The notes below the pieces were generated by a model, which saw nothing but the letters and a program-made list of their open reading frames with translations, was not told the DNA's origin and did not search any database. The position numbers and the translations under genes were made by a program. From NCBI RefSeq assembly GCF_001194135.2, contig NC_068994.1, positions 36,707,995 through 36,771,994 on the forward strand: a DNA stretch of 64,000 nt. The letters run 5' to 3'. This stretch comes from Octopus bimaculoides (lineage: Eukaryota). Below are positions 1 to 64,000 of this stretch, piece after piece. Position 1 is the first letter of the stretch, and every line of letters starts with the position of its first letter.

Positions 1-266
1 TTATGGTTTTGGTACTTTAGGTACAGATGGCAGGGGTTTGGGGAAAGAAGAGAAGCTATTTTTTATTGGTAAATTCCAAGGTTCTGGGAGATTAGCAGTT
101 TTTATTCTTAAGGATTTAAGATCAATAACATCATTGCAGACAATTTTTTGATCAACAATTGCTTGACAGGAAGGTTTTGTAGAAATATCCTTGGGTTTGT
201 GTGATGTCCATGGTAAAGAACTCCTACTTTTGTGTTGCTGTTGATCCTCTTGACAATGCTTGAAAC
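1..266 (-). CDS. Terminal coding exon of a protocadherin-like gene (GFKHCQED...LPEPWNLPIKNSFSSFPKPLPSVPKVPKP*)
   Basis: The frame is open from 324 to the TAA at 3-1. A phase-1 acceptor (ttttctttgtttacttttacgag|) fits the upstream donor; an in-frame alternative acceptor lies at 308. The WNLP-x-x-NSF...KPLP-x-VPK end resembles octopus protocadherin C-termini as I recall them. Confidence 0.7.
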
Positions 267-1928
267 CTCGTAAAAGTAAACAAAGAAAACAAAAATGTTC
301 ATTGTGAGCTAAGATTAGGCTTTGTTAACATTGATTTTTGTCTAAATTTAACTACTTTGGGTATATTTCTCTCCAGAAAGTTCCTCCTCTGGTATTTATC
401 TCCCTATAACTTAGAATAACAAGATTTTGAATGAATATAGCTTTTGTATACTCTTGTAGATATTGTTGCATCTTAATTTTCATTATGATTTAGCTTCTAT
501 TCTTTTTTTTTAATCTCTTGTGATAAACAATGTGGAAATCTAATTGTTACATTCCCTTTTGCTTTATAAATAAACTTAGTCAAATAACATATATCTATGT
601 TGATTTGTTGTTCATAATTTCACAATTCCAAACTGTAAGAATCCTTTCTGCTGTTGAACGTATTTGATATTTGTTGATTATTGAAAAATAAATTGCTGAT
701 ACATCTTTCAGGTTTTTATATTGTTTACTGTTATTAGTTCAGTCTTTCTTTAGCAATATTTAACTTTCCTTTCCCTAGACTTATTGTTTATCAGACACAT
801 TATAAGCGTTATTTACAAGTAAATTGTAAATATAATTTGTGTCAACAGAGATACTGAATTCTTATATATCTAAATTGTTTTAGATGAGTTATTACTAGAG
901 CATTTTGAATTGTTAACATCGTCCTTTTTTAGCTCATACAAACTATGTTTGTGTTTGTTTATCAACTGAGGATCATATAGATATATGATTACTTTTTACA
1001 AACTCTTTAAAGTTCCAGTTTATCCAGCAGATAGTACAATATTACTTCAAGTAATATTTAAATTTTTTTTTTTTAGTGGCAACCATATTGGGGAGGATTT
1101 GATACTGGGTTTACTGACATTTAACATTAAATGAAGAATCATTGGTTAAATCTTCTTCCATTTCCAGGCTAATATCTGCCACTTCTGAGAACGAATTTAG
1201 ATTTACAAACATTTGTCCCATTTGTCTGTAAAATAATTAGGGAAAATGTTGAAATATTGCATAGTTTTTGAGTTTAATGCAAATACTTTTTCCTGATGAC
1301 CAGTCTAAAGCATTTGAAGAAATAGTCTTTTGCAAAAAGAAAAAAAAGTAACTAAAAACGAAAAATAATTGTTTTTCATCAGTATTGAAATGTTACCTTG
1401 TTTTTAAGGTAGTGATATTTTGAGTACTTATTATCTGTAAATGCTATACATACTAAAGAGTATGTTATACTAATTTGAAAATTCACACCTTTTTCTAATT
1501 TCAATTTTCTAATTTTTAGATTTCAAAGTGGGGATCAAAATTCTCAACACAAATGTCTTGGAAAAAGAATTGCATTGAAAACTAGTAGCACATTAGCTTA
1601 GCCACAGTCATATGGCTGGAACTAGTTAATGAATAAAGAGAAAAAAGTTTTGATCCTGTATAGATACTTAAAATATACATCTTGCTAATCATGTTAACTG
1701 TTTTACAAAGCCAATGAAATAATTCATGTACCAGCTTTTGAACAAATTATCCTATATAAAGAAAACAATGTTTTTAACAGTTTGAACACTGGAAAATTAT
1801 TCTATAATTGTTTGATAATAAATTAAGTGATGAAGTTGAAAGAGAGGTATTAGATTTAGAAAAACAGGAAAACTGTTAGCCTAGAAGGCTTGTAAATGAC
1901 GGGAACTGTTCTTTTATGATGTACATAC

Positions 1929-2079
1929 CTGGTAAGGTTTCGTAATGTACTGTATTTCTCTCACTCCATCCATGTCCACTGTCACTATCAGAAGACATAG
2001 TTGATATTTTATTGAAATGGTCAGTAGGTATAAGCATAAGTTCATGTTCTTTACTAACACCAGATGTCACTGCAGCCTC
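1929..2079 (-). CDS. Internal 151-nt coding exon of a protocadherin-like gene (EAAVTSGVSKEHELMLIPTDHFNKISTMSSDSDSGHGWSERNTVHYETLP)
   Basis: Long pyrimidine tract ending tctttag|, phase-0 start, CCAG|GTATGT donor in phase 1. The S/T-x-DSGHG-W-S-E...HYE-x-LP motif resembles the conserved cytoplasmic motif of mollusc/octopus protocadherins (recalled, not searched). Confidence 0.75.
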
Positions 2080-3281
2080 CTAAAGACTCGTAATCAAACA
2101 AAATGAAGGTGAGAGAAAATTTGTTATATAACAAAAAAAAAAAAAAAAGGAAAAATATAATTTGCTTAATTACAATACACTTAAAAAATTTTTTTAAATT
2201 AGAAAAATAGATATTCATATAATTTTCTAAAACTTCTGAGGCTGTTTGAAAGCTATATGGTACAGTGAAATTTATTTTTAAAATATCAAATAGCTGGTTG
2301 AACAATATGCTAAATTTGCAATAAACATGTTTAAAATATCCTTGTTTGCAGTGGTGGCTTGTGGTTAATTTGTAGTGCACACAAAAATTATTTTATGAAT
2401 ATTATATGTAGCAATACCCATTTATTTTAGTTTAACCCATAGCTATTATTCATAACAAATATATTTTAAATATAACTGTAAAACTGTATATCGTTTAGCC
2501 TGGGTACATTATTAATTGTTGTATAATGAGCCATTAAAGAGCCATTAGAATCTGCTAGCTAAAGTATTGCTTGTATCTCTTTTCTAATGCAATGTGTCAT
2601 TTCCAAATGCATTTAGCTCACAATGAATGAGATCAGATTTCTCAGAGCTCCTTGAAATATTTAATATCAATCTCTTAGCTCCTTGTGTGAGAGAATGTTC
2701 CACAGAGTAAATGTTTTTAATACTGTATGCTCTTAAGAGTGTTAAATAATAAAATGTAAACCAGCAGCTAGGAATGGATATTATTAGAAACAATGGCCAA
2801 CCCATACCAGCATGGGACATAAGCATTAGATGATAATGCTGAAGACAATGACGATGACAATATGTTATCTATATTTCAAAACTTTATGTTTACAACTGTG
2901 CCTTTATAATGAAGGCATTATATGCAACATAACATTTAAGTTCTCAGAACAGATTCTAAACACAGCCATAAATGCATATATACAAATCAGTAAAATCAAA
3001 TGTTTAATATTCAAGACATTTGGATTTTATTGCTATAATTTTTAATATGAAAATTATTTTTATAATTTTTGTAATTGCACAATTATTAAAGCAATGGACG
3101 AAATACCTAGTTATAGTAATTATTTTCTGGCTCCAAATCTTGGTGAAAATGACATAGCCTTTTATCTTTTTAGGGCCATGAAGATAGTTTAAGGGATTCT
3201 TAGTTATTAAAACGGATCTTTCATTAACTGGGTTAGTTGCAAAAAACACAAAATTTGAATAAATGTTAATAATCATATTAC

Positions 3282-3328
3282 AGGGAGCTGTAGGGAGAGT
3301 TTATCCAGACTTGCTGAACCTGCCTTGG
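3282..3328 (-). CDS. Internal 47-nt coding exon of a protocadherin-like gene, cytoplasmic region ((x)KAGSASLDKLSLQLP)
   Basis: On the minus strand: CTAAC branch-like motif, polypyrimidine tract (tttttcctctgtatag|), 2+45 nt open frame, donor |GTAATA in phase 0 matching the next exon. Confidence 0.6.
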
Positions 3329-4129
3329 CTATACAGAGGAAAAAGGTTAATAATATAAGTTGTTAGTTAGATTCAGTTAAATTGATTAAGTCTTGCTGCT
3401 AAAATATGTGTCTTCTTTGTACCCAAGTTAGAAATCATTACTTATATCTCAGGAAATTCACATCAAATTACATCTAAAATATTGAAGTATATTCATATGT
3501 ATCTATATAAAATGACATACTTTTAATGACAAAAATAAGTTTTTAATATCCATTATTTCAGTTTTCTTTTAAAACTATGCATTGAATGTCTAGATGTCTG
3601 GAATTAGGAATTTTTGCTAAGACCAATGTTTCACAGAGACTATTAAGCACATCTTTAGCAATAGAAGCCTCTTCTTTTTTTTTTTCTTTTAAATATGTAC
3701 ATTTATGCTACTTTCCATTTAGCTTGATTGCTAATCATCATCAGGTGTTTTATTCCTGGATTTACACATAGTCATAGGATTGGGTTAAGACTAAGGACCA
3801 CTGTTTTTAAACTAAGGGTAACAGTGCTTTTATCAATTAGACAATTATTCACATCCATGAGTATGACACCTGATGATGATCAGGCTTCACATGAATCAAA
3901 ATGTCATGTTAGCATTTTGAATTTTAAAAACTGTTTCCTTTCGAAAGATGAGGTTAATTGCCTGCAAAAATTATATTCTTATCAGCATATCTATCAGCAT
4001 ATTTATAGTCACCATTGAATTTCTTAATTGAGTAAGTTGTTTTATTAAAGGTAATTAGATTCAATTTTATACAATCGTTTGGAAGAACAAGAAACCCTTC
4101 GGATTTTGCTTTAAATTACTTCAGATATC

Positions 4130-4184
4130 ATATACATATGTTTGTGTGTGTATACACACACATATATGTGTAAGTATATATGTG

Positions 4185-4224
<40 letters not shown>

Positions 4225-4318
4225 ATGTGTGTATATACATATGTATATGTGTAACCATATGTATGTACATGTATATATATATGTATGTATATATATAAAT
4301 ATATACATATGTATGTAC

Positions 4319-4387
<69 letters not shown>

Positions 4388-4440
4388 CATCAGTATGTAT
4401 ATGTATATATGCATATGTATGTATATCTGTGTGTGTGTGT
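4130..4440. repeat. Compound (TA)n/(TG)n/(TATG)n microsatellite
   Basis: Directly visible; explains the YIYI/HTHT/CVCV ORFs. Confidence 0.95.
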
Positions 4441-5346
4441 AACTTAAGTGGTACTAATAATTAGTAAGATTTTTTGTTTTCTTTCATAGATTGCTATATT
4501 TTAAAATTAAATTTAGTTTAGCAAGCCCTTTTATTTTTTTTCCAAGTTTCACTGGTTTATAAGTATTTCAATATTGCAATAAATTCTACAAAAGAAGTAT
4601 GAAAAAAATGAAAGCCAAAACAAATTTTTCTTCAATAAATCTAATTGATATCACTAAGAATGACAGCAGTTAAACTTTGGTTTTGACATTTCAAAAGTGA
4701 GAATAAACTCAGGAACATAAATAAAGACAACAGAAAAGAACAAAAAAGCAAGAAAAAAAAAAAAGAAACAAAAACAAAGATAGCAAAGCAAAAACGATCA
4801 ATTTAGATTCTAGCCAGTTTTCATTATTAATAATAAATAGAACTATATCTACAATACCGTTTAAAAATACATCTGATGAAATCTATATTTCTGAAAGTAG
4901 AGTTTCTCCTATTTTAATTTTCCTACAAACGATGAATTCTGAAAGGATTCTAGAAATTGGCTTGTAAAGTCTATAAAATGTCTGAGGTTTGACATAAGAG
5001 ATTTGCTTTAAATTATTAAGTATACTATTTGATGCAGCAACTCTTCTGTTAGAGAATAGACAAAATTGGCAAGAAAGTGAACATAAAAAATATATAGACA
5101 CCAATTTATTGGCATCACTCAACTTATGTATATGTTATAAATGTTTACTAGTTTCGCAGCCAATATTGTAATTCTTTTTTGTTCTCCTTCTTTCTTCCTT
5201 CTTGCCTTCCTTTCTTTCTTCTTTTTTTTCCTTCTTTCGTTTTTGATATTAGAAAATTAAACATTTAGTTATCATATATCAAGCCAAAACTGAATCTTAG
5301 AAAGTGAAGGCTCATAAAAGAAAAAGTAAAGAAGCAAATATATATG

Positions 5347-5391
<45 letters not shown>

Positions 5392-6879
5392 CAAGAAAAA
5401 TTGGCAATGAATCAAGTAATAAAATCAATCAATACTGCCATCATTATCATTATTATTATTGAAGATCTTAATGTGATCAAGTATAGTATTGTAAATATTA
5501 TTTAACATTTTCAAGTAATTAAGCTAAATGCAAAATGTAGCTCTATGAAATATAGTTATGTCTTAAGATCTCACTTCTTTTGAATGTTATTAACAATATT
5601 GTTTGCTGTCAACAGAATATTCAATAAAAATAGTATAGCCATATAATATGAATTTTATAGATATTTCTGCGCTTTAATTTTCTTCTATTAATTGGAAAGT
5701 TCATGTTCTGGATAGCCTACACAGATATTTTTTATTAGTTCTGATACTAACTACCTAATAAAGGACTAACATCTTATTTTGTGAGCATTTTAATGTCAAG
5801 ACGCTTGCCTAAGTTCAGCCAAAAAATGTGTTTATTTCTTTTAATTATATAGTAATGTGATTGTTCTTTATTTTGGGAAAATATTGTTAAATCTTATTTG
5901 CTGTGAAGAAAGAAAGTATGCAAATTTCATGAACACAAGAAAGTTCATAGCTTAATGATGGTTTTATATTTCTGAAACAGTATAGCTTTGAAATTTACTA
6001 ATCTTCGCAGTAAAAAGTCTATCTATGTAGTGTGTACTTATAATAGAGAAAGAAAAGAAAAGTGAAAGCGATAGAGAGATAAAGAAAGAGATAAGGAGCA
6101 AAAGAGAACATATATTTAATAAAAGTATATGTTTAGCATTATTCAGTTCTGACATTTGTGTATGGTGAAAAAGAAAAAGAATGTGTATAAAAAAATAAGC
6201 TTTTTTAATTTCTTATTTTTCTGGGGAAGGGAAAAGGAGCAGTGTTATGTCTTTGCATGCTCTCCAAGACATGTTTCAATTAATGTTGTTAATGTTCCTT
6301 TTGAACCATTTGTTAGTCATCACCTTCAGGAAAGGCATGAGAAAAAAAGGAGTTTCAGATGCACAATATACTGGGCTTGGTGATGAGGACCCATACAATA
6401 AGTGTAATGGAAGGACAACTTCAAACCATAATGGTCTTTGATACATTTGTCCTTATTCCAGTGTATACTGACTTATTTCCAAAAATTTGTATGGATGCAT
6501 CATCATCCCTATCATTGTTTTAACATCTACTTTTCCATATTTGCATGGATCAGATAGAATTCATTGAAGCAGATTTTCTATGGACAGATGTCCTTTCAGT
6601 CACCATCACACACTTGTTTCCAAGTGAGGTAATATTTCCCTGTAACTGAACATGTTTTCATGGAAGATTAGAAATGAATAATACTGCTAATATGACAATG
6701 ACACACTTTCATAATGTCTAGAGGAGACAGAATTTATCCATAGATCAAAAACTTAATCTGAATACTTAGAGTCTAAAGGCACCCAAGCTTCAAACTCTGG
6801 TGTTAAACTGGGTGACAGATTAAGTTTTCATTCAAACTTGCACGATTTACTTTGGCTTTAAATCTTTAGACACATGCAT

Positions 6880-7031
6880 AGCTGTGTGGTTTAGAAGTTT
6901 GTTTTGTAATCATGTTGTTTTAGGCTCAGTTCCATTGTGCAGCACCTTGGGCATGTGCTTTCTTCTATAACTCTAGGCCGACCAGTGCCTTGGAGTGAAT
7001 TTTGTAGTTGGAAACTTTGAAAGGCCCCATT

Positions 7032-7086
<55 letters not shown>

Positions 7087-7115
7087 GTCTGTTTGTCTGT
7101 GCATGTGTGTGTGTG
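6880..7115 (+). mobile_element. tRNA-type SINE family A, 5' part, with (CTAT)n internal microsatellite
   Basis: Head gctgtgtggtttagaag...ttcagttccattg...caccttgggc is shared with the copies at 13.2, 43.05 and 54.06 kb. Confidence 0.7.
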
Positions 7116-7934
7116 TTTACCTCCACCCCTCCCTAATTGCTTGACAGCTGGTATTGGTTTGTTTATGTGCCAATAACTAAATGGTTCAGCAAAAGAGACT
7201 GACAAAACAAATGCCAGGCTTTAAAAAGAAACAAAAATAAAATACATGAGCATTAAGATTGTTTTGGCTGCAATCCAATGATTGAAACAAGTAAAAGATA
7301 AAAGCTAAAATAAAATAGAATTTTAAACTTAATATTTCTTGTTTAATAACTAAAAATAATTAATTCACTGCTATTATCTTCAGTGTAATGCATCAATCTG
7401 AGATAGAAAAGGGAAAAAGGCCAACAAATGGGAGAGAGAATGATTCCTAACATATACACAAGACCACAAATCTGGTCAGGAGGAGTTAGTGGATCAAATC
7501 AACTCCTGTATTTGTAGTTTGTTGTTATCAATTTCAGGAAGATGAAAAGCAACATTGATCTTTGCAGGATTGGGACTCAGAACATGGAATAACTGCTAAT
7601 CATTGCAAAATGTTTTGTTTAATGTTCTAACAAATTTACCAGTTCACCACCTTACAGATGTGACTAATAATAAATTTCACAAACTATCAAAGATTATCTC
7701 AAAATAATTTGATGAATACTAGTGTTCTACAATAAACAGTATTAATATAAAGATTATTGCACTCAGATGTGAGAAATTATTTCAATCATTACCTTGTGCT
7801 GTACTTCTTGAAAATTAGGTTATAGATTAATTTTTAATTATTAATTTATTATTCTGCTGTAGTTGATAGTTATTTTAAAATTCTATTGTCATTTGAATAA
7901 TACCCATTGTAGCTATTAAAGTTTAAACTGTATG

Positions 7935-8052
7935 CAAACATACATATGCACACAAACACACACACACACACACAGACACACAACACACACACACACACAC
8001 ACACAGCACACATACACACACACACAACGCACACACACCCATAAAACACACA

Positions 8053-8083
<31 letters not shown>

Positions 8084-8101
8084 CCTCTCTCTCTCTCTCT
8101 C
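7935..8101. repeat. Compound (CA)n/(CT)n microsatellite
   Basis: Directly visible. Confidence 0.95.
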
Positions 8102-8829
8102 GTTGAAAAGTAACACACAAGTATTCACAGACGCACATTTGTGCACACCCAACACACATTGTTTGTTCTTGTTACATTGGATGCAGCCTTAGGACTGCAG
8201 TTAATGATGGAACACCACCTTCAAAGGTTTTAACCGATTATAGTGACTTCACTATTCGATTTTATCGATGTCACAAAGATCAAATGGTAAACCAGCCTTG
8301 AAGAAAAAGGACATAACTTTAAAATAAAATACTAAATATATTTTTTAACAGGCCCCTTTTATTCTCATTTTCTCATTTCTTATATATGTTTATATGTATT
8401 GAATATAGCCAGTATATATCTGGGTAAACCTCAAGTTATAATGTAATGAAGAGTCCTGATGAAAGTGAAAATATAATATTACAATTCAAATCTTTATATA
8501 CAAGTGACTAAACATGTTTCTATGTGCCTGAAAATATTTCTGCTTCTATATTGTCATACTGCTTCACTACTTCTGCTATTGAATTGTCGCAAACATGAAT
8601 TTGAGAGCCACAATTCAAAAAGCTTCAGTTTCTAGTAAAATATAAACCCTATTTTAAGCATCGAGTTCATAATTTTTCCTTGTATAAGAACAAGCTGTCA
8701 CCAGTCCATATATAATGTGTACATGTGTGTGTGTGTGTGTGTGTGTATGTGTTTGTGTGTGCACACATTTGTGTTTAATTACAGCATCTTAATCATCTAA
8801 TATTTACTGAAAAAGTACCATTCAGTTTG

Positions 8830-9965
8830 TCCTTCAGCATTTGTAGTAGAGTGAAACAATGTTATGTGCTTGTCCCCATCGGGTGCTTCCCTGTCAGGCT
8901 GAAGCATCCCTTTGGAACATCAGCCAATGATGTTTACCTTCAGGCAAAACTTGACAGGAAGCTTCAGTCAGTCCTGCTGAAGATGAAAATATAAGTAATC
9001 AAAGTACTTATGAGAGGCAAGCTGCTTGCAAGTAATATGGCACTGGTAACACACCCAGAGCAGTAATTGTGAGAATGCCTCATGGAGAATTTCACAAAAG
9101 CCTGTCAATTCTTCAGCTTGACCATCAGTCTGATGAAAGTGAATGTACAGGGCCAAGGTGTTGGACAATCCCCTATCATTACCATCAACAAGTATGAACT
9201 AGAATGAGTCTATGCATTCACATATATTGGTTTCACCATCGTAGGCAACCTCTCTCTGCTAACTGAAATTAACAGATGTGCTAGAAGAGCAGTTTCAACA
9301 CTAGCTGCGCTGAAAATGAGAATCTTGGAGAAAATAGTGTCCACCAAGATCGTCATCTGCAAAGCTTGCATCCTCAGCACACTCCGTTATTGTAGTGAGA
9401 CCTGGAACATTGACTTCAAATAAGAGCTGCATCTCAATACCTTCCATCTATGCAGCCTGAGATAGATTCTGGGCAACAAGTGAACTGACTGAGTCACCAG
9501 TAATGAGGTTTTGTTTCATACACTGATATTCAGCCTCCTCATCTTACTGTAACAATGATGCCTCTGCTGGCTTGATCAAGTACTCTGCATGCAAAATGAA
9601 AGAATCCCAAAGGACCTGCTGCATGAGGAATTGACATCTGGCAAAAATAAAACACAAAGGACTGTACCCGTCTTCATTTCATGGATGTTTGCAAGCAAGA
9701 CATAATATCTCTTTACATGGACATTAAAAGGTGAGAGGAAATTACTGGTGATTGCTCCCACTGGAAAGTGAAACTAAACAAAAGTTTCATAAAATGAGAG
9801 GTGAGGCTGAGGCTTGTTGATGAAGAAAAGGGAAATCAATGGAAAAACAACATCAGGACACGTCTGGTAGACAATGCCTTCAAATGCAGTCACTGCTGCC
9901 AGGACTGTCCCTCACATGTGGGTCTCTGCAGTCACAAAAAAATTCTGCTTTGCCAAGACTGAAGC
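8830..9965 (+). mobile_element. RTE-clade LINE, decayed 3' fragment (RT C-terminal half)
   Basis: Translates to MENFTKACQFFSLTISLMKVNV...AFTYIGFTI...LRYCSETW...ERIPKDLLHEEL...FKCSHCCQDCPSHVGLCSH, with internal stops. Confidence 0.85.
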
Positions 9966-10174
9966 AAAACTTTTCAGGTACAGATTCATGGTCTTGCAAA
10001 GTCAATGGATATCTCACCACATGCACACTCACATNNNNNNNNNNNNNNNNNNNNNNNNNNNNNNNNNNNNNNNNNNNNNNNNNNNNNNNNNNNNNNNNNN
10101 NNNNNNNNNNNNNNNNNNNNNNNNNNNNNNNNNNNNNNNNNNNNNNNNNNNNNNNNNNNNNNNNNNNNNNNNNN

Positions 10175-10232
<58 letters not shown>

Positions 10233-12036
10233 ATCATCATCAATGTCCACGTTACGATGCTTGCATGGTTCAGATGAAATTCATTGAGGTGGGGTTTTAG
10301 CCTGACGACCTTCTTGTCACCAACCATCACCTGGACACAATGAACAGCACAGTAAATTTAGACCAAACAATTTCCACTTCTTCAGTTAGCACACAATTTT
10401 AATCATCTAACTTTAAATTGTCAAAGATCTCTATTAAGATATAGTTGATCTTTTGAATGATTTCGAAGCTCAGTTTGTCAACAGGATAGAAAGTTCCTCC
10501 TCACATGTTTTGTTTATTTTCTCTAAGGGTACACTTTTTTTCTTTTTATTCTTTCACTGCCCATAAAATCCTGCATCCTCTGTTGATTATTGGGATGGGG
10601 CTGCTAGTAATGCCATACAAAGCATCCCTGTTTCTTAAACTCTCACACTGAAGATAAAATTTGCATGCAGTTTCTTCCACTATTTCTGTAACCTGGATTT
10701 GAGATTTCTGATTATGGCTGTTTCTGTAGCTTGCTGTTTGTTGTGTAATATCTACTGTTCTTTTCTGTTTCTTGTGTTCTTCTTGAAAAAAGCCTTCAAA
10801 TAGCCCTTAATGCAATACACATAGTGACTGAATTTTGTACTCCACCATCAGTCTTATTAATTTCTTTCTGGCAGTCACAAGGTACAGCTCCAGAATTTCC
10901 CTGAGGTTTTGGGACATCATTAGGATTTACATGTCCTTTCAAAATCCTGTCAATCACATTATTTCTTGTCTGTCTTATACCTTTGTGGTATCTCTGTATT
11001 ATACCACAAAGGTGAGGGTGAACCAGAAATCAGTATCAGTGCTGGTGTCCTTCACAGGTACCGTCATATTGTTTTGTCTCGTGTATTGAAACAATACATA
11101 GGACAATGCAAAAAGTGGCGTACCAACTTAGCTTGTTTTCTCACCTTATTCTCAGTTTTGAAAATTAGGCATATGATTCCATAAGCTTTAACCTAGCAGA
11201 AGAGATATTACACCAGGTATTGAATAGGATTATCCTCAGCTTCTGCTTTGAGGGCTTAACAAAAACCCCTGTGTTTTTATAGGGTTACAGAGATATGCAG
11301 TCTTATTCCTTTCTTATGCTTTGATAATGACCTAATATAGAGTAACTACTTCTTTGGTAACTCATCTTTGTCACATTGATTTTTATCTATGCCACGTTGC
11401 AGATATTTATCACATCTTTATAGCTAGAAACTCAAGTGAAAGAATTATTGACAATCATTTCTGTTGCCTCCACTCAAAACAGTTCTTTTGTTCATTAAAT
11501 TTGGCTTGTTTACTTAATTTGGCAAAATATGTGTGGGCGTTGTTGTTAATATTGTTAACAGTATCATTAAAATTGTTTTTATATTTTAAAATATCATTAT
11601 TTTCCTTGTGAACACTTTTCGAGTCTTGCTGTGAAATTGAATTTATTTTCCTTTCGCTTATCATTTTTTATAGTACTTATTAATACAATATTTTTTATTA
11701 CTTAGTGTTGTAATTTCAATTTTTTGTTCTCTCTGTTATCATGTTCATTTTCACATTTGAAGGGAGCATTTCTCTACTGAGAAGCTGTTTTGAATTATAT
11801 GTAAACAAAATACAGTAAAATATGTTTTAAAAAATGACAATCTTATGTCTCTCCTAGTATGGGAGCAGACATCCAATGCATTCCAGGGAAATATATTTTT
11901 CAGCTATTCCAGTTATTCATGGTAAAAAGAAAAATCAACATCCTCAGAGAGTTTTGTAACACATACTTACACAACTGACGTAATCATAATAATAGTAATA
12001 ATAATAATAATAATAATAATCATAATAATAATAAAA

Positions 12037-12470
12037 CATATGAACAAAAATGTTGAAGCTATACCTGGATCCTCAACACTACACACTGTCCAAAAATTAG
12101 TCCTGCTAGGAACAGCCCACATCCTATGCAAAACACTATCAATTCAATAATGCAACTTAACATCCCACAAACTCAAGATACACTCTATACAGCAATTACC
12201 CAGTGAAATAAACTTCCACTAGCAAGCTAGAAAACTAACACATTACACATTCAACACACAATACAAGCAATAATGCAACAAAAGACTTCATCACACCATA
12301 AGAGGTAAAAAAAATCCCAAAATCTAACATGATACAAGACTAGGAAGAGTTTGCATACTCCCAACAACAGAAAATAACACACAATACTGCACACAACCCA
12401 GGAACATGGAGGTGTAGCAGGTGACGCAGCAGAAATTTGCTTCAAACTACCAAATATATAACAATTATAT
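12037..12470 (+). mobile_element. 5'-truncated 3' end of an R4/Dong-like RLE retrotransposon
   Basis: Clearly similar to 16675-17087 (aagctatacctggatcctcaacactacacactgtc...gcagcagaaatttgc); flanked on both sides by (TAA)n. Confidence 0.8.
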
Positions 12471-12485
12471 AATAACAACAACAAC

Positions 12486-12529
<44 letters not shown>

Positions 12530-12530
<1 letters not shown>

Positions 12531-12750
12531 CCTTTCTACTATAGGCATAAGGCCTGAAATTTGGGGCAAGGAGATAGTCGATTATATTGACCCTAGTGTT
12601 TCACTGGTACTTAAGTTATTGACCCCCCCCTGAAGGATGAAAGGTCAAGTTGACCTCAGCGAAATTTGAACTCAAAACATAGCACCAGCAAAATACCACT
12701 AAGCATTTCGCCTGGTGTACTAACGATTCTGCCAGCTCACCGCCTTTGTA
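12530..12750 (-). mobile_element. tRNA-type SINE family B
   Basis: Reverse complement of the head ggcggtgagctggcagaatcgttag...ttgagttcaaatttc with an (ATT)n tail. Same family at 21.3, 30.5, 39.1, 44.1, 54.2, 55.4-55.85 and 59.5 kb. Confidence 0.8.
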
Positions 12751-13176
12751 ATAATAATAATGATGATAATGTCACAGCGAATACCAAACAGCATGGACAT
12801 GTGACAGTGAGCTGCCGGGAAGATAGATAAAATCTGAAACCATCACATAGCAGGAGTTAAGAATCTGCAAAAACAATGAAAGAAAACTATTGTCTTAATG
12901 TAAGCCATCTCAGGAAACTGAAAGATTTTTCTTATACGGAGTATATATATACAAAAAATAACTTCCCTTAGACAGCAACATGTACGTAAAAATGTAAATA
13001 CTGCAATGTTTCTATATGAAAACTGAAAACCTGTGAGTAAATTTTTAAATTTTAGATTTTAATTACATATACATCCATATTTATACAAGACCTCTATATA
13101 TATGCACATTGCTGTTTTCTTCTCTGTCTCTTGCATCAGTAATGATTATAACTATGAAAGAAACATCAACTTATAT

Positions 13177-13337
13177 GCATAGGAGTGGCTGTGTGGTAAG
13201 TAGCTTGCTTATAAACCACATGGTTCCGGGTTCAGTCCCACTGCGTGGCACCTTGGGCAAGTGTCTTCTACTATAGCTTCAGGCCGACCAAAGCCTTGTG
13301 AGTGGATTTGGTAGATGGAAACTGAAAGAAGCCCATC

Positions 13338-13387
<50 letters not shown>

Positions 13388-13460
13388 ATATGTTTGTGTG
13401 TCTGTGTTTATCCCCNNNNNNNNNNNNNNNNNNNNNNNNNNNNNNNNNNNNNNNNNNNNN

Positions 13461-13511
<51 letters not shown>

Positions 13512-13724
13512 ATATGTTTGTGTGTCTGTGTTTATCCCCTCCCCCCCCGCATCACTTGATGACCGATGCTGGTGTGTTTACATCCCCGTAACTTAGCGGT
13601 TCGGCAAAGGAGACCAATAGAATAAGTACTAGGCTTACAAAGAATAAGTCCTGGGGTCGATTTTCTCAACTAAAAGCAGTGCTCCAGCATGGCCACAGTC
13701 AAATGACTGAAACAAGTAAAAGAG
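13177..13724 (+). mobile_element. tRNA-type SINE family A, near full length, with internal (TA)n/(TG)n and an assembly gap
   Basis: A/B-box-like head (ggctgtgtggtaag; ggttcagtccc) and the conserved 3' part ...gctccagcatggccacagtcaaatgactgaaacaagtaaaag. Confidence 0.85.
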
Positions 13725-14289
13725 TATATGTCCATGAGCAGAGTTCAGCTTAAAAAGTAAATGCTGTAAAATCGAATCCGTAACAAAACCAACCAAAAGA
13801 GAAAGAACAGTGGACAGATAACCATAAATACTATGAAATAGTTGATTTATGATTTACACACTCTACTATGCAGCCCTCCTCCAAAAGCATGCTGGAATAA
13901 ACTCATACTGCAAATACCCAACAAAATGAACAAAGCCTACAATATGTGCCTTAGAAGGTCAATACCTGACAGAAGAACACAACCTGTGCTGTACAAACAA
14001 CACACAATACAAAAATTAATACAACAGAAAACTCAAATCAAACCCCATAACAAGACATACTGATACAATACAATATCGCCCCCCCACCACCACCACCAAA
14101 AAAATGCAGCACACACCACCTCGCCAACACAGAGGTGCAACAAATGATGTAATAGAAAGTTGCTTGAAACAATCAGATGTCAAAAAATAATAGTGGTGAT
14201 AATGGGGGAAAATGTTACCTTACCTCAGTTTAAGAGAGACAGGAGTTTCAAAGAAACTCTGGTTGTAACAGTGAAAATGAAGCTGGACC

Positions 14290-14885
14290 TTTAAAGGAAG
14301 GCCTCTCGCATCTAGTCAACATCATGGTGTTTGGAGTGATCACTAGTGATGGCAACGTTATGCCTCCATTCATCTTTCAACACATCAAGTGCCTGGAGGA
14401 AGCAGTGTTGCCCTGGGTCAAGAGTGTGGCTGCTGGAACAACATGTGTCTGGCAACAGGACTCTGCACCATGCCACACAAGCAGGAGAACTCAGTTGTGG
14501 CTATCAGACAATTTCTGTGACCACATCACCCCTAACATCTGGCCACCTAACTATCCAGCCTGCAATCCCCTTGGTTATTATGTGTGGGGTGCAGTTGAGC
14601 GAGAGACCAACGAAACTCCTTTGTAACACCAAAAAGGAACTGAAGGCAAGGTTTATAGCAGAATTCACCAACTTAAACAAAGAGACTGTCCAGAAGAGTT
14701 GCAGGAAATTCCAAAGTCGTCTGGAGGCCGTGGCTGAAGCCAATGGCAATTTTATTGACTAAATTCACTCTTTAGTATTTCAAGATATTTTTATGTAATT
14801 TTGGTAAATATACCGGTTAAAATGAGATGTCCATATTATTTTCATTTTTGTGTAATTTAGACAACAATATATTCACTGCACCTTG
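14290..14885 (+). mobile_element. maT/DD37D-type Tc1-mariner transposon, 3' half
   Basis: VFGVITSDG...WQQDSAPCHTS...WPPNYPACNPL(G)YYVWG...EANGNFID; 37 residues between the QQD aspartate and the third catalytic position; ends in ...caccttg followed by TA. Confidence 0.8.
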
Positions 14886-15225
14886 TATGTATGTATATAT
14901 ACACACACAGACATGCACACACTACTTCCACATATAACCACACACATATGGACTCACACATGCATATTCACATGCACCCCCCCCACACACACACACAGCC
15001 AATTATGTACTCTTCTGACTTTGAAAACAACACATTAGAAGTGTAATTCCACATTTACACAAAGGTGATATGCACATTAGCAAACTAACAAGAAACCTTT
15101 CTGTGTTAAATGTTCCTTTTAGTAGTAGTAGCAGTAGCAGTAGTAGTAGTAGTATTCATTTAATGTCTGTTCTCCATGCTGGCATGGGTTGGACAGTTTG
15201 ACAGGAGCTGACAAGCTGGAAAGCC

Positions 15226-17086
15226 AATCCCCAAAAATATACCATCTCCTGTACATGGTTGACCTAAAACTTTTCACCAAAAGCACCATGGAACAGAGAA
15301 ACCTTATCAAAATTGTTCAGTTTCAGCAATGACATTGGAATGAGCATGGAGCTGGACAAATGTGCCACAGTGAGATGAGGCGAATTATTCAGCACTAAAA
15401 ATACTGTACTCAACATAGACATAGAAATTAAAGAATTAGACCACAACCACTCATACAAATATCTAAGAATAAACAAAACAGCTAAAATGCAACACACAGA
15501 AATGAAAGGGAAAATTAGGAAAGGGTATTACAGGAAATTTAGACTAATATTAAACACTGAACTCAATGCTAAAACTAAAATAATCGGGACAAGCATGCTA
15601 GTCATACCAGTCATAAATTACAGCTTTAACATAATAAATTGGAAGATCAGTGAATTGAGAAACCTAGATAGAAAAACCAGAAAACTACTAACAGCATACT
15701 GAAGTCATCAACCCAAAGCAGACGCAGACAGAATATATATACCCCACTCAGAAGGAGGCCGTGGCCTGATACAAATAGAAAACTACTATAAAATAACAAC
15801 AGTTGGACTTACAAAATACTTAGAAATAAATAGTGGAAGACTACTGCATGTAGTAAAGCAACACAAGAAAAAGAAAATGCTTTTCTCTATACACAAAGAG
15901 GTGACAAAATACAAAACAGAAACACACTACACTGACACACTGACTTCAAATGACAACATATCAGAAATGGTCAGAGAGACAAAAATCAAAATGAAAACTG
16001 AATTACAAAAGATACTGAAGAAGAAATGGAGAGAAAAATCACTTTATGGCCGGCAAGGCTTGACAGAGAGGAAGTGAGCCAAAGTAAAAGCTAACAGTAG
16101 CTCAAATGCTCTAGACTAAAAGCTGAAATGGAAGGACTGATTCATGCTGCACGAGACCAATGACTGACTACAAACAATTATAAAACCAAAATAATGAAAA
16201 CAGGCCTCAACACCAAATGCAGAATGTGCAGCCAGCAGAATGAGACAGTTGACAGCATTACCTCAGGCTGTCCAGTCCTTGCTAAGTCTGAATATGTATA
16301 CTGACACAACAAAGTAAGCAGTTATATGCACTGGACAATATGCCAACATACAACATCAAAACTGACAACAGGTGGTATAAGCATGTGCCAAGCAAGGTAC
16401 AAGACAATGACCAAGCCACAATCATCTGGGATATGCCGGTTCAAATCAGCAAAGAAATAAAAGCTAATCGTCCAGACATAATAATCAAGGATTGGGGGAA
16501 AAACACCTGTTTTCTGATAGACATTGCAGTCCCTTCTAATCAAAATATTGTCAAAAAAAACAAGTGGAGAAATTGTCAAAGTACAAGTCCTTGAAATCGA
16601 AGTATTCAAAATGTGGGGCATGAAGGTAAAAATAATACCAAAATAATTGGAGCATTGGGCATGATAAAAAAAGATATGAACAAAAACGTAGAAGCTATAC
16701 CTGGATCCTCAACACTACACACTGTCAAAAAAAATAGTTCTGCAGGGAACAGCCCACATCCTACGCAATACACTATCAATTCAATAATACAATCAAAACA
16801 AAACAGCCCACAAATACATGATACATACTATATAGCATTTACCCAGTGAAATAAACTTCCTCCAGCAATCCGGAAAGCCAAAACATTACACACCCAACAT
16901 ACAATACAGGCAGTAACTCAGCAAAAGACTGCATCACACCTCAAGAGAGAAAAAAATAACACAATACAGTATCGGAAAGAGCTTGCACACCCGCAACAGC
17001 AGAAAAGAACACACCCCAGCAACACAGAAGTGTAGCAGGTGATGCAGCAGAAATTTGCCTCAATCTACCAAATATTGAACAGTTAT

Positions 17087-17087
<1 letters not shown>
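15226..17087 (+). mobile_element. R4/Dong-like non-LTR retrotransposon fragment (RT end, CCHC finger, restriction-like endonuclease, 3' UTR)
   Basis: HLLYMVDLKLF (YMDD-type), KYL, EGGRGL, KCRMCSQQNETVDSITSGC, ANRPDIIIKD, FLIDIAVP, IIGALG; (GAT)n tail; stops and frameshifts present. Confidence 0.85.
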
Positions 17088-17120
<33 letters not shown>

Positions 17121-19239
17121 GTATGGAAAGTTTAAGTTTGAATATATACTAAATATCCTCATATAGGCATATTTATTGATACCATTCTCCAAATCTCTCC
17201 AATGATTTCACATATTCTATATCATACTTTTCCTTTGATTGTAAAGGGTCTGAGAGAATAATATTTTTGATTCACTTTATGGCTGAGAAGATGCTAAATT
17301 TGGCTAAAAAATCAATTATATCCATGCTAACATGAATTAATAGATACTAATATAATTAGGTTTGTGTTTGAGTCTGTGTGTTTATTAGCCACTAGTATAA
17401 TGAGGTAAACTTATGAGGTTAAAACGCTGTTTGAAGAATAATTGCCTGTTGAAATGTACAAGGAAGATGAAAACAATAATGAAAACTAAAGTTCTTGTAG
17501 GACATAGGTCATACTTCCCAATAGTAAGTAAATGCTCAAAGTTAAAATGTATTTGCTTGGGGAAAACATACCCAAATTTTTCAGCATATTTAAAAAAAAT
17601 TTTTCCATATTTTTGTGGTATGCGCATTCTAAAACAGTTAAAATAAGTTATCTGAAGCTAAGATATATGAGGGTTATTAAGAATTCAACAGGAGACACTG
17701 CTATGATTGTTTCATAGAAAGGAGATTTATTTGTGCTTTGGATTCATTAGATCTTACACGATTGTGAAATTCTTATTTTGCAATATGAATCTGGCAATTT
17801 AAAATAAATCATCTGGTGGTTGTTATATGACAATAAATACATGAGAAAAATGACAGAGAAACATCATTGAGCAAATGAGACTCAAGTCAAAATCCCAGTC
17901 TTTTAGTTGTTATATCTGCATCTTGTCTCTTGAGGATATAATTACTAAATTGCTTAAGAATAAGAATAGAAATACATTTGTATGTAGAATTCATTAATTC
18001 ATGTCTTTAAGTCTACTTGATAAATGCTGGCTTGGAACTAAACAGCAACATTAATTCATATACTACATGGTGTGTTGCATAATTTAACTCACATTATTGA
18101 ACTATTTATCTGGACTTTATTTAGTGCGACAACAGTCTGACTGTGGTTCTGGATGAATACGCTAAATTAGCTTCTACAGATTTGAAATTACAATCCTTCA
18201 TTTGTTAAACATACAAGTTGTTCTTTACACCCAAGTCAACTTTGATTTAGCAAACTTATGACCAAAAGGATTCCAGCACTGACCATAATATTTGTTGTTC
18301 TGAACTACTGTAAATCAAACTACACTTTCTAATATGTCTCTTTTTTTTTATGGTGGGGGACCATAGAGTGCGATATGAGGAAAATTTTTCTGCTTTTGAT
18401 TGGTAGTCATGTGGCAACATAGAAGTACCCTTATTAGCTGACAAATCTAGGTGTTCTTCCTGGCTGTTAAAATCCTTAAATTATTTTAGAGCAAAACTTA
18501 AAATATATTCTCATATACAATTAATACATATACCCTCTGGTATGTTATGCAATTTACCTAGTGGTGCACATATAGCTAACCAACCAGTAATGTTGTAGAT
18601 ATATTTTATTTCTGAGAATACGCTCTTTATTCATTTATCTTCTAAAATAATTCCATAACTTCAACAAATCTAACTTATTTCCACTTCATGATAGACTTTT
18701 ATGACATCACTTTACTTCAGACTCTGTTACAGTCATCAGGTACCCTTTCCATTTCAAGTCATTTTGATTTTGGCGATCAATGTAAAATCAAATCTAAGTT
18801 GAATTTAGTTATTCTTTTTATAAGAGAAAATTTGCTTATTCTAATTAAATTTAGTTTGTTGTAAAAATCTTAAAATATATTTTATGACTTGAAGATATAT
18901 TTTGCTATTTTCATCCTAGGATGCCTTTTGACAATATTCTTTTCTTCATTGCCATTCATTTGCATTTCTGCATACAATTCTTAAGGAAATGCATCTTGCA
19001 TTAAAATCTCTGTGCCAATCATATACGTTCTTATGCACAAAATGTACAGATATAGCTGAAATTTATATAACTACACATATCTTCCAACCTATATACAGCC
19101 TTGTACAAACACACAAACGAAATTCTGATTTCATTTAAAGTCATTGAATGTATGAATATTGTGACATAAGTAGAACTATGACAACATTCACTTAATGCAG
19201 CTTAATAAGGCAGTGAATACCTAAATGACAAACAATTGT

Positions 19240-19440
19240 TCTTTTAGTTGTTTCAGTCATTTGACTGTGGCCATGCTGGAGTACCGCCTTTAGTCGAACA
19301 AATCGACCCCAGGACTTATTCTTTGTAAGCCTAGTACTTATTCTATCGGTCTCTTTTGCCAAACCGCTAAGTTACGGGGACGTAAACACACCACCATCGG
19401 TTGTCAAGTGATGTTGGGGGGACAAACATAGACACACAAA
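19240..19440 (-). mobile_element. SINE family A, 3' part
   Basis: Reverse complement of the 13540-13724 segment. Confidence 0.8.
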
Positions 19441-20126
19441 CATATACATACACATACATATATATATATACATATATATATATACAACATTTTTAAGGTT
19501 ATACATATCGAATTGTAAACCAACTATATATTTTTCATTAATAAAACACAATAAACAAACAGAAGTAAAATCATTTTTGATTTCTATAAATTGATTTGAC
19601 TCTTAATCATTTTGGACACAAAGACAATTTGAACTCTTTAAATCAATCAATATATGATTACATTTTGATAAGGATCTATTCATATTAGCAACAAGGAAAA
19701 CTTTTTTAGAAAATAATTCCTAATGTAAATCATAGGGAGCTTGTCTTAGTAGTTGAATTCCTTGTTGGTAACAAATACCAAAAGTTTTCAAGCTATGAAT
19801 TATTTGTGAACTCTTAGAGAGATATTTGCCTGGCTCAGTTGTTTAATATTCATACTGTAGCATTATTTTTCTTATTACAGTCCAGTCAGCTTATTGCTAA
19901 GGCAAGGATGTTTGATATATAGAAAAGTATGAGTGGGTCTATATACACAATATGAGCTTGATCTTCCAATGCTATAGAAATTTTTGACTTTTGGAAAAGT
20001 TACATGTAATTTAGCAAACTGTGTCTCATTTTTAATGTCAGAGAAAACAGTGATAAGGATTTGTTCAAATGCCAGTGAAGAGATAGATGCAAATATATGC
20101 ATACATTTATTTGTGTGTGTGTATAA

Positions 20127-20127
<1 letters not shown>

Positions 20128-20212
<85 letters not shown>
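20128..20212. repeat. Pure (TA)n tract of about 80 bp
   Basis: Directly visible. Confidence 0.95.
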
Positions 20213-20215
<3 letters not shown>

Positions 20216-20324
20216 AACAGAGTTATTAGTAAGGGATTATCAATCCGGATAAAACACTTTATAAGCTCTCTGCTAGTACACCAGGCTAACAAAGACACTC
20301 ACACATAAATATATATATATACAA

Positions 20325-20452
20325 GAGGCTTCTTTCAGTTTCTGTCTACCAAATCCACTCACAAGGCTTTAGTTGGCCCGAGGCTATAGTAGAAGACACT
20401 TGCCCAAGGTACCATGCAGTGGGTCTGAACCCAGAACCATATGGTTGGGAAA
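20325..20452 (-). mobile_element. SINE family A, 5' part
   Basis: Reverse complement of the 13200-13330 segment. Confidence 0.8.
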
Positions 20453-22719
20453 AACAAAATTTTGAGCTATTTATCTGCTTGTAGTATTATATATACACAG
20501 GCTGGGGTATACAGCATTTCAGTACAAAGAAAAGTATACACATTTCATAATTTTGCTGTTTCTTTTTAGATTTTGTGTTTTGCTTCTGATTTGTTTTGTT
20601 GCATTAGTGAAATATCAGACCACCTTGACTGATCTGATCACATGGACATACATATGAAATATAATGAAAATTGAACTTAGAATCCCTGTCATATAAAATC
20701 ATAGCATTATTATAGCAATTTAATATCTTCATTGCACATCAACTTGGATAACAGATGTATTTTATGATATGCTGAGTATGGCCATGCACTTAGAACCATG
20801 ATTGTAAATGAGCATTACTATCCTACCAGTGATGCTGTTTGTTTCCAGTCTTCCATGTAAAACATTCCTTGCTTAGAAACAGGTGAGGGTTGGTGACAAG
20901 AAGGGTATGCAGCCATCAAAAATCTGCCTCAATAAATTCCACTTGACAGATATAGGCATGGAAAAGTGGACATAAATAAGAGTGGTGATGATGAATGAGC
21001 ATCCATCATAATTAGGTTTAAAAAATCTGGCAAAAAGTGCATATTATGTTTGAACAAATGCATTACTATTTCTGAGGTACCAGCAAATTGCTGCTTGCAG
21101 AAAATTTATTCTTTCAACCTATAAACCATATTTGTGAGCTACAATCCTCGTGATACTGATGATCAAGGATGAAGTTATTGATTTTTTTTCTTTTTAAAGT
21201 TCTTGAGTTGATTGGAATTTTCATGATGCTTGAAATATAGTTTCAAATTTTAGCATGTGGCCAACAATTTTAGGAGAGTGAGTAAGTCAATTATATTAGT
21301 TCCAGTACTTGAGTGGAACTTATTTTATTAACCGCAAGAGAATGAAAGATAAATTTGACCTTAATGGTATTTGAACTCAGAATATGAAGAGCCAAAAGAA
21401 ATACTGTGCAGCACTTTGTCCAATGCATGACAATTCTACCAACTCAATACACCTCATGATGTATGTAATATGAAAAGAAAAAACCTGAAGCCTGTTAAGG
21501 GTTGAACTGTTTGTGAGTTAAATCATTGTTACTTATATTGAATTATGTTGTAAGTCAAGACTTAACTCATTATCTGTAAGAATGATTTTTAAATTCATTA
21601 TTGAATTAATGTTATCAAGAAAGGTTTAAACTTTAAATATCCTTTAAATATCTGTATTTACGAAATCACAAAAGCCATATTACTATTATAAGAATGGCAT
21701 ATAAGAATGAAAGGAATATAAAAGAAAAGATATGGCAAATTACAAATAGTTGACTGAGCAAGAAAAATACATAATTTTCGAGGAGGACATCATTACATGC
21801 TTATATAGATTAAATAATGAGATCATCTGAATTAGTAAATTAAGAGTTTTCTATGAGAAAACTTTCGTTCATTAAAATCTCTAATTTATTAATTTAACAA
21901 TCAAATCCATCTAATTTTGCTGACTAACAATAGTTAGGCTTCTATACTAACTTATCTATTTGTTTCCATAGACAAATAAATATAATTAAAATGTTTTCTT
22001 CTCACATTCCAGAGAAACATTGGAAAGAGTCAAATTAGTTTAAATTGATTTAGATTGCTAAAGTGGGCTTTTCACAAAAGACAAAGACATTATTATTTAA
22101 TATTCATTTATTTATTTTATTTTAGTTTAGTAGAATAATTTGGTCAAAACAAGCAAAACAAAGAAATTCTAAGGTAAACTTGCATAGTAAATTCCTTAGA
22201 TTGCATTACCATTCTAAGCCTCCAGTATAGATGCCTATCTAATAAAAGATGCTGTATAATTTTTTAGACTTTTGTTTTACATCAACTACAGTGGAAAATT
22301 AGATTAATTTGTTAAGGTTTGTGTGGTTAATGTTAAATTAAATTTTTTTTTAGTAAGAAAAATCTAATGTTAAGGTGCAGATATTATATTTTATTTTTTT
22401 GTTTTTGATAAGACAATGTTTATTGGGAAATATATGACTGTGAGTCAATGAGTCATGGAAATGTTTTGTAGTCCTGGTAGACAATACTGAAAACGCGTTA
22501 CCTTAAATTATGGTAGGGCAGTGCATTGAAAGAACCACTTTAACTCATTTATCTCATTCTATCTTGGTCAAACTGAGTTGGGAAGTAGTTCAGAAATCCA
22601 GAATGCCAAATATTTTCACTGCTATAGGTTCAGAAAGAAACTTATTGAAGAGCAACGGGTGATTTGTTTGCTTGCAGTCCTCTGACTTCAGGGTAACAAA
22701 GCTTGGGTTTTATGTTGAT

Positions 22720-23380
22720 ATCACCAGGTTGCCATTGGTGAAATTATCATTACTGGTACTATCTCAATTGAGAGTCTTGCTACTTCAGAATGGAAGGATG
22801 GTGATTGTCATGTCTTTTACCATCCTCACAGTCTAACCCTACTGGTTTCTAGTTGTGACCAAAACTTAGATGTCAAACACATTTGACAATATCATGGGAA
22901 AAAGCAGCTGGCATTGAGGCAGCAGGATGATTGATAATGCATAGGGTTCAGAAACATTTGTTGTAAATATTATCGTATTGGTGTTACAAAATGGAAGGCT
23001 GAGTAATATACTGATTTGGAAATAGTTGTTATTCAGCTAGGTGCCAGTCAACCCTGAAAGAGTATGGCATATAGCCAAATGCTGCTGTGGAGCTTGGAAG
23101 TAGAGCTGAAACATGCTGATACTGGTCAAGAAAATTAACAAGGCTATTCAAGACTTTATAGTACTGGATGGTGTCCTATTTATGTTAATTGATGCAATGT
23201 CTGCAAAATTGAGGCTGATTCATATCCTGATTATATCAGCAGTTTTGTATGTTCAGGTCATGGGGTTCTGTGAAGCTGTGGTGAACCTGATTGATGAGAG
23301 TATGGCAAAGGGCAGTAATTATAGACATGTTGGAAGTGCTTTATTTGTGTGGACTAAAAACCAAGGTGTCTGCGTCTAAC
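22720..23380 (+). mobile_element. Highly decayed Gypsy-like pol relic (RNase H end to integrase zinc-binding region)
   Basis: Weak motif remnants across frames: HPHSL, LRQQDD, DFIVLDGVLF, GH...CWKCFIC..KP. Confidence 0.3.
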
Positions 23381-23517
23381 AAGGAGACATATTACCATCT
23401 GACATCATGAATTAGGATGTTAAATATTTCTTTCTTAATGAAAAACAATTTATGATTGGGTAACATTATTTCCTTTTAATGGAAATATAAACAATGAAAA
23501 TGAGTTTTTTATAACTA

Positions 23518-24433
23518 CAAGTTGTGTTAAAAAAATATCCAACTTTATTTCTTCCTGCCAAAACCACTACCACATGGGAAAAAGTCCTTTGGGTGGGAGG
23601 TGATGCACTCTTCCTGTGCAGGCATGAAAATTTTCATGTCAGTAGGCCATGTCAGTTCCCAACTGTTACACCTAGAATACAGAAATGCAGCATACGCTTG
23701 TCAGATTTTCATTTTCATGCAAGATGACTGAATGCATTGAGTAGAGACCATAAATCTATGTCTCATCACTAGTGATGGTGGCCTTCATGAAGTCTGAATT
23801 GTGATTTGCACAGTCCAGCAGGTCCTGAGTGATTTCCATGTGGAATTGCTTTTGCTGTTCCACCAGCTCCTTGGGGAAGAATTTTGCTGACACTCTCCAC
23901 ATGCACAAATCTTCCATTAAAATGGAATGCATTGATCTTGTGCTTATACCTACTTTGTGAGCAATCTCCTAAATTGTTACATGATGGACTTCTATGACTA
24001 TTCACTGAACTTTCTCAATCGGTTCCTCATTTTAGCTTGTGGATGGCCTGCCTGAGTGTTTCTCTCTCTTCACAAAAATGCGACCATGTTTAAAGCAGTT
24101 GTACCAGTCCTTGACCTGACTTTTGCCTATGGCTTCATTGCCAAAAGGCTACTGAATCTTCTGGATGGTTTAAACTTGAGTATCACCAAACTTTTGGCAA
24201 AACTTGATGCAATATTTCTGCTTGATGTGTTCAGTGAAAATGAAAATCCAACAAGTATGCACTACTCATCTGTACTCTAGGTATAACAGCCAGGAACTGA
24301 CACAGCCTACTAGTGTGAAAATTTTCATGTATGTATAGAAAAGGTGGCGTCACCTCCCACTCAAAGCATTTTGTCCATGTGGCATCAGTTTTGGTAGGAA
24401 AAATAAAGTCAGATACTTTTTGAATGTACCTCA
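23518..24433 (-). mobile_element. Non-autonomous mariner with ~200-bp inverted ends and an N-terminal transposase relic
   Basis: TA-flanked TIRs (caagttgtgttaaaaaaatatcc / gatactttttgaatgtacctca). The minus strand gives KYCIKFCQKFG...HSGRPSTS...RVSAKFFPK...ITSDET. Confidence 0.85.
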
Positions 24434-27029
24434 TATAAACCCAATAAAATTAAGTACAAAGATGTATAAAGTAAAACAAAGCAAAAAAAATTCTATATTG
24501 AAATTATGTTAACAAGTAAAGTTAGATGAGGCTAGAAAGTGAAAAGGTCATTATCTCAAATGGAAACAGATTTTACCAATTATACCTGATAAAATTGTAA
24601 GTGCGGTAAGGCTATAACATGGGGCCCAAAGACTGGTATACAACGGTGTCAGAACAGCAAGAGGAAAGAAACTGGGTAAGCATTAGTCAAACATTGTCTA
24701 TTCACAAGTGTTTCAAGCTTGTGGAACTTGAATTCAAAGACTGATTGGACATGTGGAAGGATTGGTGAACCAAAGGTCATAATGTTTTTCTTTGAGGTCA
24801 CCTGTACCAGGTAAAATGTGGTGTCATCAAAGCCATTTATGTCATAGTTTTAACATTTATAGCCTCAGATTTGGATGAGTCAACCTCAAATTTAATACCC
24901 AATAAATCTGAGTAGAGGTCATAACAGATACTGTTAATAGGTTTGCTTACTTGTCTCACAATTTAAATTCTAGATCAAAGTGAAGGACTCAAAAGCAGGA
25001 TATTTTTCATCGTTACCAAGGGTTAGTTCCTATCCAGATCAGAAACATTGTCAGGTTCTGAATAGGGAATATGTATAGTAAAACACATGGATTATTCCTA
25101 TTTATATTATCTGATATTGATTTAGCATTTACCAATAGTGCATTGGTTACAAATTTGTATTGTTCAAGAATATGGTTGTACATAGTTTTTAGGTTTGTTT
25201 CCTTTTGAGACAATGATTTTTTTCCTTTGCAGTTTTATTTAACTTTACTTGTTAATGCAATTTCAATGTAGATTGTTTTTTTTTTTTTTTTGGTTCACAT
25301 TTATGCATCTTTCTACTTGATTTTATTGAAATAATTACAGACTTTCTTTGTGGGTTTATAGCCATCAAAAAACTCATTTTCATTATTGATATTACCATTA
25401 AAAGGAAATAGTGTTACACAATCATAGATTATTTTTTCATTAAGAAATAATTGTGTGATGAAGACTTTTGATGAAATGTGTATGTAGTTAAAGAATATTT
25501 GGAATATCTCAGAAGCTGGATATATGAGGTAGCTACAATAAATTACCAGATCATATGATGCCAAGGGAAATAATGGCAACGTAACATTCCAGTGAAAAGC
25601 TAGGCCTTTTAGTTGTTGTATTTCTATTAGATTTAGTTAGAATAAGTATTGAAATGATTCAAAGTGACAAGGCTTTCTTCATTGGAGGCTGTGATTCTAA
25701 CTATCTGAAATAATTAAATATTTTAGGCTGACTTCAACATCGTGTAAATGAGCATACTGAGCAGAAGAAGTCAATTCATGAAAATAAATTACGTTTGGAA
25801 AATGAAGTAAAATCGATTGGAAAAAAAGTTAAGAAAACAAAGCAGCTTAAAAATTTAAAAATACATAACAATAAAATAAATTTGGATAGAATTATAGGAA
25901 AAAAATTATATATATATATATATAAAACACAACCCTAAAAACATGGTAGCCTTTAATATTTTGAGCTGAGCTTTTAAGAGGTAATATGTTTCACATACAC
26001 TTTATTGTTAAAAGCATTATTAGATCAGCATCTGTAATGTGACAGAAAAATAGTTTAAACGTTGAAAGCTAAACTTGAACTAATAAAACAATATTTCCCT
26101 TTGGGACCAAATATTTGATCCAGAAATATTTAAAGTATTTAACATTATTTCCTATATTTCCTGATTTAAATACGTTATATCATAATTTTATAGTCATTTT
26201 CCAAAATACATTTAAAGAACTACACACATACCTACAAAGAGCAACACATGTATATGTTTTAAGATAGAAGGAGAAAGAGAGGAGCACATCCATCCATCCA
26301 TCCATCCATACATACATATATACATAGACACATAAATACATACACACATGTATGTATATGCATATATGAGTCATACATGTACAAATTGAAAGGTTCTTTG
26401 AAAAGTTATTTTGCAAAAAACGATGAAGTTTTAACATTGAAAAGGAAAGTAAATTGCTATAATGATTTCAGAAAAAGAGAGTTATGCCTTTGAGCTAATT
26501 AGTTATTTGATTTAACTGACAGTGGAAAATTCAACTTAATCATTAGAAAACAAATCAAGTCTGACCATATACATAAATTTCTATCATAGCATGTTTAACG
26601 GAAGTAAATTAGCTCAATAAATTTATGATAAAGTGCATGTGATGTGACAAAATGTATTGTTTATAATATATGAACTAACTTTATATTAGAATATAAAATA
26701 GCATTATACAAACGTATAGAATATAAATAAACAAGTTAATATGTTATGGCAAATGAGAAGAAAAATGGTTTTAGTTTGTTGTTAATCATTCAGAGATGCA
26801 ATATCTTTCCTTCATTTATTACCTTCACAGTTTACATACAAGTTCAAATTCCTTAGTATACCATTTGTAATAAATTAAGCGAAGTGACTTTTCTAATATG
26901 AAGAAGAATGAAGTTTATGAACCTCAGTTTATTTACTTTACAGTTATTTTAATGATTGAGAAGACAAGTTGTTAGATGTTAACTTATTCATACATGCATT
27001 CTATTTGTGTGTTGGAAGAGAGTTTGAAA

Positions 27030-27420
27030 TCTCATATTCTTCCAATATTCAAGTTATTGGTTCTTAAATTGGTTGGCTTTCTTTAACTCAACATATTTTG
27101 GGAGTCAATTCCAGATTCTATACATTCTGTTAAACAGTTTTTGTTTTCCTAGTGTTTTGCATCGATTTAGAAGTAACCTGTAAGTATGGCCTTTATTGAT
27201 GACTGATAGAATTCAAAGTTGTTTTTTCAGGTTACACAGTGCACATCACTTTTCGTTTGTTCATTCCTTTAATGATCATTTTTCCCAGGCTGTCATAGGT
27301 TTGGATGAGAGATTATTTGAGACAGAATTTTATGTCCATATCTTCTTTCTATCATTAACTTTTACTTCTCAAGTACAGGTATTCTTAGTCCTGAAATATT
27401 CAAAAGCACAGTGCAGATGG
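27030..27420 (-). mobile_element. CR1/L2-like LINE 3' relic
   Basis: Translation KGHTYRLLLNRCK...LFNRMYRIWN*LPKYV...NQFK resembles the CR1 ORF2 C-terminal RGH...F..R....WN.LP motif. Confidence 0.5.
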
Positions 27421-28829
27421 TTGGTAATATCAGTGAGAAATTTTAACCTCACTACTACTTTGCTCAACTATGGCAAGCATGGAATATTGATATTCATGCA
27501 CTTTTTCAAGTGTGCATGCATGTGCAGGAATGCACATATATAATGAGCTCCTTGAAGGTTCTATCTTTCAAATTCCCTCATCAGGTATTGTTCAGCCTGG
27601 GACTATAGTAAAAGACACTTGATAGTCGGACCAAACCCAAAACCATATGGCTAGAATATTGAAAATAACTCAAGTATCTTAAGTACAACTTCACATGAGT
27701 TGGAGTTTCAATAAGGATTGGACTGACATGCATCATGCCTAACATACATGCGAGTGGGTTACAACACTTGTCCCTTGATATTTATCAGCAACAGAAAAGT
27801 TTTGTCTCTTTTTTGAAGGAAGTAACTGACTTATAGATGTTTCTATGTACTTCTGTGGTATCATAGATATATGAATAGTTTTTGGAGGAAAGTACGCTTG
27901 AACTTTTATTGTCATTCGCTGCTCAGAACAAAGTAGTTTTTGGCTTATATGCAATTGAAGTTATGTAACAGCCATGTGGTGCTCATGAAATAAAATATGA
28001 AATAAGGTGGGAGAAATGATATGTAGTGATATTAAGCCTTTTCTGTTAAAGAATGTACCACAAAGTACAAATTCATGATTATCAACTTCAGGATAAGAAT
28101 TAGTCAATGATAGTGTCATAAGACAATGTGAAGATGAAATGTATAGAAGCTGAATGATTCTTCCATTGGGTGTAGATTCAGAGAAATTCTAGGTGAAGTG
28201 TTTATTGAAAAGGGGGAGGAGGAGAAAGAAGCATATAACAGAGGACAGCTGAGTATTTCTATGAGACATCTGGCTGTGAACTATAGACTGGATTTATGGT
28301 TGCTTCAAGGTTACAGCTGACAAGGCGGTAGACTCAATCTCTGGAGACAAAGCTGGATAATTGCTGTGCTGATGATAGCTGTTGAACCAGAAACACTTCT
28401 CAATGACTGCCCTCTAGACAATAAACCTCTCTTTTTCCTTAATGATATCAGTTTTGGAGAAATCTTAGTCTTGAGATGATCTTCCTTTCTCAAGTGGAGA
28501 TGGTCTTAATTGTCATTTGGTAATTATGATATATCTTCTAGACGTGCAGTTAATTTTAATATGTTATGCATTTATGTTGTAGGGTATTTGATATTATGTT
28601 TGTGTTTGCTGATGCTAGAAGAAAAGTACTAAACTAAGAGAAGGCCTGAAATGATTGAATAACAGGAAGAAGCAAAGAACATCATCAAGTTACCAAAACT
28701 TATGAGTTGTTGAATAAGGAGAATGTATTAGAGAGAGAGAGAAAGAGAGAGAGTGAGAGAAATTGGAGAGGGAGGGAGAGCCAATCCCAGATAAACCAAA
28801 CAGGTAGTGTTCATTGAAGTTGACAGTTA

Positions 28830-29390
28830 TGCAGTTAAAAATGTGATTAAGGATATGAAGACAGGGAAGGCAGCTGGACTTCCAAGAGTTGTTGCTGAAA
28901 ATATCTGAGAAAGTAGATAACACTAGTCACTTGCATAATAAATCAGGTACTACAGATAGGCGTCATTCTTAATGACTAGTGTAACATTATCATTATCAAC
29001 TGCTATAAAGACAAAGGAGATGCTCTAGAGAGAGGTAATTAAATTGATGGATCAGCTTATGAAAGTTATTGAATGAGTTAACAAAGTAATCACTAGAAAT
29101 CCATGCACACCATGTAAAGGGATACTACTGTTAGCAATGAATTCAGCAAGAAATTGAGCATGCATGTAAGTGTCTATCAGGCCATAACTGAGGAATTTAA
29201 AGGTAGCTTCTGACAGGGACACCTGTATACCAGGGACACCTGTATACCAGGGACACCTGTATGCCAGGGACCTAGTTATAGTTGAAACAATCTTCTCATT
29301 ATTTACTTTTTTACTGATATATATACACTTTTCTGATTCTGATATTAATCCCTGATGAACTCTGATTGCACACACCTATTGGATTCAAAA
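28830..29390 (+). mobile_element. RTE-like LINE relic with internal deletions
   Basis: IKDMKTGKAAG...INCYK..GDALERGN...LMDQLMKVIE motifs upstream of and within the RT region. Confidence 0.65.
29214..29272. repeat. 17-bp minisatellite (cagggacacctgtatac) x3.5
   Basis: Directly visible tandem copies. Confidence 0.9.
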
Positions 29391-31673
29391 ACCTTTATCC
29401 AACTGTAGAATGAATGGTTTGTGTGTGTGTGTGTATGTGTGTTAGTGGGCAAGAGATGTATCTGTGTTTGTACACACACATGCACACACACCCTCAAATG
29501 TACTCATATATATACATACACACACACACATGCATATTTATATACATATACATACATACATACATATGTGAAAACATGCATAAGCTGCATTATATCAGAT
29601 AAAGCTTTAACATTTCTTAAGTTAATGAACACAATAAACTAGGTTGGGTATAGTAATGTGCTGAGAATATTTGATAAATATTTCATTACTACACAGAACA
29701 CTATTTTTGACTGAACTGGGCGGCAGCAGTTCACAGGCACTGAAAGCAGATAAATCAGTAGATATTTTTATGTGTTTGCTGCTCACTCTCTTTGAAAACT
29801 GAAAAACAGAGAGAGAGTGAAAAACATCTAAGCATGGCTTTCTGTTAGTATCAACAACAGAGCTTTTCCTTAAGTTTTTAAACTGATGAGAGCCTTTGCC
29901 AGTTACAGAAGTAGAAGGAACTGTCAGACATGTTGAATGTATTTTGTGATTGAACTTCAACATTGAATGTACAGCATTCAAAGTCAAAGTAAAACCAAGG
30001 CTAATAAATAAATGTACAAATGCAAATGTTGTTTTTTTAACCCCAGTTCAACCTTGATGTGAGCAAAGCTATGATCAAAAGCATTCAAGCCATGGCTATC
30101 CTGTCTTTTCAGACATACTTCATCTCAGACTAAAATAGCTAATATGTATATCCATTTTCTCAGAGAGATTTGGTTGTTGTTTCTAACAAAATGAGGGATT
30201 GCATAGAGGCACTCTCATTAGCAAATGTTATATCTATAGAAGGCTGTGCCAGGGTAACAGAAAGGAGATAGAAATAAATGTAACAGCAGCAGGGTTATGT
30301 GGTGACATGTCATATCAAGAAAACTATGCTTCCATTGGCTTTTCAAGTTGTTGATACTATCAGTTGGTTGCAGTCCTTGAGAGAAGTGCAATAATTTTTC
30401 AGTAGTAGAGTGGAATTTGAACTCAGAATGCTCAGAATTGGAAAAAATATTGATTTCAAGTTTTGGTGCAGACATAGTTCAGGGAAGGGAATGAGTTGAT
30501 GGCATCAAAATCAGTGCTCAACTAATACTTATTTTATCAATCCTGAAAGGATAAAAGACAAAGTCGACCTTAGTGGAATTTGAACTCAGAACATAAAAAT
30601 GGATGAAATGCTGCTGAGCATTATGCCTGGTGTGCTAACAATTCTGCCAGCTCACTGCCTAAGTCAGAACAAATATTGCTGAGCATTCCATCTAACCCTC
30701 TGACAATTCATTCCATTATTCCACCAGTCTGGACTGGTACTTTTTTAACCCCTGATGGATGAAGGGTAAACTTGACTTCAGCAGGGTTTGAACTATATGT
30801 GCAGTGAGTCAGAGCAACTACTATGGGGTATTTTGTCCAACCCGCTAATGTCTCTACCAATTTATTGTTGTTGGAGGAGTGGATATAGAAGAGGAATAAA
30901 AGGATTGAATTAAGTATAAACCACAATTTGGAAGATTTCATGCCAATGCTGTTTATTAAGGTAGTGCATGATGTTAAAAAACACTGTTCATACTTTAGTT
31001 TAATGACTATGAATGAGAGACCTGTTGCAACTTATACAGAATTTAATGTATTTGTTACATATGACAATGTTCAAAATTGTATGTTTAAACTAAGAAAATG
31101 TATAACATTTAAATTAATGGAGAAGAACTGCTTTCAATATTTCATGCTAGAATGATTTTGTTCTGATAATTTTCAAAAATTTTTAAATTTGCAGAACTAC
31201 TCAACACATAGTGAGTGCTCATTTGTTTGATTAACTGAAGTTCCAGCTCATTGAATTCGTATTGGTGACAAGCAGTGTGCGGTGACAAGCACAAACACAA
31301 AGACATGTACATTACTATAGTCAAACACACACACACACACATGGATATATGATGGGCTTCCACACAGTTTCTGTGTACCAAATTCATTCACAAGCCATTA
31401 TCTGGGATGGAGCTATAGTAGAAGATTTTTGTCTAAGGTGGCACACTTTGGGACTGAACTCAAAACCATGTGGCAACAGAATGAGCTTCTTACCACACAA
31501 ACCATGCCCTATGTAAAAAACGTTTTGAAAATTGCATATAATGAAATGTTTTAGCAGGATTTTGAAAACTGCCCCATTTTTTCAATTAAATTGTTAGACA
31601 TTTAAATGAACAACAGGAGGTTTAGTTCTTCCCAGTTGGTATGTAATGCTAATATTAATATGTAGCTATTCTA

Positions 31674-32025
31674 CAGGGTGTCCACAAAGTCTGGGTACTT
31701 GGGGATTAACACATACATTTAAAACAAAACAATTTTATTTAATTATAATGTTAATAAATAATTTTTTCAATATGATTTCCATCATTTTCAGTGCATAACT
31801 TGATGCGCCTTGCAAAATTCAGGTGAACTTGATTAAATAAGTCTACATTGCCATCAATCTCAGCACACTGGGTAGAAAAAGTAACATAAATAAATTTAGA
31901 AAAGTAATGTATTTTTAAAATTTAATTTAAACTAAAGTAAAAAAGGAAAATTATTATTTCTTATATTTAATTGTTTATGTTATGATTTTATTCACTCCAT
32001 GTACCCAGACTTTGTGGACACCCTG
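31674..32025 (-). mobile_element. Tc1/mariner-type MITE (352 bp)
   Basis: 25-bp TIR CAGGGTGTCCACAAAGTCTGGGTAC with TA on both sides; internal minus-strand relic CAEIDGNVDLFNQVHLNFARRIKLCTENDGNHIEKIIY*. Confidence 0.9.
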
Positions 32026-32700
32026 TATAATGTGGTGCAACAGTTTAAGAACGTTAACAATTATTATATATGTATATTATTACATATGTATGTGTATTTT
32101 ATTTATATGTGTTACATATTAGTAAAACTCATATAGAAAACTCCCTATCTACCTATCTGCTAGACAGGTAGTAGTTACTACTGGTTAAAACAGTGAATAT
32201 AATATCATGCTTCTTTAAGCTATTGTGCTGCTACAGGTGGGAATGATATACTGAAGTTGCATAGATCCCACAATGGTTTTTCTGTGCAGAGTAGGAAAAG
32301 CAAAATCCATATCTTGACATTAATAACTGTCACAGTGTTTACAATATATAGCCGTACTAACATGAAAAGAATACAATATTCACAAGAGAGGGAAGCTGTG
32401 TTACAGAGAGAGATCAAGCAATTCTGAGAGAAGAGGTGAACAGAAATACTATAGAGAAATGGGCAACTTTGATCTATGACACTTTTATACCGAGATCATG
32501 TGTGTGTGTGTGTATGTGTGTGTGTGTGTGTGTGTATGTATGTGTGTGTGTGAGTGTGTAAGCATATAGCTTATATATCCTTTTTATTATTTATAAATAT
32601 ATGTGTGTGTATACATGCATATATCTGTATATATTTTTATTATGTGTGTGTGTATGTATGTATGTATGTATGTATCTCTCACTCTCTCTCTCTCTCTCTC

Positions 32701-32752
<52 letters not shown>

Positions 32753-32897
32753 TACATATAGAAATATATGTTATACATTCATGTGTATGTATATATTTAA
32801 ATGAAAGTATGTTTCTATATTTCTATGTGTATGTGTGTNNNNNNNNNNNNNNNNNNNNNNNNNNNNNNNNNNNNNNNNNNNNNNNNNNNNNNNNNNN

Positions 32898-32932
<35 letters not shown>

Positions 32933-33436
32933 GCACAAGTCAAATGTATGAAAATAGGTGGGCATATGTGTCTGTGTGTGTGTGAGTGTGTATTTGTGTA
33001 GCAATCATAATGCAAACATAATACAATGCCTTTGAATCTATACAAATAAAAAAACTACCTCCTACATTTCTGTTAAATGTAGAAGGCATCAACTCAAAAA
33101 AACATGAGCAAGAATGGAAGATTGCTTATGTAGATGGCTGGATTGCTCAACCCCATCCCTTCATTCTAGGAAAGAATCACTACTATATCTATCACATGCA
33201 TACTGTACTGAACATTACAGACTTCACTTCTATTCACACAGAATGAGCAGGCTATAAGAAAAAGAAAAAAAATGAAGCCAAAGCCAGTATTTTCCTCCAT
33301 GATACACTTAACACAAATGCAAAGGTTATATTTTCAAATAGCTACTGTGAGTCCTATACCTAACCATTGAGCTCCACAGGACATCCTTAATAGAGCTTCC
33401 GTGAGTACCCCAATGAAATAAGTCCTTCATATAAAT

Positions 33437-33961
33437 CAGTGGTTCCCAAACGTTTATGCACTGCCAGCCCCTTTTCACCCAGGCTATATTCCGAGTGCCC
33501 CATCACCCAGAAACAGACGTCTTTCTACTGCAAATTCAAAACAACTGTGTTTCACAAATAACACTTCACCTAATTAGCTCATTATTTTGCTGTTTTTACA
33601 ATATGAAAGAGTTCTTGTCATCATTATTGTTGTTGCTGTTGTTTTTGTTCAGTGTCATGTTTTCATCTTTCTAGAGAATTCTCTTGGGAGTTTTATGACT
33701 TGGTTCATCAGTAAACTTTTAGGTTTTATTTGTATTTCTTTTTGTTCTTTGATTATGTTTCAAGAAAACAAGCAACTTTATTCAGATTGATTTTTTAAAA
33801 CCGGAGTGTACCATTGAAAAATAGAGGGGGCATTGCCATTTGTTACCCCCATTTTGGCCATCCTTTTATCATCCCATTTTTCTTTAAATACCTCCCTGGA
33901 TCTTTCCACACTCTCCCACCCTACCGGCAAGGGTGTATACCACCCACTTAGTGAACCACTG
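33437..33961. mobile_element. hAT-like non-autonomous element
   Basis: Ends CAGTGGTTC...GAACCACTG; 8-bp flanks atataaat/atatatat match 7/8. Confidence 0.6.
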
Positions 33962-36089
33962 ATATATATGGACAGTTTATTGATTGTGTCTGGCATATGA
34001 GTCTCTTATCAAAAGTTCCTACCTCTGGGCTCCACCCATTCCTCATTTCCTGGATATGTAGCTTCCTGTCAGATTGTACCATTGCAGTGTGAGTTGACAG
34101 GGCTCTTTCTGAGCCATTTTTTATTTATTCTTGTGTGACCCAAGTTCAGTTTTGTCTTGCACCCTCTTCTACATACCAATGATCTACTTACAATCACATC
34201 CACTTATGTATTCCTGATGTACTTGTCTCTTGTCCTCTTAATCATCATTGATTTTTCGTCCAACCCACTAAACCCCTAATTGACCACTGCAGCCAGTTCT
34301 TCCTCCTCAGAACATCATCCCTCTGGAACTTTCTACCTGATCTTTTTTTACCCTCAGGTGTCAATTTGAAAAAGTTTAAATGGCAACATTAACAGTATGA
34401 CTCTCTTTGTCTCTGTCACCCTCTCTCTCTCTCCCTTTTTCTCTCATCTTGGACACACTGCAACAAAGACCAAGGGCTCTGCGCTTTCCTTAAAAGTCAG
34501 TAAAAGTAAAAACAAAATAAAATCGCCCATGATTCTTTCCCATTGAGAGGTTAGATGAAAGTAGTGTCATCCCACTTGGCGAAAGCAAAGGTTTTGAACC
34601 TGACTGATATAAGAATCCTCTAATTAAGCTGTCCATCTCTGAGTTTAATCATTGACTGAAAGTTCTATGTCAGATCACAACTTAGCAGTGTGTGCTGATG
34701 GGACTCTCTCTGATCCTCATTATATCAACTCTAGTTCCTTCTAGGTTTTGCTATGTCTCTCACATTCTAAAATTTATACAAAGGAATACCTCCTACCCAC
34801 CCACATGCACATACATGCACACACTTACACACACACATGTATGCATGCACAATATTAAATGGATGGTATTAGAAAGGGCATCCAACCAAAGTAGGTATTG
34901 GAATATGATACAGTCTGCTGGTTTGTCAGTCCTGTTGAAACAGCGAAGCCATATCAACAAGGAAGATGGACATTAAACAATGATGATGATAACAATGGTG
35001 ATGATGAAGATAATACACACACATATACAATTATATAAACACACACACTTATGTACCTCACCAAATGCTTAAGGATTAAATTGTTTATGCACACACACAC
35101 ACACACACTTTTTTTTCTTAAACAATAAAACAATAATGTTGTTGGTATTGACTTTTAGGCATTGTCAGACAGGCCGAAACTTCGAAGTCAATTCTAACAG
35201 CATTCTTGTTAAAGAATAATAAATTAGTACTCTAGAAACGTATAGAGTAATCCATCAGATTAATGGGAAATGAATTTTATTATAACTGAAAATAAAAACA
35301 AATATTAATGTGTGTGTGTGTGTGTGTTTGTGAACTATATAGAATTCTTGATACTTGAGATTATCCGCCCTGCTCAAGTGGAACTAGTCTTAATTGCCAT
35401 TTGGTAATTCTGACATACTGTCTAAAGGTGGAGGTAATTTTAATAACTCAGAAATTTATGTCGTATAGTATTTTGTATATCTTTGTTTATCCATGCTGTT
35501 CAAATGTCTGCAACTGGCCACTCTTAGATATTTCTTTCAGATGATTTTTGTTTAATGTGTGTCTGTGTGTGTGTGTGCGCGTGTGTACAGATTACGTGTG
35601 TGCGCGCACTTATACACACATGAATGGAAATTGTGACGCATAATTTTTTAAAAGACTTAGTATAAAACAAATATTGTCTTTATGTAAACAAGTTATTGAA
35701 ATAAATTATAAGAGTCACTGGAAAAACTTGTGTGCTTGTGTATATTTGTGTATGCTCATGTGTGTGTGTTTGTGTATGTTTGTACGTGTGCGCGTGCCTG
35801 TGAGCATGTTCCCGCTTGTTCTTGATGACCGGCATATGTGTGCTCTTTTGAGTGTGCGTGTCTTTGTGTGTATGTATGTGTGTCTGTTGTGTTCGTGTCT
35901 GTGTGTGTCCGTCTGTGCGCGCGTGTCCCTGTCCCTGTCTGTGTCTGTTGCATGTGTGTGCACGTATATATCCGAGTACTTGCTTGTGTTTGGGGCACGT
36001 GTGTATGTGTGTACATGCATGTGAGATCTTGCCTACTTTTGAGCATGTGCGTGGATACGCATGTCCTGTATGTGTAAAAGCATGTGCGA

Positions 36090-36131
<42 letters not shown>

Positions 36132-37123
36132 NNNNNNNNNNNNNNNNNNNNNNNNNNNNNNNNNNNNNNNNNNNNNNNNNNNNNNNNNNNNNNNNNNNNN
36201 NNNNNNNNNNNNNNNNNNNNNNNNNTGTGTGTGTGTGTGTGTGTGTGACCCTGCCATAGCGTGCAGCATATGTGCGTGTGTGTGTGTGTCCCTGCCATAG
36301 CGTGCAGCATATGTGTGTGTCTGTGTGTGTGCGTTGTAGAATGCTGAATGCAAGTTTTGTGTATTTATAAGTATTATCTAAATCTGCCGATCATGTAAGC
36401 CATTTTTAAGACCCAATACAGAGAATAGTTACCTCCCTTACACAACTTCTATAAAATGAGCAGCATGTGAATTGAAATTCCAATATCAGACATGGTTCTA
36501 ATTTAAAATCTTTACTCGATTCAGTCATCGGACTGTAACAGTGCCAGAGCACAGCAATCAAGGATTTGAATTGATCATTTCTCTGTACTTTTGTTTTTAT
36601 CTTATTGAACTGTATTGAATAACTAAAGTGTCTGTCCCTCGATAAAAATAGATCCAGCCGCTTCATGCCGGTGTACAGAAAAGCAGACATAAACGCGCGC
36701 ACGCGCGCACACACTCTTTAGATATATGCATCATACACACATAAACATATATACTTACGCACACACACACACACACACACACACACGTATGTAAATATAT
36801 TTTTAAATATATACATATATGAATAAAAAGTGTAAAGATTTTAAAGGATTTATAGATAATAGATTCATACAATGGGTCTCTATGTGCAGGGAAGAAGGAT
36901 CCACATTGAAAAAAAAGGAGTTGGTTATAGGCAATTTATCATTTGAGCTGATGTGGGTGTAATAGAATGAAAGATGAACATGTAGTCCCACGCCATCAAA
37001 TCAATTCATAACATATCTATCTATATATTGAAAGAAGATATTTATAAATATATAGTGGAGGAAGATATATATAAATATATACAAAAATGTATATGAAGAA
37101 ACCCTGAAAGATCCGTAGGGTTC

Positions 37124-38010
37124 ACTCTGTTGTGTTGCAGGCGATCTGTGGTATGGAGCTCCATCATGCTGAAAAATCTCATCTTCATTCAAGTTTGATA
37201 TGAAACTGTCCTTCAGCAACTGGATGTATTTGGCACTATTCTAGTTAGTGTCAATTTTAACCAACTTCCTTGAACCATCACTTTTTATGTCTCCCCCAAA
37301 GCATCAGACTCTTACCCCCAAACTTCACTGTTTTCATAATGTAAGATGGGTCATTTCATTTTTTTAGAGGCCTTCTCATAAATTCTTGCTTATTAGAAAG
37401 CAAAACAACCCACATTACGCAATGAAAACGATGAAGTTTGGAGGTAAGAGTCTGATGCTTTGGAGATACATAAAAAGTGATGGTTCAAGGAATTTGGTTA
37501 AAATGGACAGTAACTTGAATAGTGCCAAACACATCTAGTTGCTGAAGGACAATTTGATACCAGACTTGGATGAAGGTGAGATTTTTCAGCATGATGGAGC
37601 ACCATGCCACAGATCATGTGCAACACAACAGAGTCTGGCGGATGAAGGTGTTACCGTATTGAAAAATTGGCCAGCTCAGAGCCCTGACTTAAATATCATC
37701 AAGCAAATGTGGACAGAACTAGAGAGAAGAGTTTGTCAGAAGAATCCACACAATCTTGAAGAGTTACAGGAGCTCAGCCTCAGAGAATGGCATCTCTTAC
37801 CTGTGAAGATGATGAAAGATTTGTACACATATTTTCCCAGGCACATTGAAGTAATTATTCAAGCTAAGGGAAGCCACATGAAATATTAGCAATGTCCAGT
37901 AGCTTCTTGAAATGAACATTATGTAATAAATTTTCATTATAGACATTTTTCTGTTTTAAAACACTATATCTTGATTGGTTTATGTGATATAGCCGAAAAC
38001 ATTTGCATGG
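37124..38010 (+). mobile_element. Tc1-like transposase 3' half (37408-37889) preceded by an inverted partial copy (37124-37351)
   Basis: MKTMKFGG...FQHDGAPCH...WPAQSPDLNII(K)...QAKGSHMKY; the mirrored ORF 37001-37219 on the minus strand has the same sequence. Confidence 0.85.
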
Positions 38011-38538
38011 CCATTTTTTATGGTCATCTTGCATCGTCCCCTCTCATTCAGAATCCCTGCCACAAGATATAATGATTAAGTATAGAAATGACTCCAACAA
38101 GGTCAATGTTTCATCTGTAAAAATCGCAATGCGAAACACCCACTTACAAGTTGGCAATTAGTAGAAATTTACAATGGTTTAAAGTGGCCAAAGACTTTTT
38201 CACGGTTCTATATATATAAACACATATGTATGTATATACAAACACATGTATGTGTATATACATAGTTGTTGGTGTCTGGGTTTAGACAGAGAAGTGCAGT
38301 AATATCCAAGTGACCCTTAGGAAGCACTAGAAAAAGACTGATGTCCAGATGATGAACATAACAAAGCTTGTGGTGTTGTTTGTATTGTATCCCTTTATGT
38401 TCTATAACCTAGCAATTTGGCAATAACATATCTAACAGCTTGAGTATAGTGACTTTGTCATTGCTTGCTGTGATCCTCTAATTTTGTTCCCTTTTTGATT
38501 TCTAAGTTCAGCATAATGCTGATATATATCAAAGAAAG

Positions 38539-38865
38539 TGAAGGCACATGGCTTAGTGGTTAGAGTATTTGTCTCATGATCATAAGGTTGTGAGTTCAGT
38601 TCCTGGCAAGACATTGTAACCTTGAGCAAGGCATTTTATTTCATGTTGCTCCATTCCACTCAGCTGGCAAAAATGAGTAGTACCTGTCTTTCAAAGGGCC
38701 AGCCATGTCACATTCTGCATCATGCTGAATCTCCCTGAAAACTATGCTAAGAGTACATATGTTTGTGGAGTACTCAACCACTAGGACATTCATTTCACGA
38801 GCAGGCTGTCTCATTTCTCAGATCAGCTGGAACCCTCATCATTGTAACTGATGGAGTGCTATTTC
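38539..38865 (+). mobile_element. tRNA-type SINE family C
   Basis: Head tggcttagtggttagagt...ggttgtgagttcagttcc; related minus-strand relic at 40330-40465. Confidence 0.6.
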
Positions 38866-41284
38866 AAAGAAAAATGCATTCAATCCGATCGATTTAAGTA
38901 TACCACTTTTTTTATCAGCCCCCACAAAGGATGAAAGGCTAAATTGATCTTGGTGGGAATTAAAGTTTTACAATATCAGAAGATATTTGACTGATGCTTT
39001 ATTGATTCTGCCAAATCCATATTCCTTAATACTGCTTGTATAGTATAATAATAATGGTTTCAAATTTTGGCACAAGGTCAGTAATTTCAGGGAGTAAGTT
39101 GATTACATGGACCCCAGTGTTCAAATGTTACTTTTTTAATCAACCCTGAAGGGCTGAAATGCAAAGTTGACCTCGGTGGAGTTTGAACTCAGAACATAAG
39201 GATAGACAAAATGCCACTAAGCATTTTCCCTGGTGTACTAATGATTCTGCTAGCTTACCACCTTCGGTACTTATTTTATTGACCCTGAAAGGATGAGAAA
39301 CAAAGCCAACCTTCGCAAAATTTGAACTCACAATCTAAAGCATTTTGTCAGGTGTTCTAACAATTCTGCCAATTAAAAGCAGGATAGAGTTATCACAGAA
39401 AGTAATAAATTAGACATCAAATTTCAAATAGAAAAGTAAGTTGGGAAATGTGTTTAATAAAAGAAATTCTAAATATTTTTTTAATAAAAACTTTTAATAA
39501 AGGTATTTAAACTTAAAGTTATCTGAAGCAAAAGTCATTAGGAAACGACTGTTAACATACTAGAAATAGTAATGATTTTAAAAAAAGGATTTCTGAGATT
39601 TACGTTTGTAATATCAACATCTGCCATATCCCTTTTTCACCTTAAGTTCAGTGGTTTAAACTGTCAGTGTCTTCTGGTTTCGTGAGTCAACGTATTTTCT
39701 TTCACCAGTTATCTCCCTTATTCAATATATTCAAATTAATTATTTCCATATATTTTTCTGAAGCTCTCCATGTACCTATTTTTCTCTAAATCTGTAAATT
39801 ATTAGAGATAATATGTTATACAATTAAATTACTTATTAAAAGAAAATAGAAACGATATTTTTTAAATTTAAAAACATATTCTGAGGCCGTCCCTGACAGT
39901 TGCTATTGTTTGCTTAGATAAGACTTTCAAGTTTAATTATCAAAAAAAGAAAGAAAAAAAAAATTAAGACGACATATTTATCATCCAACATTGAAAACAT
40001 ACAGTCAAAATTATTCATATTTGTAGAAATTATAAAGATGGCCAAACCTGAAATTTTTCTTTTATAGATTAGATTATAATTGATTAAAATCTCATCATAG
40101 ATTAACTGCTTGTGTTTTCAATTATTTGTTATTGGAGACACATGTAATATATTTATACAAGAAATAATTTAACTGATTGATAATGTATCAGTTTTACCTC
40201 CAGTTCATTCTGTTAGTGCCTATGTAGATGTGCACTGGGAAAGAGACCTGCTCAACCCCCACATCATTCTTGACCCTGTTGAACATCCAGGATGTGATAT
40301 GTGGTGGGAGAGAGGGCTGTACCAGTAATTGGTTATTTCTTATTGCAGCTAAGTGGAATAGATTAATGTGAAATGAAATGCCTTATTCAAGAGCAAAACA
40401 CACTGACCAGTCCAGGAACCAAAGCCATGACAATAAGCCAGACACCCTAACTGTAAGGCCATGTGCTTTTCTATATTACCATACAGCATTTTGTTTATGA
40501 TGCACACAAAATAGTGAATCTTTTTTGTGCAAGTTAAAAGAAAAAAGAAAAAACCTCTTTGCTGCTAAAGACAGAATTTCTATAAATATTTTACTACTTT
40601 TATTAATTCTAATTTTGATCCCAAGTCCTGATTGTGTTACATAGGTGACAAAATCTTTTATTTACTCCTGTCTGTCCAACTTCTCCCTATCTCTCTATCT
40701 ATACATATAATTTTATATATAATTATAACTTCAACATCTTCTGTATTTAGGTGTCAACTATGTGAAAATTACTTCAGCAAACTTGGTATTATAGAAGTGT
40801 TGTCAGACTTTTTGGTATGGCTTCATACCATTAAATGTTTGCAGCTTTCATAGTCTCCATGTTTCAAATTTTCCAGTCTTCCGAAATGTTTCTTAAAAAA
40901 TGTAATTAGCAAACACTATTACAGATCCAATAACTTTATCCTAGAACCATGCAAAAGTGTTATTACCTATTTTCTTCAAAATTCATAAATGATTTGTCCT
41001 CATATTTCTGAACTATGTAAGAAATATGTACCTATCTCATGACAAGTACAACAAGCAACATTATTAATTTTTCCAATATTTGTATTGTTTAGAGAGTGGT
41101 GAGAAGGAGGGAGAAAGATATCCTCAAATAAGATGCCTGACACAAATGTTTGCAACTGAACAGACTCCACTAAAATCACCCAAGGACCATATGAGGTGTT
41201 AAAACTGAGTAACCTGTTAGGTCAGCAACCCTGTCAGGCTAAGAATTGTTCAGAATGCAAAGAGCTGGAACAAATACTGTAAGC

Positions 41285-41562
41285 CAGTGTTTTTCAGACT
41301 TTTTTGCTGTGACCCGTTTTATTTATCCCGCGACCCACTTAAGGGGTCATGACAAATATTTTTTTGTCCTTCTTATTTGTCATGTCCCATTTTATTTATC
41401 TTATGACCCACTGAAGGGTCAGAACCTACAGTTTGGAAAATGCTTTATATGCTGCATTGTGCACCCACTTGCGTTTTTTTCTTTCCTTCCTATTTCTCAT
41501 GACCCATTTTATTTATCTCGCGACCCACTGACGGGTCGGGACCTACAGTTTGAAAAACACTG
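41285..41562. mobile_element. hAT-like MITE with an internally duplicated 3' end
   Basis: 16-bp TIR CAGTGTTTTTCA(G/A)ACT; 8-bp TSD ctgtaagc/cagtaagc. Confidence 0.85.
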
Positions 41563-41919
41563 CAGTAAGCCATCTTGTCTAGCACTCTAATGATTCTATC
41601 TGTTCATCACTCTTTCATACATCTGTGGTTGATGAGTTGATATTATTAATTGTTGTTTCCTGCAATAATCAATAGAGATGATCACCTGTTGCTGACTTCT
41701 TCTCATGACACAGAAGTCAAGTAAAACACTATGGTAGTCTACAGTAAGAATATGGAAAAATTTTGGAGATCACAGGAAAGTTTGTAAATTAAAATATTTC
41801 CTTTAATATTTACTCAATATCTATATGCCTTATTTGAAACCATTATTATTATTATTCTCTTTTCTACTTCAAAATGTAATCATATTATTTTTCATATATC
41901 TTAAACTATGAAATATATT

Positions 41920-42975
41920 TTAGTTGCAATGATTCACCATGATATAAATCAGCCAGGAACAAAATCAAGATCTCTACACTGTATTCATTGATCTGATCAA
42001 CACTTTTGATTCTATTAACAGATAAGACCACTGGAAAATGATATAGAAATTTGGTTGCCTATACAAATTCATTAACGTGATGCATGTAGGCATTAACATG
42101 ATCATGTGGGCATGCAAGCTTGTGTCTTGAATGATGGAGAATTCTTGGCACCTTTCTCTGATACCAGTGGTATGAAGCAGGGCTGTGTTCTAGTACCCAT
42201 CCTCTTTAGTTTGCTGTTTAGCACAGTGCTTTACAATGCATTCTCTCATGAAACCCCTGGCAATCAGATTAGATAAAGTAACTCCTTTGTTGATGATGAT
42301 TGTACTCTGAATGCAAACTCCAAAGCAGATCTTAAACAGATTTTAGATGACTTTGCTTGCATCAACTTATGATAATTTTGGATTTACAATCAGTCTAAAA
42401 AAAACTGAAGTTATGTACCAACCTGCTCCTAGAAAAAAAACCTTACATTGAATCACTCCTGAGAGTCAACAATCAACCTCTGCAAGCTGGAGAGAGATTA
42501 ACCTGCCCTGGAGTATACTGTCAGGGAGTGTTCACATTGATGAAATCAGCTTCCTTTTGGATGTCTTCATCACAAAGTTTGGAAAAGACTTGGTCTGACT
42601 ATAAAAACGAAACTCCACATATACAAAACTATCATGATGACTACACTACTTCATGGTTGTGAAACCTAGACAGTTTACCAAAGACATACCAGCTGGTTTT
42701 CAGTCACATGGTGGACCAAAGAAGAAATACAAAGATATATTGAAGACATGAAAGAGTGTAGCTTAGAGCAGTTTACTTGGGAGTATCTTGCTCAGGAGTG
42801 CTGGAGTACAAAGTTCTGAATTCAATAAGACTAGGGAAGCTAAAGAGAGGAGAGCTACATGGAAGGCAAGGGTCCTGTTAGGTCTTGACTCTGCTATTAT
42901 GTGCCTCCGCTGTAACTGTGGATTCCATGCCAAATTGGCCTAACAAGCCACCTTAGAGTGGTTCCATAGTGGCTT
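41920..42975 (+). mobile_element. RTE-clade LINE relic
   Basis: QEQNQDLYTVFIDL..TFDS, GMKQGCVLVPILFSLLF, ISLKKTEVMYQPAP, LLHGCET motifs with deletions. Confidence 0.85.
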
Positions 42976-43049
42976 TATACTCCATAGAGTGTAAAGCTGA
43001 TAACCAGGTCATCTTCAAATACATGAAAAACGAACCTAATAATATATCT

Positions 43050-43434
43050 GCAGGCGTGGTTGTGTAGTAGGAAGTTCACTTCCCAACCACATGGTTCCAG
43101 GTTTAGTCCTTCTGCACGGCATCTTGGGCAAGCGTCTCTTACTATAGCCTCAGGGCAACCAAAGCCTAGCAAGTGGATTTGCTAGACTGAAACTGAAAGC
43201 AGTCTGTCGCGCGCGCGCATGTGTGTGTGCATTTGGACCCCACAACTGCTCAACAACCTGTGTTAGTGATGTCATTCTCATAAACTAGCGGTTTGGCAAA
43301 AGAGACCAGTAGAATAAGCATGAGGCTTTAAAAAAAAAAAAGAGGTTCTAGGGTCGATTCGCTTGCTTAAAATTCTCGAAGACGGTGCCCCAGCATGGCC
43401 GCAGTCTACTGACTGAAACATGCAAAAGATAAAA
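43050..43434 (+). mobile_element. SINE family A, near full length
   Basis: Colinear with the 13.2-kb copy. Confidence 0.8.
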
Positions 43435-44054
43435 TAGTTAACTATTAAACCTGTACTAGTTGCCTCCCTTACTTACATTAACACTGCATTTTTGCCTTAT
43501 TTCCTATCGTTTGTTTCCAACGGTCTTTTGACAATTGCTTTGTATTTTTCTTCATGTAACTCAGGTAAGTCTTCCATATAGATAACGATAGTTAAACTTA
43601 TGTCGATACATCAAATCCAGGGAGCATTAATTAAGAATTATTTACATCTGACTTATTTAATCTCTAAATAGTTAAAAAAAATTTCTGACTAGTGTCCAAT
43701 CTATTACATTTTCTTTGTCATTTCTTTCACATCTACTTTGATAAATGTGATGAAATCTAAAAATGAGATTATAATAAAACAAAACTGAAGTATACCTGTA
43801 GTTGACAAAAAGCTTGTTACAAAAATGAAAATAAATGCAAAGTCTCTAATTGTGATAATTTCAAAATAGAGTCTTAGCAATGACCAGCAAATAAAATCTT
43901 GCAGATTATTCAATAATATCCTGGACATGATTGATCTCCAATAACTGTTTGATAACAATATCTGATGGAATAATGAGTAGATTCTGCTGTATATGTTAAT
44001 GAATAAAGTACTATTTTTTTTGTTCACTGTCTAACATAAGATATTGGCTTTATA

Positions 44055-44258
44055 TCTTATTTCTTTATTGGCCACAAGGGGCTAAGCATAGAGGGGACAA
44101 ACAAGGAAAGACAAAGGGATTAGGTCGATTACATCGACCCCAGTGTGCAACTGGTACTTAATTTATCGAGCCCGAAAGGATGAAAGACAAAGTCGACTTT
44201 TGCGGAATTTGAACTCAGAACGTAACGGCAGACGAAATACCACTAAGCATTTTGTCCG
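44055..44258 (-). mobile_element. SINE family B, same subfamily as the 54.2-kb nested copy
   Basis: Reverse complement matches 54250-54450, including the tgtccctct...ccccttgtggcc tail. Confidence 0.8.
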
Positions 44259-45972
44259 GTTTTATATCTGGCTATTGGTAAGCACTGTAGCATTGTTAGC
44301 ATTCAACACATGACTCGGTTGTTATTGGCCTCAGCAAGATTTGAATCTAGGACATAAAAGTTGAAACCATCTCTGTAAAGTCTTTTGTCCAACACTTGAA
44401 TCATTCTACCAAAGCACAAAGCCAGGCATTTTAAAAAAGGTAACAATTGGTTATACCTGAGTTTAATACTTAACTGTTACTTATTTCTTCAATAATCTGA
44501 AGGATAATAATTTTTTCTAATTTTAACACAGGGCCAGTAATTCTAGTGGGTGGAGAATTGTTGATTAGATTGATTGATGTTTATCCCAAAAGGATAAAAA
44601 TCAAAGTTGACCTCTGTAGAATTTGAACCCTGAAAGTAAGTTAGGAGACAAAAAAAAATACTCCCAACACATTTGGTCCAACATTCTTACATTTCTACCG
44701 GCTTGCTGCCTTTATTATTTTTAAGTTAGGCACAAGGCCAATATTTTTGAGTCAATACTCAATTTAACAAGAATAGAGACACACTATTAATTCCTCTCAC
44801 AACACTATTCACACCCCAAAATAAAATCAATAACTTGTTTACAAACATATATAAATGCTTGACATATGCTAGCATTGGAACACCTATGCTAGAAATAGCA
44901 GCTAAATGCCCCTCAATTTACACTCCATCATCATAAAAAATACATTGGATAATGTCATCACTGTTATAGAGGATAGAATGTTCATGGCTGGAGCATTTTT
45001 GATTTATAGATCTAATCAGTCAGTGCCAGTATAACTGAAGTAAGCCTTGATATTTCTATACCTTTCAACAAACTGGTTCTTCATATGAAGGATAACATCC
45101 TACCAGAGCATTTAACCACCAATACCAGTAACAAAACAATCTCCTCTTCATGAATTATCTAAAATGTTGTAAAAGACACAAAACTCAGCTGGAGAACTTT
45201 CTGTAGACCATTCATGGATTTTATGTAAATGGGTGAAAGATTAGTTTCATATACCAAAAACACTGCAAGAGGAAACTACTAATTAATCAAAACTCAAATA
45301 TAAAGTTCTATTGAAGTGCTAAAATCAAAAAATCTGAACAAAACAAACCAAACAAGTAGTTGTTTGTAGAAGAAATTAATAACATACTATATACAGAAAT
45401 GAAAGAATGAATTAGCAAAGAGTACACCAAGAGCAAACTGGAGCAGAATATTACAGAAATATCAGACAAATGTAAATCTTTCATACATTTCTGTCATTAA
45501 ACTGCAGCCATGCAGGGTTTTAGCAAACAAATTGACTCCAGTATTTATTTTTAAAGTTTAGTACTTATTCTGTTGCCTTTTTTTGTTGAACTATTAGTTT
45601 ATGGGGGAAGTAAACAAACTAACACCATTCAGCAAATGCAGGTGAAACAGACAAAAAATCACATGCATTCCCCCCACCCACAGAATGGGCTTCAACACAG
45701 TTTTTCTTTACCAAATTCGTTCACAAGGCATTGGTCAATCTGGGACTGTAATAGAAGACACTTGCTATGCAAGGGTCTTCTACTGAACCTGAAACACTGT
45801 GGTTACAAAGCAAGCTTCTTAAGCACACAACCATGCCTGTACCTAAAAAGATAAAATAATGTAAAATAAAAATAGACCCTGAAGTAGGATTATAAGAATG
45901 AATCCATTTGTGAAGTCAGTCATAAAGTACAGTTTCAATCTAATATGTTGGAATATAAGTACGCTTCCGGAC

Positions 45973-46020
<48 letters not shown>

Positions 46021-47313
46021 GAACTTATTGTATATGGTGCTTTGGTGCTCTATAGCTCATCAGAAAAAGTAACCAAAACTGCATGAACAGTACATAGAAT
46101 ATGCACAGGAACGGAACTGAGAATAAGTCTACAAAAAAACAACAAAAAAAACTAAAACATAAAGGACAACTTCTCACTTTTTCTCAAACCTATCGTCGTT
46201 ATGTAGATATAAATAGGATATACGAAGCACATGAAGAAGAGAGAAAAATTAGTTAATAAGGGAATCTGTAATGTAGTCCATGACCTTTCTACAAATAATT
46301 GTAAAATCTTTTGCTAATCATACATTAAATAATGCTAACCGAGCTATACAAAAAGATGGATGGTCACAACTGGAACATTTCTTTCTTCATGGCTTTGCTT
46401 CATCAGTGATTATCTGAAGCTAGACATCAGAGAGGAATGGTGGATCTAATATGACAAAACAACAGTAAAGGTAAAAAAAAATAAAACAAAAGATATATCA
46501 AAACTGAAGTGTAACCTTACTAATGAGAGAAGAGAAATAAAAGAGAATAAATTCTCTCTATGGTCACTATCCCACAAAATTTAACAGGGTGTGTATTTAT
46601 CAATCATTGTCAAAGCTTACCATTACTCAAAAGTCCAGCGATAAATGACAAATGGAAGGTTAGATTTTAGCTCATCAAAATTAATGTCTGACCACAAAAA
46701 TACTGACAAAATAAAATAATTAAGCAAGGGATTAGCATAAACATAACGAAACACTTGGCTACATCATTTCTGACTGCTCAGTCCTTGCACACATAGAAAA
46801 TATTTACAGAAATTACAATGTTGGTAGCGACGTGCATTGACCAAAACTGTAAACAACTGTATAAATATATAAATAAGCAATCTTAGATGTAAGGGAGAAA
46901 ACTCAGTATGTATGAACTATTGCTTCGATGATAAGGTAAGAAGTTTCTTTTCCAGCGTGATTATACATAAATCGATTTCTTTCTACTAGACACAAGAAAA
47001 AATATTTTTCTAAGAGTAGAGCTATTGTTATGTGAAATAATATCGATTTTTAATTCTGACAGAAGACCACACACATATCAGGGTTATGGAATATAGTTTA
47101 CAATGATGCAGTATATGACTGGTATTTATTTTATCGTCTTTCCTCCTAAAAGATGTAGCCGAAGTAGACGTCTGATAGGAACGAATTCAGAACAATAGTA
47201 TCTAAACACCACGAAGAATGTTTGTCTACCTTATAGCTGGTTCTACCATTTTATACCCTTATAAAGTTCATTATTTACATTTGACGGATATTTGTCCTAA
47301 TCTTGTTTGTTGT

Positions 47314-47360
47314 TAACATAACGTTTCGGCTGATATACCCTCCAGCCTTCATCAGGTGCC
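47314..47360 (-). ncRNA. Second minimal hammerhead ribozyme copy, stem I weakened
   Basis: Minus strand ggcac-CUGAUGA-aggcug...cagcc-GAAA-CG-UU-auguu; C/A mismatch at the first stem I pair. Confidence 0.55.
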
Positions 47361-47407
47361 TTGGGGAAATTTGGAACCTGGGTTCTCATTACTAAGGTAT
47401 TTTTCGA

Positions 47408-47443
<36 letters not shown>

Positions 47444-47541
47444 CTATTCCAGGCAGTGACCTGGATAATAATAATAATAATAATAATAACAACATCGAAA
47501 AATACCTTAGGAATGAGAACCCAGGTTCGAAATTTCCCCAA

Positions 47542-47587
47542 GACACCTGATGAAGGCTGGAGGGTATATCAGCCGAAACGTTGTGTT
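47542..47587 (+). ncRNA. Minimal type I hammerhead ribozyme (Penelope-type)
   Basis: gacac-CUGAUGA-a-ggcug[gaggguauau]cagcc-GAAA-CG-UU-guguu: stem I, complete core, stem II and palindromic mini stem III. Confidence 0.75.
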
Positions 47588-48740
47588 AACAACAAACAAG
47601 ATGAGGACAAATATCTGTCAAATGTAAATAATGTAAATAATTCCTCATCTCTGAACTGTATATAGAACTGTATTACCTTATAAAGTTTTATAAAAGTCAC
47701 AGAACTCTAAATAAACGAAGGGCAGGCAACTATGCTGTGATTAAACAAAGAATGCTACAATTTCATACTGACTTAAAATTTGAGAAGGAATTCCTTGGGA
47801 ATACAGAGACATAAATGGTGATGACATTAAACATTTGGGAAGAAATGTGTGTTTGAATCTTCTTCATGTGTATCTGTGTTTAGTTTAAAGAGATACATCT
47901 TATATCTTTTACTTGTGTCAATCATTGGACTGTGAACCCATAGGAGCTGTCCCTTGAACTGATTAGTCAAACAAAGCAAGCCCAATATTTATCTTTTTAA
48001 AGTTTTGTACTTACTTTATCAGTCTTTTTTACCAAGCCACTAAGTTACGGGGACATAAACAAACTAACACTGGTTGCCAGGTGGTAGTGGTGACAGGACA
48101 ACCCCACTCCATATATATATATATATATATATGGAATGACCTTGCAGGTAGATGTATGTATATTTTGTTTACAAAACTAACTGACCACAATGCTTTCCCC
48201 ACTCCAGTTGTAAAGAGGTTATGCACATCTGGCCATTTGAGTCAGATGAGTTGACTATTTAGCTAAATGCTTTATAGGAGTGAAACAAATGGTCACCCTC
48301 TGACCGGCTATAACAACCAGCCATCTAAATATCCTACTGCTCTAATGTTTTAGAGTGTGCTTTTTTTTCGGATATATGAACTACTGATGATGTATGTATG
48401 TATGTATGTTTATATGTATGTATGTNNNNNNNNNNNNNNNNNNNNNNNNNNNNNNNNNNNNNNNNNNNNNNNNNNNNNNNNNNNNNNNNNNNNNNNNNNN
48501 NNNNNNNNNNNNNNNNNNNNNNNNNGTGGCTGGTAAGCAAGCTACTTACCACACAGCCACTCCTGTATATACATATTCTTTTTCTTTATTGTAGTTAATT
48601 TGCCTGACAGCTATTTTCAGTTGTCATTATAGGTTTGAAATTGAGTAAATTGAATGACCAAAGAAAATTAATGCTACTTTTGTGAGAGTCTCTGTGGAAA
48701 GTAGCATTGATCTTTTAGGTCGTTCAACTTTTCACAACCG

Positions 48741-48872
48741 ATGAATGGGCTGACTGAGTAAACTTATCAATAATGAACCTATAATGACTACTGGAAACAG
48801 CTACATTTGTAGCTGTTTCCAGTAATATTAATAGGTTTGTTATTGATAGGTTTTCTCAATTAGCCCATTCAT
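48741..48872. repeat. Imperfect foldback, arms about 65 bp
   Basis: Perfect centre tactggaaacagctaca-tt-tgtagctgtttccagta; outer arms diverged. Confidence 0.9.
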
Positions 48873-49239
48873 TGACAGTCATTGTATATATCCACTAGTC
48901 ATTATATATATATATATATTTTCTGATGATTTCTCTAATAGGAAATTTCTTACATGTCTATATAACATGTAAATTTTTGTGATTTTAAATAGAAAATGAA
49001 ACAACTGTAATGGAGAATAAATAATACCATAAAATTTCCATTTTATTATTTTGTTTATTCAACAACTCTACAAATAATATTGCCATAATCCTCAATTTTA
49101 TTGTGTATTTTGATTTACACACAACAGTAGTAATGGATACATATTAATTGTAAAAATGAAATAAGCAGATGTGCTTGAAGAAGAAACAGCTGGGAATTAC
49201 CCTAAACACACGAACATATATATATATATATATATATAT

Positions 49240-49336
49240 ACCGGTCTGTCAATATGCTAGAAGAAGCTCACTTAAAAAATTCTCAAATACGGAGAATTTT
49301 TTAAGTGAGCTTCTTCTAGCATATTGACAGACTGGT
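49240..49336. repeat. Near-perfect 45-bp hairpin with a 7-nt loop
   Basis: 44 of 45 positions are Watson-Crick; the remaining one is G-U on the plus strand. Confidence 0.95.
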
Positions 49337-49481
49337 CACTGGTCAATCTTATATACACAAGTACTATAATCTTTTTAGGATCTCGAAAAAATTTTTTAGA
49401 TGAACCTTCTGATTCTTTTAATGTGCTAGTTTCCTGGTATTAAATTGATATTAATTGATATCAAATTTTTACCATATTATG

Positions 49482-49518
<37 letters not shown>

Positions 49519-51919
49519 TAGATAGATAGATATGTATGTATATATGTATATGAAAAGCTTCCACAAAATTTCCATCTATCAAATTTACTAACAAAACAAC
49601 TGATTAGCACAGGGTTATTGGAGAAGACACTTGTTCTAGGTACCATGCAGTGAAAATGAACTTGAAACCACATGTTGGTAAGCAAATTTCTTAACCACAC
49701 TGCTAATTACAGAATAAGAGAAGACAATTAAATCTTACTGACGACCATGCTTGTATTAGAGTGAACATAAATAAGTCTGGTCTACTTTGTCACTCAAATT
49801 CTTTATTTAGTCACTTTGTATCACATTTTTATGAACAACAAAGGGTAGTTGATTACAGGTTGTCAGTCAGGATATAGGAAGTTGGCAGGCAATTATGGTT
49901 CACTGCATTTGATATTTACAAAAATGATGAGGGAGAGTCTGTGCAAATTGGGTGGAACTAATAATCCACAAGGGATTTTTACTTGGAAACAGTTTAACAG
50001 TTTTCTTGCCAATATTTGCAGCTTTTGCTGAGATACTTTTGTGAACCACCCCCCTCTCTCTCTCTCACACACACACACACTATAAATTAGCAAAGTTGTT
50101 AAAGCACTGGATACAGTATCTTGTCATGTCTGTGCTCAAAGTTCCAATCTCATCAAGGTCAATTGTGTCTTTTATCCTTTTGTGGGGTCAATAAATAAAG
50201 TGCTCTTTCTTTCTTTCTTTCTTTCTTTCTCATCTCTCTCCTCTCCCTCTCTCTTTCACGCACACACACAGGCATAACTTGAGTGTGTCCTGCCTTGAGC
50301 AACCCTTGTGTTTGTTCAATATCATTTGTTACACGTACTGGTAGTTTAATTCTCTGGTAGGATGTTATCCTCCAAATAAACAAACAGCTTGTTGAAACGT
50401 ATAGAAATATCAAGACTTATCTCAGCTATATTGGCAATGAATGAGCAGATCTATAATGCAAAAATATTTTAGCCATGATCATTCTCTCCTCTTTCCTGTA
50501 TAACATTGATTACACTATCCAAAGTATTTCCTTCTTTAAGATGATGGGATATAAATTGAGAGGCATTTAGCTGTTATTTCTAGCATAGGTGTTCCAACAT
50601 TGGCACATGTCAAAGCATTTAAATATTGTTTATAAACAAGTTATTGATTTTAGTTTGGAGTGTGAATAGTGTTTTGGGAGGAATTATTGATGTGTCTCTG
50701 TTCTCAAAATTATTGATGTGTCTGTTCTCAAAAGTATGGGCCGTGTGTCTAACTTAGAAACAATAAAGGCAGCAAACTGGTAAAAATATAAGAATACCAG
50801 ACCAAATGTTTTGGAGTATTTCTTCTTCTTCTTTACTTTCTTAGTTCAAATTCCACAGAGGTCAACTTTGCCTTTAATCCTTTTGGAGCTGATAAAATAA
50901 ATATCAATCACTGTAATTGACTATCCTTCAACCCCTAAAATTAGTGGACNNNNNNNNNNNNNNNNNNNNNNNNNNNNNNNNNNNNNNNNNNNNNNNNNNN
51001 NNNNNNNNNNNNNNNNNNNNATAAATATCAATCACTGTAATTGACTATCCTTCAACCCCTAAAATTAGTGGACTTGTGTCAAAATTAGAAAGAATTATCC
51101 TTCAGATGATTGAGGAAACAAGTAACAGTTAAGTATTAGACTCAGTATAACCAATTGTTTCTGTCTCCTAAATGTCTGCCTTTGTGCCTTGGCAGAATCA
51201 TTAGAGTGTTGGACAAACTACATTGCAGTGTTTGTTTTAACTCTTTAAGTCCAAAGCTCAGATCTTGCTGAGGTGTACATACACAGTAGTAACTGAGTCA
51301 GAGTCATAAGCTGAATGCAAACCAGTGCTACAATGCTTCCCAATAGCCAAACAAAAACCAATTATGTTAGGGCAGTGAAAATAAAAGACGACAGTACTTC
51401 ACTCATTAACAAATACAACAAAATCTACTCAATATTTCAACAGATAATATTATCCAACAGTTATTGTAGATCAATTATACTTAGGATATTGCCAAATAAT
51501 CTGTTAGATATTATTGGCTGGTCATTGCTAAGCTCATCCCACCATTTTTCATGGGCAATAAAGCCTCTACAAGCTTATACAGTGGACCTGAAAGTGCTGC
51601 TTTTATAAAAGCATTGCTCAAAGTGGAAAAGAAATATTAATTTTAGTTGTCGATTAGCCTCAAGTGAGTCCTAATTGAGCGGACATACATGGCATTGCAG
51701 CCATAACCACCCTGTGTGTTTTTTTGGTGGGGGTGGGTGGAGGTGTGTCACTGCATCCCTCTGTCCACAACTACATTATCCAAAAAAGACTCCTTTAGTA
51801 AAAATGCAAGAGATCACTTGTTTGCCATTTCCAGCAAATCAAGACTTCTTCATTGGCTCAAAATATTAATTTTAGGAAAATAATATTTCTGCAAATTTAC
51901 CTTTGTTCTCTTAAAATTA

Positions 51920-53164
51920 TTGGGTCATGAATAATGTGGTTTTTTCAGTTGCATGAAATACAAGTCAGGAGGTGACGGGATAAACTACCTTCATCAACTT
52001 GCTATAAAAGCAGGCGGGTAATAATTTTACCTTTTCCTTATTCTTAGTGCAAATTTTGAAGAGTGCATTTCGATTTTAACAGTTATTTTTTTAAAGCTAT
52101 AATGGAAGTGTCAAAGGAGCATATTCGGCATATCTTGCTTTATTAGGTCAATAAAGGCAACAACACAACAGAAAGTGCAAGGAATAGTAATGCAGTATAT
52201 GGGGATTGGATAGTAAGCATAAGCCAGTGTCAACAGTGGTTCCAGAAATTCTGAGCCTTGTCCTGGAAGATCAGTAGAACTCAACAAGGATGTCCTGCAA
52301 ACCCTGGTGAAACAAAATCCCAGCGTAACTGTTGAGGAACTAGCAGAGAAGCTTAAATTTGGCCATTCAACCATCGATCGACACCTGTGTGCCATTGGAA
52401 AAGTCAACAAATTGTGTCAATGGGTTCCTCAAAAATTTACCGAGTCTGTGAATGTGTGCTCTTCTTTGCTGTCACATCTCACAAATGATCTTTTTGGGGG
52501 CCAAATAGTGACTGATGACAAGAAATGGGTTCTCTATAAAAATATCAAGTGTTGAAGACAGTGGGTAGGGTAAGGAAAAACACCAACACCCCAGGCTAAA
52601 GAAGATCTTCACCCATGTGAGGTGTTGTTATCTGTTTAGTGGGATATGAATGATTAATCCACTTTGAACTTTTAAACCCAAACCAAATGATAACAAAGAT
52701 CTACTGTGAGCAGCTTGAGTGGCTTAAGTTAGTGCTAGAAGGAAAATGACCATCTTTGGTTTCAAGATGAAAGGTGTTCTTCTATCAGAGTAATGCTCAG
52801 CCACATACAGCAAGGATGACATTCAAAAACCTGGATCAGTCTGAATGGAAACGATGTCCCACCCTCCATATTCACCAGACATTGCCCCATTTGATTATCA
52901 TTTATTCTGCAGTCTTCAAAATTATTTGGTCAGAAAAAAATATGAACTCAGTAGATGAGGTCCGAACAGTACTGGAAGAGTATTTTTTCATGATAGACAA
53001 GTGAATTTTGGAAGAGGGGCCTTGCAAGTCTACCAGATAGATAGAAAGTCATTGTAGAAAATGAAAGAGAGTATATTTTAGATTAAAAAAAGAATTTTGT
53101 TCATCTTAATTTTGAAAAATAAAAGAAGTATAAAAAAACCCACATCATTTATGGGCTGACCCAA
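51920..53164 (+). mobile_element. Near full-length decayed mariner (DD34D-type) transposon
   Basis: TA-flanked TIRs (ttgggtca.../...tgacccaa); MEVSKEHIRHILL, WVPQK, IVTDDKKW, HPPYSPDIAPFDYHLF motifs; many stops and frameshifts. Confidence 0.9.
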
Positions 53165-53696
53165 TACTTAGAGGAGAAAATATGATATTTTTTCAGAGCC
53201 TCTCAAACTATTTGGAAGAAGTTATCCTTAGACTATATTCAAATACTTGTTACAGGTTGAATTCTGCAAAAGGTACCAATGTGCCAGGTGTTGATGGTTA
53301 ACCACTTGTTGGATTAAGTCACCTAAGACATATTTTTCAAACAAGCGATGCTCCCTAGCACACTGTTAAGACATAGGAGATCAGCATTTCTTTGTAATAT
53401 TTGGTGGGATTACAAGTTTGAATTTGAAATTAAGGAATAAAGAAAAAGTTGCATAGAAAATGCATTTATTTCTTTTTATGCCTATTTATTAAGAAGTTCT
53501 AAAAATTTCTAAAGAGTGATACTCATGCATAACACTATTTCATTTTGTTTTAGATATCATCAGTATGGACATAACCTGAGGTATATTAACACAGCTGTAA
53601 ATATGCTGCTGCTGGCTAAACTTCAGAGATGGCAAATATTACACATTTGGCTTAAATGGTGATCATCTAGCGTACTTAAATTTGAGGAAACCATAC

Positions 53697-53728
<32 letters not shown>

Positions 53729-54061
53729 ACCTGCAACAAATATTCTTTAAACCTTTGCCCTAGTTTCTATTTCAATGAAGAATACTTGTAGTTGTTCGAA
53801 CATTGTTTTAGCAGTAGAAGAAAATTGAATTATCGCCAATGGAACCATTGATACAATACTGTACACTATGTATTGCAAGGCGCTTGGTTATTATCATTAA
53901 ACACTTATGATTGGGAGATAGGAGCACTCACTGCAGGATTAGCCGAGGGTACTGAATACCCTGGTATTGTTCCTGTTCAGACATGATGTAAAAAAGATAT
54001 TTTCAGAAGCAACTGACCATTTTATATTAATGCTTTTAATTAATTTTTTTTTGTATATTTA

Positions 54062-54730
54062 GGTGCAGGCATGGCTGTGTGGTAAGAATCTTGCTTTCCA
54101 AACACATGGTTCTGGATTCAGTCCCACTGCATGGCACCTTGGGCAAGTATCTTCTACTATACCCTTGGACTGATCAAAGCCTTGTAAGTGGATTTGGTAA
54201 ACAGAAACCAGAAACTGTTAAGGCGGCGAGCTGGCAGAAACATTAACGTGACTTGCGAAATGCTTAGCGGTATTTCGTCTGCCGCTATGTTCTGAGTTCG
54301 AATTCCTCTGAGATCGACTTTGCCTTTCATTCTTTCGGGGTCAATTAAATAAGTACCAGTTATGCACTGGGGTCGATATAATCGACTTAATCCGTTTGTC
54401 TGTCCTTGTTTGTCCCCTCTGTGTGTAGCCCCTTGTGGGCAGTAAAGAAATAAGAAACTAGAAACTGTAAGAAGCCTGTTGTATGTGTGTGTGTGTGTGT
54501 GTGTGCCTTTGTGTGTAAGTGTCTTTGTCTCTGTGCTTGTCCTCCACCACCACTTGACAACTGGTGTTGGTGTGTTTACACCCCATAACTCAACAGTTCA
54601 GCAAAAGAATAAGTACTAGGTTTAAAAAAAAAAGTCCTGGTATCAATTTGTTTGGCTAAACCTCTTCAAGGTGGTGCACTAGCATGGCCACACTCAAATG
54701 ACTGAAACAATTAAAAGATAAAAGATAAAG
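54062..54730 (+). mobile_element. SINE family A interrupted by a family B SINE (54219-54453)
   Basis: 15-bp duplication gaaac(c/t)agaaactgt at 54204-54218 and 54454-54468. Confidence 0.85.
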
Positions 54731-55409
54731 ATAGGATGGTCAATTACTACTGAAAATATTATTTTTTTTGATCATTACTGATGTTTTGCCATAAAAAATG
54801 TATATTTACAGAAATATAAATGTGTACATTTGCAGAAAGAAATGCTCTTCAAAATCATTGGTTAAAAAAAGGATGGAACTGTATTGAAAGAAAACCATTA
54901 GACTCTATATTGTAGTGGTTCTCAATCTTTTTTGACTCTCTGGCATGCTGGAGGTCAGAAGAAAAGAAGAAAAACGAAATGATTACTGGCATGCCTCACA
55001 TAGAATGTATCGAAAAAAATGTAATTTTAAGGTAAAGATTTAGAAAAGATATGTTGAAAACCATTGCTTCTTTATTCCTACTTGAGTATAAAAGTTATGA
55101 ATAACACATTTTTGAAAGTGCTAAGGTATTACAATAGATTTTTGATTTGCCTTAAAAGGCATTTTTAAAATTCCACAACACAGTTGTTTGTAACATTGCT
55201 CTATTCAAGAACCACTGCTATAAGAATTTGAACTAAATTGAAACACCTTAAGTTATTTTTTTATTTAGATAAACTTAAGTAATGTATAAGCTTGACAAAA
55301 AAAACAAAAAAACAATTGGTTTGTAGATCACTCTTTACTCTTTTTCTAATTTTTAAGTCATTGGAATGTGGTTATGATGGGGAAAATACCACTGTATAAT
55401 GTTATTAAT

Positions 55410-55595
55410 AATTCTTTCTACTACAGGCAAAAGGCCTGAAATTCTGAGGGAGGGGGCTAGTTGATTACACTGACTCCAGTGCTCAACTGGTACTTATATC
55501 ATCAGCTCCGATAGGATGGAAGACAAAGTCAACTATGGCAGAATTTGAACTCTGTATGTAAAGACAGCATACTAATGATGCTTCCAACTTGTTTT

Positions 55596-55629
<34 letters not shown>

Positions 55630-55852
55630 TTAAAAATCCTTTCTACTATAGGCAAAAGGCCTGAAATTTTGAGGGAGGTGAATAGTCGATTACATTGACC
55701 CCAGTGCATAACTGGTATTTAGTTTATCAACCCCGAAAGGATGAAAGGCAAAGTCAACCTCGGCGGAATTTGAACTCAGAATGTAGCAGCAGACAAAATG
55801 CCACTAAGCATTTCACCTGGTGTGCTAGCGATTCTGCCAGCTCACCACCGTC
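55410..55852 (-). mobile_element. Two tandem family B SINEs separated by (AAT)n
   Basis: Two copies of ttctact.aggcaaaaggcctgaa...gaatttgaactc. Confidence 0.8.
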
Positions 55853-55883
<31 letters not shown>

Positions 55884-55924
55884 TAATAATAATAATAATA
55901 ATAATAACAATAGTAATAATAAAT

Positions 55925-56465
55925 GCCTTGATGCAGTACTAAGCACTGGTTTTCATGGCTTTTGATCTTAATTGATTGGAAGTGTTATCATATACATTGT
56001 TTTGTCTTGGTTTAAAAGATGGGCTACAGCAAATATTTTGTTCAATACCACAGATTTGCTTGTCAGTTGTTTGACCTTAACCAGTTGAGCATGTCTCTTA
56101 GTGGCTGATATGTGCATTACTGAAGTAGTTGGGGAGCATCATAGCCATATGTTGAGAGGAATTCTTTGGGGTTTGGATAATTCACCTTTGGAAACATGGT
56201 TGTTTCATTCAACATCCTTAAATCACCCCTATTCAAGGACCTTTTGAGCAGGAAGGGCTACTCGACCTGAAGAAAATTCTAACTTGGCCCCACCTGCAAG
56301 GTCATGCACTGTTTATCCTAATATGAGATCACCATGTTGTGCACATATGGTTGTGATGCATGTGCCTGGTATAACCTTATCAGAGAGGTAGCCATGATGG
56401 GTATACTGGGCTTTGTATATTTTACCCCAGTGTCACTTTGATGGCATACACTGCTCTCTCACTCA
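55925..56465. repeat. Unclassified ~540-bp element bracketed by (AAT)n on both sides
   Basis: More GC-rich block between two (AAT)n tracts; single copy in this window, so family identity rests on memory only. Confidence 0.35.
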
Positions 56466-56679
56466 ATAATAATAATAATAATAACAATACTTTAATTAAG
56501 ATTCTGTTGAATTAGGTACTTAAATTGACGCACCTTCCTAGGTTGGTATAATCTGCACACCTAAATGATATTAATTGAATATTGAATATCAAGAAAGATT
56601 CCATGCAGAGGTGTTTGTACTTGATATTCCTGCTATGTGTGCAGACAACGCAACCCCCTGTTTGTATATTTTGAGATAA

Positions 56680-56699
56680 ATAGATAGATAGATAGAGCG

Positions 56700-56730
<31 letters not shown>

Positions 56731-56820
56731 GATAGACAGACAGACAAAGAGACGGACAGATAGATAGATAGATAGATGAATAGATAGATAAATTGACAGA
56801 CAGACAGATAGATAGATATA
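56680..56820. repeat. (GATA)n/(GACA)n microsatellite
   Basis: Directly visible. Confidence 0.95.
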
Positions 56821-57606
56821 TGTATTGGAACATATGTAGAGGAGTTATGTCAGTGATTAGATGAGAGAAGTACAATGAAACCTTTAGATACTTCAGTACT
56901 TTATAGTGGAGAGAGAGGAAGACATACCACTCTCTCTCATTGTGTGTGTTTATATATATATGATATATGGATGGATGGATAGATTGCTGGGTGTATCTAT
57001 GTAATATCTATGTACGTTTGTATACTTGTATACATTTACATACTTACACAATGGACTTCAACACAATTTCTGCAACTAAAATTTCACTTGTAAAATGTTG
57101 GTTACCCTGACGTTATACTAGAAAGCTTTTTAGTCAAGGTTCTTATACAGTGGTTGAACTTGCAACCACGCAGTTATAAACTACTTAGACATACTGTTTT
57201 ATCGCCATCCACATATCATTCTACTTTCTGTTTCTTCCTAAAAGCTTATGATAACCAATAGATATATTAACCTTTAAAGATATTCAGTTTATGGAAATCT
57301 GTTTAGATCAGAATACAATAACATCATAGGTTGTTTTCTGGGTTGTGGATGTTTAAGTAATTCCTACAGTTGCTAAATGAATTAGAAGTAATTACATCAT
57401 TCTGTGTATTACAGAATAACTGTAAGATTATAACAGTATTGTTCCACTGATTTAAATGATAGATAAATTCTTAAAATACATTTTATACCTCAATTAAATC
57501 TCAGTACAAAACACTTAATGAAATGATATTGATAATGCTTAATTCATTTCCTGTGAAGGTCATCTTAAATTTTCTTTTTTGAAATTTATTCCTTAGATGT
57601 TGCTGC

Positions 57607-57643
<37 letters not shown>

Positions 57644-58110
57644 GTCATCAAACACTTATACAGGTTCTCTGTATGTTTTCAGCATAAATATATCATGTAT
57701 AAAAACGAACAATAACTCTTAAATTAAATCACATTTTAAAATGGTTTCTTCTCATCTATCAAAAACTGTATATTTTGAATGTTTTTCATTAAAAGAATTT
57801 ATTGATAGTGATGGGTAAAAATTCAGTTATTAAGACAATAGATCATAAGAGAACTGGATTTGAGTTCTTTAAAAACATTACCAGAACAAATCTGTCAAAA
57901 GTCATTACTTTTAATATCAGAGTAATACAGAATAGGTTTTCGAAATGGAAATTTAACTTCAACATCAGAAATGGAATTAAAACTAACATTTGCTTAGAAT
58001 GGAAAATAATCCTTTGCTCTCTTTCTCTCTCTCTCTTGCTCACACACACACACATACATGCACACTTGTATGTAATATGTATGGATATGTGTATGTATGC
58101 GTATATATAT

Positions 58111-58405
58111 NNNNNNNNNNNNNNNNNNNNNNNNNNNNNNNNNNNNNNNNNNNNNNNNNNNNNNNNNNNNNNNNNNNNNNNNNNNNNNNNNNNNNNNNNN
58201 NNNNNNNNNNNNNNNNNNNNNNNNNNNNNNNNNNNNNNNNNNNNNNNNNNNNNNNNNNNNNNNNNNNNNNNNNNNNNNNNNNNNNNNNNNNNNNNNNNNN
58301 NNNNNNNNNNNNNNNNNNNNNNNNNNNNNNNNNNNNNNNNNNNNNNNNNNNNNNNNNNNNNNNNNNNNNNNNNNNNNNNNNNNNNNNNNNNNNNNNNNNN
58401 NNNNN
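58111..58405. other. Largest assembly gap (other N runs: 10035-10174, 13415-13460, 32839-32897, 36132-36225, 48426-48525, 50950-51020)
   Basis: N runs, nearly all flanked by microsatellites. Confidence 1.
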
Positions 58406-58956
58406 TATCAATGTAAAGACAGAATCATACACAAGAAAGAATCAACAAGGAGAATCTTTTTATAGAGAAATTCCAAACACTTCTTAACATACAAACTCTT
58501 TGGTAACCATATTCCTTTCTCTCACCTACCCATTGAAATACATATAAATTTACTTCTTGTCTCTCTAAGAACAGACATAAACTTCCTGTTGACAAAGAGT
58601 CCAGAACTCCAACTAAAGAGTATAAAACCCACAAAATTGTCTTCCCTTACACACACTTCCTGTTTAACCCAAACTCTCAGCCTTTTTTAAACACAACACG
58701 ATTCTTAATTCCATGCATCCTAATCTATCTAACAATTGTCTACATGGATTACCATTGAACTTTTTAAACTCAAAGACAATATAATGTATTGGTATATTTA
58801 TTTTTTTATATATTTTTTTATATTTTTGTAAAAAACATTATTTTCGTTTCCTTTCTTCTTGAAAATTTGCCATGCAATGAACGCCGGTTAGAAATCCTTT
58901 TTAATCCTCCTTATGCACATCTATATTAAAATATGCTTTCAGTTTAGCATTCTGCC

Positions 58957-58990
<34 letters not shown>

Positions 58991-59048
58991 TTTCCTATTA
59001 TTTCTCCATGTGCGGTTAACACAACTCCACCATTTACTGACTTATATT

Positions 59049-59082
<34 letters not shown>

Positions 59083-60759
59083 CACAAATACACATACATG
59101 TGTGTCTGTGTACAGTATATATATGTGTGTGTATATACATATACAAACAATCCATCCCTCACCAAAAACAAAAAAACAATCACAGCAGGTGTCACTCATG
59201 AGCAAGACTAACATAGTAGCATGTACCTTGCTTTCACTAATGGTTTTAGGTTCATTTATGGTTACATGAAAATGCAGACACACTCTTGACTCTCTAAGAC
59301 TTGACAGAGTGAAACATCCAGGATATGACTGTTGTGCTGTGGTGGCACTTTATTTATTGACCCTGAAAAGATAAAAGTTAAAGTTGACCTTGGTAGAATT
59401 TGAACTGACGTTGTAGCGAGTGGGAACAAAAGCTACAGCACATTCTATCTGATGCTGCGGTTATTTTTTCTATCTTTCTAATTTTTGGCTCAAGGGCAGC
59501 AATTTTGAGGGGACACAGTAAGTCAATTACATTAACCCCACTGTGCTCAACTGATACGTATTTTATTAACATGGAAAGGAATGAAAGGTGAAGTCAACCT
59601 AAGCAGCATTTGAACTCAGAATGTAAGGCTGGAAGAAATGTTGCTAAGCATTTTATCTAGTGTTGTAATGATTCTACTAGCTTACCATCTTATCAGATAC
59701 TTGTAATAACAACTCTGTTAATCAGCCACCCTTAATCCCTGACTAACTGTATAGAGATAAGGGCATTAACAATATGGAGATTGTCAGAGAGATTATGGCA
59801 TAACTGTAATTACACCAATTGAAAAGGTGCACGTTTGAGTCCCACTGCATTCTCACATTTTATTCTGATTCATGTTTCTTTTGTTTATCTGTCCAAATAC
59901 TATGTTATAAATGCCAATGTATAGTTGCTGTTTCGTCCTAGTGCAACAATCACTAAAAAAAAAAAATGAAGTTTAAATTCCATTGTATAAGTTATATTTC
60001 ATGGAGATCCTAGTGGGAACCAGTAAAAAATACTTATAAATTCTTACTCAAGAAGAAAGTACTTAATTATCATTCTATTCTTTGAAGTACTTCAAATGCT
60101 AAGCTTTACTATCTTTCAGTTGCAAAGGAATCTCTTATGGCAACCTTACTTTTATTTCAGTTCAAATCTTCTTTCAAATTTTGTGGCTCCTTTAATCAAA
60201 ACTGACTGCAAGTGATGATCATTTGCCCCTCACATATAAATGGATTTTAAATACACCTTTTTTGCAGGTACATGCCACTGTACCAGCAAACTTCATACCA
60301 CCCTTGTTTCTTTTTGTCTTGTAACCTCTATTCTGCCTCACTCTTCTCTCTTAGATCCTGTACTAAACTTTTTCCCCAAAAGTTTTCATTAAGTTGCAAC
60401 CATGTGAAATGAAGGGGGCATTTATAAAATGCTCTTTCCCCATGCTTTTCAACAAAAAGGAAAAAGATATTATCTTAATCAAACAGGAACTAATTTTGTG
60501 CAGTTCATTATTATTCATACTTGCTTATACTATTTCACCCAGTATGTGCCTCTTTTTTTTCAATAATTGCATGTTAAGTTTGTATGAGAAATACTACAGT
60601 GAAGACCTTTATAACGAAATGGACTTTCACACATTATTAGTCATGTTTCTACTCATAAATGATGCAATGTCCTATTCATATTTTAATCATAACTAAGAGT
60701 ATTTTTAAAAACTTGTTTAAAATTAAAGCCATGTACCTGGTATAAATATTTTATTTGTA

Positions 60760-61380
60760 AGAAGAATTATGAACCCCTCGAAATACCAAGCACACTCCTA
60801 GCACCACCTTGACAATAGCTGCCCACTTTCAGTGGGTAAAATCTACTGCTCAGATTAAGAAGCACTAATTAAGAACACATCTTGTCATCATTACTATTTC
60901 CTACAGAAATTGAGCTACATAATTTCAAACTAAACATTACATAAACATATATATCTCTCCCCACCCCCCTATCTGTCTACCGATACATTCTCAAATTTTC
61001 GTTCACACCACAAGATCCTTTCGAATGAGCAACACAGAATCTATGGCTCTATACTTTCAAATGACTAAACATGAACTACTATTGGAACTTACACACCATG
61101 TACAGGAAACGTTTTTAACACTTCTATACACCACTTTCCTCGATTAATGGAACTGCAGCTACATTATCTTTATATATTTTATATTTTCATTTCTACTTTC
61201 ATTCTCTTATTTCCCTCTATATTCCCTATTTCCTCTTTTTCCCTAATAATTCCTTATTTTGAGCTCAAATATTTACCTCTATTTAACCATCTCACATTGT
61301 CTCTGATGAAGAGATATCCATAACATCCCCAAAACAACTGTAAGACTATATATCTTTTCCCTTATAAATGTCCTGAAAAC
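60760..61380 (+). mobile_element. Penelope-like pLTR relic with a degenerate hammerhead
   Basis: gtct-CTGATGA...cccc-AAAA-caactg-TA-agac at 61298-61347, following a pyrimidine-rich tract. Confidence 0.4.
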
Positions 61381-61830
61381 TCCTCACAGCTTTAGGTTTC
61401 TTATCTCATATATATGTGTGTGTGTGTGTGTGCAGTTTATTTCCGTTAGACAGCAAGGATATTTAATTCAGTTTTATCTTCAGTAAATCTAAATTTTGCA
61501 ACCTCTATATGTAAGTAGAAATAAAAGTTTGAAAAAATCAGAGTTATTTAAGAAATCACTATTAATATTCTGCTAAGATATTTCTAAGGGTTAACAAATA
61601 TATTAGTTTTAAGTAGAACATGCTTAAATAGTTATGGAAGTTTATTGCAGGCTATCAGATTTAGAATATTCTGTTTAGTGTTATTTAATTCGTGCAAACA
61701 TGGCAGACAAAATGGAAATAATGATTTGTTGTAAAAAGCAAAAAGGCAGCAGGAAGATGAAAAATATCTCACTAGTTGAATTTATACACACATGTATATA
61801 CATGTGTGTGTATATATTTGTGTGTGTGTG

Positions 61831-61888
<58 letters not shown>

Positions 61889-64000
61889 AAATCTTATTTT
61901 AACTATAAAAGTAGTGATAAAAATAGCTGCAGACTATCATTAGGTAAGTTATTTATAAGAATTCATGTGTTAACTTCTAGCTTCTTGTGTTAATAACTAT
62001 AATTTCTCTTAAAGGCATTAATAATGCATTTAACATCACATTTATTTTTAAGTTAACTGACAGTCAACACATATGATCTGTATGTATGTGTTGCTCAAAC
62101 TGTCTTCAAAATATCCATCATTTGAAGACTGAATATAGATTAGTTATTATAGGCTGCATTGATTGGATTATCAACGTCAGTTTTTGTGTTTCTATTCACA
62201 CTACATTTTGACTAGTAAAGTCTCTACCTATTTTCGGGTGCCATAGTTTTACCACATATGCATGCTTATAGATGAATTTGAACTACAAAAATTTTTCATT
62301 TGTAATATATGGTCTTTGTGCACTTAACTATTTGAAGCTATTATCTAAAAGTATTGAGTTATTAATCATTTTGTAACAGAAGGATCTTGCTAACTGAATA
62401 ATTGAAATATTATATATTATCTTGAAGGTTCAAAATTATACAGTAAATATTTACAAATATTGTTGTTGGTTGTGGTGGTGTTTTGTCCACAAGTCAGTCC
62501 TGATTGAGCAGATCTAGCATCAGAAGATGAAGATTCATGGCCTAATGGCAAGACTATTGGATGAATGATCATTAGGTTGTAGGCTCAATTCTTGGACTAA
62601 GTGGTATGTTGTGTCCTTGGACAAAGCACTTCATTTTACTTCACTCCAGTCCATTCAGCTAAAAATGAGTTATGTCTTCTTTAGAGTGGCAACTTGCAGA
62701 CTTTTAGACTAAATTCTTGTGATTGCAAAATGTCAGCAGCTCTTTATGGCTACAACACACTAGATGATGATAATTATCAAAAGCATTCAAGCCATGATCA
62801 TCTTGTCTTTTGTTCTTCAGGAATAATGTGCATTAGACCACGTTTATTCAGTGTGCCTGACTCTTAATTATTAAGCCCTATTGGAACCATATCTTTAAGA
62901 ATTTCTAATATCATCATGAGGAATTTTTAAAAATAACCATTTTTTTCAATTGCTGGTGTAGGAAACACATTCTTACATAAAATCATAATAGGAAAATTCA
63001 GTTCATATATGAATACTTTAGAACAAGCAGTTCTCTATCTTTGAAGCCAGGTGACCTCAAAAAGATTGGTGTAAGAAAAGAAGTGTGGTTTGGGGGAGAT
63101 TTGGTTATCATTTCTATTAGGATGAACGACCAAATGGAAACCTCTTTAAGTAGCATTACTAACCAACTTCAGTAGTACTTAGCAAGTTTTGGTTCCATTT
63201 GTATATGTAAAATGGAACTATCCATTGAGGGTTAAAAGACTGGGGATGCTGTCACAGTCATGCCGTCTGTGATTGTGTTGGAGACGTAAACAAAGTAAAA
63301 TTTCAAATGGGAATTAAAATCAGCTTATAGCTATATATTTAAATCAAGCTTATCTCTATCATACTACATTCAAGAGTATTTGACCAATACAAAACTAGTT
63401 AGTAATCTGAGATTAAATATAGATTCATGTAAATTCTGCTATGTTTTAATGCAATACATATTAAACAGTTTGTTTCACTAAAGCTAGTTGGTTAACAATT
63501 CCACTTCACATTTGAATATTTGGTATCAAAATGAAAATATAACATAAAAAGTCTCCTGTAATGTTTACAAATATGTATACTTGTAAAAATAGATCCAACT
63601 CAAGTTCAAAATCAAAACATCTACATTGAAAGATAAAATAAAAGCTATTCTAATATCAATCACCTTTTAATGATTTCATTATATTTGTTATTTTGGAATA
63701 AACTATATTATATATACTTATATCAGTAATTTTTTTTTTTTCTATAGATTACATTTTTATATCAAGAAGTTGTTTTGGAAGCCACATAAAGTTCACTGGT
63801 TTGCTAAAATCACTGATGAGTCTAGTGAAAAACCGCATTAGTCCTGCTTGTTCTGGTATATAATCCAGCTCTTCATTGAATAGATTACTATGATGCCTCT
63901 AATTTAAATTCACTGAGTGACTCAGCTTCGTTTTTAGCCTCCTATTATTTCCATCTCAGTGATTCAAGAATTAGTTTCTGTCCAACGATGTGATGCTGCA

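Follow-up and report, generated by a model that had tools for sequence, protein, structure and literature searches.

A protocadherin tail with no ectodomain exon in view in Octopus bimaculoides is very probably the 3' end of one gene with a giant first intron

Background

Near one end of a 64,000-nt stretch of the Octopus bimaculoides genome (hereafter the window) lie minus-strand exons encoding a protocadherin-like cytoplasmic tail, and the stretch contains no ectodomain exon to which they could belong. An earlier note on this DNA, made from the sequence alone, offered three readings of such a tail: shared constant exons of a variable-exon array, which was its headline; the end of a single gene with a huge intron; or an orphaned 3' module. 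Here we ask which of these arrangements the locus has. Features are listed in Table 1.

Results

The tail is the C-terminus of an annotated protocadherin

Spliced together, exons B and C encode 138 residues that form an exact suffix of O. bimaculoides XP_052829050.1 (P0150), with 100% identity, confirming the proposal that the peptide is a protocadherin cytoplasmic tail. This 931-aa protein is putative protocadherin beta-18 isoform X1; XP_052829051.1 (P0147; 854 aa) is isoform X2 of the same gene. Exon B matches P0150 residues 794-844 exactly, and exon C, with 87 full codons and the split Gly codon, matches residues 844-931. The exon B+C peptide also contains A0A0L8HAS0 (P0153), a tail-only model of the 2015 annotation. 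Pfam recognizes five Cadherin stretches plus Cadherin_2 in P0150, whose ectodomain lies outside the window, and no family in its cytoplasmic part, nor any at E<=10 in the 153-aa spliced peptide. A full HMMER scan with the tail returned 19 relatives and ties it to octopus protocadherins. With a sparse word index, the peptide query gave 0 matches and a tail-alignment query 2; a chimeric query joining the Argonauta big exon to the window tail brought up the gene's own orthologue cluster. Exact look-up of the exon-B read-through ORF and of P0015 returned no record. Two older models, P0151 and P0152, have C-termini without convincing placement in the window, and their terminal exons are probably spurious and located elsewhere.

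Positions 1-2079 of the minus strand are read, with high confidence, as the 3' terminus of one conventional O. bimaculoides protocadherin gene that has three exons and whose ectodomain exon lies beyond a giant intron. The gene is ordinary and already annotated, and nothing in the sequence differs from the known gene.

Table 1. Features of the window (positions count from its first letter)
Feature	Positions	Strand	Remarks
Exon C, last coding exon	1-266	-	Phase 1 to TAA at 3-1 (window edge)
Isoform X2 coding part	224-258	-	Alternative acceptor AG 260-259, first exon base 258
Intron 2, 1,662 nt	267-1928	-	GT..AG
Exon B, 151 nt	1929-2079	-	Bounded by AG..GT, phase 0 to 1; peptide EAAVTSGVSKEHELMLIPTDHFNKISTMSSDSDSGHGWSERNTVHYETLP(G)
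Intron 1, 3' 61.9 kb	2080-64000	-	Repeats, transposon remnants, seven N runs; no cadherin-coding sequence
"Exon A"	3282-3328	-	Rejected; chance AG..GT open segment within intron 1
DDE_3 transposase remnant	37539-37886	+	Pfam PF13358, E=2.1e-7; in the intron, not part of the gene

Exons B and C are conserved and carry an octopod tail motif

Compared with a related octopus contig (L001), exon B is identical at 149 of 151 positions (98.7%), against ~88.5% for both flanking introns and ~88% for intron 2. Both changes are synonymous; the binomial P is 2e-6. Exon B shows strong purifying selection. Its acceptor occupies the identical position in Argonauta. Of the unique sequence in the window, only exons B and C are conserved at the orthologous locus of Argonauta, with 86-87% identity (exon C DNA is 86.3% identical to L009 62189-62508). 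Exon C carries the conserved tail motif NDVIDLKS...PWNLPIKNSFSSFPKPLPSVPKVPKP, and the window tail ends in NDVIDLKSLRIKTANLPEPWNLPIKNSFSSFPKPLPSVPKVPKP before the stop. This ending fits the octopod motif in an alignment of 15 tails (A2), D[VI]IDLKS...PWNLP..NSF..[YF].KPLP.[VI]PK, which is followed by a stop a few residues on. For the element ..NSF[TS]S[YF] we considered a WIRS-like reading and do not claim it.

The acceptor at 258, which lies 8 nt inside exon C, shifts the frame to ...HYETLP followed by ALSRGSTATQK and a TAG stop at 226-224. It reproduces the C-termini of P0147 and of O. sinensis XP_029645599.1 (P0149), both 854 aa.

Exon A is a chance open segment of the first intron

The earlier note had described three minus-strand exons with phases 1/0, 0/1 and 1/stop. 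Exons B and C stand, on the P0150 suffix and on conservation; exon A matches no protein and is not conserved. None of the 182 proteins compared contains its peptide, it has no counterpart in Argonauta, and in every model of the gene the annotated junction ...RSHQ/EAAV joins the big exon straight to exon B. Exon A (47 nt) needs a phase-1 donor upstream, and the donor is phase 0 in five of five homologous genes. A tblastn alignment to the 5' end of an Argonauta exon B (L007) is spurious, since it passes through the acceptor's TAG and polypyrimidine tract. It is highly unlikely that the gene uses exon A as a rare cassette or alternative exon: exon A does have AG/GT boundaries, a polypyrimidine-rich stretch upstream and a 15-codon open frame ending in phase 0, but the 1.9 kb upstream of exon B contain ~60 comparable AG..GT open segments that are just as good candidates (4,763 across the region as a whole), inclusion of 47 nt between a phase-0 donor and the phase-0 exon B would shift the frame, and it occurs in no isoform and no homologue. 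With exon A unsupported, the proposed entry point of the tail at acceptor 3328 is unsupported too, and the relevant acceptor is 2079.

The first intron is longer than the window

We agree with the earlier note that 3.3-64 kb holds no cadherin exon, on which ORF, Pfam and tblastn scans concur. Leaving aside N runs and simple repeats, the longest ORF there has 146 aa; the window's 150 longest ORFs contain no Cadherin domain by Pfam; and tblastn of more than 10 full-length octopus protocadherins, the gene's own product included, matched only exons B and C. The N runs, between 10035 and 58405 (the seventh at 58111-58405), are all intronic, and the nearest supported exon is no less than 6.7 kb away. 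No genuine reading frame spans them, and the long "ORFs" that do are artefacts produced by X runs and microsatellites. At the gathering threshold, no Rfam family matches the window.

The annotated coding range for the 931-aa P0150 is 105,267 bp. From this range, intron 1 (105,267 - 2,379 - 2,079) would total ~100.8 kb, and the ectodomain exon would lie ~39 kb past the window end, at about window-equivalent 102.9-105.3 kb, a placement that rests on the gene table. The tail appears to lack a head because the first intron (~100 kb) is longer than the window. With an annotated ectodomain exon ~100 kb upstream within the 105,267-bp range, the single-gene, huge-intron option is the favoured one among those raised before.

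One ectodomain exon per tail in octopod orthologues and paralogues

Orthologues are annotated in O. sinensis (XP_029645598.1, P0148, and XP_029645599.1), O. vulgaris (CAI9732408.1, P0031) and Argonauta hians (GAB1604334.1, P0032). In P0148 and P0031, 1 of 138 tail residues differs, and between Argonauta P0032 and the window gene protein identity is 85.6% in the tail and 86.4% in the ectodomain. Coding ranges are 105,267 bp in O. bimaculoides, 114,408 bp in O. vulgaris and 52,508 bp in Argonauta, and no other genes are called inside these three ranges or their 10-kb flanks. At the Argonauta locus (L009) the big exon lies at 10001-12331, exon B at 58426-58579 and exon C from 62240, with a first intron of 46,094 bp; tblastn against the whole of this intron and the 10-kb upstream flank found no second ectodomain exon. 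Three independent annotations link a single ectodomain exon (793 aa) to this tail.

Exon plans were compared at loci L003, L004, L006, L008 and L009. Five homologous genes in three species have three exons with phases 0, 0 to 1, and 1 to stop, and exons B and C of the window fit this octopod plan, in which a big exon ending in phase 0 precedes a middle exon of 151-193 nt (0 to 1) and a terminal exon that begins in phase 1 and carries the stop. The layout of one ectodomain to one tail holds in orthologous and paralogous loci alike. The exon junctions are those of RefSeq and ENA gene models, and the agreement of three annotations across species suggests that they are used in vivo. The giant first intron is conserved across octopods, at 46 kb in Argonauta and 101-110 kb in Octopus, compared with 0.5-3 kb in tandem-array paralogues.

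In the gene model that we propose, exon 1, outside the window, would encode a signal peptide, six cadherin repeats, a TM helix and the cytoplasmic stretch next to the membrane (793 aa in all), ending at a phase-0 donor (...RSHQ). This donor would be spliced over the giant repeat-filled intron to acceptor 2079 of exon B, and exon B in turn to exon C at 266, or at 258 to give a frameshifted short tail. Exons B and C would together supply an octopod-specific protocadherin C-terminal module, with an SDSGHGW segment followed by DVIDLKS...PWNLP..NSF..KPLP.VPK. The function of the tail is presumably to dock intracellular partners through this module.

Neither shared constant exons nor an orphaned module account for the locus

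Were exons B and C shared constant exons, several upstream ectodomain exons with their own promoters would be alternatively spliced onto them, as in Pcdh-alpha/gamma. The very long intron is in keeping with such an array, as is splice phase: with phase 0 both at the donor of every big exon examined and at the start of every exon B homologue, splicing between genes would preserve the frame. Fused multi-protocadherin predictions, such as P0023 at 6,653 aa, also hint at a read-through signal. Against this, the three annotations link only one ectodomain exon to this tail, and the annotated isoforms X1 and X2 have one common first exon. Ectodomain sequence is absent from the window's 62 kb and from the whole 46-kb Argonauta intron with its 10-kb upstream flank; a vertebrate-type set of several upstream ectodomain exons without tail exons of their own was found neither in window 2080-64000, nor in the annotated ranges, nor in that intron. 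Each ectodomain exon of the tandem array L008 has exons B and C of its own within 1.5-3 kb downstream, and proteins with nearby accession numbers have their own, different tails. Different ectodomains on identical tails, another mark of a vertebrate-type system, were likewise missing among 39 full-length proteins with a tail: wherever two tails share 90% identity or more, the ectodomains share 93% or more, so that such pairs are orthologues only. The tail does not resemble the vertebrate constant region (zero Pfam matches). Cephalopods do not use shared final exons, and their protocadherin diversity comes from whole-gene duplication (Albertin et al. 2022, PMC9068888), which contradicts the earlier note's Doryteuthis array in which variable exons are spliced to shared tails. 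With one ectodomain per tail and no second one in the Argonauta intron, the shared constant region that headed the earlier note is not supported and is very unlikely; the window tail is very probably served by a single large ectodomain exon ~100 kb upstream across the giant intron. We give an equally low probability to neighbouring upstream big exons being occasionally spliced in frame, by read-through, onto acceptor 2079. If they were, the conserved intron of 46-110 kb would act, at a low level, as a functional analogue of the variable/constant arrangement, overlooked by annotation.

The 2015 annotation, in which the tail is a stand-alone 124-aa "uncharacterized protein" (P0153), and the many tail-only models in this protocadherin family (P0003, P0004, P0007, P0015) would suit an orphaned 3' module, in which a protocadherin tail was duplicated and is left as a decaying remnant without a functional gene. 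However, exons B and C retain an intact reading frame and canonical splice sites, and the strong purifying selection on exon B, with synonymous change only, contradicts decay. The tail is conserved to Argonauta about as well as the ectodomain is, in three octopus species the present gene models attach it to an intact ectodomain exon, and two Argonauta "tail-only" models are annotation artefacts with an intact big exon just upstream. Exons B and C are almost certainly not such a remnant.

Discussion

The single-gene reading of the locus agrees with the published view that cephalopod protocadherins diversify by whole-gene duplication, with no shared constant exons. A close comparison is with the tandem-array octopus protocadherins, such as O. 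vulgaris CAI9732430.1 (P0014) and O. bimaculoides XP_014774861.1 (P0025). These have the three-exon plan, splice phases and C-terminal motif family of the window gene, and exon B of the P0014 gene is 151 nt, equal to that of the window. They are compact genes, however, with first introns of 1.5-2.7 kb against ~100 kb, and their tails are only 34-38% identical to the window tail. Vertebrate clustered Pcdh-alpha/gamma resemble the octopus gene in that a large exon encodes the ectodomain, TM helix and proximal cytoplasm while small downstream exons encode the distal tail, and clustered Pcdh genes likewise sit in a protocadherin-rich chromosome region. Unlike in the vertebrate clusters, with their variable and constant exons, the octopus tail exons serve one ectodomain exon alone.

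The importance of the locus goes little beyond housekeeping. Its practical side is that short windows and older annotations break long-intron protocadherins into ectodomain-only and tail-only pieces; examples of such split models are A0A0L8HAS0, A0A0L8GH38, O. vulgaris CAI9732395.1 and several Argonauta models.

The window holds the end of an annotated protocadherin gene

We searched with the 153-aa peptide encoded by the three minus-strand exons (A, B and C) of the earlier note. Pfam gave no match, and two word-index homologue searches with the tail were nearly empty, the index being sparse. Scanning all 1.84 billion cluster representatives with HMMER recovered 19 matches. Among them are the full-length octopus protocadherins P0014 (O. 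vulgaris CAI9732430.1) and P0018, whose last ~120 residues align with the peptide; many others are short 'tail-only' proteins, found in Octopus vulgaris, O. sinensis, O. bimaculoides and Argonauta hians. Across an alignment of 15 tails the C-terminus is conserved as the module D[VI]IDLKS...PWNLP..NSF..[YF].KPLP.[VI]PK, and the stop codon follows within a few residues; the module is complete in the window. Because of the full-length matches and this module, the description of a protocadherin-like tail holds for exons B and C. Octopus tails lack the vertebrate CM1-3 motifs (Styfhals et al., PMC6339937), which fits the missing Pfam matches.

A chimeric query served to retrieve orthologues: it combined the window tail with the big exon of Argonauta (the single exon encoding ectodomain, transmembrane helix and membrane-proximal cytoplasmic part), and all proteins retrieved were then compared locally with the peptide. 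P0031 (O. vulgaris CAI9732408.1, 921 aa) aligns over residues 784-921 with residues 16-153 of the peptide at 99.3% identity, the alignment beginning precisely at residue 1 of exon B. Its 90% cluster contains O. bimaculoides XP_052829050.1 (P0150, 931 aa, isoform X1) and XP_052829051.1 (P0147, 854 aa, isoform X2), O. sinensis XP_029645598.1 and XP_029645599.1, the older ectodomain-only O. bimaculoides models P0151 and P0152, and the tail-only model A0A0L8HAS0 (P0153, 124 aa). Exons B and C splice in frame into a 138-aa product that contains P0153, is an exact suffix of P0150 and differs by one residue (S to T) from the O. vulgaris and O. sinensis orthologues. P0150 has one Cadherin_2 and five Cadherin matches in Pfam, and every model runs from a big exon ending in ...MAQRSHQ straight into EAAVTSG, the start of exon B. 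The window tail belongs to an ordinary protocadherin gene that was annotated already; it forms the 3' end of that gene, whose first intron is longer than the window. The window edge coincides with the last base of the stop codon, leaving the 3' UTR and polyadenylation signal outside.

Isoform X2 is annotated in O. bimaculoides as well as in O. sinensis and does not carry the conserved C-terminal motif. An alternative acceptor lying 8 nt into exon C accounts for it, shifting the frame to ...HYETLP followed by ALSRGSTATQK and a stop at 226-224. Short C-terminal isoforms are annotated in many octopus protocadherin genes, where splicing from the phase-0 donor of the big exon leads to a very small alternative last exon (812-819 aa vs 946 aa; P0178 vs P0175/P0171 and P0037 vs P0165, O. 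bimaculoides / O. sinensis), so tail-less isoforms appear to be typical of the family.

Features of the window and of the Argonauta hians orthologous locus (L009)
Feature	Coordinates	Strand	Details
Exon A candidate	3328-3282	minus	47 nt; AG and GT present, frame open
Exon B	2079-1929	minus	151 nt; canonical AG/GT boundaries, phase 0 to 1
Exon C	266-1	minus	canonical AG/GT boundaries, phase 1 to stop; TAA at 3-1
Alternative acceptor, exon C	258 (first base)	minus	AG at 260-259
SINE-like repeat, ~110 bp, dispersed	6931-7027, 13226-13338, 20327-20432, 43119-43210, 54128-54208
Transposase remnants, mariner/Tc1-fragment-like	14234-14759, 52223-52552	plus	in intron
DDE_3 transposase remnant	37539-37886	plus	in intron; E=2e-7
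Seventh N run	58111-58405		295 nt; in intron
L009 big exon	10001-12331
L009 exon B	58426-58579
L009 exon C	from 62240

Exon A is a chance segment

Exons B and C of the earlier proposal are real, with canonical sites and the exact P0150 suffix, whereas exon A is unsupported, failing six independent tests. Its peptide occurs in 0 of the 182 proteins compared, and tblastn of the window with all homologues gave matches confined to exons B and C. Against the Argonauta orthologous locus, unique conservation is limited to 321 nt at exon C, 86.3% identical, and 171 nt at exon B, 87.1% identical; all other matches are dispersed repeats, and exon A is unconserved. In the five homologous genes L003, L004, L006, L008 and L009, which come from three species, the big exon always ends in phase 0 and joins an exon B that starts in phase 0, so a 47-nt insert would break the frame. 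The exon B acceptor position is identical in the Argonauta orthologue (ttag followed by GAAGCAGCAGTGACA there and by GAGGCTGCAGTGACA in the window). Of comparable segments (AG..GT, 40-200 nt, open in a frame ending in phase 0), the 1.9 kb directly upstream of exon B holds 60 and the whole region 4,763. A tblastn similarity of exon A to the Argonauta locus L007 was spurious, its alignment crossing the TAG and polypyrimidine tract of the acceptor. Exon A is a chance segment, and the relevant acceptor is the one at 2079, not 3328.

The first intron outruns the window

The reported absence of an ectodomain exon from ~60 kb upstream was confirmed. Once N runs and simple repeats are set aside, the longest ORF of the window has 146 aa; Pfam on the 150 longest window ORFs gave no Cadherin domain and only the DDE_3 remnant, and tblastn queries with over ten full-length protocadherins, P0150 among them, had no match between 2.1 and 64 kb. 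The exon is missing because the first intron extends beyond the window. The annotated coding range of P0150 is 105,267 bp (GCA_001194135.2). Of this, the first exon with its 793 aa takes 2,379 nt and the stretch from exon B to the stop 2,079 nt; the remainder, an intron of ~100.8 kb, would place the ectodomain exon ~39 kb past the right end of the window. A single gene with a huge intron, one of the options originally offered, matches this range. The orthologues span 114,408 bp in O. vulgaris and 52.5 kb in Argonauta hians, where the first intron, read directly from the DNA, is 46,094 bp; that of the Argonauta paralogue encoding P0005 is 35.8 kb. In contrast, the first introns of tandem-array members measure 0.46-2.7 kb.

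The window has a G+C content of 33%. Its seven N runs are flanked by microsatellites and all fall within 10.0-58.4 kb, no closer than 6.7 kb to any discussed exon. No genuine reading frame crosses a gap in the window, its longest 'ORFs' being artefacts of N runs and gap-flanking (CA)n/(TA)n microsatellites. The SINE-like repeat had no Rfam match at the gathering threshold; it recurs in at least eight copies in Argonauta L009 (~80% identity) and in O. vulgaris L005 (~90%). The two mariner/Tc1-like remnants gave no significant Pfam match, only a weak HTH_11 match.

Evidence against a shared tail

The headline of the earlier note, that the tail exons might be a constant region shared by many ectodomains, is opposed by several lines of evidence. 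Exactly one ectodomain exon is joined to the window tail in three annotations, no other gene is called within the 105-114 kb ranges or 10-kb flanks in the O. bimaculoides and O. vulgaris annotations, and the whole Argonauta intron plus 10 kb on each side of the gene contains no further ectodomain sequence. Three consecutive genes of the O. vulgaris tandem array L008 each have a big exon and a private exon B and exon C, and the fused model P0023 (6,653 aa) has an exon-B-like segment after every ectodomain unit. Across all pairs of 39 full-length tail-bearing proteins, tails at least 90% identical occur only with ectodomains at least 93% identical, so these pairs are orthologues; proteins with neighbouring accession numbers have differing tails of their own. 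Albertin et al. 2022 (PMC9068888) report no shared final exons in cephalopods, contradicting the Doryteuthis array with shared tail exons mentioned in the earlier note. The lack of CM1-3 motifs in octopus tails reported by Styfhals et al. also speaks against a shared constant region. Rare read-through splicing from upstream genes into the acceptor at 2079 is very improbable; it would remain in frame, since the whole family shares the phase-0 design.

The further suggestion of an orphaned 3' module is not borne out. In the Logan contig L001 from a related octopus, aligned to window 1183-3192, exon B is identical at 149/151 positions and its flanking introns at 88.6% and 88.1% (binomial P 2e-6), and both exon B changes are synonymous. 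The tail is 85.6% identical to that of the Argonauta orthologue P0032 (GAB1604334.1), close to the 86.4% of the ectodomain. These comparisons indicate a tail under constraint and rule out a decaying remnant.

The giant models P0023 (O. sinensis XP_029644520.2), P0024 (1,785 aa), P0167 (1,745 aa), P0029 and P0030 string together several tandem protocadherin units. Every unit has an exon-B-like segment of its own, and the models are prediction fusions or read-through transcripts. Several 'tail-only' annotations in the family are artefacts: the Argonauta models P0013 and P0005 take as their start an internal Met within a big exon that is itself intact. GAB1604420.1 (L003 7697-10249) and GAB1604374.1 (L004 7736-10159), both from Argonauta hians, have internal-Met starts in intact ~800-codon ectodomain exons and are shortened by annotation, not biology. 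The tail-only O. vulgaris model CAI9732395.1 (131 aa; L005, OX597827.1, 4.02-4.07 Mb) has no ectodomain exon in 17.9 kb upstream; a 19.9-kb intron separates its two tail exons, and its first codon is an isolated ATG followed directly by GT. CAI9732376.1 (810 aa) is an ectodomain-only model with 90% identity to the Argonauta L004 big exon. Both are probably further long-intron protocadherins split by annotation.
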